From Bryobacterales bacterium (GTDB lineage: Bacteria > Acidobacteriota > Terriglobia > Bryobacterales > UBA6623), in the NCBI GenBank assembly GCA_963422375.2, contig OY729428.2:2784001-2848000 (forward strand): 64,000 nucleotides of DNA. Direction: 5' to 3'. Positions 1 through 64,000 of this stretch are shown here, piece after piece. Each line of letters begins with the position of its first letter. The stretch's first letter is position 1. The notes beneath the pieces are model-generated. The model had not been told where the DNA came from and ran no database searches. It was given only the letters and a program-made list of their open reading frames with translations. The position numbers and the translations under genes were made by a program.

Positions 1-652
1 TCCGGAGACGCTGGCCCGTATCGAGCAGTACGAGATGGCCTTCCGCATGCAGACCTCGGTCCCCGAGATGAGCGACCTCTCTTCCGAGCCCGAGAGCACC
101 TGGAAGCGCTGGGGCGAGGACGCGCGCGAGCCGGGCAAGTTCCAGAACGCCGCGCTGATGGCGCGACGTCTGATCGAGCGCGACGTGCGCTTCGTGCAGA
201 TCTACCATCGCGGGTGGGACGTGCATAACAACGCGCCGGAGGTGCTGCCCGCCCAGGCGCGGGACGCCGACCGGGGGGCGTGGGCTCTGGTGCAGGACTT
301 GAAGGATCGCGGCCTGTTCAACGAGACGCTGGTCATATGGGGCGGCGAGTTCGGCCGCACGATCTACTCCCAAGGAGAGCTCACCCCGACGGACTACGGG
401 CGCGACCACCATCCGCGCTGCTACAGCCTCTGGATGGCGGGCGGCGGCATCAAGGGCGGCATGGTCTACGGCGAGACGGACGAATTCTCGTACAACATCG
501 TCAAGGATCCGGTTCCGATCCGGGACTACCAAGCCACACTGCTGCACCTGTTCGGCATCGACCACGAACGCTTCACCTACCGGCACCAAGGCCTGGACGC
601 CAAGCTCACGGGAGTCGACCCGGCGCACGTGGTCAAGGCGATCCTGGCGTAG
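1..652 (+). CDS. DUF1501 domain-containing protein, 5' truncated by window edge
   Basis: Motifs [46 protein letters not shown] typical of DUF1501; frame open to the window start. Confidence 0.85.
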
Positions 653-660
653 GGAGGCCC

Positions 661-666
661 TATAAT
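661..666 (+). promoter_or_regulatory. Putative -10 box of rnpB promoter
   Basis: Perfect TATAAT about 8 nt upstream of the RNase P RNA 5' end, in a very GC-rich context. Confidence 0.6.
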
Positions 667-673
667 CAAGGCT

Positions 674-1046
674 GGGTCGGTCGTCCGGGCAGTCGCGGCG
701 CCCGCGGGCGCCGAGGAAAGTCCGGTCTCCGCAGGGCAGCGTGCCGGCTAACGGCCGGGCGGCGCATCCGCGAGGAGGCGCCGACGGAAAGTGCCACAGA
801 AAAGATACCGCCCCGCCACGCGGGGCAAGGGTGAAATGGTGCGGTAAGAGCGCACCGCGTGCCGGGCAACCGGGACGGCAGGGCAAACCCCACGCGGAGC
901 AAGACCAAATAGGGGGCGAGGCGGCGGCCCGCCGCGACCGAGCCCCGGGTAGGTCGCTAGAGGCGCTTGGCAACAGGCGTTCGAGACGAATGGCTGCCGC
1001 CCGCCCGCGGGCGGGGACAGAAACCGGCTTACAGGGCGGCCGGCCC
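674..1046 (+). ncRNA. rnpB: RNase P RNA, class A
   Basis: Conserved GAGGAAAGTCC, AGTGCCACAGAAA, GGGTGAAA..GGTAAGAGC, GGCAAACCCCAC..GAGCAAG, ACAGAAACCGGCTTA; 5' GGGTCGGTCGTCC pairs with 3' GGGCGGCCGGCCC (P1). Confidence 0.95.
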
Positions 1047-1072
1047 TGCCGCCCGGGCCGCGAGCCCGGCCC

Positions 1073-2158
1073 TCAGCGCCCCGACCGCGGGCGCGGCCGT
1101 TCCGGCTTCGGGCAACAGCCCGGCGGGCAGACGTCGGGCAGCGGAGGCAGGCGCCCCGCGCTGGCGCGAGCCGCCCCGACCGCGAGGCGCTCCCCGATCA
1201 GGTCGCACACGCCGGCCACGAAACGGGGATGTATTCCGACCGTTCCCGCCCGCGCGTACTCCAAGCCGGCTTCCCGCGCCACCTCCGCCGCCTCGACGTC
1301 GAGGTCGAACAGCACCTCGATGTGGTCGGAGAGGAATCCGATCGGCGCGACGCAAACCCGCCGCAGCCCCGTCCGGCCCGCCTCGCGCAGGCTCTCGCAC
1401 ACGTCCGGTGCGAGCCACGGCTGCGCCGGAGGCCCGCTGCGGCTCTGGAACACCAGCTTCCAGCTCGTCGCTCCGGCCAAGTCGCTCGTCAAGCGCGCGG
1501 CTTCGCGAAGCTGCTCGACATAGCGACAGCTGGCGGCCATCGATAGCGGAATGCTGTGCGCGGTGTAAAGCACCGTCGCCTTCGAGCCGTCGCTCCGCCC
1601 GAGGCGCGCCAGAGCCGTTCGGACGCGGTCCGCCATCGCCTCGACGAATCCCGGATGGTTGAAGAACGGGCGGATCTTGTCGACCTCCGGCGCGCCCCCT
1701 CCCAAGGACGCGCGCGCGGCCTCGATGTCGTCCAAGTACTGGCGGCAACCGGAGTACGAGCCGAAGGCCGAGGTGACGAACGCGATCGCTCGACGCACGC
1801 CGTCCCGGGACATCTCGCGCATCGCCGCGGGCAGCAGCGGGTGCCAGTTCCGATTCCCCCAGTAAACCGGAAGGTCCCGGCCCCGGGTGGCCATTTCCGC
1901 GCGCACGGCGCCGATCAGCGCCCGGCACTGACCGTTGATCGGACTCTTGCCGCCGCATCGGTCGTAGTGCCGGGCGACTTCCAGCAGCCTCTCGCGCGAC
2001 ACGGGCCTGCCGCGCACCACGTTCTCCAGGAACGGCATGACGTCCTCGCGCCGCTCCGGCCCTCCGAACGATACGAACAGCACGGCGTCGTAGCCGGCTC
2101 GGCCCGCGAGACCGCCTGGAGTCCCGCCGACGCGACGGACTGCGGCTACGCCTCGCAC
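1073..2158 (-). CDS. hemH: Ferrochelatase
   Basis: YDAVLFVSFGGPE, GKSPIN, YWGNRNWHP, TAHSIP, FQSRSG, PIGFLSDHIEVLFDLD; C-terminal Cys cluster (CPPGCC). GTG start at 2158 inferred. Confidence 0.9.
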   Translation of the reverse strand: MRGVAAVRRVGGTPGGLAGRAGYDAVLFVSFGGPERREDVMPFLENVVRGRPVSRERLLEVARHYDRCGGKSPINGQCRALIGAVRAEMATRGRDLPVYWGNRNWHPLLPAAMREMSRDGVRRAIAFVTSAFGSYSGCRQYLDDIEAARASLGGGAPEVDKIRPFFNHPGFVEAMADRVRTALARLGRSDGSKATVLYTAHSIPLSMAASCRYVEQLREAARLTSDLAGATSWKLVFQSRSGPPAQPWLAPDVCESLREAGRTGLRRVCVAPIGFLSDHIEVLFDLDVEAAEVAREAGLEYARAGTVGIHPRFVAGVCDLIGERLAVGAARASAGRLPPLPDVCPPGCCPKPERPRPRSGR

Positions 2159-2679
2159 GACCGCCCCGCCAGATACAGGCCGGCGAATATTTTCGGGTCC
2201 AGCAGGCATCCGGCGCCTTCCCGCTCCCGGAGCCAGTCCCGCACGCCGTGCAGCGGAACTAGGTGAACGGTGATGCTCTCGCCCTCCACGCCTCCCCCCG
2301 CGCCGACCTTCCGCAAGCCTTCCGCTAGTATGAATGACACGATCTCGCTGGTCATGCCGCCCGAGCTCGGCGCGCGGGCCAGCACGCTCATACGCTCGGC
2401 GCGAAAGCCCGTCTCCTCCTCCAACTCGCGGTTGGCGGCATCGCACAGACTCTCGTCCTTGAAGTCCTCCTCGTCTCCCACCAAGCCAGCCGGCAGCTCG
2501 ATCATGGGCGCTTGGACGGGGATTCGATACTGCTCTACCAAGACGATCTCGTCCGCGGTCGTGATCGCCACCAGAACCGCAACATCGCGGACATTCACTC
2601 TCTCGACGTACTCCCATCGCCCGCGCACGACAAACCGCAGGAAGCGCCCTTGGGCAACGATGACGGGCCGGTCGATCAA
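2146..2679 (-). CDS. NUDIX hydrolase (ADP-ribose pyrophosphatase-like)
   Basis: Nudix box ELPAGLVG...AANRELEEETGF; TTG start overlapping the pncA stop (TTGA) inferred. Confidence 0.88.
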   Translation of the reverse strand: MIDRPVIVAQGRFLRFVVRGRWEYVERVNVRDVAVLVAITTADEIVLVEQYRIPVQAPMIELPAGLVGDEEDFKDESLCDAANRELEEETGFRAERMSVLARAPSSGGMTSEIVSFILAEGLRKVGAGGGVEGESITVHLVPLHGVRDWLREREGAGCLLDPKIFAGLYLAGRSCEA

Positions 2680-3290
2680 GGCAGGCTCCGGTCCGAAACG
2701 ATCGCGACGCCGGCCGAGCGCATCTCGTCCCAAGCCCGCTCTACGTCGCCCGGCTCGAGGTCGATTCCGCGGCAGCCCTCGCAAACGACAAGCGTGCGGA
2801 GGCCTAGCGCAGCCGCGTCGAGCGCGGTGAACTTGACGCAATAGTCCGTGGCGAGGCCCAGCAGGCAAACTTCTTCGATCCCCTTCGACCGCAGATGCTC
2901 GCCCAGACCGGTGGACCGGCGGTGCGCGTTGTCGAAGAAGGCGCTATAGCTGTCGAGCTGGCTGTCCGTCCCCTTCCGGAAGACTGCGTCGATGCGATCG
3001 AGATCCAGGTCCCGATGCAGTGCCGCGCCGCTCGATTCCTGAATGCAATGGTCCGGCCAGAGCACCTGGGGGAGTCCGCGCAATTCGATCGAATCGCCCG
3101 GCTTCCGCCCCGAGTGCTGGGACGCGAAGCTCCCGTGGTCGACAGGGTGCCAGTCCTGCGTCGCGACGACCCAATCGAACCGCTGCGCGAGCCGGTTGGC
3201 GACTTCGACGACCTCGTCGCCGCGCGGGACCGCTAGCGCACCTCCGGGCATGAAGTCGTTCTGCAGGTCGACTAGGATCAGGCAGCTCAT
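2676..3290 (-). CDS. pncA: Nicotinamidase/pyrazinamidase
   Basis: VDLQNDFMPGGALAV, TQDWHP, WPDHC, DSYSAF, GLATDYCV. Confidence 0.93.
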   Translation of the reverse strand: MSCLILVDLQNDFMPGGALAVPRGDEVVEVANRLAQRFDWVVATQDWHPVDHGSFASQHSGRKPGDSIELRGLPQVLWPDHCIQESSGAALHRDLDLDRIDAVFRKGTDSQLDSYSAFFDNAHRRSTGLGEHLRSKGIEEVCLLGLATDYCVKFTALDAAALGLRTLVVCEGCRGIDLEPGDVERAWDEMRSAGVAIVSDRSLP

Positions 3291-3395
3291 TCTCGGCGAG
3301 GGCGGTGCGGTCCTCCGTTCCGACGCGCCTCCCCAATTATGGGCCGAAGCGCGAGCCGGGGAGCGACGTCCCCGGAGCCGCCCGGCCCACTCCAG

Positions 3396-4304
3396 CTACC
3401 GAGCGGCCTCGAGGTCATACCGCTCCAGGATCCTTCTCATGTACCGTCTGACCCGCGGACCGTGGTCCGGATCCGCCACCGCGAAGGCGATGAATGTCTC
3501 GAAGTAGCTCGGCATGTTGCCGATGTCGAAGCGCTTCTCGTCCGCGCGAAGCCGCAGGCCGCGCACTGCGCCGCCCTCTTCCGCGATCCGCCGGATGGCG
3601 TCGGTGATCTGCACCTCGTCGCGGCGGTCGGGCCCCACGCGCCGAATCATGTCGAAGATCCTCGGCGAGAAGACGTAGCGCCCGGCCACCGCCAGGCGGC
3701 TCGGAGCTTCCGCGGCCGACGGTTTCTCGACCAAGGTGCGGATCGGGAAGGACTCGCCCGCGCCGCCCGGCTCGACGATCCCGTAAAAGCGCACGTGCTC
3801 CGGAGGCACTTCCTCCACCGCGACCACGACGTCGGCTCGGTGCCGGATGAACTCGTCCGCCATGCGCCGGCAAGCGACCGAGTCCTCCCCGAGGCCGATG
3901 ATCGAATCGCCCAAGGCGACGATGAAGGGCTCGCGGCCCGCGAAGGACTCGCCGTGCAGGATGGCATCGCCGAGACCGCGCTGGACGCTCTGCCGCGTGT
4001 AGAGCACGTTGAGGCCCAGCTTCTCGAAGTCCAGCGCGAGCTGGAGGTCCACCCTGCCCGCAATCCGCAGCGACTCCATGAGCGCGGGATCGGGGTCGAA
4101 GTGATTCTCGATCGCCGCCTTGCCGCGCCCTGTCACGAACAGCAGATTCCGGACGCCGCTGCGGGCTAGCTCCTCCGTGACGTATTGCACGATCGGCTTG
4201 CGCGCGACCGGCAGCATTTCCTTGGGCTGCGACTTGGTCGCCGGCAGCAGCCGCGTCCCCAAGCCGGCGACAGGGACCACCGCATTCGGGATCGGACAAT
4301 CCAT
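3396..4304 (-). CDS. galU: UTP-glucose-1-phosphate uridylyltransferase-like nucleotidyltransferase
   Basis: AVVPVAGLGTRLLPATKSQPKEMLP, GLGDAI, LVEKP, EVQITDAI. Confidence 0.85.
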   Translation of the reverse strand: MDCPIPNAVVPVAGLGTRLLPATKSQPKEMLPVARKPIVQYVTEELARSGVRNLLFVTGRGKAAIENHFDPDPALMESLRIAGRVDLQLALDFEKLGLNVLYTRQSVQRGLGDAILHGESFAGREPFIVALGDSIIGLGEDSVACRRMADEFIRHRADVVVAVEEVPPEHVRFYGIVEPGGAGESFPIRTLVEKPSAAEAPSRLAVAGRYVFSPRIFDMIRRVGPDRRDEVQITDAIRRIAEEGGAVRGLRLRADEKRFDIGNMPSYFETFIAFAVADPDHGPRVRRYMRRILERYDLEAAR

Positions 4305-4329
4305 CAATGCCACGGAATGCAGGAAATCG

Positions 4330-5160
4330 CTAGCTGGGCGCTCCGCCAAACTGGAAATCGTCCAATGTCAAGCTGCGATTCCAGACGTCGATGAACAGGG
4401 TGCGCATGGCGCTGCCCAAGCTCCGGTGCTCGAAGACCAGGGCGGTAATCTTCTGATGGCTGACGACGGGATCGTCCAAGGAAATCATCCCGCTGTGGCT
4501 GTCGAATAGCGCCAGCTTCAAGGGGACGCTCCAGCTCAGCCTCACCTCGGCTCCGGCTTCCTCCAAGAGTTCCAGCTTGTCCTTCCCGTCGGCCCCCCCG
4601 ACTTCGCCGGCGTCGAACATCAGCTTGCAGGACGTGCCCTTGTCCGCGAGGCTCCTGACGATCGGCTCGTGGACCGGGTCCACGGCGTAGGGAGGGCGCG
4701 CGAATTCCAAGTACTCGTTCGATGTCTGGAGCAGCATGTGCCGGTACTCCTCCACGATCTGCCTCGTGTCGGCGATGATGCGCAGGTAATCGAGCGGGCT
4801 GTGCCCGTTGGTCCCGTCCTGATACACGGCCGCCAGGTCGTCGCTGAGCTTCGCTGCCAGCTGCTGGCGGTCCTCCCATTCGCGCAGGAACCGCTCCCGC
4901 CGTCGACTCAGATAGCCTTCCAGCGCGAGCCGCGGCTCGACGGCCGAGAATTGCTTCGTCTTTCCGTGGACAACCCGCACGAAGCCCTTGTCGACCAAGC
5001 CGTTGAGCACGTCGTAGATCTTGGCCCGCGGGATATTCGCCCGGCCCGCGACATCGAGAGCCTTGAAATGGACGTGGCCAATGAGAACCATGTAGGCCTT
5101 CGATTCGTAAGCATTGAGGCCGATGTCGTGGAGCCGTCTCCTGTGAAGTTCCAGTTCCAC
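4330..5160 (-). CDS. TrmB-family transcriptional regulator
   Basis: N-terminal IGLNAYESKAY...IPRAKIYDVLNGLVDKGFV wHTH; C-terminal effector-type domain (PLKLALFD). Confidence 0.8.
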   Translation of the reverse strand: MELELHRRRLHDIGLNAYESKAYMVLIGHVHFKALDVAGRANIPRAKIYDVLNGLVDKGFVRVVHGKTKQFSAVEPRLALEGYLSRRRERFLREWEDRQQLAAKLSDDLAAVYQDGTNGHSPLDYLRIIADTRQIVEEYRHMLLQTSNEYLEFARPPYAVDPVHEPIVRSLADKGTSCKLMFDAGEVGGADGKDKLELLEEAGAEVRLSWSVPLKLALFDSHSGMISLDDPVVSHQKITALVFEHRSLGSAMRTLFIDVWNRSLTLDDFQFGGAPS

Positions 5161-5339
5161 CTCCTTGGATTATACCGAGCGACGCGCGCCGGAAGCCGAA
5201 TTCGACCTAGCCGGGTAGACAGAGCGCCAGCGAGCAGGCGTTCCCTGCTCGGTGCCGGCACTGGCAGCGGCGCAGATGGAGGGGCTGGCCCGGATCGACT
5301 CGAACGAGGCCTGGCGGGCCGCTGGCCCGCCCGCGCGCC

Positions 5340-6878
5340 TCAGGCGCGCCCGTTCCCCAGAAAGTTCGCTCCGAGCTCGACGTCCCCCAGCGTCACGCGA
5401 GCGCCCGGACCGATGCCCCGGGCCGAGCCGGGCTCCAGCTTGATCCCGTCCACGCTCGTGCCGTTGAGGCTGCGCAGGTCCTCGACCATCAGCTCGCCGT
5501 CCCGCAGGAAGAGGCGGGCGTGGCGACGCGAGACGCTGTCGACGGCGATGACGTAGTCGGCGTCGGCGGAGGAGCGCCCGATCACCTGCCCGTCCTGCGA
5601 GCGGGCTACAGCGGTGCCGTTGATCTTGAGGCGAACCTCCTGCCCGTCGGGCCCCGTCCCGGAGAGCATCACGTCCGAGAAAGTGGCACTGCTCCGCTCC
5701 AGATCCTCCCGCGCGCTGGCCAGCCTCTGCTCGGACTCGGACCGCTCGCGTCGACGAGCCCTGCGCTGCGAGACGCCGAATGCGATGCCGGCCAGCAGCA
5801 GCACTCCGAGGCCAATGCCAACGATTTGCTGAACGCGCACGACCTCTCCCTGCGCGCGAAGCATTCCCTCGTACCGCTCGCTCTCGGCGCGCCGCTCCTC
5901 CTCGAGCGAGAGCAGCTGCTCTTCGAGCGACGCCTTGGTCCGCGTGAGTCCGTCGATCTCCTTCTGCCTCGCCGCAACTTCCTGACGACGGCTCTCTAAG
6001 GAGTCCTCCAGCCCGCTCTGCCGGGTCTCCAAAGTCTGGATCTCGGCCTGGATCCGCGCCTTTTCCTCCTCGGCCTGCTTCTTGTCATCGCTCGTAGCCT
6101 TTTCCAATTCATTGAGCCGCGCTTCCAAGGCGGTCTTCTCTTCGGTCACCTTCTCCTTTTCGGCCTCGATCGCGGTGCGCTTCTTATGGATCTCGGTTTT
6201 TGCCGCCTCCGCCTCGGCCAGCCTAGAGTTCGCCTCCTCCAGCTCGCCCGCCAGCTGCTCCCCGAGCGGCAGGCAGGCCTCCGTCGCGGCCTTGTACTCG
6301 ACGCCGTTACTGGCTAGGAACTGCTTCACAGCGGGCAGGGAGCCGCTAGACCACAGATTCTTCTCCTGCTGCCTGAAAAAGCCGATTCCGACAAGCTCGT
6401 CGCAGTTGTTCAGCACCGGCGCGGACACTTGGTCCGGTCCGTCGACCAAGGCGTACCGATACGCGGTCCTTCCGTCCGGGAGCTCTTCGACCGACTGCAG
6501 CGCGCCTTCCCGGTGGCTACCGCCGGGACTCGGCACGCGCGCGCTGCGGCCCGCCGTGGGCGCGTCCAAGGCGACGGCCGCGGGCTCGGAAGCGAACCCG
6601 GAGACGGCTAGCAAGGCGAGATCCTGGCGAGCGTCGCCGACCGTCACGGTAGCAATCAGCTGCGCCGACGTATCCGGATCGGTCACCAAGCACTGGTCGC
6701 TGCGTCCGACCAGCCCGTAGCTGGCCAGCAGGACGCCTTCCGCCACGGAAATCGCGATGCCGCTCTCGCCCGCGTTGCGGCCCTTGTTGACCGCGACCGA
6801 ATACACCGTCGCGCCTGCGGCGCCGACGGCCGCCGACAGCGTCGCTGCCAGCGCGACAACATGTCGCATGCCTGTCAT
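5340..6878 (-). CDS. Signal peptide, degenerate trypsin-like domain, coiled coil, TM helix, C-terminal FHA domain
   Basis: Hydrophobic N-terminus; DLALL and SAPVLNNCDELVGI resemble trypsin-like motifs; long E/K-rich coiled coil; TM IVGIGLGVLLLAGIAFGV; FHA VIGRS..VSRRHA..EDLRSLNGT. GGAGG upstream of ATG 6878. Confidence 0.75.
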   Translation of the reverse strand: MTGMRHVVALAATLSAAVGAAGATVYSVAVNKGRNAGESGIAISVAEGVLLASYGLVGRSDQCLVTDPDTSAQLIATVTVGDARQDLALLAVSGFASEPAAVALDAPTAGRSARVPSPGGSHREGALQSVEELPDGRTAYRYALVDGPDQVSAPVLNNCDELVGIGFFRQQEKNLWSSGSLPAVKQFLASNGVEYKAATEACLPLGEQLAGELEEANSRLAEAEAAKTEIHKKRTAIEAEKEKVTEEKTALEARLNELEKATSDDKKQAEEEKARIQAEIQTLETRQSGLEDSLESRRQEVAARQKEIDGLTRTKASLEEQLLSLEEERRAESERYEGMLRAQGEVVRVQQIVGIGLGVLLLAGIAFGVSQRRARRRERSESEQRLASAREDLERSSATFSDVMLSGTGPDGQEVRLKINGTAVARSQDGQVIGRSSADADYVIAVDSVSRRHARLFLRDGELMVEDLRSLNGTSVDGIKLEPGSARGIGPGARVTLGDVELGANFLGNGRA

Positions 6879-7022
6879 CACGTCAGTCCTCCCTGTCTCC
6901 ATTTTCCGCAGCGCGGGGTTCCCGGCCGCCGGGGCGCGATCGCCGGGCACGCCGGCCTGCCCGGGCCGAATCGACACCGGCCGACGCCGGTGGATGCGGT
7001 CCACCCATACCGGACAGCCTCG

Positions 7023-7799
7023 CTAGCGGCCCGGGGCGACCGCCGGTTCCGGGCCGGTCACCCGGAACGCTATCACCGTAGCGTTGTCCTGGCGGGGGCG
7101 GTCCCGTGCCGCGACCTCCCGCAGAATGCAATCGACCAAGCTTTCGGAGGATGCAGACGCGTCGGCCGAGGCGAGCGCGGCCAGATCCTCGTCCGAGCAG
7201 GTCTCGACGCCGTCGCTTCCTAGGAGCAGGATGTCCCCGCAAGCGAGTTCGAGCGGCACGTGCGGCGCGTCGACCAGCTCGATCTCCCTGCCCAGCACCG
7301 CTTCTGCCAGCTCGGACCGGGAGGCCGCGAGGAGCGCCGCGCCTAGCGATGCGCCTGGCGGCGCGGCGCGCTCGTCCAGCACGCTGCCGACCGAGTGATT
7401 CTTGTTCAGCCGACGCAGCGCGCCTTCCCGGAAGAGCCAGAGCGGGCTGTCCCCCACGCTGACCCAGAGCAGCTCGCCTCGGTTGATCGCGACCGCCACG
7501 ACCGTCGTTCCCATACCGACGCAATCGGGATCGGACTGGATCCGGTCGAAGAGAGCGTAGTTCGCTTCCTGCAGAGCCCCCAAGAGGCGGTCTCTCTGCG
7601 ACAGGCTCGCCCGCTCCAAGTAGGTCCGGCGGAAGCTGTCCACGACCGTGGAACTGGCGACGTCGCCGCTGGCGTGCCCGCCCATCCCGTCCGCCAGGAT
7701 CAAGAGATGGCAGTCGTTCGGCCAAGTCAGGCAGGCGACGCGATCCTGCTGCCGCTCCCGGCGGCCTTGCATTTGTCCCCACGCGATGTCCGCAGGCAC
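7023..7799 (-). CDS. PP2C/PPM-family Ser/Thr phosphatase
   Basis: GRRERQQD, LADGMGGH, GMGTT, SVGDS, LLGSDG, QDNATV; GTG start 7799 inferred. Confidence 0.92.
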   Translation of the reverse strand: MPADIAWGQMQGRRERQQDRVACLTWPNDCHLLILADGMGGHASGDVASSTVVDSFRRTYLERASLSQRDRLLGALQEANYALFDRIQSDPDCVGMGTTVVAVAINRGELLWVSVGDSPLWLFREGALRRLNKNHSVGSVLDERAAPPGASLGAALLAASRSELAEAVLGREIELVDAPHVPLELACGDILLLGSDGVETCSDEDLAALASADASASSESLVDCILREVAARDRPRQDNATVIAFRVTGPEPAVAPGR

Positions 7800-7801
7800 G
7801 G

Positions 7802-8485
7802 CTAGGCGCTCGGCCCCCGCTCGGCCTCGCTCCACATGAATTCGTCGCCGCACAGGGCCACGAAACGCAGCGTGGTCGCGCCCATCGACAGGGAGCAACC
7901 GTTTTCCAGAATCGTGGGCTGGAGCACGGGCTCACCGTTCAGGTACACCAGGTTCACGCCCGATCCCACCTGGAGGTAGTACTTGTTGCCCTTGGGATCG
8001 TACGTAACGCGGGCATGATCCGTACGCGAGATCTCCCTGTCGCCGAAGTCCAGTTGCACTCTTGATTCGTCGCCCCGCCCGATCTTGTTCAAGCCGTTTC
8101 CCAGGGGGACGAAGCAGCCCTGGCCGGGGCCTTCCACGACCACCAGCCACCCTACGACAGGGTCGTCAATGCCCCGCCGACGGGAGGGAGGGAGGGGCTC
8201 GTCGTCTCGGGCGGGTCGCGGGCCTCCCGCGATCCGCGTCCGGGGCTCCTCCGCTTTCGCAGGGGCGACCCGAGGGGCGCTGTCCGCGGTCGGGCGGGTC
8301 ATCGGCCTTGTCGTGGGCTCGTCGTCGTAGAACAGCGGACGCCGCGCGGAGCGCCCCGGGTCGCTCCCGCCGACACCGGAGCCTCTCGGGCCCGGCCCGT
8401 CGCCGAAAATGGACCTCTTCTCGCGCCTGAAGGGGGTGGAAGGCACGTCGACCGGCACCCCGTCCGGGCCGAACTTCTTGGCCAT
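7802..8485 (-). CDS. FHA domain protein with disordered Pro/Thr-rich N-terminus
   Basis: PVVGWLVVVEGPGQG, NKIGRG, ISRTDHA..YDP, GATTLRFVALCG; ATG 8485 preceded by AAGGAG. Confidence 0.85.
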   Translation of the reverse strand: MAKKFGPDGVPVDVPSTPFRREKRSIFGDGPGPRGSGVGGSDPGRSARRPLFYDDEPTTRPMTRPTADSAPRVAPAKAEEPRTRIAGGPRPARDDEPLPPSRRRGIDDPVVGWLVVVEGPGQGCFVPLGNGLNKIGRGDESRVQLDFGDREISRTDHARVTYDPKGNKYYLQVGSGVNLVYLNGEPVLQPTILENGCSLSMGATTLRFVALCGDEFMWSEAERGPSA

Positions 8486-8499
8486 CGCTCGCTCCTTTC

Positions 8500-9309
8500 C
8501 TAAGGCTCCTCGTAGAGCCGGTTGACTAGGTTGTCGAGGCAGTACTGCCCGGCGCTGTTGAGCGCTGTCTCTTCCTTGCCCTGCGCGATGTGGAGCATGA
8601 ACACCAGTAGCGCGGACATCAGCAGCGCGACGAGCGTCGTGCTGAAGGCTATCCCGAGCTTGCTCGTCATCGCGCCGAACCAAGCCTGAACGGCCGGGGC
8701 GGAGTCGAGATCCGGCAACTCGCCCGCCGCGGACAGAGCCAGCGCGATGCCGACGACTGTCCCGATGAAGCCCAGCGTCGGGATCAGCCATACCAGGTAG
8801 CGCAGCATGTTGTACTTGAGATCGATCTCGTGCTGCATGAGATCGAGGCTGGAATTGAGCAGCCCGTTCGCCTGGTCGACCGAATTGCTGATCTGGAACT
8901 GCTGGACGGTCCGAATGATCAGCCGCTGAAGGCGGTAGAAACGGGCGTCGCTGGCGCTCGTCGCATTCCGGTAGATCGGCACGAGATCCCTCCCGCGCAG
9001 CATGGTGCTGTCGTCTTCCGGGAGCAAGTCCTTGCGCAGCTGGGCGGACTCGCCAATCCCCCGGTGGAAACGGACCCAGAGCTCGCCGAGACCGAAGAAG
9101 AACAGAAGCCACATGAGATTCTGAATGGTTAGCGGATAGCGGCTGCTGGCGCGGTCCAGGAGGAGCGCGGCCATGTCGATCTCGCCCGATCCGGGCGTCG
9201 GCATCCCCAAGGCGAGCGTCAGCAGACTGATCGCCACAACGCCCGCAACCACGGCGGCAGCCGCGACAATCAGGCGATACCGCTGCTCCTCTCCTTCCAG
9301 AGGATTCAA
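8500..9309 (-). CDS. MotA/TolQ/ExbB proton-channel family protein
   Basis: LIPTLGFIGTVVGI and LGIAFSTTLVAL motifs, several TM helices; start uncertain (TTG 9309 or ATG 9360). Confidence 0.85.
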   Translation of the reverse strand: MNPLEGEEQRYRLIVAAAAVVAGVVAISLLTLALGMPTPGSGEIDMAALLLDRASSRYPLTIQNLMWLLFFFGLGELWVRFHRGIGESAQLRKDLLPEDDSTMLRGRDLVPIYRNATSASDARFYRLQRLIIRTVQQFQISNSVDQANGLLNSSLDLMQHEIDLKYNMLRYLVWLIPTLGFIGTVVGIALALSAAGELPDLDSAPAVQAWFGAMTSKLGIAFSTTLVALLMSALLVFMLHIAQGKEETALNSAGQYCLDNLVNRLYEEP

Positions 9310-9674
9310 TGGTTCCCAAGCTCCTTGCCGGACGGCGCTACGAACTCTCCGGTGCGCCATGCCTCCTCCGGAGGCTGGTCGCGGGCTGGCGCGCCCGCAG
9401 GCAACCGGAAGCCGTTCCCGACAAGCAGACTGGCCAAGTCGGTCTCGCAGTCGCCGAACCGCACGGCAGCATTCAGATCCACGAAGCCCGCCCGGTGCTC
9501 AATCCACGATCCGTCACGCGATACCATCGTGCCGCGCCGCGATCGCCTGTCCGTGAGGTAGCAGCGGCCGTCCTCCGTCAGAGTCAGTTCCGCATGCAGC
9601 CTGCTGACCGTAGCGTCGGCAACGCGCAGGTCGGCGTTCCGGCTGCGACCGACCATGTACGTTCGAAAGCTCAT
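9306..9674 (-). CDS. Small FHA domain protein
   Basis: VGRSRNAD..VSRLHAEL..LTDRRSRRGT. Confidence 0.82.
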   Translation of the reverse strand: MSFRTYMVGRSRNADLRVADATVSRLHAELTLTEDGRCYLTDRRSRRGTMVSRDGSWIEHRAGFVDLNAAVRFGDCETDLASLLVGNGFRLPAGAPARDQPPEEAWRTGEFVAPSGKELGNH

Positions 9675-9966
9675 TCACCGAACCCCGTTCCGTTCCGCCC
9701 GGTGCAAGCCGCCGGACCCCGCCGCTGCGAACGCCGGGCAACGGCGCGGCATCGCGCCGTCGGCCCGCGGACGCGACTCGACTTGAATCGCGGCATGGCC
9801 ACAATGTAGCAGTCTCGACCGGCGTTACCGCAGTGGGCGCATGGCACGGAGCACGTCTCCAAGCCTTGGGATAGACGCGCACCTGGCCCAGCCGGTTTCC
9901 CCGGCCGGGCGGCAGGGCGGGCCGGGCACCGAACCGGCGGAGCGCGCGGCGCGACGGCACCGCTAG

Positions 9967-11923
9967 CCCGCATTATTCACGAATGCGGCGCAGGCCCATG
10001 GTCCGGTTTCCGGACCCTCGATGGCCGCCCAATCTGCTTCCGAAACGCCTGCGGGCGGGGAATGCGGGGCTTGCGGGGCGTCTCGCGAGCGGCCTGCGGG
10101 CCGCGGACACCTCCTCGGCGGCACCCGCCCGGAGGGCAGGCACGGTTTCCCCCGGCGGCGCCCGGCGCCTGCCGACACTCTCCGGATTGACCCGGCCCGG
10201 CGTCATATCGGCACGGCCCCCAAGCCCCGCGCCACCACCACCCGGGCGTCCCGGAACGGTGCCGTCCGCGGCACTCGCAGCACGATCCGCTTCGCCGTGG
10301 CCGCGACCCGCGCTCCCGGCTTCGGCAGGCCGAGGCGCAACCCGTCCGCCCGGCGCTTCCGCAGCGGCGTGTCCCGCGCCTGCCAGCGCAGTTCCTGCAT
10401 GATCACGCAGGCCGCCGCCGCGAGCGGCACGCGGAACCGGTTCGCCGCGAAGCTCGAGCAGCTGGCGCGGTCCATCCGCATCCCGTGCTCGAGCTCCTTG
10501 ACGCGGTTCTCCACGTCCCCGCGCAGGCAGTGGATCCGCTCGCAGAGGCGCTGCGGGCTGCCGCCCGCGTTGGTCACCGCGTAGCGCGGGTTCCACTGCG
10601 GGGCGCGCCCGGGAAACTCGCTCGCGTCCGCCTTGACGATCACCCGCCGCGCCCGCGACCGGCGGCCCGCCCGCTAGACGAACTGCCCGTGCAGCGGGCC
10701 CGGGTTCTTGCCCGCGTCCTCCGCGCCCGGCCGGCCCCCCTGCGTGCCGGCTCCCAGCCGCGCGTACTTCGCCCGCAACTGCTCCAGCCGGGACGGCGGG
10801 TCCCCCGCGGCCGCCGCTGCCCCGCCGGGGTCCGTGCCCGGGGTGCCGCCGGGCGTGCGCCGCGCCTCGACGGCCGCCCGCAACGGGGCCGCGCGCCGCT
10901 CCGGCACCGCGTTCTTCTGCAGGCACGCCACGTACTCCAGGCCCTCGCGCTCGCCATAGGCCGGCAGCTCGTCCCCTTGGAAGCCCGCGTCCAGGCGCAG
11001 GCGCAGCGTCGCCCGCGCGAAGAATTCCCGCAGCAGCGGCAGCAAGCGCTCCAGCAGCGGCAGCAAGCCCTCCGCGGCCGCCGCCGTGCCCGAGCGCAGC
11101 AGCGCCGCCACGAGATGCCGCTCGCGCTCGTCGTCGAAGCGCACCGCGCCCACCAGCGGCAAGTAGCAATGCGTGTCGCAGGAGCCGTTGAACAGCGCCA
11201 GCTGCCGGCCCCCGTGCGTCGGCTCGCAGGCCGGGTCGAAGTCCAGCTCGGCGATCCTCGTCTCGGGGCGCCGGTCGTGCCGGCGCCGCACGACGCAGCG
11301 GGCCGGCACCGCGGACAGCGCGCTCGGCGCGTCCGCGGTGCCGGCGTTCTCGAAGCGCGACAGGGTGGGCCGGGACGGCAGGTCGCGACCCTGCCAGGGG
11401 TCGCGCCCGAGCGGCAGCTTGAACACGGGGTCGCCGCCGAGGCGCCCGGCGTCGTGGCAGTCCTCCTAGCCGCGGGCGAGGCCGTGGATGCGCTGGCGGA
11501 GCATGTCCGCGAGGGAGTGGAGCACCTTGGAGTCCTTGGAGGGCTGGCGCCGGTCGCGCAGGCAGTCGGCGAACGCCGCGGTGAGGCCGGGAGCGCGGTC
11601 GGCGGCCTCGACCGGGACAGCGCCGCCGTCGGAGCTGCTGCGCTCGTGATCGCAGCGGACGGCGACGGGGCGACGGCGCGGATTGCGGAACGGAACGCCT
11701 TGGGAGCCTGCGGATGCGACCATGCATTCATTATAACCTACCGGATGAAAACCATTTCAGCGTATAAACTTGGATCTCGATCGGACCGGGCCGGGGCTGC
11801 CGCCGGGGATCGCAGGGCACTCCTAGGAGTGAGGGAGTGAGGATCGCGCTGGACCGGGGGCCCTCACGGCCCGGGCGGAGGGACCGGACTATGGCCCTCC
11901 GGGCTACTCATGAATTATCCGGG
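9967..11923 (-). mobile_element. IS1380-family insertion sequence (defective)
   Basis: Imperfect TIRs CCCGCATTATTCACGA vs reverse complement CCCGGATAATTCATGA; flanked on both sides by CTAG (9963-9966, 11924-11927); IS1380 transposase remnants inside. Confidence 0.8.
10203..11731 (-). pseudogene. IS1380-family DDE transposase pseudogene
   Basis: SSDGG..LRDRRQ..HSLADMLRQRI, ED..D..DPVFK, SRPTLSRFEN, THGGRQLALFNG, RLDAGF, RGDVENRVKE; in-frame stop at 11466-11468 and a frameshift near 10670. Confidence 0.88.
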
Positions 11924-12534
11924 CTAGCAGTCGACTGCAAGATCGGCTTGGGGCGGGTCGGATTCCTCGCCCGCCAGCGGGGGGAATCGGAGTCCCTCGC
12001 GGTAGCGGGAGGAACCGCCCGATCGCATCAAGGTCGTACTATGTTGTTTCGTCGAGCGTCCGTTCGGCCGCTCGCTGCGCTCGTCGGATGGAAAGAGACG
12101 CCGTGGGCGGGGACAGCGCAGAGTCCGAACGCGCTGGCACTTGCCGAGGCCAGGCCGACACCGAGAAATTGTCAGGCGACATGCACGCATCGCTAATCGC
12201 GGCATCGAACGCCCCGTCCCGCTTCCGTTGGCGGGTCCGGGCAGCGAGGTTGCTGCAGCGGCAGTCGCGCGAGAGGCGCGCAGCCCTGCAGGCGAGCCCT
12301 CCCGCAAGGGGACGGGAAGCCGAGTCGCCTGCGATTCGGCAGTTCCGGGCTCGGGTAACGCAGAGTCCGCCGACGCGGCTCGAGACGAGCGGCGACCGGT
12401 CCTCGAGAGAGCGCACCGAGCCCGCGGGCAGCGATCCGAGAAGTTGCTCCGGATGGTTGGCGGGCCAGCCGGAGAGACACCCGGAGCGCATCGCTGCCGG
12501 CACGCAGCGACCCGAGCGCCGCCGTTCCGGACAG

Positions 12535-13086
12535 ATGCTTGGCTCTGCCTGGGCCTGGCTTGCGCTGTGGGACTGGAACCAGGTCTCGTGGTGGATTCTG
12601 GCCGCGCTCGTGCTGGGCGGTGTCGCTTGCCTGTTAGCCCTGCTGCGCCCCGGGGAGCGACGAGGCCGGCCCTCAGAAGTGCAGGGCGCGCCTCGGCAAC
12701 CCGGCTGGCCGCAGTCCGAAGAGCCCGACGGCCTCGATGCCGGCAGATCGGTGCCCCACCGAATGGGATCGAGATCATCGGTCGGCGCCTTGGTGGCCGA
12801 AGCGCGCTCCAATGCGATCCCATTGGACCCGGCCGTGCTCTCCTCCGCCGAGGGACTAGTTATCGGGCGGGCACGGTCCGTGTGCCACGTTGAGATCTGG
12901 GACGCCCAAGTGTCGCGCCGTCACGCTAGGCTGCGGCTGGTCAACGGCTCTGTCATGATCGAAGATCTCAATTCGACGGCAGGCACGCGAGTCGCCGGAC
13001 GTCGACTCGAGCCGTTCCGACCGGTCGCCCTCCAGCCGGGAGAGCCTGTGCAAATCGGGGACTCCCTGTTTCGCTTCGAAGCTTGA
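12535..13086 (+). CDS. Membrane-anchored FHA domain protein (start uncertain; ORF open from 12088)
   Basis: TM WWILAALVLGGVACLLAL; FHA VIGRA..VSRRHARL..EDLNSTAGT. Confidence 0.7.
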   Translation: MLGSAWAWLALWDWNQVSWWILAALVLGGVACLLALLRPGERRGRPSEVQGAPRQPGWPQSEEPDGLDAGRSVPHRMGSRSSVGALVAEARSNAIPLDPAVLSSAEGLVIGRARSVCHVEIWDAQVSRRHARLRLVNGSVMIEDLNSTAGTRVAGRRLEPFRPVALQPGEPVQIGDSLFRFEA

Positions 13087-13355
13087 CAGCCCGACGGCAA
13101 CCCGGGCGTGCTGGGTACGCAACCGCCGTGCTCGCGCGCAATCACTCCACAGCGCACCGCGAGAGACGAGGGACACGCTCTCATTGGGCGCGACGGCCGG
13201 GCGATGGCCGCCGCACGGGCCGCTACCGGAATCTCTGCGACGAAGCAATCAGCGGGAGCGCCGAATTGCCAGACATTCAGCGCTCCGCACGCGACAACCT
13301 GCGTCAGACCTTGCTTCCACCGGGGGATTGGCGAGTCCGCCCAGCTGCGCCAAGG

Positions 13356-14006
13356 CTACCGGCGAGGCTCCAACGCCACCTCCACCTGTGGAGTGTCCCG
13401 GCGCGAGGCTAGGAGCCTTTGCCCGAAGTCGTCCAGCTTGGCGCTGAGATCCTTGAACCCGTCCGTCATCCGCTCGTCCATGCGGTCCATCCGGGCTGTA
13501 TGGCGCTCGTCCATCCGGTCCATGCTGTCCTCGACGCGATCAATCCGCTCCCCGAAGTGACGAACGTTGTCCTCTAGGCTGCCGACGCCCCGCTCTAGGC
13601 TGCCGACACGGACTTCGACGGCCTCGATGCGGGAGCCTAGGTTCGCTTCCGTCCGATCGATGCGAGCGGTCACCCGCTCTTCGGACGACTCAATTGACGA
13701 GTCGATTCGCTCGACCAGCCGCGCCTCTGACTTCTCGATCTGGGCGAGCAGCTCCGCGAACTGGTCGTTGCGGAGGCTCGAGAACCCGACGTAGAGACCT
13801 CCGGCGGCGACCAGCAGCATGAGCACTTCCCTTCCGCTAGGGGTCATGTGCCACCACTTCCCGCCGTGCGCCGGGCTCGCTACCGAGCCGTCCCTCGCCA
13901 TGCTATCACGTTGCATCATGCGCTGTACCTCCTCAAGTCGCACTGTCTGAGTGTTCGGGCTGTCGAACCCTCCTCCCGATCTGGACGCATGCATAGGATG
14001 CACCAT
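13356..14006 (-). CDS. Hypothetical TM plus coiled-coil heptad-repeat protein
   Basis: Hydrophobic segment LMLLVAAGGLYVGF followed by heptad repeats (VGSLERG VGSLEDN, MDRMDER twice); true start uncertain. Confidence 0.55.
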   Translation of the reverse strand: MVHPMHASRSGGGFDSPNTQTVRLEEVQRMMQRDSMARDGSVASPAHGGKWWHMTPSGREVLMLLVAAGGLYVGFSSLRNDQFAELLAQIEKSEARLVERIDSSIESSEERVTARIDRTEANLGSRIEAVEVRVGSLERGVGSLEDNVRHFGERIDRVEDSMDRMDERHTARMDRMDERMTDGFKDLSAKLDDFGQRLLASRRDTPQVEVALEPRR

Positions 14007-14743
14007 CCTATTCGTTTGATATTCTTGTCCTACACGTTTTCAGTCGAACTGTCAAGGATGAACAAGAAGGATCTGTCCCAAGCATCGACTCCGTGCTAGC
14101 GGCCGACCCGCCGGGCCAAGCTCCAGTCGGGACGCTTGCTGTCCGCTCGGTACGACCCGCTGGAGCGCCGCAACCATCCGATGAGCCTTTCGCGCGCGGT
14201 GGCGGCGGCTTGGAACGGGGCGGCGACAACGGCTCAAATCCGGGGCCGGATCGAAGGAAAACGAGCTGTGGCGCCCGACCGCCTAGCGCGGGCGCGGAGC
14301 CATCCGCAATCGCGGCCCCCGCAGCCTGCGGGCCTGCCCGGTCGATCGTGTCATCAACGGCGAGCCAGCAGTCGCTACCGGGGGCGAGCGGCCGCGAGCG
14401 ATGCCGGGCCTCTCGGGACGCCGTTCGCGTCGACTCCGACGGGTTGGACGCGGTCACCCGAATCAAGTGCCGTGATAGCAAGGTTCGCGCCCTCCGACGG
14501 CCCTGCCGGATGCTCCCCTTGTCTAGACTGCCTGCTAGCTCTTGCTTGGCTCCTCAGCCGGACCGAGACCGAGCCTTCCGTCCGGCATTCGGTTCCCGCC
14601 AAGGACCGGAGGCCACGGTGGGAATCGGTCGACTGAGTCCGTCGCCAAGCGCTTGCGGCTGGGCGTGCCGAGGCGACTAGCGGTTGCGGAATCCCGACGG
14701 AAACCCTCGGAAACCCTCGGAGTTTGGCTAAACTGGCCGCAGA

Positions 14744-16819
14744 GTGCCAGTCCGGTCCGAGTTTCCGAGCGGCCCGGAGAATTCCGATGGCAGCGCCGAG
14801 CGACGCGACGCCCTGAAGCCGGGCACCCGTCTCGAGGGCTACGAGGTCGAAGAGACCATAGGCTCGGGCGGATTCGGGATCGTCTACCGAGCGCGCCACG
14901 AAGCGCTCGCCAGCGTGGTCGCCATCAAGGAGTATATCCCGGCCGAGCTCGCGGTTCGCGAGGGTGACGCGGTGCGCCCGCGCAGCGAGGACTGCACGGG
15001 GCCCTTTGCGGAAGGAATGCGCCGGTTCGAGGACGAGGCTAAGAGACTTGACGAACTCAAGCGCCACCCCGCAATCGTCGGATGCCGGGGGTTCTTCAAG
15101 TCCAACGGCACGGCCTACCTGGTAATGGATTACGTGGACGGCAAGCCCCTGTCGCTACTGCTGCGGGACCGGGAAAAGGCGGGCCAGCCGTTTACGTACG
15201 AGGACTTGCTTGCGGTGATGGAGCCGCTGCTGGATGGCGTGGCGTGGCTGCACGGGGCCGACATGCTGCACCGAGACATCAAGCCCTCCAACATCCTGAT
15301 CCGGCGATCGGACGAGCAGCCGGTACTCATCGACTTCGGCGCCGCCAAGCAAGGCGTGGCCGAGCGGACCAACTCCAGCGCCCCTTTCACCGAGGGATAC
15401 GCAGCGCCGGAGCAGATGGCCGACGGGTGCCTCAGGCCGTGGACCGACATCTACGGGCTGGGGGCCACGATGTGGCGCATGGTCGCCGGCGCGAATGTCG
15501 GCCCCGACGAGGAGCGACCGCGACCGGCGAGCGCCGACAAGAGGCAGTACGCAGTTTTTCGCGGCCAGAGCGACCCGCTCCGCTCGGCTCGCTGGCTCGG
15601 CGCAGGGAAGTTCCCCCCGCACGTCCTGAACGCCATCGACCGATGCATGACCCTCGACGAGTCACGGCGCTGGAGCAACTGTTCCGCCCTCGGGAGGGAA
15701 CTGGCCGGACGCGGAGTGCCGGTCGTCGAGCGCGAACGTCAAGCGCCCCGACCGCCCCCCGTGCGTCCCGACGCGGCATCGGCGGCTAGGGGGCAGATAC
15801 TCGGCAGCGTGCTGAGCATCCTAGCGGCCGGCATCGCTGCCGGGGCCCTGCTGCTGGCGCTCCTTGACCTGACCATCGACCGAGAGCCCGGCGCGTCCGC
15901 TCCCCCGCCCGCATCCTTCCGGATCGAGGCGATCCCTCCCGATGCGAGCGTGGAGTTCGAGGGCGCGGACACTCCGTATCGCGCGGGCATGACACTCGAG
16001 GCCGGCACATACCAAGTCCGGGTGAGCGCGCCCGGGTACGAGCCCGACTCACGCGTGATCGCGCACGGCGAGGGCCCGACCAGCGAGAGAATCGAGCTCA
16101 AGAAAAGGGCCCTTGGCGCGCCCCGCCGGCCATCCCCGCAACAGCCCGCGAAGGGGCCGAAGACCTCCGCCGGGACGGAACGGGAGCCGAACAAGCGGAT
16201 CTACTCGTCCGCCGAGGTGACGCGGGTTCCGCGCGTGCGGCACCAAGTCGATGCCGACTACTCGGATATTGCACGCCGGGCCAGGCACCAAGGCACGGTT
16301 GTCCTGGCTATCGAAATCTGGCAAGACGGCTCCCCGCACAATGTTCGAGTGACTCGGAGCTTGGGCCTGGGCCTCGACGAGAAGGCGATCGAGGCCGTCC
16401 AAGCCTGGCGCTTCGATCCCGCCCTAAAGGACGGCGTCGCGGTGCGCTGCACTGCAGAAGTCGAGGTGAACTTCAGGCTCCCGCCCGCCGGCCCGGCAGG
16501 CGGGCAAGGCGGCGCCCAGACATCCGCGCCGGGACATCCACCGGTCCTCGGGGCCACGCCGCCCGAGCTGCTATCCAAGGTCGAGCCCGCGTACACCGAC
16601 CAGGCGAAGACAGCGCAACTTCAAGGGACGGTGATCCTGGAATTCGAGGTCTGGGAGGACGGGGAGGCGCACAGCATCCGCGTCGCGGAGGGCCTGGGCA
16701 TGGGGCTGGACGAGAACGCGATCGAAGCAGTCGGCCAGTGGAAGTTCGCGCCGGCTACAAAGGACGGCGTACCGGTGAGGGTGGCAGCCAAGGCGATGGT
16801 CAGCTTCCGCCTGCTTTAG
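14744..16819 (+). CDS. Ser/Thr protein kinase, TM, PEGA-like domain, two TonB C-terminal domains
   Basis: GSGGFGIVY, AIKEY, HRDIKPSN, DFGAAK, YAAPEQ; TM; two copies of Y(S/T)..A+.A..QGTV.L..E.W.DG....+V...LG.GLDE.AIEAV..W.F.PA.KDG. Confidence 0.9.
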   Translation: MPVRSEFPSGPENSDGSAERRDALKPGTRLEGYEVEETIGSGGFGIVYRARHEALASVVAIKEYIPAELAVREGDAVRPRSEDCTGPFAEGMRRFEDEAKRLDELKRHPAIVGCRGFFKSNGTAYLVMDYVDGKPLSLLLRDREKAGQPFTYEDLLAVMEPLLDGVAWLHGADMLHRDIKPSNILIRRSDEQPVLIDFGAAKQGVAERTNSSAPFTEGYAAPEQMADGCLRPWTDIYGLGATMWRMVAGANVGPDEERPRPASADKRQYAVFRGQSDPLRSARWLGAGKFPPHVLNAIDRCMTLDESRRWSNCSALGRELAGRGVPVVERERQAPRPPPVRPDAASAARGQILGSVLSILAAGIAAGALLLALLDLTIDREPGASAPPPASFRIEAIPPDASVEFEGADTPYRAGMTLEAGTYQVRVSAPGYEPDSRVIAHGEGPTSERIELKKRALGAPRRPSPQQPAKGPKTSAGTEREPNKRIYSSAEVTRVPRVRHQVDADYSDIARRARHQGTVVLAIEIWQDGSPHNVRVTRSLGLGLDEKAIEAVQAWRFDPALKDGVAVRCTAEVEVNFRLPPAGPAGGQGGAQTSAPGHPPVLGATPPELLSKVEPAYTDQAKTAQLQGTVILEFEVWEDGEAHSIRVAEGLGMGLDENAIEAVGQWKFAPATKDGVPVRVAAKAMVSFRLL

Positions 16820-16886
16820 CGGCTCCGCCGCTCGGACGGCCGAAGCAACCGATTCCCGATGAGAGGCGGCCGGCCGAGCTCTCGGA

Positions 16887-17945
16887 TCACTCCGAGGGCT
16901 GGCTGCCCACGCTCGGCGGGAAGTACCCGCGCCGGTGGTAAACCTCCACGTCCGCGCCGGCCAGTCCGAGCTCCACTTGGATCATGCGGAACTGCCGGTC
17001 CGCGAACGGCCGGCTGGGAACGTAGCCTAGGATGTACTGGCTCTGCACGTTGCCGGCCACGTCGATTATGGCCTCGTACAGCGCCTGCAGCTGCGCCGCG
17101 GCGTAGCCGCCCGTACCGACCTCGTACTGGTAGTTTCCGGCGTCCTGGGGCTTGGAGAGATACCCCGCCACGTCCTTGTGAACCTTCTGCATCGGCCGCA
17201 CGACGCGCCCGCCGGTCTCCCGGGCCATCCGGACCAGGTTGGATTCCTCCTCCTGGTGATAGCCCCAGCCAACGGTGCTCACCGCGTAGATCGTGACCTG
17301 ATGCATCTGCGCCGCGTGGACCACTTCGTCGATCGAGCGCTTGCTGGCGTTGTCGTGGCCGTCGCCGATCACGATGATCGCCTTGCGCGGCTCGCTCGCG
17401 CCCTGGTACGGGATCGACACCAGCTTCTCCGTGCAGGCCTGGTAGATCGCGTCGAACATCGCGCTGCCGCCTCCATGCTTGAGGCTCTCCATGCTCTCGG
17501 TAAGGATGACCGGATCGTCGGTGAAGTCCACCAGCTCGTCCACTTCGGTGTGGTAGCCGAGCAGAAAGCCCTTGTTCCTGCCTCCCTCGGGCACGAGCAT
17601 CCACGCTAGATCCCCGATGGAGGACTGGTAGGTCTTGTAGTAGAGGCGCGCCGTGTTGCTGAGATCGATGATGAAGCCGGCATACAGAGGCGGCTTCTTG
17701 TCCTCCTCCACGCTTCGCGTGAAGTAGCGGATCTCTACGAGCTGCCCGTCCTCCCACACGGAGAAGTCGGACTTGGTCAGGTCCACGATGAAGCGGCCCT
17801 CCGAATCGGTGACGGTCACCGGCAGGTTGACGACGTTGACCTCGACGCGGATGGTGCCGTCCTGCTCGGATGCGACCTCCTGAGCCGGCGCCGCGACCGA
17901 GGCGCACAGCAGCGCGACCATGCCGAGACCCGGTCCACCCCTCAT
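16887..17945 (-). CDS. VWA domain protein (acidobacterial VWFA-related type), secreted
   Basis: Signal peptide; TIRVEVNVVNLPVTVTD..G.FI.DL...DF.V.EDG; DLSNT MIDAS-like; RKAIIVIGDG.DN.S; QYILGYVP; RRGYF. Confidence 0.85.
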   Translation of the reverse strand: MRGGPGLGMVALLCASVAAPAQEVASEQDGTIRVEVNVVNLPVTVTDSEGRFIVDLTKSDFSVWEDGQLVEIRYFTRSVEEDKKPPLYAGFIIDLSNTARLYYKTYQSSIGDLAWMLVPEGGRNKGFLLGYHTEVDELVDFTDDPVILTESMESLKHGGGSAMFDAIYQACTEKLVSIPYQGASEPRKAIIVIGDGHDNASKRSIDEVVHAAQMHQVTIYAVSTVGWGYHQEEESNLVRMARETGGRVVRPMQKVHKDVAGYLSKPQDAGNYQYEVGTGGYAAAQLQALYEAIIDVAGNVQSQYILGYVPSRPFADRQFRMIQVELGLAGADVEVYHRRGYFPPSVGSQPSE

Positions 17946-18061
17946 GACGCAAACATTCTAACCCACTCGGTCGAGACCCGCCGCCCGTCGGCGGGCAGTC
18001 CCAGTCCGCAGCTCTACCGGGAGCGTTGTACGATGAAGCCTAATTCTCTTGTTTCGGTGCG

Positions 18062-18898
18062 ATGCAGGAATTCCTGGATTGGGCTTCGCCCGGCAGCGAC
18101 GAGTGGTGCCTGGCGCGCCGACTGGCGCCGCACAGGCTGCCGCGCCACATCGCGGTCATCATGGACGGCAACGGGCGCTGGGCCCGCAAGCGCCTGCTGC
18201 CGCGGGCCGCGGGCCATAGGGCGGGCGTCAAGCCGGTGCGGGAGATCATCGAGGCCTGCTGCCGGCTCGGCATCGAGACGCTCACCCTGTACGCATTCTC
18301 GATGGAAAACTGGAAGCGCCCGAGGGCGGAGATCCAGATGCTGTGGGCTCTGCTGCGGCAGTACCTGCGCCAGGAGCTGCCGGAACTCAAGGCCAACGGC
18401 GTGCGCTTCCAGACGATCGGCCGCATCGACGCGCTGCCCAAGGAAGTCTGCGACGACATCGACAACGCGATCGTCGAGACCGCGGCCAATATGGGCATGC
18501 GGCTGAACGTCGCGCTGAACTACAGCGGGCGCGCGGAGATCGTCGACGTGGTGAACGACCTGCTGCGGCAGGCGCACCGGCGCAAGGAGCCGCTGCAGGT
18601 CGACGAGCGCGTCATCGGCGACCTGCTCTACACCGCCGAGATCGGAGATCCGGATCTGCTGATCCGCACCTCGGGCGAGTACCGCGTCAGCAATTTCCTG
18701 CTGTGGCAGATCGCCTACGCCGAGATCTGGGTCACGGATCGGTACTGGCCGGACTTCCGCACCACCGACCTGCTCGAGTCCCTGCTGGCCTACCAGAAGC
18801 GGAACCGCCGGTTCGGCGGCCTGCCCGACCAGCCTCCCGCGCGCGGCCGGGAGGCCGCGCCCGCGACCTGCGGCGAACTTGCGACGGCCCGCAAATGA
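18062..18898 (+). CDS. uppS: Undecaprenyl diphosphate synthase (isoprenyl transferase)
   Basis: HIAVIMDGNGRWA, YAFSMENWKRP, ALNYSGR, DLLIRTSGE.RVSNFLLWQ, RRFGG. Confidence 0.96.
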   Translation: MQEFLDWASPGSDEWCLARRLAPHRLPRHIAVIMDGNGRWARKRLLPRAAGHRAGVKPVREIIEACCRLGIETLTLYAFSMENWKRPRAEIQMLWALLRQYLRQELPELKANGVRFQTIGRIDALPKEVCDDIDNAIVETAANMGMRLNVALNYSGRAEIVDVVNDLLRQAHRRKEPLQVDERVIGDLLYTAEIGDPDLLIRTSGEYRVSNFLLWQIAYAEIWVTDRYWPDFRTTDLLESLLAYQKRNRRFGGLPDQPPARGREAAPATCGELATARK

Positions 18899-18908
18899 GG
18901 CCGGGCGC

Positions 18909-19685
18909 GTGAAGAGAGTCGTCACTGGCCTCGCGCTGGGGGCCGCGGCCTGGGCCTTCGTCTTCCTCACGCCGAAATGGGCCTTTTACCTGGTCACGGC
19001 GGGGCTGTCCGCCGCGGCGCTGCACGAATTCTTCGGGATCGCGTCCAAGTGCGGGGCCCTGCCGTTCCGGCTTGTCGGGCATGTCGCGGCGGCCATCTGG
19101 CTGCTCCTCCCGGACCTGGACCGCGCCAGCTTCACGCCGTTCCTGGCGATCATGCTGCTCTGCCTCGCGGCCTTCGCGAAGCGTCCGTTCGAGAGCGTCC
19201 TGCCCGCCGCTGCGGCCACGCTGGCCGGAGTCCTGTACGTCGCCGGACCGATGCACTGGGGCATCCGGCTGCACGACTTCTCCCCGCAATGGCTGTTCCT
19301 CGCGATGCTTGTCGTCGCCGTCGGCGACGTCGCCGCGTACGCCATCGGGAAGCGCTTCGGCCGGCGCAAGCTAGCCGCCCACACGAGCCCCGATAAGACC
19401 TGGGAGGGCACCGTCGCGTCGCTCGCGGCCAGCGTCGCCGTCGGCACGTGGTACGCGGTGACCTTCCTCGAGCCGGGCATCGGCGCGGCCGGCGCGGCCG
19501 CCCTGGCGGCGGCGGTCAACGTCGCCGGGCAGGTCGGCGATCTAGTCGAATCGGCCTTGAAGCGCGGGGCCGGCATCAAGGACAGCGGCTCGCTCCTGCC
19601 CGGGCACGGAGGCATCCTCGACCGGATCGACGGACTGCTGCTGGGCATCCCGGTCATGTACGCAGCTGCGCGGATCCTCGCCTGA
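18909..19685 (+). CDS. cdsA: Phosphatidate cytidylyltransferase
   Basis: Multi-TM; SPDKTWEG, GDLVESALKR..GIKDSG..LPGHGGILDRIDG; follows uppS. Confidence 0.95.
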   Translation: MKRVVTGLALGAAAWAFVFLTPKWAFYLVTAGLSAAALHEFFGIASKCGALPFRLVGHVAAAIWLLLPDLDRASFTPFLAIMLLCLAAFAKRPFESVLPAAAATLAGVLYVAGPMHWGIRLHDFSPQWLFLAMLVVAVGDVAAYAIGKRFGRRKLAAHTSPDKTWEGTVASLAASVAVGTWYAVTFLEPGIGAAGAAALAAAVNVAGQVGDLVESALKRGAGIKDSGSLLPGHGGILDRIDGLLLGIPVMYAAARILA

Positions 19686-19721
19686 GGGGCCGCGGCCCTG
19701 CCGCGCGGCCGCTTGCAGGGG

Positions 19722-21227
19722 CTAGTCCGCGGAAGGGAACAGGGGCGAGTACAGGTTGCCCTCCGGCCGCGGAGCCAGGTTCCCGCCTTTCAGGTAGGGG
19801 GCGCCGCGCTTCTCGAAATGCCGGACCAAGCGGCCGCGCCAGCGTCGCAACTCGCCCTCGCTCGAGGGTTCGCCGCCGAGGTCCCGCGTCTCGCCCGGAT
19901 CGGCCCGCAGATCGAACAGCTGCTGCTGCCCGTCCAGGGCGCGGTAGATGTACTTCCACCGTCCGTCAGTCAGCGCGCTCCAGTTGTTGTCCGGGCTGTA
20001 GCAGATGTTGTGCTCGAGATCGACGAACTCGCGCCAGGGACCGCCCTTGCCCGCGACGGGGTCGAGGAGGCTGCGGCCGTCCACCGATTCGGGCGGCGCG
20101 ATGCCGGCGGCAGCCAGAATGGTCGGCATCACGTCACGCAGCTCGCAGGGCTCGTCCCGGACCTGCCCGCGCTCGGCGGCGACGAGCCCCTCGGGCCAGC
20201 GGACGAGCATCGGAATGCGCGCCGACGCCTCGAACGCGTAGCACTTCCGCCAGTGGTGGTGGTCGCCCAGCATGTCCCCGTGGTCGGAGACGAACACGAT
20301 CAGCGTGTTCTCGTAGAAGCCTCGCCGGCCGAGGGCCTCCAGGATCCGGCCGATCTGGTCATCGATGAAGCGGATCGACCCGTAATAGCCCTGGCGGGAG
20401 TGCCGCACTTGGTCAGCGCCTAGATCGCCGTGCCACAGGCTGGGCCTGTCGCTGCTGCGCGGGCGAAAGCGCTCGGCCCAACGACCCGTCGCCGCGACCG
20501 GGATGTCCGCGTCCTCGAACTCGCGCATGTAGCGCGCGGGCGGGTCGTAGGGACTGTGCGGGCGGGCGAATGACACCTTCAGGAAGAACGGCCGGTCGTC
20601 GGAGTAGGTCTCTAGAAACCGCACGGCCGCGTCGCCGGTCCAAGACGTGGGGTGCAACCGCTCCGGCAGCGCGTACTCGCCCGCCAGGCAATCGTTCCAG
20701 CCGATGCCGGTGGCGTCGGGATCCAGGTTCGGCGCCTCGCTCCAGAACCACGATCGGTAGTCGCTGCGGAAGTCGACCGAAAAGGAACGGCCGGACTCGT
20801 CCAGCAGGACCCGCTCGTAGCCGTGGGCGTTCCGCTGGGGATGGAAGTGGTTCTTGCCGATCGCGCACGTGCTGTAGCCCGCGTCGCCGAGGATGCGCGG
20901 CATCTCGTGCGGGTACTCCCCGGCAACCCGGCCGTAGCCCAGCATGCCGTGGTGCCAAGGCGACTGACCTGTCAGCAGGCATGCCCTGGCAGGGGTGCAG
21001 CTCGGGGTACTGGAGTACGCATGCTGGAAGCGCGCGCCTTCGCTGGCGATCCGGTCGAGGTTCGGGGTCTTGACTGCCGGATGGCCGTCCGCACCGAGAC
21101 AGCCGCCGCGCTGTTGGTCCGTCATGAGGAATAACAGGTTCGGCCGTTCCGGCTTCGCCGCGGCGGGGCGCGCAGCGCCCGCGGCCGCGGCGAGGTGAAG
21201 GAAATGTCTGCGGGGCAGGGCTGGCAT
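19722..21227 (-). CDS. Arylsulfatase-family sulfatase with Tat-like signal
   Basis: PRRHFL Tat-like N-terminus; PNLLFLMTDQQR, CTPAR (CxPxR), GKNH, PHSPY, SDHGDMLG. Confidence 0.92.
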   Translation of the reverse strand: MPALPRRHFLHLAAAAGAARPAAAKPERPNLLFLMTDQQRGGCLGADGHPAVKTPNLDRIASEGARFQHAYSSTPSCTPARACLLTGQSPWHHGMLGYGRVAGEYPHEMPRILGDAGYSTCAIGKNHFHPQRNAHGYERVLLDESGRSFSVDFRSDYRSWFWSEAPNLDPDATGIGWNDCLAGEYALPERLHPTSWTGDAAVRFLETYSDDRPFFLKVSFARPHSPYDPPARYMREFEDADIPVAATGRWAERFRPRSSDRPSLWHGDLGADQVRHSRQGYYGSIRFIDDQIGRILEALGRRGFYENTLIVFVSDHGDMLGDHHHWRKCYAFEASARIPMLVRWPEGLVAAERGQVRDEPCELRDVMPTILAAAGIAPPESVDGRSLLDPVAGKGGPWREFVDLEHNICYSPDNNWSALTDGRWKYIYRALDGQQQLFDLRADPGETRDLGGEPSSEGELRRWRGRLVRHFEKRGAPYLKGGNLAPRPEGNLYSPLFPSAD

Positions 21228-21417
21228 GGGTCGGATCCTACCAGCGAGCCGCCGGGAGGGCTCGGCGGGCGGGGGGCGGGGGTATGATTGTGCAAGGCTC
21301 GGGCCGGCTGCTGCGAGCTGGTCGCGTCGACGGGCGTCGCCCCGCTCGCAAGTGCCGCATCGCCGGCGAGACTGGACCCGGCGCCCGCAATCCCGCTGCA
21401 TCCTCCGACACGCGCGC

Positions 21418-22944
21418 ATGCCCGAGGGCCTAGAGCAGCAGTACCAGCCGAGGCTGGCCGAGCAACAGGGCGAGGCGGACCCGCCGAGGCTGGCCGAGCA
21501 GCGCGCCCCGCAAGCACAGCCGGAAGAGAATCCGAGCGCCCTCGCCCTCCGCCAGGGCATGCCCTCCAACCTCGAGGCGGAGATGTTCGTGCTCGGCAGC
21601 ATCCTGCTGGACGACTCGAAGTTCTCCCAAGTCGCGACATCCATCGGCGAGGACGACTTCTATATTGAGAAGCACCGTCGCATCTTCTCGTGCATGTACC
21701 GGCTGGCCGAGCGCGGCGAGCGGATCGAGTACCTCACCCTCAGCGACGAGCTCGCCAAGTTCCAGCTCAGGGACAAGGTCGGCGGGGTGGCCTATCTCGC
21801 CTCGCTCACGGTCGGGATGCCCCGGCTCGAGAGCATCGAGAGCTACATACGCATCGTCAAGGGCAAGGCGATCCTGAGGCACCTGATCTACACCGCGCAG
21901 GAGATCGCCTCCAGCTGCCTGAAGGAGGGCCGCGAGGTCGACGCCATCCTGGCCGATGCCGAAACGGCGGTCATGAAGGTCGGCGACCAACTCCTGCGAT
22001 CCGGCCTGGAGAGTCCCGAGGAGACGATCTCCAAGTTCGAGGGCGGCGTCGGGGCGTTCCTCAACCCGGCCAGCCGCCAGCAGGGGCTGCAGAGCCCGTT
22101 CCACAAGCTGAACGAGCTGACGGGGGGCATGCGCGCCGGGCAGCTCATCGTGCTCGCCGGGCGGCCGGCGATGGGGAAGACGGCCCTAGCTCTCAACATC
22201 TCCTCGTTCATCGCCTCCGCCCGCGGAGACGAGGCCGCCCAGGCCGTCGCTGTCTTCTCTCTCGAGATGTCGCGCGAGGCGCTGCTGACCCGCGTGCTGT
22301 GCTCCGAGGCTCAGGTCGACCAGCGCCGCTTCCGCGTCGGCAGCTTGGACAAGGAGGAGAGGGCCAGGGTCGCCAGCGCCATGCAGGGCTTGATGCGTAG
22401 CAAGCTCTTCATCGACGACACGGCGAACCTCAACATCATCGAGCTGGCCGCGAAGTGCCGCCGCCTGCAGTCCACGGAGAATCTCGGCCTCGTGGTCGTC
22501 GACTACATCCAGCTGCTCGGGTCCAAGGGAAGGGTCGAGAACCGCGTGCAGGAGATCGCGACATTCTCCCGCGGACTGAAACTGCTGGCCAAGGATCTGA
22601 ACCTGCCCGTGCTGGCGCTGTCGCAGCTGAGCCGGGCCCCGGAAGATCCGCGCAGAGGCAACCCGCGGCCGCGGCTGAGCGACTTGCGGGACTCCGGGTC
22701 GATCGAGCAGGACGCGGACGTGGTCTGCTTCGTGTTCCGCGAGGAGGTCTACAAGCCGACCGACAAATCGCTGGAGGGCGTGGCAGAACTGATCATCGGC
22801 AAGCAGCGCAACGGCCCGACCGGGGTCGTCAAGCTGGCCTTCTTCAAGCGGTACGCGCAGTTCCAGAACTACGAGATGGATATGGAGGTCGACGAAGGGA
22901 CGCCGACAGACGCCGACTTCGACGAGGAGGAAACGCCCTTCTAG
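21418..22944 (+). CDS. dnaB: Replicative DNA helicase
   Basis: AGRPAMGKT, FSLEM, VVDYIQL, LSQLSR, SDLRDSGSIEQDAD, KQRNGPTG. Confidence 0.97.
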   Translation: MPEGLEQQYQPRLAEQQGEADPPRLAEQRAPQAQPEENPSALALRQGMPSNLEAEMFVLGSILLDDSKFSQVATSIGEDDFYIEKHRRIFSCMYRLAERGERIEYLTLSDELAKFQLRDKVGGVAYLASLTVGMPRLESIESYIRIVKGKAILRHLIYTAQEIASSCLKEGREVDAILADAETAVMKVGDQLLRSGLESPEETISKFEGGVGAFLNPASRQQGLQSPFHKLNELTGGMRAGQLIVLAGRPAMGKTALALNISSFIASARGDEAAQAVAVFSLEMSREALLTRVLCSEAQVDQRRFRVGSLDKEERARVASAMQGLMRSKLFIDDTANLNIIELAAKCRRLQSTENLGLVVVDYIQLLGSKGRVENRVQEIATFSRGLKLLAKDLNLPVLALSQLSRAPEDPRRGNPRPRLSDLRDSGSIEQDADVVCFVFREEVYKPTDKSLEGVAELIIGKQRNGPTGVVKLAFFKRYAQFQNYEMDMEVDEGTPTDADFDEEETPF

Positions 22945-23041
22945 CCTCCCAGCGGACGGGCGGACGGCTCGGCCCCGCCGGAACGCCGAACACCGGGCAT
23001 CGGCAACCGAGTCTGGGCTAGACTAGGGCGGGACGGTCGCG

Positions 23042-24880
23042 ATGAATCGCTGGATCTGGCTCGCGGGCGCGATGCTGGCGGCCTTGCCGGCCTTAGGACA
23101 GCCGGGCGACCGGGCACGGCCGGAGGATCATCCGCCCGCGGGCGGCCGGGACCGGACCACCGCGCTGGCGGAACAGACCGAGGCGCTCTCGCCGGGGCGT
23201 CCGGACGAGGCACCGAGCGTGCCTCGCATCAATTTCATCGACGAGCGCATCTTCGGCAAGATGCAGCGCGACGGCGTGCCCCACGCGCCGCTAGCAGACG
23301 ACGCGACCTTCTTCCGGCGCGCGCATCTGGATCTGACCGGGCGGATTCCCGGCGGGGACGAGGCCCGGCGATTCGCGGCGGACGAGGATCCGGACAAGCG
23401 CTCGCGACTGATCGACCGCCTCGTCGGGAGCGTCGACTGGCGCGACCGCTGGACGTACTGGCACCTGGACCTGTGGCGGACCAGCCAGAACCGGGTCGGC
23501 TGGGCGGGCCGGAACCTATTCCACGACTACGTGGCCGACGCGCTGCTGCTGAACCAGCCCTACGACGAGTTCGTGCGCGAGCTGCTCACGTCCGAGGCGC
23601 GCAGCAACTGGTACGTCGGCCCGGCCAGCTACCTGGTCCGCTGGGCAGTGTTCGCCGACAACTGCACCGAGGTCATGCACGAGGACACCGCCGACGAGAT
23701 GACGGTGATGGTCTTCCAACACTTCATGGGCATCAACCTGCAGTGCATCTCGTGCCACGACGGAGCCAATCACCTCGAGCAGGTCAACGCCTGGCTCACC
23801 GAGCGCAAGCGCGAGGAATTCTGGGCGCAGGCAGCCTTCTTCGGAAACACCCGCGTGATGCGGCGCGTCGAACTGCGCAACACCCAGGACGAATACCTGA
23901 TCGACGACAAGGATCCCGAGCGCAACGGCTATTCCCGGGCGGCCCGCAGCACGGTGCGCGTGGCCCGGCAGCGCGAGGGCACGGTCGCTCCGAAGTTCAT
24001 CCTCGGGGGCGAGCCGCCACGTCCCGGCATGCCTCTGCGCCAAGAGCTCGCGCGGATCCTGACAGCCCACCCGCAGTTCGCCCGCGCCACCGTGAACCGC
24101 TTCTGGGCCGCGTTCATGGGGGCGGGCATCGTCGACCCGGTGGACGGCTTCGACTTCCGGCGCATGGATTCCGAGAATCTGGCGGAGAGCTGGGACGTCC
24201 AGCCCACGCACCCGGAACTGCTCGAGGAGCTCGCCCGGGACTTCATCGAGAGCGGCTACGACCTGCAGCACCTGCACAAGCGCATCGTGAATTCGTCGGC
24301 CTACCAGCTGTCCGCGAGCTTTCCGGCGCAGTGGAAGCCCTCGTACGCGCGCTATTTCGCCCGGAAGTTCATGCGGCGGCTGTCGGCGGAGCAGATCTAC
24401 GACGCGATCGTCAAGGCGACCGACCTGCAGAACCCGATCCAGATTCCGCTAACGGACAAGCGGGTGGACTACATGGTGCAGATGCGGGGCCCGGCCGACC
24501 TGCGTCGCACGTCGTCTCTCGACCCCCAGACGAAGCAGGACTTGCAGTTCTTCGCCGAGTCGTTCGGTCAGGCGAATCGAGAATTCAACGAGCCGACTCG
24601 CAAGGGGTCCATAGTCCAAGCCGCGCTGATGATGAATTCCAAGCTCGTCAAGGACAAGGCGAAGGCCGCGAGCGGCAGCTATCTGGCGGGCCTACTCGAA
24701 AGCGGCGCACAGGACACGGAGATGGTGAGAAAGCTCTTCTGGCGGTTCCTGACGCGGGAGCCCGACGAGCGGGAGATGCAGGCGGCGCTGGAGCTCATCG
24801 GCGAGCGCGGCCCCGCGGCGGCCGGCGAGGACCTGCAGTGGATTCTCATGAACAAGGTGGAATTCCTGTTCAACCGCTAG
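23042..24880 (+). CDS. DUF1549/DUF1553 (PSCyt2/PSD1) domain protein, secreted
   Basis: Signal peptide; NFID..., DATFFRRAHLDLTGRIP, CISCHD, VNRFWAAFMGAGIVDPVD, PTHPELL, EDLQWILMNKVEFLFN. Confidence 0.9.
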   Translation: MNRWIWLAGAMLAALPALGQPGDRARPEDHPPAGGRDRTTALAEQTEALSPGRPDEAPSVPRINFIDERIFGKMQRDGVPHAPLADDATFFRRAHLDLTGRIPGGDEARRFAADEDPDKRSRLIDRLVGSVDWRDRWTYWHLDLWRTSQNRVGWAGRNLFHDYVADALLLNQPYDEFVRELLTSEARSNWYVGPASYLVRWAVFADNCTEVMHEDTADEMTVMVFQHFMGINLQCISCHDGANHLEQVNAWLTERKREEFWAQAAFFGNTRVMRRVELRNTQDEYLIDDKDPERNGYSRAARSTVRVARQREGTVAPKFILGGEPPRPGMPLRQELARILTAHPQFARATVNRFWAAFMGAGIVDPVDGFDFRRMDSENLAESWDVQPTHPELLEELARDFIESGYDLQHLHKRIVNSSAYQLSASFPAQWKPSYARYFARKFMRRLSAEQIYDAIVKATDLQNPIQIPLTDKRVDYMVQMRGPADLRRTSSLDPQTKQDLQFFAESFGQANREFNEPTRKGSIVQAALMMNSKLVKDKAKAASGSYLAGLLESGAQDTEMVRKLFWRFLTREPDEREMQAALELIGERGPAAAGEDLQWILMNKVEFLFNR

Positions 24881-24899
24881 GCGCGGCCCGGAGAGACCC

Positions 24900-26273
24900 A
24901 TGGCGCGATTCGAAGACCATTTCCTGACCCGGCGCGAGGTGCTGCGGTTGGGCTCCGTCGCGATGACCGGCTACCACTTCCTGCCGCTCGTCCAGCCGCG
25001 GGCCAAGGCGGGCGGCCGGGCAGCCCCGGAGGGCAGGGCCAAGTTCTGCATCTTCGTGATGCTCGAGGGCGGGCAGTCGCACGTGGATTCGTGGGACTTC
25101 AAGGAAGGCCCTTGGACGCCGCCGGACTTCGCGGCGGAAACGGTCGCGGGAGTCGGCCAATGGCCAATGGGGCTGTATCCGGAACTGGCGAAACGTCGCG
25201 AGAAGTACTCGCTGCTGCGCTCGATGTCCACTTGGGAGAGCCAGCACGGTCGGGGGCAGTACTACATGCAAACCGGCCACCAGCACAACCCGGCGCTCTC
25301 CCCCGAGCTGCCTGCCGTGGGATCGGTGGTGGCCTACGAGTACGCCTCCCGCCGCCGGGAGACCGATTTCCTCCCCCCCTTCGTGGGCTTCAATACGTTT
25401 CCCCAAGTCGGGCTGGTCGGGTCCGGCTTCCTGCCCGCCACCTATACGCCGTTTCACGTCAACACGTCCTCCGACATCTCCGTGCTGGCACCCCGCTCCG
25501 AGGAGCTGGCGGACTTCGGGCGGCGCTGGGAGCTCCTCCGCAAGTTCGACGGACCGGCGAGGTCCGCCGCCGCACTCGAAAAGAAGGCCTTCCGGGACTT
25601 CCACAACCACTACGAAGGGGCCGTCGAGATCATGTCGGCACCTGGGAGCGCGGAGATATTCAGCATTAGCGACGAAGAACGCTCACGATACGGTGGCAAT
25701 CCGGTCGGCGACTCGTTCGTGCTGGCGCGCAACCTGGTGGTTGCGGACGCCGGGACGCACTTCATCTTCCTGACCCATGAGGACTGGGACCATCACGGCT
25801 CGATCTACAAGCGGGAGAACTTCTACAAGCGGTCCCACGATCTGGACACGGCCCTCAGCCAGCTGCTCGACGACCTCGGCGCCGCGAAGCGAGACGACGG
25901 GACGTCCGTTCTCGACGAGACCCTGGTCGTCTGCGCGGGCGAGTTCGGCCGCACCCCGGGGGAGCTGACGAACATCGCCGGGCGCGACCACTACCAGTAC
26001 GCGTTCACGGGGCTTTTCGCCGGCGGCGGGGTCCGGCCGGGCCAAGTGCTGGGAGCGACCGACGAACGGGGCGCGGAGATTGTCGACTTCGGATGGGCCG
26101 GCAACCGGCCGGTCTACCCGGAGGACCTCGTGACCACGATCTACTCGGCGATGGGCATCGACTGGACCAAGACGATCGAGGAGACGCCTTCGGGCCGGGC
26201 GTACCACTACATCGAGATCTTCTCTCCGACGAAAATGCTGGCGAATCGCGTGGTGCGAGAGCTCTTCGCCTGA
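24900..26273 (+). CDS. DUF1501 domain protein (Tat-like signal)
   Basis: TRREVL, GGQSHVDSWD.K, WDHH, GEFGRTP, GRDH; usual partner of DUF1553. Confidence 0.9.
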   Translation: MARFEDHFLTRREVLRLGSVAMTGYHFLPLVQPRAKAGGRAAPEGRAKFCIFVMLEGGQSHVDSWDFKEGPWTPPDFAAETVAGVGQWPMGLYPELAKRREKYSLLRSMSTWESQHGRGQYYMQTGHQHNPALSPELPAVGSVVAYEYASRRRETDFLPPFVGFNTFPQVGLVGSGFLPATYTPFHVNTSSDISVLAPRSEELADFGRRWELLRKFDGPARSAAALEKKAFRDFHNHYEGAVEIMSAPGSAEIFSISDEERSRYGGNPVGDSFVLARNLVVADAGTHFIFLTHEDWDHHGSIYKRENFYKRSHDLDTALSQLLDDLGAAKRDDGTSVLDETLVVCAGEFGRTPGELTNIAGRDHYQYAFTGLFAGGGVRPGQVLGATDERGAEIVDFGWAGNRPVYPEDLVTTIYSAMGIDWTKTIEETPSGRAYHYIEIFSPTKMLANRVVRELFA

Positions 26274-26347
26274 GATCGCACGGCAGGCAGAGCGGCGCGC
26301 GTCGGCCCGCAGATTTCCCGGACCCGATAGCACCGGGCAGATGCGAA

Positions 26348-27049
26348 ATGCTTGGCGGCGCGATCAGTAGAGTCCGCACGGCGCGGCTCGCGCGGCGGAT
26401 GCGCCGGGACTGGGACCGCCGGGCCAGGCTGAACGCGATGCACTTCGTCAATACGGGCCAAGCGGACTGGGACAAGGACTCGTTCTTCAAGACAGGCGAG
26501 GAGAACGTCCGCGACCAGATCCTGAGCGACTTGGAATGCGTGTGCCAAGGGCGCGACCCTCGATCAATGCGGGTACTGGAAATCGGTTGCGGCGTTGGCC
26601 GGATGACGCGGGCGCTGGCCTCCCACTTCGGCGAAGTTCATGGCGTCGACGTGAGCGAGGAGATGGTCCGGCTGGCCAAGGAGCATCTTTCTTCGACCCC
26701 GAACGCGCACGTCCACCTCAATTCCGGGACGGATCTTAGGGTGCTCGATCCGCTGCGATTCGATTTCGCCTTCTCGTTCATCGTCTTTCAGCACATTCCG
26801 AGCCGGGCCGTGATCGACGGCTACATCGGAGAAGTGGGGCGCGTCCTGCGCCCCGGCTCCATGTTCAAGTTCCAAGTGCAGGGATACCGAGGAGAGGCCC
26901 TGCGGGAGTCTTCACGCAACACATGGCTGGGCGCGAGCGTCTCAGAGAGGAATGCCGACGCGATGGCAAGGCGTCACGGATTCGAACTCGTGCAAAGTGT
27001 CGGGGCGGGCACACAGTATTACTGGCTGTGGTACCGCAAGTCGAAATAG
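26348..27049 (+). CDS. Class I SAM-dependent methyltransferase
   Basis: VLEIGCGVGR, GVDVSEEM, FDFAFSFIVFQH, RVLRPG. Confidence 0.9.
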   Translation: MLGGAISRVRTARLARRMRRDWDRRARLNAMHFVNTGQADWDKDSFFKTGEENVRDQILSDLECVCQGRDPRSMRVLEIGCGVGRMTRALASHFGEVHGVDVSEEMVRLAKEHLSSTPNAHVHLNSGTDLRVLDPLRFDFAFSFIVFQHIPSRAVIDGYIGEVGRVLRPGSMFKFQVQGYRGEALRESSRNTWLGASVSERNADAMARRHGFELVQSVGAGTQYYWLWYRKSK

Positions 27050-28570
27050 TCGACGGTCGTGGCGGCAGGAACGTTTTGGCGTCTCGGTAAACCCCGAGTT
27101 TGCCTTCCATAATTCTCTCTGAACTTTGTAGTTATCTTTTTCTAGGTCTCGAGATTGGCTAGCAACCCGTCTCCGGAGCCAGATGTGTGTGCAGCCAAAG
27201 CATGGATCGCGTGCAGATCTGTATGAATTCTTGAACGCTCACTGCGAGCGCAGCATGGGGTCCACTTTGTCGACGGGCTGCTAGCCTGTGATTTCAACTT
27301 TTCTGTTCCATAGTAATGACTACTTTATATCTCCAATTGAAGATCTATTTGCTCTTTAGCACAAGAACTAAGCTGATCGAAAGACTCAGAATCAGCCCTA
27401 TGTCTCGCACTAAAGAGAGTAACGCGTTCATGATGCTCATGCCTCCTTTCTGTCAGAACTTCCTGCAGCTCCCCCTCGTTCGTGCATATCGGCGCGGACC
27501 GGGCCTTGATCGATGCGGGGCGTAATCCGGAACTGCGAGAACTCACTGACTGCTGTTGAAATCCCCCCACGTCTTCAGGGTAACATCTGCCCGGAACTGA
27601 CGCAAGCACGAATCCATCTGCGGAAGACAGCGTTCTCCCCGGAATGAGCCGAAACGGCTCGCCGTTTCGGTGGAGTCCGGACGGCTCCCCCAGCAACCGG
27701 AGGAATAGCTCCACGATACGCTCCGGAGGTGATCTCGGCGCCACCGTCATGCATATCGGCTCCCCGACCTCAGACTACCCGGGGGCCGGGCGCGGGCGGG
27801 CACAGTGCCTCGCAGCAGTCCAGCCTCAACGAGGGCACGGAATCCGATTCAGCTTCCTCGCCACTCGCCTTGCGCAGAGGGCGGTGGAGTCCACCTACCA
27901 AGGCCTGCGGTGCCTGCCACACTGCTCCTCTGCCGGGCCGATTTGCCACGAGGCCGCCGCAAGGATGGCCGGAAGACCTTGGAGCAGCTATAGCACCTTC
28001 AGCTCGTTGCCGGCCAATCTCTCCCAGTGTCGAATCCGGGTGCGCTACCGCTCTGACCGAGCAGCGCAAGCGGCAATTGGGCACGTGTCGCCCCTGGCCG
28101 AAAGGCCAGTCCCGGCCGACCGCTCGCGGACCGGGGAGCCAGCGGGCTTGGCCCAACCAAGCTGCTGAGACGGACCGGCCTGGCCATGGACAGTGCAATG
28201 CCTGCTCAAGTCCGAGCGAGCCCCAGGGCGATCCGTGACGGCGGGCGAAGTGGCTAGAGAGTTCACCTCCCGATCCTTATCCGGCCCCCTCCCCGGAACT
28301 CCGGACCGCCCGGGGTCATTGGCCCATCAGAACGGGGGAACACAGCCACGGACGTCGTCAGGCTGGTAGGATAGCAATGCACCGGATCCAAATGCACCGG
28401 ATCCAGCCGACAGCTAGGCGGAGCAAGTGAGGCGGAGGCAAGCTTCCGTCCGGACGCAGTTCGCGAGGTGAGCAGCGAGTAGGAGCCGGGCTGTGGGGGT
28501 GCTCGCCGACCGCAACTCGCTTCCACGCCTAGGAATGTGTCGGTCGCGTGCCGGATCGGTAGGAGAGGCC

Positions 28571-30751
28571 ATGGCAGCGGTCATTGACGACGATTCGCGT
28601 ACCGCACTACCGGCGGGCACGGTGCTCCATGGCGCGTATGAAGTGCGGTCCCAGATCGATCACGGCGGATTCGGAATCGTCTACAGCGCGCTGCACCGGG
28701 AACTGAGACTGCCGGTAGCAATTAAGGAGTACTTCCCCGTCGATCTGTCCGTGCGCGAGGAGGGCACGGTGCATCCTCGGAGCAGGGCCCGCGGGGACGA
28801 CTTCAACGATGGGCTTGATCGCTTCCTAGGTGAGGCGCAAAGTCTGACGAAGTTCAGAGACCTTCCCAACATCGTCTCTTGCAGCGACTTCTTCCGCGAG
28901 AATGGCACGGCCTACATCGTGATGGATTTCGAGGACGGCATGTCTCTCCGGGATTTGCTCGAGATGAGGGAAGACCAAGGCCGACCGTTCGGCGAGGACG
29001 ACCTGCTAGCTGTGATCATGCCGGTGTTGCGAGGGCTGAAGAAGGTCCACGACGCGGGAGTGCTGCACCGGGACATCAAACCGAGCAACATCCTGATTCG
29101 TAAGGAGGCGAATCGCGAGGAGGACCGGCCGGTACTGATCGACTTCGGCGCGGCTAAGCAGAAGACGGCGGGGATGTCGCGGTCTTACGCGCCTTACACG
29201 AACGGCTACGCGGCGATTGAGCAGGTGGCAGGCGGGGCGCTGGGGCCTTGGACGGACATCTACGCGGTCGGGGCGGTGATGTGGCGGATGGTGGCCGGAG
29301 CCAGGGCGGACTCCGTCTCGAGGGTCCCGGCGAAGGTGGAGGCGCGGCTGGCTGCATTCTTGCGGGGTGACCCGGACCCGCTGCCGTCAGCGCAAGAGTT
29401 GGGGGACGGAAGGTACTCGAAGGGGCTTCTGAAAACAATCGACCGCTGCCTAGATCTGCGCGAGGAGAACCGAGTGCAGGATTGCGACGAGCTAGCGCGA
29501 CTTCTCCAGCCAGAGGAGCCTGCCGGCGAGGATCTCGCGCCTGTGACCGCCAAGCCGTCGCGGTCGGTCACGCGTCAGGCGTGGATCATGGCATTGGTGG
29601 CTGTCGGAGTGGCTGGAGTCACGCTGGCCTTGGCACTCGGAGTGGGAATAGGCGGCGGTCCGGGGCCGGACCCGACCCTGCCGCCTGGTGGTGACCAGAG
29701 CCAAGAGGTAGAGGCGGCGGAGGGTGACGGCGTGACGGGCCAGATCGGAACAGACAGCGGCTCGGGGGCAGACAATGGAGAGAGGGTCTCGGCAGCTACC
29801 GGGGCCCTTACGGGAAGGGAGACCGTTCGCCCAGCAGAGTCATTCGGAGAACAGAATCCGCCCGTCGCAGGCCTCCATCCTCCACGACCCAAAGGAACGA
29901 AGCCCGGAGCCGTGGCGGAGCGAGGCCCCGGGACGGATGCCGGAACCAGCGATCCGCCGATTATTACTGGCCCGGGACTTGGCAGGGAGCGGAGTGTCGG
30001 CAGCGACGACTCCCCAGCGGACGCTTCGGCGGAGTCGCTTGCGGCTTCCGAAGGAGTGCGGCGGGAACTGACGAACAGCATCGGCATGGAATTCGTTCTG
30101 GTCCCGGAAGGCAGTTTCCGTATGGGCTCCCCGCAATCCGAGGCAGATCGAGAAGAAGACGAAGGCCCGGTGCATGAAGTCACGATCAGCCAGCCCTTCT
30201 ACTTGGGGAAGCACGAAGTGACGCAAGGGCAATGGAAGGCATTGATGAGCGGAAACCCGTCTGCATTTGACAGATGCGGGGACAGCTGCCCGGTTGAGAA
30301 TGTCTCGTGGAATGATGCTAGCGAGTTCATCCGAGAGTTGAACAAGAGGGAAGGAGGCGAGCGATACCGCCTGCCAACGGAAGCGGAATGGGAGTACGCA
30401 GCCCGGGCTGGCGCAGACGCTCCGCCCTTTCTGGAACCGCTCAAGATCACAGCTTGGTATGACGGGACCAGCGAAATGAAAACGCATCCTGTGGGCCACA
30501 AGAATGCCAATGCCTTCGGTCTGCACGACATGCTAGGCAACGTGTGGGAGTGGGTGTCGGACCGGTACGGAGATTATTCAAACCGTGCCGCAACCGATCC
30601 TCAAGGTCCCGGCACGGGCTCGCAGCGGGCCTATCGGGGCGGCGGATGGTATCTCGGCCCAGAGTACTGCCGGCCGGCGAGCCGGCGAGGGAGCAGCCCC
30701 GGCGCTCGTCGCGGAAACCTAGGCTTCCGAGTGCTGAGGACTGCGCAGTAG
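28571..30751 (+). CDS. Ser/Thr kinase, TM, low-complexity linker, CLec/FGE-sulfatase domain (DGR target paralogue)
   Basis: AGGAG RBS; kinase HGGFGIVY, AIKEY, HRDIKPSN, DFGAAK; TM; FGE motifs F.MGS, EVTQGQW, RLPTEAEWEYAARAG, NAFGLHDMLGNVWEW, RGGGW, GFRV. Confidence 0.92.
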   Translation: MAAVIDDDSRTALPAGTVLHGAYEVRSQIDHGGFGIVYSALHRELRLPVAIKEYFPVDLSVREEGTVHPRSRARGDDFNDGLDRFLGEAQSLTKFRDLPNIVSCSDFFRENGTAYIVMDFEDGMSLRDLLEMREDQGRPFGEDDLLAVIMPVLRGLKKVHDAGVLHRDIKPSNILIRKEANREEDRPVLIDFGAAKQKTAGMSRSYAPYTNGYAAIEQVAGGALGPWTDIYAVGAVMWRMVAGARADSVSRVPAKVEARLAAFLRGDPDPLPSAQELGDGRYSKGLLKTIDRCLDLREENRVQDCDELARLLQPEEPAGEDLAPVTAKPSRSVTRQAWIMALVAVGVAGVTLALALGVGIGGGPGPDPTLPPGGDQSQEVEAAEGDGVTGQIGTDSGSGADNGERVSAATGALTGRETVRPAESFGEQNPPVAGLHPPRPKGTKPGAVAERGPGTDAGTSDPPIITGPGLGRERSVGSDDSPADASAESLAASEGVRRELTNSIGMEFVLVPEGSFRMGSPQSEADREEDEGPVHEVTISQPFYLGKHEVTQGQWKALMSGNPSAFDRCGDSCPVENVSWNDASEFIRELNKREGGERYRLPTEAEWEYAARAGADAPPFLEPLKITAWYDGTSEMKTHPVGHKNANAFGLHDMLGNVWEWVSDRYGDYSNRAATDPQGPGTGSQRAYRGGGWYLGPEYCRPASRRGSSPGARRGNLGFRVLRTAQ
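30617..30732 (+). repeat. Eroded VR-like region (VR3)
   Basis: Ungapped alignment to TR: about 18/28 TR adenines and about 18/88 other positions differ (manual count). Confidence 0.55.
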
Positions 30752-31403
30752 CCGTTTGACCGTACCCCCTTGCCTTGGCGAGGCTCTAGGGAATCGGCGT
30801 CGCCGGGAGACGCACCACCGCTTGCCGTCGGGGACAGCGCCGTGGCTCCCGCTGCCTCTGCGGAGGACGTCGGGCACCTGCTCATCGAAGGCTCACACGG
30901 AAACATCCGACGACCACTGTGTCGTTCGCGCCGGTCGAGCGTGCTTGGGCACTCCCCGGCCGCCCCCCGCCAAGCCGACTTGACTGAGGACGATGACTCA
31001 GCGCGGCCTAGGCTGGTGCCTAGGACAAGACTCCCTGATTCCGGCCGGAGTGGCGCGAATCGAGCAAATCCTTGGAATATACGATATATATTCGTAATAT
31101 CACGGTAGGATACACCGTATGTCTTGCCGATCTCTGCGATTCCTGAAGAATCCTCGCAAGCCGCACGAATATCCTTCATCGAAGATATCTACGAGTCCCG
31201 GCATTTCAGGCCGAATGAGCGGGAATCCGGAATTCTTCGGCCCGTAGCGTTGCAGGCACCCAAGGACGCGCACCGGATAATGCGGTCCGTTACGGTCAAT
31301 ACTTGGGGGAAAACTAGAACAATACTAGGCTAACTCAAATTCAATAAGCGAATCCGCCCTGTTGCCTGCCCCAAGGTGGGTGAGTCTTGTCACAAGCACT
31401 CGA

Positions 31404-33425
31404 CTAGCGCACTGGTCTCAGGACGCGGAAGCCTAGGTCGCTGCCCCTCCCGTCGGGGCTTACCTTGTGGCGGTATGCGGACCGGCAGGCCCGCGGATCG
31501 TTGCGCCAGCTGCCACCCCGAAGCACGCGGGCGGAGCCCGAGTTCGGCCCTTTTGGGTCCGTCATGCCAAAACTCGGATAGTCACCATACCAGTCATGGA
31601 CCCACTCCCAAACGTTCCCGTGCAGGTCGTGCAATCCGAAGCCGTTCCCCGTGAACGATCCAACCGGGGCCGAATGCGGGAAATCATCGCGGCAGGCCGC
31701 GACCCTCCGCCACGAGTAGCGGTCTTTGGCGGCCTGATCCGCCACGTTTGCATGCTCGCACAATCGTGCGTAGCCCGGGTCGTCGCCATATGAAAACCTG
31801 TTCGTCGAACCTGCCCTAACCAAGTATTCCCACTCCGCCTCGGTTGGGAGACGATACTCCTCTCCCGTCTTACCGCTCAACCACCGCACGTATGCCTGGG
31901 CGTCGTCCCAGCTCACGCAGACCGCCGGGTGTCGCGAGGTCTGGGGAAAACCCGGATTCTCCCAGTCGAGACCCGGGCGCAACCCGAACCTCCCGTTCAC
32001 GACTGTCCAACACGCCAGCCCGCTGCCATGGCTAGTCTCTTCCACGAAGCGCCCGTACTCCTCCTGCGTCACCTCGTACACTCCCACCGCCAACGGCCCA
32101 CTGATCGTCACACGGCGCTGAGGCCCTTCGTCGTTTTGCCTGCCGTCCTCTGTAGACGGAGACCCCATCGTGAACGAGCCCCCGGGCACTACTACCAGTT
32201 CCGGACAGCCTTCGCAATCGTCGCGGAAGCGGTCCCCCGCGCGCAGGGGTGGCCGCAATCCGCGAATGAGAACCTTGGCTTGGTCCAGCAGCGGCTTGGC
32301 CCGCGGAACCCCCTCGTACTTCTCGACGAAGGCATTCAGAGCCTTCAAGTTCTGGCTCTGCTCCACCATTGGCCACACTTGCTGCGCTTCCTCTGCAAGC
32401 CGTTGCTGCTCCCGGCCCGATTCCGCCGCAGCGCGTTCCCCGCGCAGCTTCTCGCGAAGCGCTTCTGCGAGAGGCAGGACGATCTTGGCCTCGTCCTTGC
32501 CCTTCCACCTCTCGATAAACTCATCCACCTTGCTCTCGCTGTCGGATCCGCTTAATAGCTTCCATTCTTCAAGCGCCGTCAATTCCCTTGAAGGCGGCGG
32601 CACCGGATCGGCACCTGTTCCGGCGGGTGCACCGCGCAGATAGACCTTTCCGATCAGATCTTCATAGATCGCCGGATTCTGCTGCTTTCCCGAGGCAGCG
32701 TACACTGCCGCCTTCGTGCGTTGGAAGGCTTCTCGTAACTCTACTACATCACGCTGGAGTTCCGGCAAGAAATGGGTAATATAGGTTCCGAACTCGTCTC
32801 TGGAAGCGCCGCTTTCCATTCTGTTATTCCCCGTCGGGTACGCGATCAGGGTGCCTTCAGAACCCGCGCTCATCGCCGCCAGCCCAGCTACCATGCTCCC
32901 GTCCTCCAGAAACGGATTGTCACGGCAAGCATCTAGCACGAGCACTCGTACGCGAGCGCTGGCCTCCAGCAAGTTGCGAACCGCGTCTGCCGACAGCGCG
33001 GCATCGGGCACCTTCGTCGCTGGGGTCTGGCCGTAGTCCGCCGGAAGAAGGTAGTTCCTACCATCGGCCTGCAACCCGTGTCCGGAGAACCAGAAGAACG
33101 CCAAGTCGTCGCCCTGCAACTCGCTACTGAAGTCCCTCACCGCACGGTCCATCTCCCGCAGGCTCAAGTTCTCGAGCCTTGTCACGCTGAATCCGAGTCC
33201 GCGCAATGCGCCCTCCAGCGCGCGCACTTCCGCGGTCGTGCTCTTCAGCGGCAGGGCCATCTCATAGGCGGCGTTGCCGATGACCAATGCCTTCCTCCCC
33301 GCTACGGCAACCGGCTGGAGCGCCCCATCCTGCGCCTCAAGCAACACCTGCGGCAGCGCAACGCCCAGCAGAGCTGCGGCCACGATGGTTCCGTGACAGA
33401 TCGATCGACGGTTGCAACAGGTCAT
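31404..33425 (-). CDS. Signal peptide, caspase-like peptidase C14, helical linker, CLec/FGE-sulfatase domain
   Basis: RKALVIGNAAY, FSGHG and LDACR dyad, QQNP; FGE motifs RLPTEAEWEY, GLHDLHGNVWEW, RGGSW, GFRV. Confidence 0.9.
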   Translation of the reverse strand: MTCCNRRSICHGTIVAAALLGVALPQVLLEAQDGALQPVAVAGRKALVIGNAAYEMALPLKSTTAEVRALEGALRGLGFSVTRLENLSLREMDRAVRDFSSELQGDDLAFFWFSGHGLQADGRNYLLPADYGQTPATKVPDAALSADAVRNLLEASARVRVLVLDACRDNPFLEDGSMVAGLAAMSAGSEGTLIAYPTGNNRMESGASRDEFGTYITHFLPELQRDVVELREAFQRTKAAVYAASGKQQNPAIYEDLIGKVYLRGAPAGTGADPVPPPSRELTALEEWKLLSGSDSESKVDEFIERWKGKDEAKIVLPLAEALREKLRGERAAAESGREQQRLAEEAQQVWPMVEQSQNLKALNAFVEKYEGVPRAKPLLDQAKVLIRGLRPPLRAGDRFRDDCEGCPELVVVPGGSFTMGSPSTEDGRQNDEGPQRRVTISGPLAVGVYEVTQEEYGRFVEETSHGSGLACWTVVNGRFGLRPGLDWENPGFPQTSRHPAVCVSWDDAQAYVRWLSGKTGEEYRLPTEAEWEYLVRAGSTNRFSYGDDPGYARLCEHANVADQAAKDRYSWRRVAACRDDFPHSAPVGSFTGNGFGLHDLHGNVWEWVHDWYGDYPSFGMTDPKGPNSGSARVLRGGSWRNDPRACRSAYRHKVSPDGRGSDLGFRVLRPVR
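31423..31538 (-). repeat. Eroded VR-like region (VR2)
   Basis: Ungapped alignment to TR: about 18/28 TR adenines and about 14/88 other positions differ (manual count). Confidence 0.6.
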
Positions 33426-34140
33426 CGCTTCCTCGTCACGTCTATGCTACCGCACTCTGCCCTGAGACTACGGGGCTCTGCCCCTGCCTCGAACTCGGAC
33501 ACGCACTGGCAGGTTAGGCAGTTGGCAATGGAGCTTGGCTCGGATCCGCATGAGCGATACGTCGCCTGTCGCGCCACCATGTAGCACTCAGGCGTTGGGG
33601 CGCCACACGAGACAGCCCACTCGCGCGCCGCTGCACACCTCGACGTCTCCGCCGCCGCGTCCGCCAACGGAGGACACGAAGTCTTGATCGAGTGCCGCCG
33701 TCGCATAGTCCCGTGCAGGCACGAGTTCGCCAAGGGGATCGAGCATCTGACGCTGAGCGACAGTCCACTGAGGTTTCAGTCGAAGCTCATCTTGGACAGT
33801 CTGAATCTTGCGAGACGACCTCTCAGACCGACGTGACGCTGTGACCTCGGGCGGGACTCAGGGCGCTGCTCCCCGCTGCAACGCCATGCCGCGGGCGACG
33901 GTGCATCGACCGTGGGCGCCTGCCGACGAGACGATGCACAAAGCCGTCGGCATTTTCGACCGGGAGAGCATCGGTCTCCGAGATTGCGAGCTACGCGTCG
34001 AGGAAACCTATCTCAGTTCTCGACCGATGACCGCGACAAAAAACCTAGAGCATCGACAGCTCTCGGAGGAAATCAATGAGATCGAGTGCGCCGACCAATA
34101 TCCCATCCAGCCTAGGGCCTACCGATATTCCATGAAGGAA

Positions 34141-34306
34141 TCCATCGCATAGGTTACGTCGGCGGCGAGATACGAAATGTCTTCGCACATAAGAAATGGT
34201 CGCGAACCGAGAGCACGTGCTTCCCCTTCAGGAAGTCGCACAAGAGCTGGCTATTGTAGGTGCCAAGCACGCGATCGAAGCGCATTGCAATGACTCTGGC
34301 TAGCAT
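34141..34306 (-). pseudogene. Truncated, frameshifted copy of the DGR-associated HRDC gene 5' part
   Basis: 34141-34241 aligns with 63899-64000 with 10 mismatches and one 1-nt gap; ATG at 34306 (MLARVIAMRFD...). Confidence 0.8.
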
Positions 34307-34436
34307 TGTCCCTCTTCGGTGGCCTGCGGCTTGGCTGCGATCGTGCCGTTCGGTCCGGTCTGCTTCGCGCCCGTCTCTTCGGCCCGCCTCCGCCAAGCCG
34401 CTTCTGCAAAGAGAAATAGGGTAACAGCGCAAAGGG

Positions 34437-36359
34437 CTAGGGAATTGTCCTCAGTACGCGGAAGCCCAGGACGCTGTTGCGGTCGCCGGGGCTGAGCCTG
34501 AAGCGGTACGCCGACCGGCCGTACCGCGGACCGTCGCCCCAGCTGCCGCCCCGAAGGACCCGGTCGGAGCCCGTAGCGGGGCCTCGCGGATCTGTCGCAG
34601 CGCCGCTCGGGTAGGACCCGTACCAGTCCTGCACCCACTCCCATACATTTCCGTGTACGTCGTGCAAGCCGAAAGCGTTTCGACTGAATGACCCCACCGG
34701 AGCCGTATGCACGTAGCCGTCCCGACACGGCGCGACCCCGGCCCAACGGTAGTGGTCCGCTCCGACTTGGTCTGCCATGTTTCCGTACCCGCAGGTCCGC
34801 GTGTAGTCCGGATCATCGCCATAGGAGAAGCGGGTCTCCGATGTCCCCCGAGCCACGTACTCCCACTCCGCCTCGGTCGGCAACCGATACTTCTCGCCTG
34901 TCTTCCCCGACAGCCACTTCACGTACGCCTGAGCATCGTTCCAAGACACACACACCGCGGGCTCCTGCCGACCCTGGCGGAACCCGGGATTCGTCCACGA
35001 TCGCCCGGTGCGAGCATCCCATTCCCCGCTCTCGTGAGTCCGGCACGCCGACCCGCCGTCATGGCCGGCGTCATCCACGAATCGCCCGTACTGCTCCTTC
35101 GTCACTTCGTACACTCCTACCGCCAGCGGGCCGCTGATTGTCACGCGGCGACGAGGCCCCTCATCGTCCTCCCGGTCATTCTCATACGCCGGCGACCCCA
35201 TCATGAATGAGCCCCCGTCCACCACCACCATCTCCGGACAGCTATCGCAGTCCCGAAAACGGTCCCCATCCAGGCCTGGACGCAATCCACGTAGACTCCT
35301 CTCCGGCACTCCAAGGACCACTGCCAGCAACGTCGCAGCGACGGTCCCCGTCACCAGCGCTACCAGCCACCGCGCGGTCGAGCGAGACCGGTCTGGATGC
35401 ACATTAGAGCGCTCTTCGGCGACGCGCCCCGACCCCTGCAGGAGCCCCACGAGGTCCGCGCAGTCCTGTACTCGGTCCTCCTCCCTCAATTCAAGGCATC
35501 GGTCAATCGCCGTGAGAATCCGCTCCGGGAACCGCCCTGCTCCCACCTCTCGCGCCGGCGGCAGTGGGTCCGCTTGGCCCCGCAAGAACGCGGTCAGCCG
35601 CGCCTCCACCTTCACCGGCTGCCGGGATACTGACTCCACCGCCCCTCCGGCGACCATCCGCCACATCACCGCCCCGACCGCGTACAAGTCCGTCCACGGC
35701 CCCAGCTTCCCTTGCCCAACCTGCTCGATCGCCGCGAAGCCTTCCGTGTAAGGGGCGTAAGTCCGCGACACTCCAGCGAGCGTCTGCTTCGCCGCACCGA
35801 AGTCGATCAGCACCGGTCGCTCCGCCTCCTGCCGAATCAGGATGTTGCTGGGCTTGATGTCCCGGTGCAACACGCCAGCTTCGTGGACCGCCTTCAGCCC
35901 TCCCAGCAGCGGAACGATCACCGCCAGCAGGTCAGCCTCGCCGAACGGCCTCCGCGCACGCTCCCGCAGCGCCAGCAAGTTCGCCAGCGACATGCCTTCC
36001 ACGTAATCCATCACGAGGTAAGCCGTGCCGTTCTCCCGGAAGAAATCCCTGCACGTCACGACGCTGGGGACGTCCTTGAATTCGGTCAGGCGCTTCGCTT
36101 CCTCGAGGAACCTATGCAGGCCCTCCGCGAAGTCCTCCCTGCCAGCCTTGCTCCTCGGATGCACCATGCCGTCCTCGCGGACGGACAGCTCGGCGGGGAA
36201 ATACTCCTTGATCGCAACGAGGGATCCAAGGTCCCGGTGCAGCGCCTTGTAGACGATGCCGAAACCGCCGTGCCCCAGCTGCGCCTGCACCTCGTACACG
36301 CTATTGAGAAGCAGGCTGCCCGCCGGCAGCGCGACACGGGTGGGGTCTTCGCCGCCCAT
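34437..36359 (-). CDS. Ser/Thr kinase, TM, CLec/FGE-sulfatase domain; DGR target (variable) protein
   Basis: Kinase GHGGFGIVY, AIKEY, HRDIKPSN, DFGAAK; TM WLVALVTGTVAATLLAVVLGV; FRDCDSCPEMVVV..., RLPTEAEWEY, GNVWEW, RGGSW, GFRV; 3' end matches TR. Confidence 0.95.
   Translation of the reverse strand: MGGEDPTRVALPAGSLLLNSVYEVQAQLGHGGFGIVYKALHRDLGSLVAIKEYFPAELSVREDGMVHPRSKAGREDFAEGLHRFLEEAKRLTEFKDVPSVVTCRDFFRENGTAYLVMDYVEGMSLANLLALRERARRPFGEADLLAVIVPLLGGLKAVHEAGVLHRDIKPSNILIRQEAERPVLIDFGAAKQTLAGVSRTYAPYTEGFAAIEQVGQGKLGPWTDLYAVGAVMWRMVAGGAVESVSRQPVKVEARLTAFLRGQADPLPPAREVGAGRFPERILTAIDRCLELREEDRVQDCADLVGLLQGSGRVAEERSNVHPDRSRSTARWLVALVTGTVAATLLAVVLGVPERSLRGLRPGLDGDRFRDCDSCPEMVVVDGGSFMMGSPAYENDREDDEGPRRRVTISGPLAVGVYEVTKEQYGRFVDDAGHDGGSACRTHESGEWDARTGRSWTNPGFRQGRQEPAVCVSWNDAQAYVKWLSGKTGEKYRLPTEAEWEYVARGTSETRFSYGDDPDYTRTCGYGNMADQVGADHYRWAGVAPCRDGYVHTAPVGSFSRNAFGLHDVHGNVWEWVQDWYGSYPSGAATDPRGPATGSDRVLRGGSWGDGPRYGRSAYRFRLSPGDRNSVLGFRVLRTIP
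34456..34571 (-). repeat. DGR variable repeat (VR1)
   Basis: 116-nt ungapped match to TR 62021-62136; 18 mismatches, 17 at TR adenines. Confidence 0.93.
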
Positions 36360-36559
36360 GGAGAATGAGTGCTCTTCCTAATCGCGTCGCGACCTTGCCC
36401 GTTTCGAGGCGCAGCGCGAACGGAACTTGAATATACCGAATCCAACCTAATTCCCAGCTACTTGCGAAGTAGGTGGCTCGAACTGCCTGCGTGCGTTGGA
36501 AGGCGATTGGCTCACGGCGCCCATGCAGCAGAATCGTCTCATTCGACATGCCAAGACAT

Positions 36560-36800
36560 GAGAACGCGGGAGTCGATGCGCGGCGCATACGAACGGCATC
36601 GAGTCGTTTTGGTCCCTGTTCAAGCGCGGCCTGTACGGAACCTATCACCGGATGAGCGTCCGTCATCTCGGCCGCTACCTCACGGAGTTCGCGGGACGGC
36701 GCAACGACCGCGACTGCGACACGGCGGAACGGATGCGGCGCATGGCGCGGGGCCTGGTCGGCCGGACGCTGACCTGCCGGCAGCTGACCGGCAAGGCCGC
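36560..36800 (+). pseudogene. IS1595-family transposase C-terminal fragment
   Basis: Translates as AHTNGIESFWSLFKRGLYGTYHRMSVRHLGRYLTEFAGRRN..DT..RM.....GLVGRTLT; N-terminus missing. Confidence 0.8.
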
Positions 36801-37225
36801 GGTCGCGGCCCGAGCGGCGCCCGCCGCGCCGAGCGCGGCAGCCCGCTGCGGGCGCGCTCTTCACGCTCGGTACGAGGGGCGCACCGGATCCGGCATGCCC
36901 CGGCGCGACCCCGGTCCGGTCCGGACCGTCCATGCAGGCCGTCGAGCGCCGGGGATCCGCTGTCTTCGGCCCTCGCAGGGCCTGCAAGCGGCTTGCAAGG
37001 CGTGCCCTGCCACCGCCAACCGGGTTTCACCGGGGCAACCGGGGCATGCGAGGCGGCCTCTCTAGTCCCTTCCTCGTCCAATCCGCTGGCAGGCTCGATT
37101 CACATACGATCCCACCCCCCACCCCTCTGTGCCCGCCGCGGCCGCACTCGCATGACCCCAGCTCGACACCCACCTCCCTGCTCACAGCAGTTCTAGGCCG
37201 ACATGGCGTTGTCGGCACTCAGATA

Positions 37226-38788
37226 GAGCCTTTTGCAAAAATCCCGAGCTAATAGCATTATCATTTAGTTAGTCTATTAAGTATTCGATATAATCAATGG
37301 AATAGAACTGAAGTAAATGTAGTTTTAATGGCTTGTCTGCGTTTTGAGTTTCCTGACAATCCCTTGCCCTCCGTGCTATTATTGTAATGCAAGCCTAGTA
37401 AACAGCTGGCAGGATTCAACGAATATGTCCTTGATAGAAACCGTATCCGCGTACTGGTTCACGTTCCAGCAGGGGCTGTTCCCCTGGCTCCAGCAGGAAC
37501 TCGGCCCCCTCGGCGAGCGCTACCGCAGCTTCGTTCAAGCGGTGGAACTGGCGCAGGTCGAGGACTGCCTGCCCGTCGGGCAGGGCGGCCGCGGCCGCCC
37601 CCGCGCAAGCCGCGCCGCCATGGCGCGCGCCTGCATCGCCAAGGCCGTCTTCGACCAGCCCGCTACGCGCTCGCCGGTCGAGCGCCTGCAGACCGATCAC
37701 ACCCTGCGCCGACTGTGCGGCTGGGACCTGGCCGGGGCCGTGCCCGGCGAGGCAACCTTCTCGCGCGCCTGCGCCGAGTTCGCCGCCGGCGAACTGCCCG
37801 GACGCTTGCACCAGGCGCTGCTCGCGCGGACGCTCGACGGCCGCTTGGCAGGGCACGTCTCCCGCGACTCGACCGCCATCGAGGGCCGCGAGCGGCCCGC
37901 CGGGAAGCCCGCGCCGGAGCCGAAACGCAAGCGCGGGCGCCCTCGCAAGGGCGAGCAGCGGCCGCCCGCTCCGCGCCGACTGGCGCGGCAGCCCGACATG
38001 AATCTCGAAGCAATGCTGCACGACCTGCCGCAGGGCTGCGATACCGGCACCAAGCGCAACGCCAAGGGCCGTACCGTCAGCTGGCGCGGCTACAAGCTGC
38101 CTATCGACGCGATCGACGGCGGGATCCCGGTCAGCTGCCTGCTCACCGCGGCTTCGCTGCACGACAGCCAGGCCGCGATCAGGCCGCGATCCCGCTGGCG
38201 ACACGGACCGCGGGCCGCGTCGACAACCTGTACGACCGGATGGACAGCGCGCGCGACGCGGCCGGGATCCGGGCCTTCAGCAAGCGGCTCGGGCACGTGC
38301 CGATCATTGATGTCAACCCGCGCGGCCGGACGGAGCTGCAGGCGGATCTGGCACGGGAGGCCAAGGCGCTGCGCAGCGCCGGGCGGGCGGAGCCCGCCAA
38401 GCTGCGCTACCGCGAGCGCTCGACGGTGGAGCGTGTCAACGGCCGCCTGAAGGACGATTGCGGCGGGCGCCACGTGCGCGTCCGCGGCCACGGCAAGGTG
38501 GCCACGGCAAGGTGCTGTGCCACCTCCTGTTCGGCGTGCTCGCGCTGACGGTGGAGCAGCTCCTGCGCCTGGCGCTCCGAGAGCCCGGGCCGCCGGGACA
38601 GCCGCGAAGAGCGCCCGCCCGCAGGGCCGCGCCGGGAGAGCTGCGCCTGCACCGGGCCGCTCCTCGCAGGAGCGCCCCGCAGCCGAGCAAGCCCAGCTGC
38701 AGGGGGTCTTTTTCGGCGAGAATAACAGCCCGGAAACTAGTCGTTCATGGGGCGGTCAGCCCTCTTTTCTGAATTTTGCAAAAGGCTC
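37226..38788 (+). mobile_element. IS5/IS1182-like DDE insertion sequence (defective)
   Basis: TIR GAGCCTTTTGCAAAA (15 bp perfect, 17/18) at both ends; AGATA direct repeat at 37221-37225 and 38789-38793. Family assignment tentative. Confidence 0.88.
37425..38580 (+). pseudogene. DDE transposase, frameshifted twice
   Basis: GRP, LRRLCGW..PGEATFSR, SRDSTAI, W.GYKL, SLHDSQ, YRERSTVERVNGRLKD, KV.CHL.FG; frames broken by 11-bp (38170-38191) and 14-bp (38487-38514) tandem duplications. Confidence 0.85.
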
Positions 38789-38945
38789 AGATATATAATT
38801 CCCTTTCGAATCAATGCGCCTCAATGCGCCGTATCTTGACAGGAACGGAGCGCTTCGGGCTCTCGCTCCCGATGCCCTGTCAGCGGCCGACGGTCAGCTT
38901 ACTGGAACCTCGCCGACGCGCGGAGTCGAGGCGTCACAGGGCCAA

Positions 38946-39806
38946 TCACTCAGTCCAGTCCTTCGGCAGCGGAGGGGCCAGCTTCAGGCGTCGCAGGACT
39001 CGATACGGAAACCGGCGCAACTCGCGGCTCATCCTGCTCTCTACCCTTGCGTGCCGCGATTCCACTTCCGCGACCCATGCGTCGAGCTTGCTGATATGCA
39101 GTTCCCGCTCCCGCAGCACGTTTCCGCTCGCGGGGACGTAAGCCAGTGGGGCGAGGGAGGGGAGCGGCTTCATCGAACACATCGCCACGAAGAAGTGCGC
39201 CGACTCCGGCTCGAACGACGGCGCTTCGAAGCTGGCCCGCGCATCCGACGCAGCCGCCGACATGATCGCGACGGCCGGGGCGTGATTCTCGAGGAAGACT
39301 GCGGCATGGGCGAACGCCGCACCGAGGGCCGCCCGGAACTCGTCGTACTCGAATTCATGCACGTGGAACGGATTCGGCTCCTCCCGCGTGGTCCGGTAGT
39401 AGGCGGCGTTCGGTGTCGAGACTAGGAAGAGTCCTGTCGGCACCAGCACGCGGGCAGCTTCGCGCACGAGGCCGACCCATCCCTCGATGTGCTCGATCAC
39501 TTCGAACGCGACGACCAAGTCAAGGGAATCGTCGGCGAATGGCAGGGCCGTGCAATCGCCTCGGACGAAGCGCACGGCCGGGTAATTGGAACGGCCGTGG
39601 CGAACCGCCTCGGCTGCATTGTCGAGTGCGTAGGCCTTCGCGCCCGCGCCCGCGAGCCGCCCCGCGCCGTAACCCGTCCCGCACCCCGCGTCCAGAACAC
39701 GCCGCCCCGCTGCCAGCGGCTCGGCGAAGCAGTAGCGAGCAACATGCTCGTTCCGCAGGTCCGGGTCGCTCGCCTCGAGAACCAGACGCTCGCCGGTCGG
39801 ATCCAC
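38946..39806 (-). CDS. Class I SAM-dependent methyltransferase (surface-glycan associated type)
   Basis: TGERL..EHVARY, VLDAGCGTGYG, FEVIEH, STPN, NPFHVHE. Confidence 0.88.
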   Translation of the reverse strand: MDPTGERLVLEASDPDLRNEHVARYCFAEPLAAGRRVLDAGCGTGYGAGRLAGAGAKAYALDNAAEAVRHGRSNYPAVRFVRGDCTALPFADDSLDLVVAFEVIEHIEGWVGLVREAARVLVPTGLFLVSTPNAAYYRTTREEPNPFHVHEFEYDEFRAALGAAFAHAAVFLENHAPAVAIMSAAASDARASFEAPSFEPESAHFFVAMCSMKPLPSLAPLAYVPASGNVLRERELHISKLDAWVAEVESRHARVESRMSRELRRFPYRVLRRLKLAPPLPKDWTE

Positions 39807-39905
39807 CTAGCCCCCTCCTTCCATTAGCGCATCCGAGAACTCAGGCGCACCGACCGGCACCCGAACCGCCATGGGCCGGTCGGGCGCTATTGTAGGGAGA
39901 GGCCT

Positions 39906-40280
39906 TTGGACACTCGCACGAAGATCGTCGAGCGGGCCGCGCTGCTCCCGTCGCAGCCCCGCCCCTGCCTGGCGAAGGGCTGGTTTGACGTCCTAACCGC
40001 CGAGCACTGCTCGCTCCTAGCCGAAGCTAAGGCACGGAACAGACCCTTGGTGGTCTTGGTATATCGCGAAACCGCACGCCGCCCCGCCCCGCTCCGCGGC
40101 TACGACCGCGCCCAGATGGTCGCGGCGCTGGCAGCCGTCGACCGTGTCTGCCTGTGCGAGGAGCCCCAGGCGGATTCGATCGCGGAGGATATGGCCGCAG
40201 TATCCGTGCTCGATGTCGATGCCGTCCAGCAGCGGGACGTGGTTCGCGATGTTCTCGAGCGTCACGTCGACCGCCGGTAG
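39906..40280 (+). CDS. Degenerate cytidylyltransferase-like (HldE/RfaE adenylyltransferase-like) protein
   Basis: DTRTKI, GWFDVLTAEH, RAQMVAALAAVDRV; upstream of a heptosyltransferase. Confidence 0.65.
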   Translation: MDTRTKIVERAALLPSQPRPCLAKGWFDVLTAEHCSLLAEAKARNRPLVVLVYRETARRPAPLRGYDRAQMVAALAAVDRVCLCEEPQADSIAEDMAAVSVLDVDAVQQRDVVRDVLERHVDRR

Positions 40281-41277
40281 GTCGCCCCGCATCCTGATCG
40301 TGCGCCTCGGCGCCATGGGCGACGTCATCCATACGCTCCCCGCGGCCGCCGACCTGCGTGCAGCCCTACCCGCGGCCCGCATCGCCTGGGCGGTCGAGAC
40401 GCGCTGGAGCTCGCTGCTGCAGGCGAATCCCCATATCGACCGGACGATCCCAGTACCCCTTCGGCGCTGGCGCAAGGCCAGTCTCCGGCGCTCGACCTGG
40501 ACCGAGGCCGGGGAATTCCTGAACGGACTCCGCACGAATTCCTTCGATCTCGCGATCGACTTCCAAGGACTCCTCAAGTCGGCGGCTCTGGCAACTCTGA
40601 GCGGTGCCCGGAGAATCGTCGGATTCGAGCGGGGAATCCTACGGGAGCCCCCGGCCGAGCTCGCATACTCTCGCCGCACGGGCGCGTCGCTCGCCCACGT
40701 CGTAGACCGGTACCGCGAGCTTGCGGCCTTCGCGTCCGGACACCGCCCCGCGGGCCCGGCCGCGTTCGCCCTGCCCGTCGGCGAGCCGAGGGAGGGCCTG
40801 CCCGCGCGCTTCGTCCTCGCCAGCCCCGAAGCCGGCTGGGGCGCGAAAGAGTGGCCACCGGAGTCCTACGCGCGGCTTGCCTCGACACTCTGGAAGGAGC
40901 GCCGCATCCCGCTCGTCGCGGATTGCGCACCGGGCCGGACGCACGTCGCGGAATTGATCCGCCGCATGGCCCCCGCAGGAGCCGTGCTCCCGCACCCCTC
41001 GACGATCCCCCAGCTGATCGGAGCCACACGGGCAGCCGCCGCCGTGGTCGGCGTGGACAGCGGCCCGCTGCACCTAGCCGCGGCGCTCGGCAAGAGCGGC
41101 GTTGCAATCTTCGGGCCGACCGACCCGACCCGCAACGGCCCCTACGGGCGAGGCATCGCGGTCGTTCGCTCCGGCGGCGCCGCCACCACCTACAAGCGCC
41201 GCGACGATCCCAGCGCGTCCATGCAGGCTTGCAGCGAGGCGACGGTCTACGAGGCGCTCGCTCCCTCGCTGGGTTGA
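40249..41277 (+). CDS. GT9 lipopolysaccharide heptosyltransferase
   Basis: RILIVRLGAMGDVIH, DLAIDFQGLLKSA, KEWP, GVDSGPLHLAAA, FGPTDP; start uncertain. Confidence 0.9.
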   Translation: MFSSVTSTAGRSPRILIVRLGAMGDVIHTLPAAADLRAALPAARIAWAVETRWSSLLQANPHIDRTIPVPLRRWRKASLRRSTWTEAGEFLNGLRTNSFDLAIDFQGLLKSAALATLSGARRIVGFERGILREPPAELAYSRRTGASLAHVVDRYRELAAFASGHRPAGPAAFALPVGEPREGLPARFVLASPEAGWGAKEWPPESYARLASTLWKERRIPLVADCAPGRTHVAELIRRMAPAGAVLPHPSTIPQLIGATRAAAAVVGVDSGPLHLAAALGKSGVAIFGPTDPTRNGPYGRGIAVVRSGGAATTYKRRDDPSASMQACSEATVYEALAPSLG

Positions 41278-41291
41278 GTAGACTCGTACCC

Positions 41292-42365
41292 ATGCGACGA
41301 CGCTGCCTCGCGCTGCTGGTCCTGCCCGCCCTGCTCCTGCTGCGGCCGTCGGTCTGCGACGCAGGCGAACTGCTGAACGGCCGCGAGGTCGGCCGGTTGA
41401 TGCGAGGCATCGCGGACCTCCTGGAAGCGACCCGCATCGTCATGCCGGAACTGTCCCGAGCGGGCGCCCCGCTGCAAGAGAACTTCCGCCAAGGGATCTC
41501 CACCCTCGAGATCTCGCCGAGCCAAAACCATACGGGCATCCTGTACCGGATGCTGGTCAACGCCAAGGCCTACCTGCTGCTGTCCGACACGCTGCCCAAG
41601 CCAGCCGATTTCCCGGAGGACTTCGACAGGCAGCTCTCCGACCTGCGCAACTCGATCGAGCGTTTCGAGGGGCACTTCCGGGCGACCTTGGACCTGCGCG
41701 AGGAGCAGGCGCTCGGCGCGGACCGCGACAACTTCCGCCGCTACGCCGACGCGAACCGTCGCGTCGGGCCGGCCTCCGACGAAGGCCCGCGCGTCGTCTT
41801 CCTAGGCGACTCGATCACCGACGGGTGGAAGCTCGACCAGTACTTTACCGGAAATCCGTACTACAACCGCGGCATCAGCGGCCAGATCACGGGGCAGATG
41901 CTGGGACGGGCCAAGCCGGACGTGGTGGACCTGAAAGCCTCGGCGATGGTGCTCCTTGGAGGGACGAACGATTTGGCGCGAGGCGTGTCCGATGCCGCAA
42001 TCCGGAGCAATCTCGAAGCGATCGGCCTGCTGGCCGAAGCGGCGGGCGTCTATCCGATCATGGCGTCTATCCTCCCGGTGAACGACTACCGCGAGGCGTC
42101 GAATCCGCGCTTCCGCCGGACCACGCTGCGCGACCCGACGCGCATCATCGAACTCAATCGCTGGCTCGAAGCTACCTGCGACGCCAAGGGATGGGCGTAC
42201 CTGGACTACTTCAGCGCGATGACCGACGCGGAAGGACGGCTCCGCGACGATCTGTCGGACGACGGGCTGCACCCCAACGCAGAGGGCTACAAGGTCATGG
42301 CTCCACTCGCGCAAGCGGCAATCGACCGCGCCTTGCGCTCCAAGGGCCGCCGCGGGCGGCGCTAG
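41292..42365 (+). CDS. Secreted SGNH/GDSL hydrolase with helical N-terminal domain
   Basis: Signal peptide; VFLGDSIT, NRGISG, GGTND, DGLHPN. Confidence 0.9.
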   Translation: MRRRCLALLVLPALLLLRPSVCDAGELLNGREVGRLMRGIADLLEATRIVMPELSRAGAPLQENFRQGISTLEISPSQNHTGILYRMLVNAKAYLLLSDTLPKPADFPEDFDRQLSDLRNSIERFEGHFRATLDLREEQALGADRDNFRRYADANRRVGPASDEGPRVVFLGDSITDGWKLDQYFTGNPYYNRGISGQITGQMLGRAKPDVVDLKASAMVLLGGTNDLARGVSDAAIRSNLEAIGLLAEAAGVYPIMASILPVNDYREASNPRFRRTTLRDPTRIIELNRWLEATCDAKGWAYLDYFSAMTDAEGRLRDDLSDDGLHPNAEGYKVMAPLAQAAIDRALRSKGRRGRR

Positions 42366-42510
42366 TCGGAGGGAGAATCCAGCGGCTCCGGAACTCGGCC
42401 GGTCGCGCAGGCCGCGGGCCGGACGCGGGGGCGCTTCCGGCCCGGGACGCGAATGGCTGCTAAGCTTATGGTCCGGCAGTGCCCCCGCGGCCCGGATCGC
42501 GCAGGCAGCT

Positions 42511-43029
42511 ATGTCCATCCTCGACATCTTCAGAGCCGCACAGAAGCGCAAGCCGGCCCGCATGAGCGAGTCCGAGACCTTGCGCCGGATTACGCGCGCC
42601 GTCGAGGAGCTATCCCCGGAACGAGCGCGGTTCATCGCGGCCTTCGCCTTCATCCTCGGGCGCGTGGCCGCGGCGGACATGGAGATCAGCGGCGAAGAAG
42701 TCGCGGAGATGGAGCGCATCGTCGAGCGCGTGGGCCGTCTCCCCGAAGAGCAGGCCGTGCTGGTCGTCCAGATCGCCAAGGCGCAGCATGCGCTGTTCGG
42801 AGCCACCGAGAATTTCGTGGTCACCCAGGAGTTCAACCGCATCGCAACGAGGCTGGAGAAGCAGGCCCTGCTCAACTGCCTATTTGCGGTGTGCTCCTCG
42901 GACCAGTCGATAAGCGTCCAAGAAGACAACGAGATCCGCGCGATCAGCCGGGAATTGCGCTTGGATCACGTCGATTTCATCGCCGCGCGCTCGATTTACA
43001 GAGAACACCTGAACGTACTCAAGGACTAG
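42511..43029 (+). CDS. TerB-family protein
   Basis: [38 protein letters not shown]. Confidence 0.78.
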
Positions 43030-43105
43030 ACCCCCGGCCGCAGGGACGCGGCCTCGGCCCGGCCTTCGCGAGAATCTGCAGAGCACCGGAGAGGCAAGGA
43101 AAGCG

Positions 43106-43582
43106 ATGGAAACAGCGACATTCGGGGCCGGTTGCTTCTGGGGAGTGGAGGCAGAATTTGCCGGCGTTCCCGGCGTCAAGTCAACCGAGGTGGGCTACGC
43201 GGGCGGCTCGCTCCCGGATCCGAGCTACCGCGACGTATGCCGGGGTGACTCGGGCCACGCGGAGGTGGTCCGAGTGACATTCGACCCGGGACGCGTCAGC
43301 TACGAGACGCTGCTCGAGACCTTCTGGACGTGCCACGACCCGACCCAAGTCAACCGCCAAGGGCCGGACGTGGGCTACCAGTACCGGTCGGTGATCTTCT
43401 GCGAGAACGCAAGGCAGGTGACCGAGGCCGCCGCGTCCAAGGCTCGCTTGGAGCGCAGCAAGACCCATTCCCTCCCAGTCGCGACCGCGATCGAACCGGC
43501 GGGCGCGTTCTACCGGGCGGAGGAGTACCATCAGCAGTACCTCGCCAAGCGCGGCTTGGCGGCCTGCCATCCCGCATACTGA
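43106..43582 (+). CDS. msrA: Peptide-methionine (S)-S-oxide reductase
   Basis: [41 protein letters not shown]. Confidence 0.96.
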
Positions 43583-43772
43583 GTGCGAGCGGTCGGCGCA
43601 GCTGGCCGCCCGGACCGGCCTGACCGTCGCTGCGGGCCGAAGCGCCAGTGCCGATCAGGCGTGTCCGCTCGCCACCTCGCGAGCGCGGTGCATTGGGCAG
43701 CGGCTCCGCGGCGAGCGCCCGCGTCCGCCCGGCACGGCGCTCTCGAATGCCCCTGCGGTGAGGAATCCAGCC

Positions 43773-44831
43773 ATGTCACTCATGCTCAGCGAAATCAGCC
43801 AGCAGCCCGCAGTGCTGGACGGAATCCTCTCGCGTCCGTCCGAGGCGCTTGCGCGCCTGCGCGGGCACTTCGCGAGGAGGCCGCCGACGATGATCGCGAT
43901 CGTCGCACGGGGCACATCGGACAACGCCGCGCTCTTCGCGCGCTACCTGTTCGAGATCACGCTCGGCATCCCGACGATGCTGGCAGCGCCCTCGGTCTCG
44001 ACCCTCTATCGGAAGCTGTCTCTGCCTCCGGGCACCCTGGCGGTGGGCATCTCCCAGTCCGGCGAGTCGACCGACATCAACGCGTACATGGAGGACGCAA
44101 AACGCATCGGCGCTCCGACGGTTGGCATCACGAATGACGGCTCCAGCACCCTCGCCACTCTCGCGGACGAAGTCCTGCTGACCGGGGCCGGCACCGAATC
44201 GAGCGTCGCGGCGACCAAGACCTACACCGCCCAGATTCTCACGCTGTACCGCCTTTCCCAGTCTCTCGGTTCCGGCATCGGGACGGACGAGCTCCGGGCG
44301 ATCCCCGACGCGGTGGAAGCGCAGCTCCGGCACGAGGCCGAAGTCCGGCAGATCGCCGACGAGTACCGGGATATGACGCACGCAGCGGTGATCGCCCGGG
44401 GGCTCAACTACGCCAACTGCTTCGAGTTCGCCCTCAAGCTGATGGAGACGAGCTACGTGGCGGCCTCGGCATTTTCCGGGGCGGACTTCGCGCACGGCCC
44501 GATCGCCATGGTGGACGAGGGGTTTCCGGTCTTCGTCTTCACGCCGCCCGGACCCACGGCCCCGGAGACGGCCCGGCTCCTGAGACGGCTGGCGGGCAGC
44601 CGGGCAGACGCGATCGCCATCGGGACGGAAGCCGCCACAAGCGACCTTCCGTTCTCGCACCGCATGCAGATCTTCCGCGCGATGCCAGAGCCGGCCGGCT
44701 TCCCGGCGGACCTGCTCACGCCGATCCCGTCGATCATCCCAGCGCAGCTGTTCGCCGCGCATCTCGCGACATGCAAGGGTCTCGACCCGGACCACCCGCG
44801 CATGCTGACGAAGGTCACGCAAACGATGTGA
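43773..44831 (+). CDS. Double-SIS domain sugar-phosphate isomerase/deaminase (GlmS C-terminal-like)
   Basis: EISQQP, ARGTSDNA, ISQSGES, VAATKTY, EFALKLMET, HGP, DPDHPR.LTKVT. Confidence 0.88.
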   Translation: MSLMLSEISQQPAVLDGILSRPSEALARLRGHFARRPPTMIAIVARGTSDNAALFARYLFEITLGIPTMLAAPSVSTLYRKLSLPPGTLAVGISQSGESTDINAYMEDAKRIGAPTVGITNDGSSTLATLADEVLLTGAGTESSVAATKTYTAQILTLYRLSQSLGSGIGTDELRAIPDAVEAQLRHEAEVRQIADEYRDMTHAAVIARGLNYANCFEFALKLMETSYVAASAFSGADFAHGPIAMVDEGFPVFVFTPPGPTAPETARLLRRLAGSRADAIAIGTEAATSDLPFSHRMQIFRAMPEPAGFPADLLTPIPSIIPAQLFAAHLATCKGLDPDHPRMLTKVTQTM

Positions 44832-44891
44832 GGCCCGGCTCGCCAGGTCGCGGCACCATGCAGGGACGCGTCCGATGCCCGTTGCGAACTG

Positions 44892-47030
44892 CTACTGTTC
44901 GCGACCGAACAAGCCTCCCAGGAAGTTCTTCAGGCGGGGCGGATCGCCGTCGACCCCCTCTTCGTCTTTGGACTTGGGCCGCTCGGGGTCCGGGCTGGAC
45001 TGCTCCGGGCCGGTCTCGCTGTCCCCGTCGCTCGCGGCAGCCTGCTTGTCTCCCGGGCTGTCCTCCTGCTCGGGAGCGGACGGCTCCCGGGTCGTCCCCA
45101 CGTACCGGATGCCCGTTTCCGCGGTGTCGCGGACACCGAGATATCCCTTGGCCCGTGCGTGGTCCAGCAGATCCCTGAGGCTGCGAACTCCGTACTGGCT
45201 GACCTCGAAGTCCGAGTCGGCCTCTCGAATGGCGGCCCTCAACTCGCTTCTCGACAGGCCCGGGCCGGCGAAGCGGGGGTTCCCTCGGAGCGCGCGCAGG
45301 AGCACTTCCAGCGCGGCGTCAATCCCTTGCGGCCCGGCCGACGCCGCGGGTCCGCGCGGCTTGCGTTCCGGCGCTTGCGACACCGGAGCGGGCCGACGCG
45401 GAGGTGATTCTGCATCCTCGCCGCGCCCTTCGCGCGAGCTTTGGTCGGGGCGGCCCGGGGCGACCGCCGGCTCGGCGACGCGCTCGCCCGGCACCTCCTC
45501 CGCGGATTCGGGCGGGAAATAGAGCTCCCGTCCCTCCGCGTCCCGGCGCAGCTCTAAGAAACCCTCTCGAACCACTCGCGCCAGCAGGTCCTCGGCCCCG
45601 GCCACCCCTAGCGCCTCCTCGTCGAAGCCGGGGTGCGCCCGGAACATCGCCTCCATTTGCTTGGAGGGTATGCCCGCCGTCAGCAAGGAGCCGCTCTCTC
45701 GCAGGATCTCGCCCACGACGTGCCGAGCGGCGGGGCTGAGGCGGCTAGCGGCAGCTTCCGGATCGTCGTCAGCTTCGTGCAGCTCCACGACGAAGGTGCC
45801 TCCGACAGCCTCCAGATGCAGTTCCCCGTCCTGTGCCAACCGGCCCGCGAACTTGCGGAATTCGTGGGCCGCGCAGCCATACGACCGGAAGCGGGGGTCG
45901 AGGTCTAGAACCGTCCGGTACAGGAGATCGAGTTCGGCGTTCTTCCCGTCCAAGGCGATCTGGCGCACCGCCTGCCGGATTACAGAGAGCGCCTTCTTCG
46001 GGTCAGGCTGCGCGACGGGCCGCGAGGGCGCGGTGGGCCGTTCCTGGCGCATCGGAGGTGCGCCGGCCTCGTCAGGCGGCCCGCCGCGCGAGTAGCTCCG
46101 CTCGCCCCGGTCCCTGCCGCGAGAGTAGCCGCTGCCCTCGTCCCGGACACCGCCCCGGTGAGGGGGCCAGCGCTGGCCGTACCGGTGCGAGTCGCGCGGT
46201 CCCGGCGGGGAATCCGCCCGGCCCTCGGGCTCGGCAATGCAGAACCGCCCTTCGCCGATCATCTTCCTGCGGAGGTGACCGGCATCGACCAGCCGGATGA
46301 TCAGGTCCTTGAACGAACCGCATTCGAAACGGCGCGCATCGAAACCGGGATTGATCTCGAGCAGTACTTCCTCGAGCTGACGGATGTAGGGGATCTCGCC
46401 GACCCGCTCCATCTCCCTGATCGCCTGCCGCATGGCGGGCAGCGCCTTTTCCAAGGGGTCGGAGTGCCGGTCGTACCGTCGGAACCCTTCCGCTTGCGTC
46501 ACGGGCTGGCGCGCCGCCGGCCGGGGATGCCGGTCCGCGGGATAGCCGGCCAGGTCCTCGTAGCTCACGAACTGGTGGCAGTTGCGGCGCAAGTTCTCGC
46601 TGGTGAACGGGATGCCCGCCACAACGTAGACGCGCTTGTTGTACCGCTTGAGCTTCTGCACGAGCGGCAGGAAATCGCTATCGCCGCTCAGGATGCAAAA
46701 CGCATCGATGTGCTCTTGGGTGAACACGAGTTCCAAGGCGTCGATGGACAGGGCGATATCGGCGCCGTTCTTGCTGCCGTCGTACGACGTCTCGAGATGC
46801 TCCATCTTGACGCCGAGCTGCGCCATCCCCCGCGAGACGGTCTTGAAGTCCGGGTGAATGTTCCAGTTGCCGTAGGCGATCTGCGACTGGATCTCGCCTC
46901 GCTCCTCAAGCCAGCTCTTTACGAGCTTGTAATCGAATCCCTGCTTGAGTGTGTTCCAGACGCCCGTCGCGATGTTGTCATAGTCGATAAAGACGGCGAA
47001 GTTCAATCGATCCTGCAAGGTTCCTCTCAA
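44892..47030 (-). CDS. NYN domain protein with several OST-HTH/LOTUS-like domains
   Basis: AVFIDYDN, KNGADIALSIDA, SGDSDFLPL; repeated (P)GFD...(F/Y)G..(S)F/L..L motifs. Confidence 0.85.
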   Translation of the reverse strand: MRGTLQDRLNFAVFIDYDNIATGVWNTLKQGFDYKLVKSWLEERGEIQSQIAYGNWNIHPDFKTVSRGMAQLGVKMEHLETSYDGSKNGADIALSIDALELVFTQEHIDAFCILSGDSDFLPLVQKLKRYNKRVYVVAGIPFTSENLRRNCHQFVSYEDLAGYPADRHPRPAARQPVTQAEGFRRYDRHSDPLEKALPAMRQAIREMERVGEIPYIRQLEEVLLEINPGFDARRFECGSFKDLIIRLVDAGHLRRKMIGEGRFCIAEPEGRADSPPGPRDSHRYGQRWPPHRGGVRDEGSGYSRGRDRGERSYSRGGPPDEAGAPPMRQERPTAPSRPVAQPDPKKALSVIRQAVRQIALDGKNAELDLLYRTVLDLDPRFRSYGCAAHEFRKFAGRLAQDGELHLEAVGGTFVVELHEADDDPEAAASRLSPAARHVVGEILRESGSLLTAGIPSKQMEAMFRAHPGFDEEALGVAGAEDLLARVVREGFLELRRDAEGRELYFPPESAEEVPGERVAEPAVAPGRPDQSSREGRGEDAESPPRRPAPVSQAPERKPRGPAASAGPQGIDAALEVLLRALRGNPRFAGPGLSRSELRAAIREADSDFEVSQYGVRSLRDLLDHARAKGYLGVRDTAETGIRYVGTTREPSAPEQEDSPGDKQAAASDGDSETGPEQSSPDPERPKSKDEEGVDGDPPRLKNFLGGLFGREQ

Positions 47031-47352
47031 ATGCGCGCGAGTGCCGCGCGCTCGCCAACTCCTAGGAATCCAAGGCCCCGAGGCGGAGACCGCAAGGATT
47101 CCCTAAAGCGCTTGGCCGACCGGGCAGTCGGGAACCGTCCGTTTCCGCCGTACCGGCCTTGTCCCCGCTGGACGGGCGAGACGCGGCTCGCCTGCCCGGT
47201 CTCACAACAGGGGCGGCCCCTGCAATGGCCTCCGAACACAAACTCAACAGCTGCGAGAAACGGCTCGGGTAATGCACTACGCAAGAGACCGGGACGAAGG
47301 CGGTCGAACGATCTGGCCGTCACCACGGATAGCACTCGGTCGGGCACTGCCC

Positions 47353-47607
47353 CTACTCGTCCAAGCTAATGCTCAATGCCTTCAGAAACTGCTGGTCGGT
47401 TTCCGTCAAGTGCTCTTCAAGGTTCTTATGCGCGATTGCCTGACCGGGCCGGCGGGCGAAGCCGATCGTTGCCTCGAGAAACAGCAGCACGTCATAGCCT
47501 TCCTTCTTGATTTCGCCAATTACGTTCGCGATCTGCTTGGAGCCAGACAGCGACTCGTCAATCGCGCCGCCGAGCTGCTTGATGAGTTCCTTGAGACGCT
47601 GGTCCAC
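47353..47607 (-). CDS. Small conserved hypothetical protein
   Basis: VDQRLKELIKQLG.AI.ESLS.S..I...I.EIK.EGYD..L.LEATIGF...LT..D.QFLKAL.I resembles a small acidobacterial family (recollection, not searched). Confidence 0.6.
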   Translation of the reverse strand: MDQRLKELIKQLGGAIDESLSGSKQIANVIGEIKKEGYDVLLFLEATIGFARRPGQAIAHKNLEEHLTETDQQFLKALSISLDE

Positions 47608-49310
47608 GCGAGTCCACCACGCGCCCAGCGGGCCCCGCTCTGGAAGCGGCCCCGGGCCAAGCGCCCGTCTGCAGGTCATTGAATCAGATGCGAGGCCGTA
47701 TTGCAACTGCTCCGGGGCGGATTCCGGAGAAATGCCGTTGCGGGCTGTTGGGAAGGCTTGCCGGTGCGGGCGCGAAGAACCGACCGTGGCAGGGGCTCGC
47801 GCCCCTTCCTGCGGCTCCCGTCCGGCCATCGCGCCGAGACCGGTTCCCCGGACCCGCACGCCGTCCCGCCGCAGCGCCCATCGCCAGCCCGGCAGGCAGG
47901 ACGGCGCGCCCGCGAGCATCGCGCCGAAGACCGGGCTCGCTCCCTACTAGAATACCCGCTGGATGGCCCGTCGCAGCGACCCAGCAGCTCAGAGGGCCTC
48001 CGGGCCAGGGAATCTCCGCCTTTGCGTCGCGATCGCCATGCTCGCTTGGGCGGCCGCGGGTCTGGCGAGCGGCACGGCGTCCTATCTGGGGCAGGTCTCC
48101 GGCGTCTCAGGGGTAGACGCCTTCGACGACGTCGTTGCCGTGCTCTCCGGTCGAGGCGTGCTCGAAACCGCCGCTCCGGACCCTCAGGGGCGATTCGCGT
48201 TCTACGGCCTGCCCGCCGGCTCCTACGCGGTCCAAGTCCGCAAGCCCGGATACGAGTCGTCTCCGAGCCGGGCCTTCCGCGTCGGCGCGGGCGGGCAGAT
48301 GTCAGGCGAAGGCACCGACAACGAATTCGCGCTCAGACAGCTGGCTCCCGACACCTTCGTCTTCCACTGGGAGGAAGACCAGAGCACGGCCGGCTACGAT
48401 TACGCGTCTCGCGTCAACAAGCCCCCGGAGATCCAGTTCCTCGACGAAGGCGCCGCCACTGCGGACGGAGCCTCGGCCGACCAGCTTCTGCACGACTACA
48501 ACGTGTCGCTCATCGACGGCGCGGGCGGCTCGTGGACCCACGAGCACGCCTACCGGCTCCTGCAGACGATGGAATCCATCCCGCAACGGAAGAGGGATCC
48601 CTACCGCGTCCAGTCGCTGCCGCCGAGTCAGTGGTTCATCGCTTCGGGCCATCTCGCGAGCGACATACGAATCGACAGGAACGCTGGAGACGGAGCAGCG
48701 GTTGTCCGAATCTCCGCTGACACATTCATTCGTGCAAGCCCGAGGATTGCACTCGTCGACGGCAAGAAGGGCAAGTACTACTCGCAAAGACTGCATCATG
48801 CAGTCGTTCGGTTCGTCACGGACAATGGCCGCAATCGAGATGCGTTCGAGAGAATACTCAACGAACGCTTCGGCGTGACGACTCGGATCAACCGCCACTT
48901 GACATACGAGGAACTGACTGCCGGAACCACAGGCGAACCGGCGTCTAGATTCCAAGAATTTCATCCAGAGGAGATCGTCCGGATCATCAATACATTCGAA
49001 GAGATGCCATCAGGAATGCATGCCATTCCGGGACTCAAGTATCTCGTGCGGCGCTTGGACGGAAGTCCGAACCCTACGACCTCCGCTCCGGCAGTGGCGT
49101 ATACGTCCGCAGGCTACATTGAATTCATGGAAGAGGCATTCAAGAACACATCCGTTCAGTACATCCATCGCCTGATCATCCACGAGAAATCGCATTTCCT
49201 ATGGGAATACCTGCTTGATGACGGCCTCAAGCGGAACTGGACCACCCTCGGGGGTTGGCACCTAGACGCAAGCGATCCGGACGGTTGGTCCACAACCAAG
49301 CAAACGGAAT

Positions 49311-50339
49311 GGCTCAATTCGCAAACCGTAGGCGCGGTCTGGCCATCGCCGCCTTGAGACACGCTCTGGGCGATGGCTGATCGCCGAGTTCGGTGAGATG
49401 GAACCACCTGAGATAGCTGTCCAAGTACTTGGTGGCGATGCCGCGCCGCCTGCGCAGAAAGCCCTTGATCTGGCTGTGGCGGCTATTGACCGTCTGGATG
49501 TGCACAGCACCCCGGACCCGCTCGCCAGCGGAAGCGTTGATGCTCTCGTGAGGGATGTCGAGTGCCTCCGCGACGGGCGGATAGCAGCGGTTGGCGTCGG
49601 AGACGAGCAAGGCATCGCGGGCGACGACCGGCTCCAGCACTTCCTTCACGCTCTTTGCGTTGAGGGCGGGCAGGGTATGGCTGAGGGTCTCGCCCGCACG
49701 GTCGGCGGCGACCAGGATCGGCACCTGCTCGCGCGAGAGGCCGCGTTTGCGGGCCTTGCCGCCGCGCCGGCGCGGCTTGCGGTCCAGCTTCCGCTCCCCC
49801 TTGCGGCTCTCCAGAACGAAGGTCTCGTCAGCCTCGACGATCCCGGCAAGCCGATCCGGCGCCTGGCGCACCGCCGCCGGAAAGCGGTGTCGCCAGCGAT
49901 GCGCCGTGCTCGGCGCAATCCCGCAGCGCTCGGCGGACTCCTTGACCGTCTCACCCTCGGCAAGCGAGGCGCCAAAGGCAAGCCAGCGCTCCTTATGGTG
50001 CAGACCCGACAGCGCTGTGCCGGTCAACGCACCGAACGTCTTCCCGCAGTCCTTGCACCGGAAACGGCGGAGACCGCGCGCCTTGCCCCGCGACACCGCC
50101 CCGCCGGCGCCGCAATGCGGACAGCGCCGCTCGTCATCCACGCCCAGATCGATCGCCGCCAGCGAGGCCGCGCCCTCCGAAGGCTCCGACAGCACCGCCG
50201 CCACCTCCCTGCGCTGCGCCGCCGTCAACTCATCGACACGCGAGAACCAATCCCGAAACCGCTCGTGATCCATCTGTCTGACCTCCAGGGCAAATCGGGC
50301 GACATTCTATCACGATGCCTACGATTCACGAATTGAGCC
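49311..50339 (-). mobile_element. IS1595-family insertion sequence (apparently intact)
   Basis: 23-bp TIR GGCTCAATTCG...CGTAGGC (20/23); 8-bp TSD AACGGAAT at 49303-49310 and 50340-50347. Confidence 0.95.
49314..50273 (-). CDS. IS1595-family transposase
   Basis: Zn ribbon CPHC..CKDC, HTH, VEADET, LVSD, HIQTVNSRH, GIATKYL.SYL.W. Confidence 0.93.
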   Translation of the reverse strand: MDHERFRDWFSRVDELTAAQRREVAAVLSEPSEGAASLAAIDLGVDDERRCPHCGAGGAVSRGKARGLRRFRCKDCGKTFGALTGTALSGLHHKERWLAFGASLAEGETVKESAERCGIAPSTAHRWRHRFPAAVRQAPDRLAGIVEADETFVLESRKGERKLDRKPRRRGGKARKRGLSREQVPILVAADRAGETLSHTLPALNAKSVKEVLEPVVARDALLVSDANRCYPPVAEALDIPHESINASAGERVRGAVHIQTVNSRHSQIKGFLRRRRGIATKYLDSYLRWFHLTELGDQPSPRACLKAAMARPRLRFAN

Positions 50340-52008
50340 AACGGAATTCGTCAGCGCGTATGCTCATGAGAAAAACCCAAACGAGGACATGGCCGAGTCA
50401 ATCGCCTACTTCGTCGTCAACCCCGACAAGCTCCGGTCCCGTTCGCTGCCAAAGTACGAATTTATTAGGGACAGGATCATGCAAGGCAATATCTACATGT
50501 CTTTGATTCGCGAAGATCTAACATTCGAAGTATATAACCTGTACCCTGATTATGTGTTCCCAGGCAAGATTCGCAGAGTGGACATCAAAGTCATCGGAGC
50601 GCCGGAAGACGACAAGGAAGTTCTGATCGAGATCGCCTTGCATGCGTTCGACAACGTGCTGGAAGGCGCGATCAGCGCATACGCTAGAATCCATAGCGAC
50701 GCAGGGACTTACAAGGACGTGTACCTTTATCCCGTCGGCGTGCCAAGGGGCACCCCCGGGACCGTGCTTTCCGGCGGCTTCAAGCTAAGCAAGCACGCCA
50801 AGGCCGGATACTGGAGCCCGGATCAAGTCTCGCTTACCGACGAGCACCTCAACGAACGCTTCGTAGGGCGAAACGATTTCGGCTGGAGGCTCTACGTCAA
50901 CAATCCGCAGGAAGACATCACTCCTCCGCATTATGTGAGGAATTCAGCGCGCCTCGCGAAATCCGTCGCGACACGCGAAGGACAGGAAGTGCAACTCATC
51001 GAGGCTAGCTGGAGCGTGGGCGAGAATTCAGGGTTTATGCGAGAAGGTTCGGCGTGCGCAGCTGCGCTGAACGATCAGAACCTCGAAACCTACAGCGTGT
51101 TCGAGTACGGAGACTATGACCCGCGCACCGAGACCTGCCTCGTAGTTTTCGAAATGCCCGACTACATGCCGTCAGCAATGTACGCGATGAACTACATCAT
51201 GATGACCGATCGTGCGTTGAACGTATCGGGCATCTACTTCGGCGACCCGAATCACGGCCTCAGGCAAGAGGAATCCATCGTCGATGAGGTCGCACCGCGA
51301 ATCAGGCTGAGCACAAGCAACGAAGACACGCTTCCTCCGGAGATCGATCTGAATAGGATCCGAATCCAAGCCGAGCCTAGCAGGCCGAGCGATCCCAACG
51401 GAGAAACCTTGGTTACATTGGACTTCGTCGTCCGGGACGACATATCAGGCGTTCGCATTGCGAGTCTTTACTTGCGAGATCCACAGGGGAACGACCACCA
51501 CCATTACGTTTACGGAAACTTTGAGGGCCATGCTCTGTTTCCAGCTAGCGATCCAACCCAGTGGAGCCACCAGAGATGGACTACGATTCTTCCTCCCGGC
51601 TCTCCTCCGGGAACTTGGGGTCTCTTGGAGCTCAACGTACAAGATCGTGCGGGCAATGCACGCCGATACAACTTCGCTGAAACAATTCACTTCGACATCG
51701 AATAGATGGATAGAAGATGAAGGTGAATTCGATTGAATTACTCTAGAATATCCATTGTTTCGGTCGAGTCCCATGCATTGCGCTCACCCGGCAGACGGGG
51801 CGTGAAGATCCACTGCACCCCGCCCTGTCCCCATGCATGCCTTCACTCGCCCGGGCGCAGGCCCTGACCGGCGCTGGCGCCCCGCCGCCAGTGCGGACGT
51901 CCGGCCGACGGGGCGGCCGGCAAGCGCCGATGCAAGCCGCCCCTGACACGTCGGCCGGCCCGCGTCTTGCAACTCCGACCGGCAACCGGCGAAAATGGCG
52001 GTGCGGGG

Positions 52009-52818
52009 ATGACTCAGCGGGAACGCGCCGCCCTGGCTGGAGAGATCGCGGCGGCGGTCCAGAGCGGCGAGGCGCCGCACTCCTGCAGCTGCGGCAGCGG
52101 GGGGGGGCCGCCGGTCGTCCCGGAGGCGCCTTGGAACGGCCTGGCCGGGCGGCTCGACCTGTGCCTGACAGGCCCCGGCACCGCCAGGCCCGAGGTTGAG
52201 GAGTTCCTGGCCGCGGCCCGCTCGGCACGCGTTCGATCCGCTTGCGTCCCTCCGCGCTGGCTCGCTCTCGCGGTCCGGGCGCTGCAGGACCGGCCCACCA
52301 AGGTAGCCTCGCTCGTCGGGTATCCCAGCGGCACCTCGCTCACGCCGGCAAAGTGCTCCGAGGCCGAATGCCTGCTTCGGATGGGAGCCGACGAGCTGTG
52401 GATGGTAGCCGACATCGGCGGTCTCCGGTCCGGGGATCTCGACTCGGCGTACATCGACATCAAGGCGGTCGCGGACGTGGCCGCCTGCCGCGCCGTCCCG
52501 GTGAACGTCGTTCTCGAGCTACCGCTGCTGCGCGGCCGGCAGAGGGTCGAAGCCTGCGTCGTGGCCAAGCTTGCCGGAGCTGCCGCCGTGGTATCGGCCA
52601 CGGGCTGCGGCGGCTCGCTCGCCGACGCCTCGCACGTCGAGCTGATGCGTCGCACGGTAGGAGGCGACCTGGACATCGTGGCGGCGGGCGGGATTCGCAC
52701 CGCGGCCGCAGCGAATCGCATGCTCGCCGCCGGAGCGACGCGCGTCGGAGCGAGCCACCAAGCGGCGCGGCGGGCCCCTAGCGAGGCGGGAAGGGCCCCG
52801 ACAACGGTGATAAGCTGA
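52009..52818 (+). CDS. DeoC-like TIM-barrel protein lacking canonical catalytic residues
   Basis: CVPP, VGYPSG, GADE, VVLE, GA..V..TG, AAGGIR, GATRVGAS match DeoC; DELWMV, VSATG, IVAAGG replace the catalytic D/K/K motifs. Confidence 0.75.
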   Translation: MTQRERAALAGEIAAAVQSGEAPHSCSCGSGGGPPVVPEAPWNGLAGRLDLCLTGPGTARPEVEEFLAAARSARVRSACVPPRWLALAVRALQDRPTKVASLVGYPSGTSLTPAKCSEAECLLRMGADELWMVADIGGLRSGDLDSAYIDIKAVADVAACRAVPVNVVLELPLLRGRQRVEACVVAKLAGAAAVVSATGCGGSLADASHVELMRRTVGGDLDIVAAGGIRTAAAANRMLAAGATRVGASHQAARRAPSEAGRAPTTVIS

Positions 52819-52974
52819 GGGAGAGTCGGCGATTCTTGCGCACCGCAGGCCACCCCAGCCCGATGTCGACAGCCCCCGCGGGGCAGGCAGGCGTCGTTCG
52901 AAGGCGGCGGTTCCCCGCCCTCCCGCCAAGCGACGGGCCGAAGAACCGAGCAATTCCGGATCCACGGTGCGAAC

Positions 52975-54735
52975 ATGGCCGGCCAAGACCCGCTCAGTGC
53001 AACCGCCCCCGCGGTGGATGACCAAGCCGCCAAGATCGAGATCCTGCTAGAGGCGTCCGAGGCGGCCGCATCCCATACGCTCGACTTCGCCGCGCTCATG
53101 GACGCGCTGGCGAAGCTGGTCCGCAAGATCGTCGACTACGAAATGTACTCGGTCCTCGTGCCGGCCGAGAACGGGGCGCTCCGGATCGCCCATTCGGACG
53201 GATACCCGGACGACCTGGTGCGCAGCCTCCGCATCCCCGTAGGAGAGGGCCTCACGGGCAAGGCCGCGAGCTCGCTCGCCACCGTGCGCAGCGACGACGT
53301 GCGCAGGGATCCCTGCTACCTGGGAGCCGTCGAGTCCGTGCGCAGCGAGCTGTCCGTACCCTTGGTCGCGCGCGGCCGGCTGGTCGCCGTGCTCGACCTG
53401 CAGTCGGCCTGCCCGAACGCCTTCGACGCGAGGGTGTCGGACCTCCTGGAGCTGGTGGCGTCGCGCTTCTCGCTGGCGATCGACGTCGCGCAGCTCTACC
53501 GGACGCTCCAAAGGCAGAACTCGATCCTGAGCACGCTGCGACGGATCGCCCAGGAGTTCTCGCATATCCTGCGTCTCGGGGATCTGCTCCAGGAGATCTC
53601 GACGGTAGTGCGCACGCTGATCCGCTACGACGTGCTGGCGATCTACCTCAAGGACCCGCAGCTGCCCGTTCTGCGGCATTACTTCGGCGTGAAGTTCGAG
53701 GAGCGGGTTCGCTGGACGGACATCGAGGTCGGCCGGGGCCTGGTGGGAACCGCCGCCGCGACACGCGAGGCGGTCCTGGTGGATGACACGAGCCTGGATC
53801 CGCGCTATATCGCCTCGACACCGGAAATCCGCTCGGAAGTCGCGGTCCCACTGATCCTGAAAAACGAGCTGGTCGGCGTGCTCGACCTGGAGTCTGCCCG
53901 CAAGTCCGGCTTCAGCCGGCAGGACGCCGACACGCTGCTCCTGCTGGCCCCGCAGATCGCGGCCGCGGTCGAGAACGCCCGCCTCTACGAGGAGGTGTCC
54001 CGTAGCGAGGCCCGGCTCGAACAGGATCTCGCAGCGGCTCGCGCCCTCCAGAGGCACATGCTGCCGCACGGGATTCTCAGCGCCCCGGGCACCGAGATCG
54101 CCGCGCGAAACGCACCGGTGGCGGTGGTTTCCGGGGATTTCTACGACTATTACGACCGCGGGCACTTGATCGGGATCCTCAACGGCGACGTCAGCGGCAA
54201 GGGAGCGGCGGCGGCCCTGTACGCCGCTCTGGCGAGCGGTCTGCTCCGCACGGCGGCGCGCTCGGGGCTCACGCCCGCCGAGACGTTCGCGCAGGTCAAC
54301 GACTCCCTCCTCGACCGGAAGATCGAGGCCCGCTTCCTAGCCGCCCATCTCTTCCAGTGGACGCCTTCGACGCGCCGACTGGTGCTGGCCGGAGCCGGCA
54401 TGCCCTTTCCCCACCTCTGCCGCAACGGCCGGGTGCGGGAGATCCGCCTGGAGGGCCTGCCTTTAGGCCTGTTCCGGTCCGCGCAGTACGACGAGGTGTC
54501 GCTGGAGCTGCAACCGGGAGACTTCGTGGTGTCCGTGTCCGACGGCATCGGCGAAAGCGCGAATCACGGCAACGAACCGTACGGCGACGAGCGTCTCCGG
54601 CGGGTCCTCGAAGCCTGTCGCGACGCATCCGCCGCGGCGATCCTGGAGCGCGTTTTCGACGATCTCGAGCGGTTCTCCGCGGGCTGCGCGCAAGTCGACG
54701 ACCGGACGGCCGTCGTCCTGCGCGTCACGCCGTGA
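52975..54735 (+). CDS. GAF-GAF-SpoIIE (RsbU-like) phosphatase
   Basis: Two GAF repeats (G.GL.G.AA, RSE..VPL, VLDL.S); SGDFYD, GDVSGKG, SDGI.E, DDRT. Confidence 0.92.
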   Translation: MAGQDPLSATAPAVDDQAAKIEILLEASEAAASHTLDFAALMDALAKLVRKIVDYEMYSVLVPAENGALRIAHSDGYPDDLVRSLRIPVGEGLTGKAASSLATVRSDDVRRDPCYLGAVESVRSELSVPLVARGRLVAVLDLQSACPNAFDARVSDLLELVASRFSLAIDVAQLYRTLQRQNSILSTLRRIAQEFSHILRLGDLLQEISTVVRTLIRYDVLAIYLKDPQLPVLRHYFGVKFEERVRWTDIEVGRGLVGTAAATREAVLVDDTSLDPRYIASTPEIRSEVAVPLILKNELVGVLDLESARKSGFSRQDADTLLLLAPQIAAAVENARLYEEVSRSEARLEQDLAAARALQRHMLPHGILSAPGTEIAARNAPVAVVSGDFYDYYDRGHLIGILNGDVSGKGAAAALYAALASGLLRTAARSGLTPAETFAQVNDSLLDRKIEARFLAAHLFQWTPSTRRLVLAGAGMPFPHLCRNGRVREIRLEGLPLGLFRSAQYDEVSLELQPGDFVVSVSDGIGESANHGNEPYGDERLRRVLEACRDASAAAILERVFDDLERFSAGCAQVDDRTAVVLRVTP

Positions 54736-54757
54736 TCCGAGAGCGGAACGCAAGTCC

Positions 54758-56032
54758 ATGCCACTCCAAGGATTCCGCTACGTCGAAGGCGCGCTGCTCT
54801 GCGAGAGCGTCGCCCTGAGCGACATCGCCTCGTTCGCCGGCACTCCCACCTACGTCTATTCCGCGCAGGCAATCCGAGAGAATTTCCGCCGCTATAAGGA
54901 ATCGCTGGCGAGCGTCCCGCACGAGATCCACTACGCGGTGAAGGCCAACTCGTCCCTAGCCGTGCTGGCCCTGCTGGCATCGGAGGGCGCCGGCTTCGAC
55001 ATCGTTTCCGGCGGGGAGCTGTACCGCGCGCTCCGTGCCGGCGGGGACCCGGCCAAGGTGGTCTACTCGGGCGTCGGCAAGACGGAAGCCGAGCTGCGCT
55101 ACGCGCTGCAGTGCCGCATCGGGGCGTTCCACTGCGAGTCGGCCCAGGAGCTGGACCTCCTGCGGGGCATCTGCCAGGCGACCGGGGCTTCGCCCGCGGT
55201 GGCCCTGCGCGTCAATCCCAATATCGACGCCATGACCCATCCGTACATCGCGACGGGCCTGAGCGAGCACAAGTTCGGCATCGCGATCGAGGAAGCGGAG
55301 TCGCTCTACCGGGACGCGCAGCGCTGGGCTCCGCTGCGCTTCACCAGCCTGAGCTGCCACATCGGCTCGCAGATCTTCGACATCGGCGTCTTCCGGGAAA
55401 CGGTTCGCCAGATGCTCGCGCTCGCCGCCCGCTTGCGCGACGCGGGAACCGCGATCCGCTCGATCGACCTGGGAGGGGGGCTGGCCGTCGGATACCTGGC
55501 CGACCAAGCCAGCGTGTCGATCCGGTCCTACGGGGAGATGCTCAGCGAAGCGCTGGGCGGCACGGGCTTTCGTCTCGGTCTCGAGCCGGGACGGTCGATC
55601 GTGGGGCAGGCCGGAGTGCTGCTGACCAAGGTGCTGTTCCGCAAGCCGACCGGGAGCAAGACGTTTCTGGTCGTGGACGGGGCGATGAACGATCTGATCC
55701 GTCCGGCGCTCTACAGCGCGCACCACGAGACGCTTCCGGTGCGCCGGACCGCCGGGCCCGCAACGAAGTGTGACGTCGTCGGGCCCATCTGCGAGAGCGG
55801 CGACTTCCTGGCGAGCGGGCGGGATCTGCCTCCGTGCGAGCAGGGCGACCTGCTGGCGGTCGCGACGGCGGGAGCCTACGGCTTCGTGCAATCGTCCAAC
55901 TACAACTCCCGCCCGCGCGCGGCGGAAGTGCTCGTGGACGGGCAGAGCTTCCGCGTCGCGCGGAGGCGCGAGACCTACGAGGACCTGGTGCGAGGCGAGA
56001 CAGCGGAGCGCGTCATTCCCGCGCGCCGTTGA
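54758..56032 (+). CDS. lysA: Diaminopimelate decarboxylase
   Basis: TPTYVYS, YAVKANS, HIGSQI, DLGGG, EPGR, GPICESGD, AGAYG, NYNSRPR. Confidence 0.96.
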   Translation: MPLQGFRYVEGALLCESVALSDIASFAGTPTYVYSAQAIRENFRRYKESLASVPHEIHYAVKANSSLAVLALLASEGAGFDIVSGGELYRALRAGGDPAKVVYSGVGKTEAELRYALQCRIGAFHCESAQELDLLRGICQATGASPAVALRVNPNIDAMTHPYIATGLSEHKFGIAIEEAESLYRDAQRWAPLRFTSLSCHIGSQIFDIGVFRETVRQMLALAARLRDAGTAIRSIDLGGGLAVGYLADQASVSIRSYGEMLSEALGGTGFRLGLEPGRSIVGQAGVLLTKVLFRKPTGSKTFLVVDGAMNDLIRPALYSAHHETLPVRRTAGPATKCDVVGPICESGDFLASGRDLPPCEQGDLLAVATAGAYGFVQSSNYNSRPRAAEVLVDGQSFRVARRRETYEDLVRGETAERVIPARR

Positions 56033-56092
56033 TCCGGACTCCTCCAGCCCGCTCGACTTCCCGGCGGCGGTCTCCGAGTGCAGCTCGCGGCG

Positions 56093-59221
<3,129 letters not shown>

Positions 59222-59237
59222 CCGCGTCTCCCGCCGG

Positions 59238-60482
59238 CTAGTCGTACTCCCCGGCGAGGAACCACTCGCCCGTGGTTCTCTCGCAGCAGGCCCGGTACAG
59301 GCGCCGCTGGACCTCGACGTCCCATTCCTGGTACTGCCAGCCTTCCGGCGTCCACCACTCGCCCGAGACACGCCAGGGCCCGGCGCAGGCCGTCACGGGC
59401 CCGCGAGCCTCCCGCGCCTCGACACGGACGGGACGGCCGCCGCGCAGGGTCACCTCCGCTGGGCTCGACGGCCGGAAGCAGCGGAAGGCCAAGGAGCTCC
59501 TCGGAGGGACGGCCACCCGGAGAGAGCGCGGCTGCCGGCGTTCCCGCGAGAGTCCGGGCGAGCCCGGCGCAAGGCCGGTCCCGCACCCTGCCGCGGGCGG
59601 GCGGAACGCCGCCAGCGCCGCCGCGCCGGGCCGGTGCGTGTCCGGAACCACCGGCGCCCCGGCCCGCCCGTCCCCGACCAAGCAGGCCAGCCGCGCCAGC
59701 GTCACCGCCAGGGTCTCCGGATCCGGCAGGTCGGGCGGCGCGAACAGGGACGCCTGCACCCGCCGGCGCTCGGCTGGCTCGGCCGACACGCGCACGCCCT
59801 CGACCGAGCCGCCCGGGGGATGCGCTTACAGGTCGACCATCCGCCCGCGCGGCAAGGTCGCCAGATCGCCGATCTTGCGCACGCCCCAGCGCTCCAAGGT
59901 CGCTCGGTCCTTGCCGTCCAAGGGCAGCAAGTCGAGGGGCAGATCCTGCAGGAAGCCGGGCTCCTGCCCCGGGTACACGTGGGTCACGCCCGGCTGCGTG
60001 CGCGCCGCGCACAGGGCGACGAAGCGGTTGCAGGCGACGCCGACACTAGCGCGGAGTCCGAGCCGGGCGGCGCCCGCGACCAGGCCCGCGGCCGCGGCGT
60101 AGGGATCGTGCAAGCCCGCGAAGTCCAGCGCGAGCAGGCCGGGCGCGACCTCCTCGAATAGCGGCGTCGCCGTCTCGGCCAGCTTCAGCAGCCGGGCATG
60201 GGCCCTCCGCTCCGCCCCGACGTCGCGGTCGAGAACCAGCAGCGGCCGCTGCGCCCCGGCAACGGAATAGCGCGCCTGCGCAGCAGCCAGAACCATGCCC
60301 TCGCGCACTCCTAGCGACCTAACGCGCGCGTCGGCGGCGTAGACGAACCGGTTGGGCGGCTCGCCGCAAGCGACCGTCGTCGGCTGCGGCCGGCGCTCTC
60401 CCGCCTGCAGCACGGCGACGGGGAAGTCGGGCACGTGCAGCGCGGCGTACAGGCGGGCGGCACCGGAGGGCCGCGCTGTCAT
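59238..60482 (-). pseudogene. imuB: ImuB (inactive Y-family polymerase) pseudogene
   Basis: ATG overlaps the imuA stop; Y-family N-part and ImuB C-part (DTHRP, GPWRVSGEWW, G.YD) are in one frame separated by TAA at 59826-59828; the middle looks deleted. Confidence 0.78.
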
Positions 60483-61201
60483 CTCGCTCTCCCCGGACGC
60501 AGGCCGCGCACTCTGTCCCGGACGATTTCCGCGCGAATGCCGATGCCTCCCAGCAGGCCGTCCCACTCGGTCCGCTCGCGGCGCAGCTCCAGCACCACGT
60601 CCGCAACGCTGCCGGCCACGTGCTTGGCGGCCAGCACGACCAGTGCCGCGGGCGTACCTTCCACGGCCTGCCTGAGCCGCGTCCACGTCCGCCGCTGCCA
60701 GTCGCCGAGCTGGCGGTCGGAAAGCCCTCCGAGGTCGACCGCGATCAAGCCGAAGCCGCCTGCCGAGACGACCAGGTTCGTCGCGGACCAAGCCTCGTCC
60801 GCAGGCGAGAGGCTCCGCGCTCCCGGGTCGCGACGGAGAGTCCCCGGATCGCCGCAGCGGACCCACAGCAGCCGCTCCAGCAGCACCCCGGCCTGCTCCG
60901 CCGAGCGGGGATCCAAGCAGTCGGTCGCGTCGACGTACGCGGCGATCTCGCTCGCTCGGGTCAGCCGGGCGAGAGCGGCCAGGACCAAGCCCGTGCGACC
61001 GGACGAGCACGGCCCGGTGACTTCGCTGATCGCGCCGCGGGGGAGACCGCCGCCGAGCCGGGCGTCCACGCTCTCGATCCCGCTCGGCACGGGGGGATGA
61101 CGGGGCTTGGCCCGTCCGGGAAGGGTCCGGCCGAACCCGCGCTTCCGGACCAGCTCCTCAATCACTCCGATGCTCTTGGGCAATGCGGCGGGACAAGACA
61201 T
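60479..61201 (-). CDS. imuA: ImuA / RecA-like protein
   Basis: PSGI..VD..LGGGLPRGAISEVTG..SSGRT, AYVD, RLLWVRC, GGFGLIAVDL; first gene of imuA-imuB-dnaE2. Confidence 0.85.
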   Translation of the reverse strand: MSCPAALPKSIGVIEELVRKRGFGRTLPGRAKPRHPPVPSGIESVDARLGGGLPRGAISEVTGPCSSGRTGLVLAALARLTRASEIAAYVDATDCLDPRSAEQAGVLLERLLWVRCGDPGTLRRDPGARSLSPADEAWSATNLVVSAGGFGLIAVDLGGLSDRQLGDWQRRTWTRLRQAVEGTPAALVVLAAKHVAGSVADVVLELRRERTEWDGLLGGIGIRAEIVRDRVRGLRPGRAR

Positions 61202-61204
61202 ATA

Positions 61205-61240
61205 TTTGTATTTTCTTCGATTTTATATCATATTATAGCT
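61205..61240 (-). promoter_or_regulatory. AT-rich promoter region of the imuABC operon
   Basis: TATAAT on the minus strand (61232-61237) in an AT-rich patch just upstream of the imuA ATG; no LexA box could be called. Confidence 0.45.
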
Positions 61241-61254
61241 CACTCTTGCGGGCA

Positions 61255-61520
61255 GGTTGTGCGCTGCGCACCGAGACCACCGTCAACGACACTCACGACT
61301 TCGGCATCGACCGGAGGCTGGGCACCCTAGACAGCATCGCGCCGATCAGCTGCGCAGTCGGCCGGGACCGACGGCCAGCGCGCGCCCTGCGCTTCGGGGA
61401 CGCCCGCGTGCTGCGCCCGGACCTGTCGGCGGCCTTCGCGGCCTGCCTCCACTCGGCACCCCTGCGCAAGGCCCTCGCACTCTTCGACCGCGAGACGAGC
61501 AGCTTCGGGAGGGCCAGTCG
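61255..61520 (+). pseudogene. Heavily deleted remnant of an unclassified transposase-like gene
   Basis: ALRTETTVNDTHDFGIDRRL..., ALRFGDARV, LRPDLSAAF resemble spaced motifs of a repeated putative transposase family (recollection only). Confidence 0.4.
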
Positions 61521-62010
61521 ATCGCCGCGTGGAACTCCGGTGTCAACGTTCCGCATCGACAAGCAATCTAGGTGCAGGAATACCGAGAAGCGGAAACGCG
61601 GGAGTCTTCACGCGACGCCTAGCTGGGCGCAAGCGTCTCGGAGAGGGATGCTGTCGCGATGGCGAGCTGGCAAGCTTTCGATGTCAGGCACAGCGCCAGC
61701 GCGGGGACCCTGTATTACTGGCTGTGTACAAGCTGGGCTAACCGAGAGCGGCTGCGGGAACCATCGCCTACCGCACAATTCCGACAAGCCCCGTGCGCGC
61801 TACCCGGGCACGGGGGCAGTGCCCCCGCCTGATCGAATCCAGTCGCCACGGCGGTCGCGCCTGCAACGGCCTTCGAGCCCGGGCAGGCCTACCAGACGTC
61901 GCAGGCGCTATGGGTTGTTTGTCCGGCCGCCTGCCGGAGCGGGATGAACCGCTTGGACACGGCGATGGCACGCGGGCGAGGTCCTTGAACCGCGCCCTCT
62001 GGCGCCGTCG

Positions 62011-62136
62011 TGTGCTCAGCACGCGGAAGCCCAGGTTGCTGTTGCGGTTGCCGGGGCTGTTCCTGTTGCGGTTCGCCGACCGGCCGTTCTGCGGATGGTT
62101 GTTCCAGCTGCCGCCCCGATTGACCCGGTTGGAGCC
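62011..62136 (-). ncRNA. DGR template repeat (TR) including IMH*
   Basis: Begins about 11 nt after the RT stop; 11 AAY codons in the CLec frame (GSNRVNRGGSWNNHPQNGRSANRNRNSPGNRNSNLGFRVL); matches VR1. Confidence 0.95.
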
Positions 62137-62147
62137 TGCTACGGCGG

Positions 62148-63161
62148 TCACCCCAGATGCAAGGATACCTCGAACACCTGCCTGCGCGCCATGTGGCAGT
62201 CTGCGTGACTGACGTGCGCGACCATGCTACGCACGAACTGCGCGAGCTCGTCCTCGGAGATCTTTCCGTGTCGGTATGCCCTCTCCCGGCCTCGGACGCG
62301 ACGGCGCAACCGCGCCCATTGGCGGCCATCGAGCCTCAGCAAGACGGGAAAGACGCGGAAGCCGAGGAATGGAATCCCTTGGGTCACGGGAGCGAGCCTA
62401 GTGTGTTCCTCCCGCAGATCTAGTCGCAGCGTCTCCGACAGGAATTCCCGGACGGCAGCCAGAGCCTCGTGCAGCCGAGGCTTATCACGAGCGAAGACCG
62501 CGACATCGTCCATGTAGCGCACGTAGCCCGGCAGGCGCAGCCTGTCCTTGACGAAATGGTCCAACTCGCCCAGATACATGTTCGCGAAGTACTGGCTCGT
62601 GAGATTCCCGATGGGGACACCCTTCCCCGGCGCACATCCTGGAATCGGATGGTCGACTATCCCGTCGATGAGCGCTAGCAACGCCTTGTCCTTGACCTTG
62701 CGCCTCCACATCGCCTTGAGCACGTCGTGGTCAATCGTCTCGAAGTACTGGCGGACGTCGCAGAGTAGCGCGTAGGGGAATCGCCGCGCAAAGTGCTGCA
62801 CTCGACGCACGGCCGCGTGAGTGCCGCGGCTCCTTCGGCACGCACAACTGTCGTCGATCAGACCCTGCTCGACGATCGGATCGAGAACGTTGCAGAGAGA
62901 GTGGTGAACCACCCTGTCGCGGAAGTCCGCCGCGCAGATCTTGCGGGGCTTCGGCTCGCGGATCTCGAACACACGATACGGACGCATCCGGTAGCGGCCG
63001 GACTGCAGATCCTCCTGCAGCATGAGCAAGTTGGACTCCAAGTGGAACACGAACCTAGCAATGCCGACGTTCCCCTGCTTTCCCCGCCGTGCGGCATAAG
63101 CGGCATCCAGCAGGCTCCGATACTCGGTGACCTGCTCGAACAGGTGCCCGTGTCGTTTCAT
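62148..63161 (-). CDS. DGR reverse transcriptase
   Basis: EPKPRKI, FRDRVVHH, D+RQYFETIDH, GVPIGNLTSQ, YVRYMDD, FLGF; intact 337 aa with no maturase/endonuclease tail. Confidence 0.96.
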   Translation of the reverse strand: MKRHGHLFEQVTEYRSLLDAAYAARRGKQGNVGIARFVFHLESNLLMLQEDLQSGRYRMRPYRVFEIREPKPRKICAADFRDRVVHHSLCNVLDPIVEQGLIDDSCACRRSRGTHAAVRRVQHFARRFPYALLCDVRQYFETIDHDVLKAMWRRKVKDKALLALIDGIVDHPIPGCAPGKGVPIGNLTSQYFANMYLGELDHFVKDRLRLPGYVRYMDDVAVFARDKPRLHEALAAVREFLSETLRLDLREEHTRLAPVTQGIPFLGFRVFPVLLRLDGRQWARLRRRVRGRERAYRHGKISEDELAQFVRSMVAHVSHADCHMARRQVFEVSLHLG

Positions 63162-63511
63162 CGGCCCGCCTGCTGCTTGCGCCAGCCTCCGAGCATAGCG
63201 CCAACCTCGCTCATGCGGCGCATGGCGTACTCGCAGCGCGAGTGCGGGAAGTAGCCCACCACATGGCAGATCCGCAGCAAGATTCTCAGCTTCTCGAGAC
63301 GCAGGTTAGCACGCGCCAAGACCGGCTGCTTGGCGCGGGAATACCGCGCCTCGACCAAGTCCTCGGCCATATCGAGGGCTAGGTTGTCGATGCGGTTGGA
63401 AAAAGTGAAACGGACATGCTTAGGGAGCTTGGCGGTCGTCGGCAGCAACCAGTTCAGGAAATCCAGCCACGCAACGAAGACAGGCAGGTCCCCGTCTGAC
63501 CTCGTGCCCAT
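63158..63511 (-). CDS. avd: DGR accessory variability determinant
   Basis: 117 aa basic helical protein: LPKHVRFTF.NRI, LEKLRILLRI, EVGAMLGGW; ATGA overlap with RT. Confidence 0.92.
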   Translation of the reverse strand: MGTRSDGDLPVFVAWLDFLNWLLPTTAKLPKHVRFTFSNRIDNLALDMAEDLVEARYSRAKQPVLARANLRLEKLRILLRICHVVGYFPHSRCEYAMRRMSEVGAMLGGWRKQQAGR

Positions 63512-63644
63512 GGAACTAGGCCCCTTCCAAGAGGGGCGGTTTGGCCGGAGGAGCGGCCGGGCCGGTCATGTCCCGCTTGCCCTTGCTCGCGTTGCTACCG
63601 CTAGCGGACCGTAACCCAGAACTGGGGGGCATCGACAGCAGTTC

Positions 63645-64000
63645 CTACCCGTATTTTTCCAGCTTGGCCTTTCCGATGCCCTCGATCTCGCCCAGCTTGC
63701 CTAGGCTGCGCGGCCTAGCTTTGATCATCGCTACGAGCTGCTTGTTCGTGCAGATTAGGTAAGGCGGCACGCCATCTCTCTTGCTACGCTCCGCTCGCCA
63801 GTCGCGCAGCGCGTTGAAGAGCGGCATATCCGCGTCCTTTAGGTCGACCTGCCTCCCGTCGCTCGGGTCGCGAGCGCCTCGCCCGGGGGGAGGGGGGCTC
63901 CATCGCGTAGGTCACGACCGCCGCTAGATACGGAATGTCTTCGCGCATGAAGAAATGGTCGCGAATCGAAAGCACGTGCTTCCCCTTCAGGAAGTCGCAC
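63645..64000 (-). pseudogene. HRDC-domain accessory gene, frameshifted and prematurely stopped, 5' truncated by window edge
   Basis: LFNALRDWRAERSKRDGVPPYLICTNKQL..IEGIGKAKLEKYG*ELL; the upstream part is in a different frame (shift around 63850-63900). Confidence 0.8.

Follow-up and report, generated by a model that had tools for sequence, protein, structure and literature searches.

A chromosomal diversity-generating retroelement in a Bryobacterales genome with one template repeat and three predicted receptor kinase targets

Our analysis of a 64,000-nucleotide (nt) stretch of DNA from a Bryobacterales bacterium (hereafter, the window) revealed the cassette of a diversity-generating retroelement (DGR) with the order target-HRDC-avd-RT-TR-structured RNA, where RT is the reverse transcriptase and TR the template repeat. 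Its components within the window are the following.

61859-62031, minus strand: conserved structured RNA region, overlapping the TR 3′ end and reaching ~160 nt downstream
62011-62146 (core 62021-62136), minus strand: TR, with 28 adenines in the core
62148-63161, minus strand: DGR RT of 337 amino acids (aa) with IGNLTSQ and YMDD motifs (Pfam RVT_1, 57 bits)
63158-63511, minus strand: avd accessory gene (117 aa), overlapping the RT start by 4 nt
63648-64000, continuing past the window end, minus strand: frameshifted HRDC accessory gene (Pfam HRDC, 66 bits)

An earlier note, made from the letters of this DNA, had described avd and RT as intact and the TR as lying directly after RT; both statements hold, and the TR core begins 12 nt past the RT stop codon. 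The host, which that note considered a probable acidobacterium, is indeed one, of soil type and from the order Bryobacterales. Neighbors of the cassette include imuA/imuB/dnaE2, lysA, IS elements, and an FAD oxidase gene.

RTs of the DGR clade are recognized by motif 4, [ILV]GxxxSQ, together with YxDD, and the IGNLTSQ and YMDD motifs of the present protein conform to this pattern. The RT is 38.6% identical to brt of Bordetella phage BPP-1 over 96% of its length (E value of 5 × 10−56), matched phrog_1423 with 383 bits, and had 8ub7_A as its top PDB match (2 × 10−61), whereas the group II RT 6ar1 reached only 7 × 10−23. Avd scored 98.7 bits with the NCBIfam model DivGenRetAVD, above the curated cut-off of 80, and 58.3 bits with Pfam bAvd, and it matched phrog_3206 (“Avd protein of DGR”). 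The best NCBIfam model for the RT is, however, that of group II RTs/maturases (TIGR04416, 131 bits), as could be expected if a chance or recombinational repeat lay beside a retron or group II intron RT. The cut-off of 300 lies well above this score, the retron St85 model gave 32 bits against a cut-off of 235, and the second RT-like gene of the genome, a real group II intron maturase, scored 287.5 bits with TIGR04416, leaving a single DGR RT. Both identities were therefore rejected, and the Avd score, the brt match, the adenine bias in three repeat copies, and the TR codon design, both described below, refute the idea of a chance repeat, to which we assign next to no probability. The element was also not phage borne as judged by PHROG, since none of 15 proteins (13 noncassette open reading frames, RT, and Avd) matched a structural family, which agrees with the chromosomal setting free of visible phage genes reported earlier.

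The TR is the only copy of the repeat in the whole genome that carries all the adenines. Within its core, 15 adenines occupy codon position 1, 13 position 2, and none position 3. The core contains 11 AAC/AAT codons, and stop codons cannot be reached by adenine changes. This design sets a ceiling of 4^28 = 7.2 × 10^16 DNA variants, as the earlier estimate of about 7 × 10^16 had anticipated, and of 2.7 × 10^16 variants at the protein level. The 3′ end of the TR (62011-62030) is adenine poor, GC rich, and IMH*-like.

A genome scan, proposed in the earlier note, recovered two variable repeats (VRs) in addition to the one known from the window, so that three target genes could be compared with the TR.

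34446-34581 (core 34456-34571), minus strand: VR_win, defined by local alignment and fixed-register comparison with the TR
34437-36359, minus strand: target 2 (window copy), receptor Ser/Thr kinase of 640 aa with a Pkinase domain, one transmembrane segment (TM), and an FGE-type C-type lectin (CLec) domain
34154-34432, minus strand: degenerate copy of the HRDC gene's 5′ portion, immediately downstream of VR_win
205-330 nt past the window end: cassette-adjacent target, a kinase-TM-CLec gene and the canonical target of the cassette
1.47 Mb away: far target, a kinase-TM-CLec gene with the third VR

In the 116-nt core, VR_win differs from the TR at 17/28 adenines and at 1/88 other bases (Fisher p = 3.4 × 10−12), exactly the numbers that had been counted before, and its sole non-A change is a C-to-G exchange in a CAT codon. 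The adjacent VR differs at 18/28 adenines and 2/88 other positions and the far VR at 15/28 and 1/88, respectively. Hence, each of the three pairs differs almost solely at TR adenines (p = 4 × 10−12 to 2 × 10−10), with one or two non-A changes per VR. VR_win lies 27.4 kb from the TR (previously put at about 27.5 kb) and constitutes the final 45 codons of its 640-aa protein, placing the VR at the 3′ end of the target gene and within the C-type lectin fold. At their 3′ ends, TR and VRs have a common 19-nt A-free, GC-rich stretch followed by one C/G difference before the homology stops, and VR_win carries a G-to-A change in its IMH-like 3′ end. Upstream, an identical 72-nt block precedes all three VRs and is missing from the TR.

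The far gene shows that the element acts in trans. Outside the tract formed by the 72-nt block and the VR, the far and adjacent genes are only ~80% identical; the 72-nt run upstream of the VR is exact, and inside the VR 12 of the 15 differences fall on TR-adenine sites.

The history of the window copy is more intricate. Positions 2847899-2849056 and 2818141-2819294 of the contig (C2) are 95% identical over 1,158 bp, and the decayed HRDC-gene piece adjoining VR_win indicates that the window locus was copied from the end of the cassette; from these alignments, the window target is a segmental duplicate of the cassette-adjacent target. Its substitutions might then have been inherited passively, by duplication or gene conversion, by a VR that never homed itself, and there would be no remote targeting at this locus. 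Such a course would account for the only 7 positions at which the window and adjacent copies differ across ~750 bp of CLec sequence, the 5′ two-thirds of the VR among it, for the 13 A-substitutions and the single non-A change that the two VRs have in common letter for letter in those two-thirds, for the HRDC piece copied alongside, and for the altered IMH-like end. It fits less well with the last ~40 nt, the 3′ third of the VR, where 6 differences accumulate, 4 of them at TR adenines (p ~0.04, binomial), or with an element that demonstrably works in trans on the far VR. We therefore consider a purely passive VR_win unlikely; the pattern fits, on modest evidence, a VR that was partially rehomed from its 3′ end after the duplication. 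The remote VR of the earlier note is real but belongs to neither the only nor the primary target of the element, the adjacent target being canonical.

The three targets are paralogs of one another, namely single-pass Ser/Thr kinases that end in an FGE-type CLec domain. The domains of the window protein lie where the earlier note had expected a kinase-TM-CLec protein ending in the VR: Pkinase at residues 22 to 297, a hydrophobic segment at 333 to 351, and FGE-sulfatase/CLec at 374 to 637 (PF03781, E = 1.7 × 10−55). Its G-loop, VAIK, HRD, and DFG motifs are intact, and every Hanks-type kinase motif is present both in this protein (Pkinase, 126 bits) and in the far copy (109 bits). These motifs are incomplete in the adjacent copy, whose glycine loop contains an Asp (GHDGFG) and whose DFG motif reads DFE, unlike in its strain variants; because of these replacements, this receptor may be unable to signal. 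The kinase-CLec paralogs each contain one hydrophobic 19-mer (KD 2.3 to 2.65) between the two domains, with Arg-rich sequence on its kinase side and no N-terminal signal, which predicts a topology with the kinase inside and the CLec domain outside the cytoplasmic membrane.

A structural model of the window CLec domain (pTM 0.84) resembled PvdO (TM-score 0.76 to 0.82) and the Treponema variable protein TvpA (2y3c, 0.65). Both catalytic cysteines of FGE (human C336/C341) are replaced, aligning in phmmer comparisons with 2aft and 2afy to an Asp encoded by a variable codon and to a Gly, and no Cys residue occurs in any of the three VRs. A catalytic FGE identity was thus rejected, the fold alone being common, and the domain is predicted to be a binding scaffold, not an enzyme.

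Further relatives of the targets, and the signaling genes discussed below, lie elsewhere in the window.

28493-30751, plus strand: further kinase-TM-CLec paralog, whose end is not a current VR
31404-33425, minus strand: caspase (Peptidase_C14)-CLec paralog; hydrophobic segment at the N terminus, drifted VR-like end at the C terminus
5340-7004, 9306-9674, and 12088-13086: FHA genes
7023-7898: PP2C gene
14744-16819: the kinase gene adjoining the FHA and PP2C genes

The end of the caspase-CLec paralog differs from the TR at 18/28 A and 14/88 non-A positions and was probably a target in the past, or is a very old one; in ungapped register, the end of the 28493-30751 paralog mismatches at 23/28 and 56/88, respectively. 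The position of the caspase gene between two kinase-CLec genes raises the question of whether these proteins recognize invaders or competitors and set off a response in conflict or defense, instead of tuning ordinary environmental signaling, and Dore et al. 2024 (PMC10907252) do tie DGR-diversified CLec sensors to caspase/kinase conflict systems. We find this possible but doubtful, given that Pfam scans of the window detected no STAND NTPase, MoxR/vWA, TIR, or adapter domains and that an extracytoplasmic sensor domain would suit any external ligand. The FHA and PP2C genes proposed earlier as a read-out of the receptor do exist in the window, but the link is unsupported, as they lie >21 kb from the target and adjoin a kinase of their own.

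Strain comparison bears on whether the element works. Two other assemblies (P0005 and P0006) encode RTs 97% identical to the DGR RT. Compared with their variants, the adjacent target differs at 15/45, 13/46, and 16/46 VR-coded residues, while only 33/817, 37/789, and 21/789 residues (2.7 to 4.7%) differ outside the VR, and all but one of the varying VR positions, assigned by eye in strain alignment A2, fall on A-bearing TR codons. From this hypervariation between closely related strains, so much greater in the VR than elsewhere and located at A-bearing template codons, we infer that the element has been active in this lineage.

Its present state is less clear on account of the HRDC gene, which is frameshifted at a C6-T-C6 tract (approximately window positions 63881-63896) into an HRDC half (63648-63893) and an N-terminal half that begins at 64065, outside the window; the halves match residues 1 to 59 and 60 to 144 of an intact 192-aa homologue in another genome (G074). 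The same frameshift recurs in contigs of three runs from two studies (X1, X4, and X5), and the element may hence be impaired at present. The tract length also differs between strains, with an additional G in run X6. Together with two relatives of the same genus, one with a likewise broken HRDC gene (L012) and one that has lost most of the TR (L042), and with the altered catalytic motifs of the adjacent kinase, these data could describe a fossil that was recently active, was switched off by the frameshift, and left its VRs frozen. Such a fate appears improbable to us, with RT, avd, TR, and the 3′ structured RNA all intact, VRs that diverged among strains with 97% identical RTs, and HRDC dispensable in many working DGRs according to Wu et al. 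2018 (PMC5758913).

The structured RNA region aligns with four related DGRs of the same genus. Of its 56 predicted pairs, 13 are changed on both sides, compared with 5.1 ± 1.8 in shuffles (0/500 reach this value) and 1 to 8 when the partners were slid; this covariation is a count from 5 sequences on a structure taken from the same alignment. The region may correspond to the “Sp” priming region of Bordetella. A hairpin downstream of the VR was not supported at any of the three VRs (z = +0.6 to +1.1).

Beyond the related RT and the presence of Avd, the element resembles the BPP-1 DGR in its A-specific TR-to-VR transfer, AAC-rich template codons, and structured RNA beside the TR. It differs from that phage element, with its one adjacent tail-fiber target and avd-TR-brt order, in being chromosomal, in having three kinase targets and a TR after the RT, and in having no detected hairpin after the VR. 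The closest parallels in architecture are cyanobacterial: according to Vallota-Eastman et al. 2020 (PMC7517822), DGRs there diversify Ser/Thr kinase-CLec proteins and dispersed paralogs, with a Hanks-type kinase at the N terminus joined to a CLec domain at the C terminus and the VR at the 3′ end, caspase-CLec paralogs (orthocaspase there), remote targets, and transposases beside copies; the earlier note had named kinase-CLec and remote targets as known from cyanobacteria. Our element differs in its acidobacteriotal (Bryobacterales) host, in three targets predicted to be single-pass with the CLec outside where the cyanobacterial variable proteins are mostly predicted cytosolic, and in a cassette with HRDC plus avd in the order avd-RT-TR. 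The Treponema denticola DGR (TvpA, PDB 2y3c), classed as HRDC-type “Architecture C” in PMC5758913, likewise combines an FGE-type CLec variable protein (TvpA phmmer 5 × 10−16) with HRDC as an accessory gene and has several remote targets, >100 kb away; its targets are, on that account, lipoproteins without a kinase, unlike the kinases, frameshifted HRDC, and additional avd found here. Finally, for Thiohalocapsa PB-PSB1, PMC10907252 reports trans-acting diversification of remote or incomplete loci, target-locus duplication associated with abundant IS elements, and protein kinase and caspase-like domains among the targets, as here; the targets there are part of STAND NTPase or MoxR-vWA conflict systems, partners that the Pfam scans did not find in our window. 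The architecture is thus already described in cyanobacteria and in surveys of metagenome-assembled genomes, and the locus adds a good example to a known kind of system but no new mechanism.

Collectively, we interpret the locus, with a probability of roughly 90%, as a cellular, nonphage DGR in which a single RT and a single TR act on three paralogous receptor Ser/Thr kinases of the single-pass type. By homology to the Bordetella phage system, the TR-carrying RNA would be reverse transcribed by RT/Avd with misincorporation opposite adenines, and the cDNA would replace the last ~116 nt of each target, recoding 17 codons in the FGE-type C-lectin fold at the C terminus. The outcome would be a small repertoire of sensor kinases, presumably signaling in a ligand-dependent manner, each with a rewritable ligand-binding face. 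A bolder joint reading, which we regard as speculative and quite improbable, would make the adjacent copy a catalytically impaired landing pad or decoy and the intact remote copies the working receptors, the C6-T-C6 tract in the HRDC gene a phase-variable on/off control of diversification, and the 72-nt block a cis-acting recognition element licensing trans-homing.

A search of the full-text literature, judged by title and abstract, returned no DGR receptor-kinase system in Acidobacteria/Acidobacteriota, though supplementary tables of large surveys may list some. The locus adds Acidobacteriota, a phylum that is dominant in soil but has been little studied, to cyanobacteria as hosts of DGR-diversified receptor kinases. 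The genome offers a compact natural test case for trans-homing: a single TR has its targets 2 kb, 27 kb, and 1.47 Mb away, the time elapsed since their duplication differs among them, and the surroundings of every VR contain the same short DNA block. With a variable face predicted to be extracytoplasmic, such a receptor may be a bacterial sensor in which a rewritable outer domain is coupled to cytoplasmic phosphorylation.

Local alignment within the window (G000:C2:2784001-2848000, from a genome of 6.0 Mb in three contigs with 67% GC) paired a template repeat (TR) at window 62011-62146(−) with a variable repeat (VR_win) at window 34446-34581(−). Over the 116-nt core, VR_win differed from the TR at 17 of 28 adenines and at 1 of 88 other bases (Fisher p = 3.4 × 10−12), counts identical to those claimed in the earlier note. 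That note had also described an intact avd gene, a reverse transcriptase (RT) with GNLTSQ and YMDD motifs, and a TR directly after the RT. All of this held, since avd scored above the NCBIfam cut-off, the RT carried both motifs, and the TR core started 12 nt past the RT stop codon:

window 62148-63161, minus strand: RT, with IGNLTSQ and YMDD motifs
window 63158-63511, minus strand: avd, 98.7 bits against the NCBIfam DGR-Avd equivalog model (cut-off of 80)

The order on one strand is target-HRDC-avd-RT-TR, and because the target gene and HRDC precede avd, RT, and TR on that strand, the window cuts across a canonical cassette of a diversity-generating retroelement (DGR). The Avd protein had no match among PDB sequences at an E value of ≤0.01; PDB entries 8ub7 to 8ube are those that we take to represent the Bordetella bRT-Avd complex. 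No phage structural families were found around the cassette, in agreement with the previously claimed lack of phage genes. Genome-wide, a single DGR-type RT was detected, the remaining RT-like gene being a group II intron maturase. The latter (G000:C1:1225124-1225813(−), locus L028) scored 287.5 bits against TIGR04416 (cut-off of 300), contains an internal TGA, and probably belongs to a decaying intron.

A TR search of the entire genome, a scan that the earlier note had proposed, revealed two VRs besides VR_win. The remote VR described there is thus real but not single, as the element also has an adjacent and a far VR, each at the end of a gene encoding a kinase, a transmembrane segment (TM), and a C-type-lectin domain (CLec):

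C2:2848205-2848330, minus strand: VR_adj, 205 to 330 nt past the right end of the window
L009:3196-5784, minus strand: adjacent kinase-TM-CLec gene, ending in VR_adj, 862 amino acids (start according to the public gene call)
C2:1379827-1379952, plus strand: VR_far, 1.47 Mb away
L010:5084-6961, plus strand: far kinase-TM-CLec gene, the third target, ending in VR_far

Core mismatches to the TR comprised 18 adenine and 2 nonadenine positions in VR_adj and 15 and 1, respectively, in VR_far. The window target has 640 amino acids, with a Pkinase domain (residues 22-297), a hydrophobic segment (333-351), and an FGE-sulfatase/CLec domain (374-637); VR_win codes for its final 45 residues, which bears out the claim that the VR forms the C terminus of a kinase-TM-CLec protein. 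Two further window genes have drifted VR-like ends:

window 31404-33425, minus strand: caspase (Peptidase_C14)-CLec gene, 14/88 nonadenine mismatches
window 28493-30751, plus strand: second kinase-CLec paralog, 56/88 nonadenine mismatches

These mismatches ruled out both genes as live targets. Near its N terminus, the caspase-CLec protein has a hydrophobic segment (residues 13-31, KD of 1.86), and both of its domains may therefore be exported or membrane anchored, an uncommon arrangement for a caspase-like protease.

The window locus derives from the cassette end by copying. Window and adjacent loci are homologous from the 5′ part of HRDC through the CLec part (95% over 1,158 bp) and in the kinase part (86% over 1,114 bp), the homology being broken by a linker of ~650 bp present only in the adjacent copy, and a decayed remnant of the HRDC gene start lies downstream of VR_win. 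Both target loci are flanked by an IS1595-family element, present as copies or as fragments. This element of ~1.45 kb is extremely abundant in the genome; it occupies L009:5957-7405 (C2:2850957-2852405), with a fragment at window ~36585-37225, and its copies and half-copies account for >250 BLAST rows on all three contigs. The adjacent kinase reads GHDGFG and DFE, whereas GHGGFG and DFG stand in the window and far copies and in the strain variants. In contigs of sequencing runs X1, X4, and X5, the depth at the Asp codon of the adjacent copy was about half, as expected if the Gly reading is the cross-mapped window paralog.

Comparisons between strains and between copies indicate that the system has been active in this lineage. 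The adjacent target clusters at 90% protein identity with two proteins from other assemblies, whose RTs are 97% identical to this RT. Among the three target proteins, 15/45, 13/46, and 16/46 VR-coded residues differed, compared with 33/817, 37/789, and 21/789 residues outside the VR (p = 2 × 10−9 to 3 × 10−12). By eye, in the protein alignment, all varying VR positions but one fell at A-bearing TR codons; the lone exception, V/L, results from a non-A change. Within the genome, a 72-nt run immediately before the part homologous to the TR is the same, base for base, in the far and adjacent copies, whose identity elsewhere is ~80%. Of the 15 positions that distinguish VR_far from VR_adj, 12 are TR adenines; therefore, mutation that followed the last homogenization at this site, 1.47 Mb from the RT, was A-directed. 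Over ~750 bp of the CLec region, a span that takes in the first two-thirds (5′) of the VR, the window and adjacent copies show 7 differences; within the final ~40 nt of the VR they show 6, of which 4 are at adenine positions. This pattern fits partial replacement of VR_win from its 3′ end after duplication or gene conversion, and it is modest evidence by itself (binomial p of about 0.04). All three targets carry the identical 72-nt block (positions −62 to +9 of the VR register; for the window copy, window 34572-34643), which the TR lacks and which could stem from gene conversion or constitute a cis element for homing.

Contigs of runs X1, X4, X5, and X6 were aligned to L009:900-6100, the locus with the cassette and adjacent target, a comparison from which rare variants may drop out. 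On the adjacent VR, the differences listed for X4 and X5 were exactly the letters of the cross-mapped window paralog. In X6, a related strain, 16 differences fell in a 149-nt piece over the VR, compared with 11 across 842 nt at the TR/RT end; the 149-nt piece could be the far paralog. One X5 contig joined L009 position 4248 back to 2950 (1,299 nt back; shorter side of 38 nt), which would fit either a CLec/VR tandem duplication in part of the population or a repeat artifact at a low likeness threshold. In metagenome scans, an exact 24-mer upstream of the VR gave 0 matches, and an exact 18-mer taken from the TR 3′ end matched 77 loci, all of them unrelated outside the motif.

The 28 core TR adenines fall in codon positions 1 (15 adenines) and 2 (13 adenines), and 11 TR codons are AAC or AAT. 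From none of the 17 variable codons can a stop codon be reached. The ceiling of diversity is 2.7 × 10^16 protein variants, and the DNA figure of 4^28, put at about 7 × 10^16 in the earlier note, was computed as 7.2 × 10^16. The predicted structure of the CLec domain (pTM of 0.84) has an FGE/PvdO-type fold, with TM-scores of 0.76 to 0.82 to PvdO (5hha) and 0.65 to TvpA (2y3c), a Treponema DGR variable protein. The VR occupies the site of the FGE active-site loop. Since the two catalytic cysteines of human FGE align here to Asp, encoded by a variable codon, and to Gly, the domain is, by its sequence, a binding scaffold rather than an enzyme.

A stretch of ~170 nt that starts at the TR 3′ end shows conservation across four related same-genus DGRs, and in the predicted common fold the TR 3′ end pairs with downstream sequence. 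Among 56 predicted pairs, 13 had changes on both sides, compared with 5.1 ± 1.8 in shuffles (0/500) and 1 to 8 when the partners were slid, the set being five sequences and the structure being taken from the same alignment. In the Bordetella DGR RNA, priming requires a structured spacer beside the TR, and the region described here may be its counterpart, which we regard as a lead. When the 120 nt that follow each VR and the TR were folded as single DNA sequences, no structure beat shuffles. At the gathering threshold, Rfam returned no family at the TR and, within the window, only the bacterial RNase P RNA class A (window 677-1047(+), 261.5 bits). Directly downstream of the TR and RNA region lies an error-prone polymerase cassette (window 56093-61201(−)):

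window 60479-61201, minus strand: imuA-like gene
window 59826-61010, minus strand: imuB-like gene (IMS family)
window 56093-59371, minus strand: dnaE2

The side-by-side position of these two mutagenesis systems is probably a coincidence.

A frameshift at a C6-T-C6 tract (window ~63881-63896; L009 ~2881-2896) divides the HRDC gene into two pieces, which match residues 1-59 and 60-144 of an intact 192-amino-acid homologue from the same genus (L041 in G074); the intact fused form also occurs in another acidobacterial MAG (L013). An assembly error is unlikely, because X1, X4, and X5 contigs, from three runs of two studies, reproduce the frameshifted sequence. X6 has one additional G after L009 position 2884, which by codon-phase arithmetic leaves the gene out of frame and could represent homopolymer length variation. 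According to Wu et al. (PMC5758913), HRDC genes occur in 14 of 372 DGRs, about half of which also have avd.

The closest RTs (66 to 69% identity) reside in same-genus genomes. Counting this genome, the RT is present in 7/77 members of the family, and it occurs in 4/30 other genomes of the genus, a patchy distribution. Decay is evident in related DGRs of the genus: in one (L012:9000-9700 in G070), the HRDC gene contains both a frameshift and an in-frame stop, and a second DGR copy in G074 has lost most of its TR (L042:9902-10202). Targets of the related DGRs are FGE-only and ankyrin-PPC-FGE proteins, and another DGR of the genus, more distant at 43% RT identity, likewise has a kinase-FGE protein as its target. 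The Pkinase plus FGE architecture is common, with 3,328 proteins at an E value of ≤1 × 10−50 among 8,000 candidates scored.

Earlier work already describes variable proteins of the kinase-CLec type, orthocaspase-CLec paralogs, remote targets, and spread associated with transposons (PMC7517822), remote targets >100 kb away and HRDC architectures (PMC5758913), and, from MAG surveys, CLec targets annotated as kinases (PMC11661182). A full-text literature search for DGRs with Acidobacteria or Acidobacteriota, with supplements outside its scope, returned no such system by title or abstract. Collectively, the locus is well supported as an unusually complete example of an already described type of DGR.

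In each of the kinase paralogs there is one strong hydrophobic segment, Arg-rich sequence on the kinase side of it, and no N-terminal signal sequence, from which we infer that the variable CLec face would lie outside the membrane and the kinase inside. FHA and PP2C genes, proposed in the earlier note as a read-out, do exist in the window; however, they lie >21 kb away beside another kinase, and a read-out role is therefore not supported. The window also encodes a 712-amino-acid NYN-domain protein (44892-47030(−)) with a weak OST-HTH/LOTUS match. The receptors may be conflict or defense sensors, as the presence of the caspase-CLec paralog would suggest, although the NTPase, vWA, and TIR partners known from PMC10907252 were not found here. 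Most likely, we propose, a ligand would bind the rewritable CLec face and thereby control phosphorylation in the cytoplasm.
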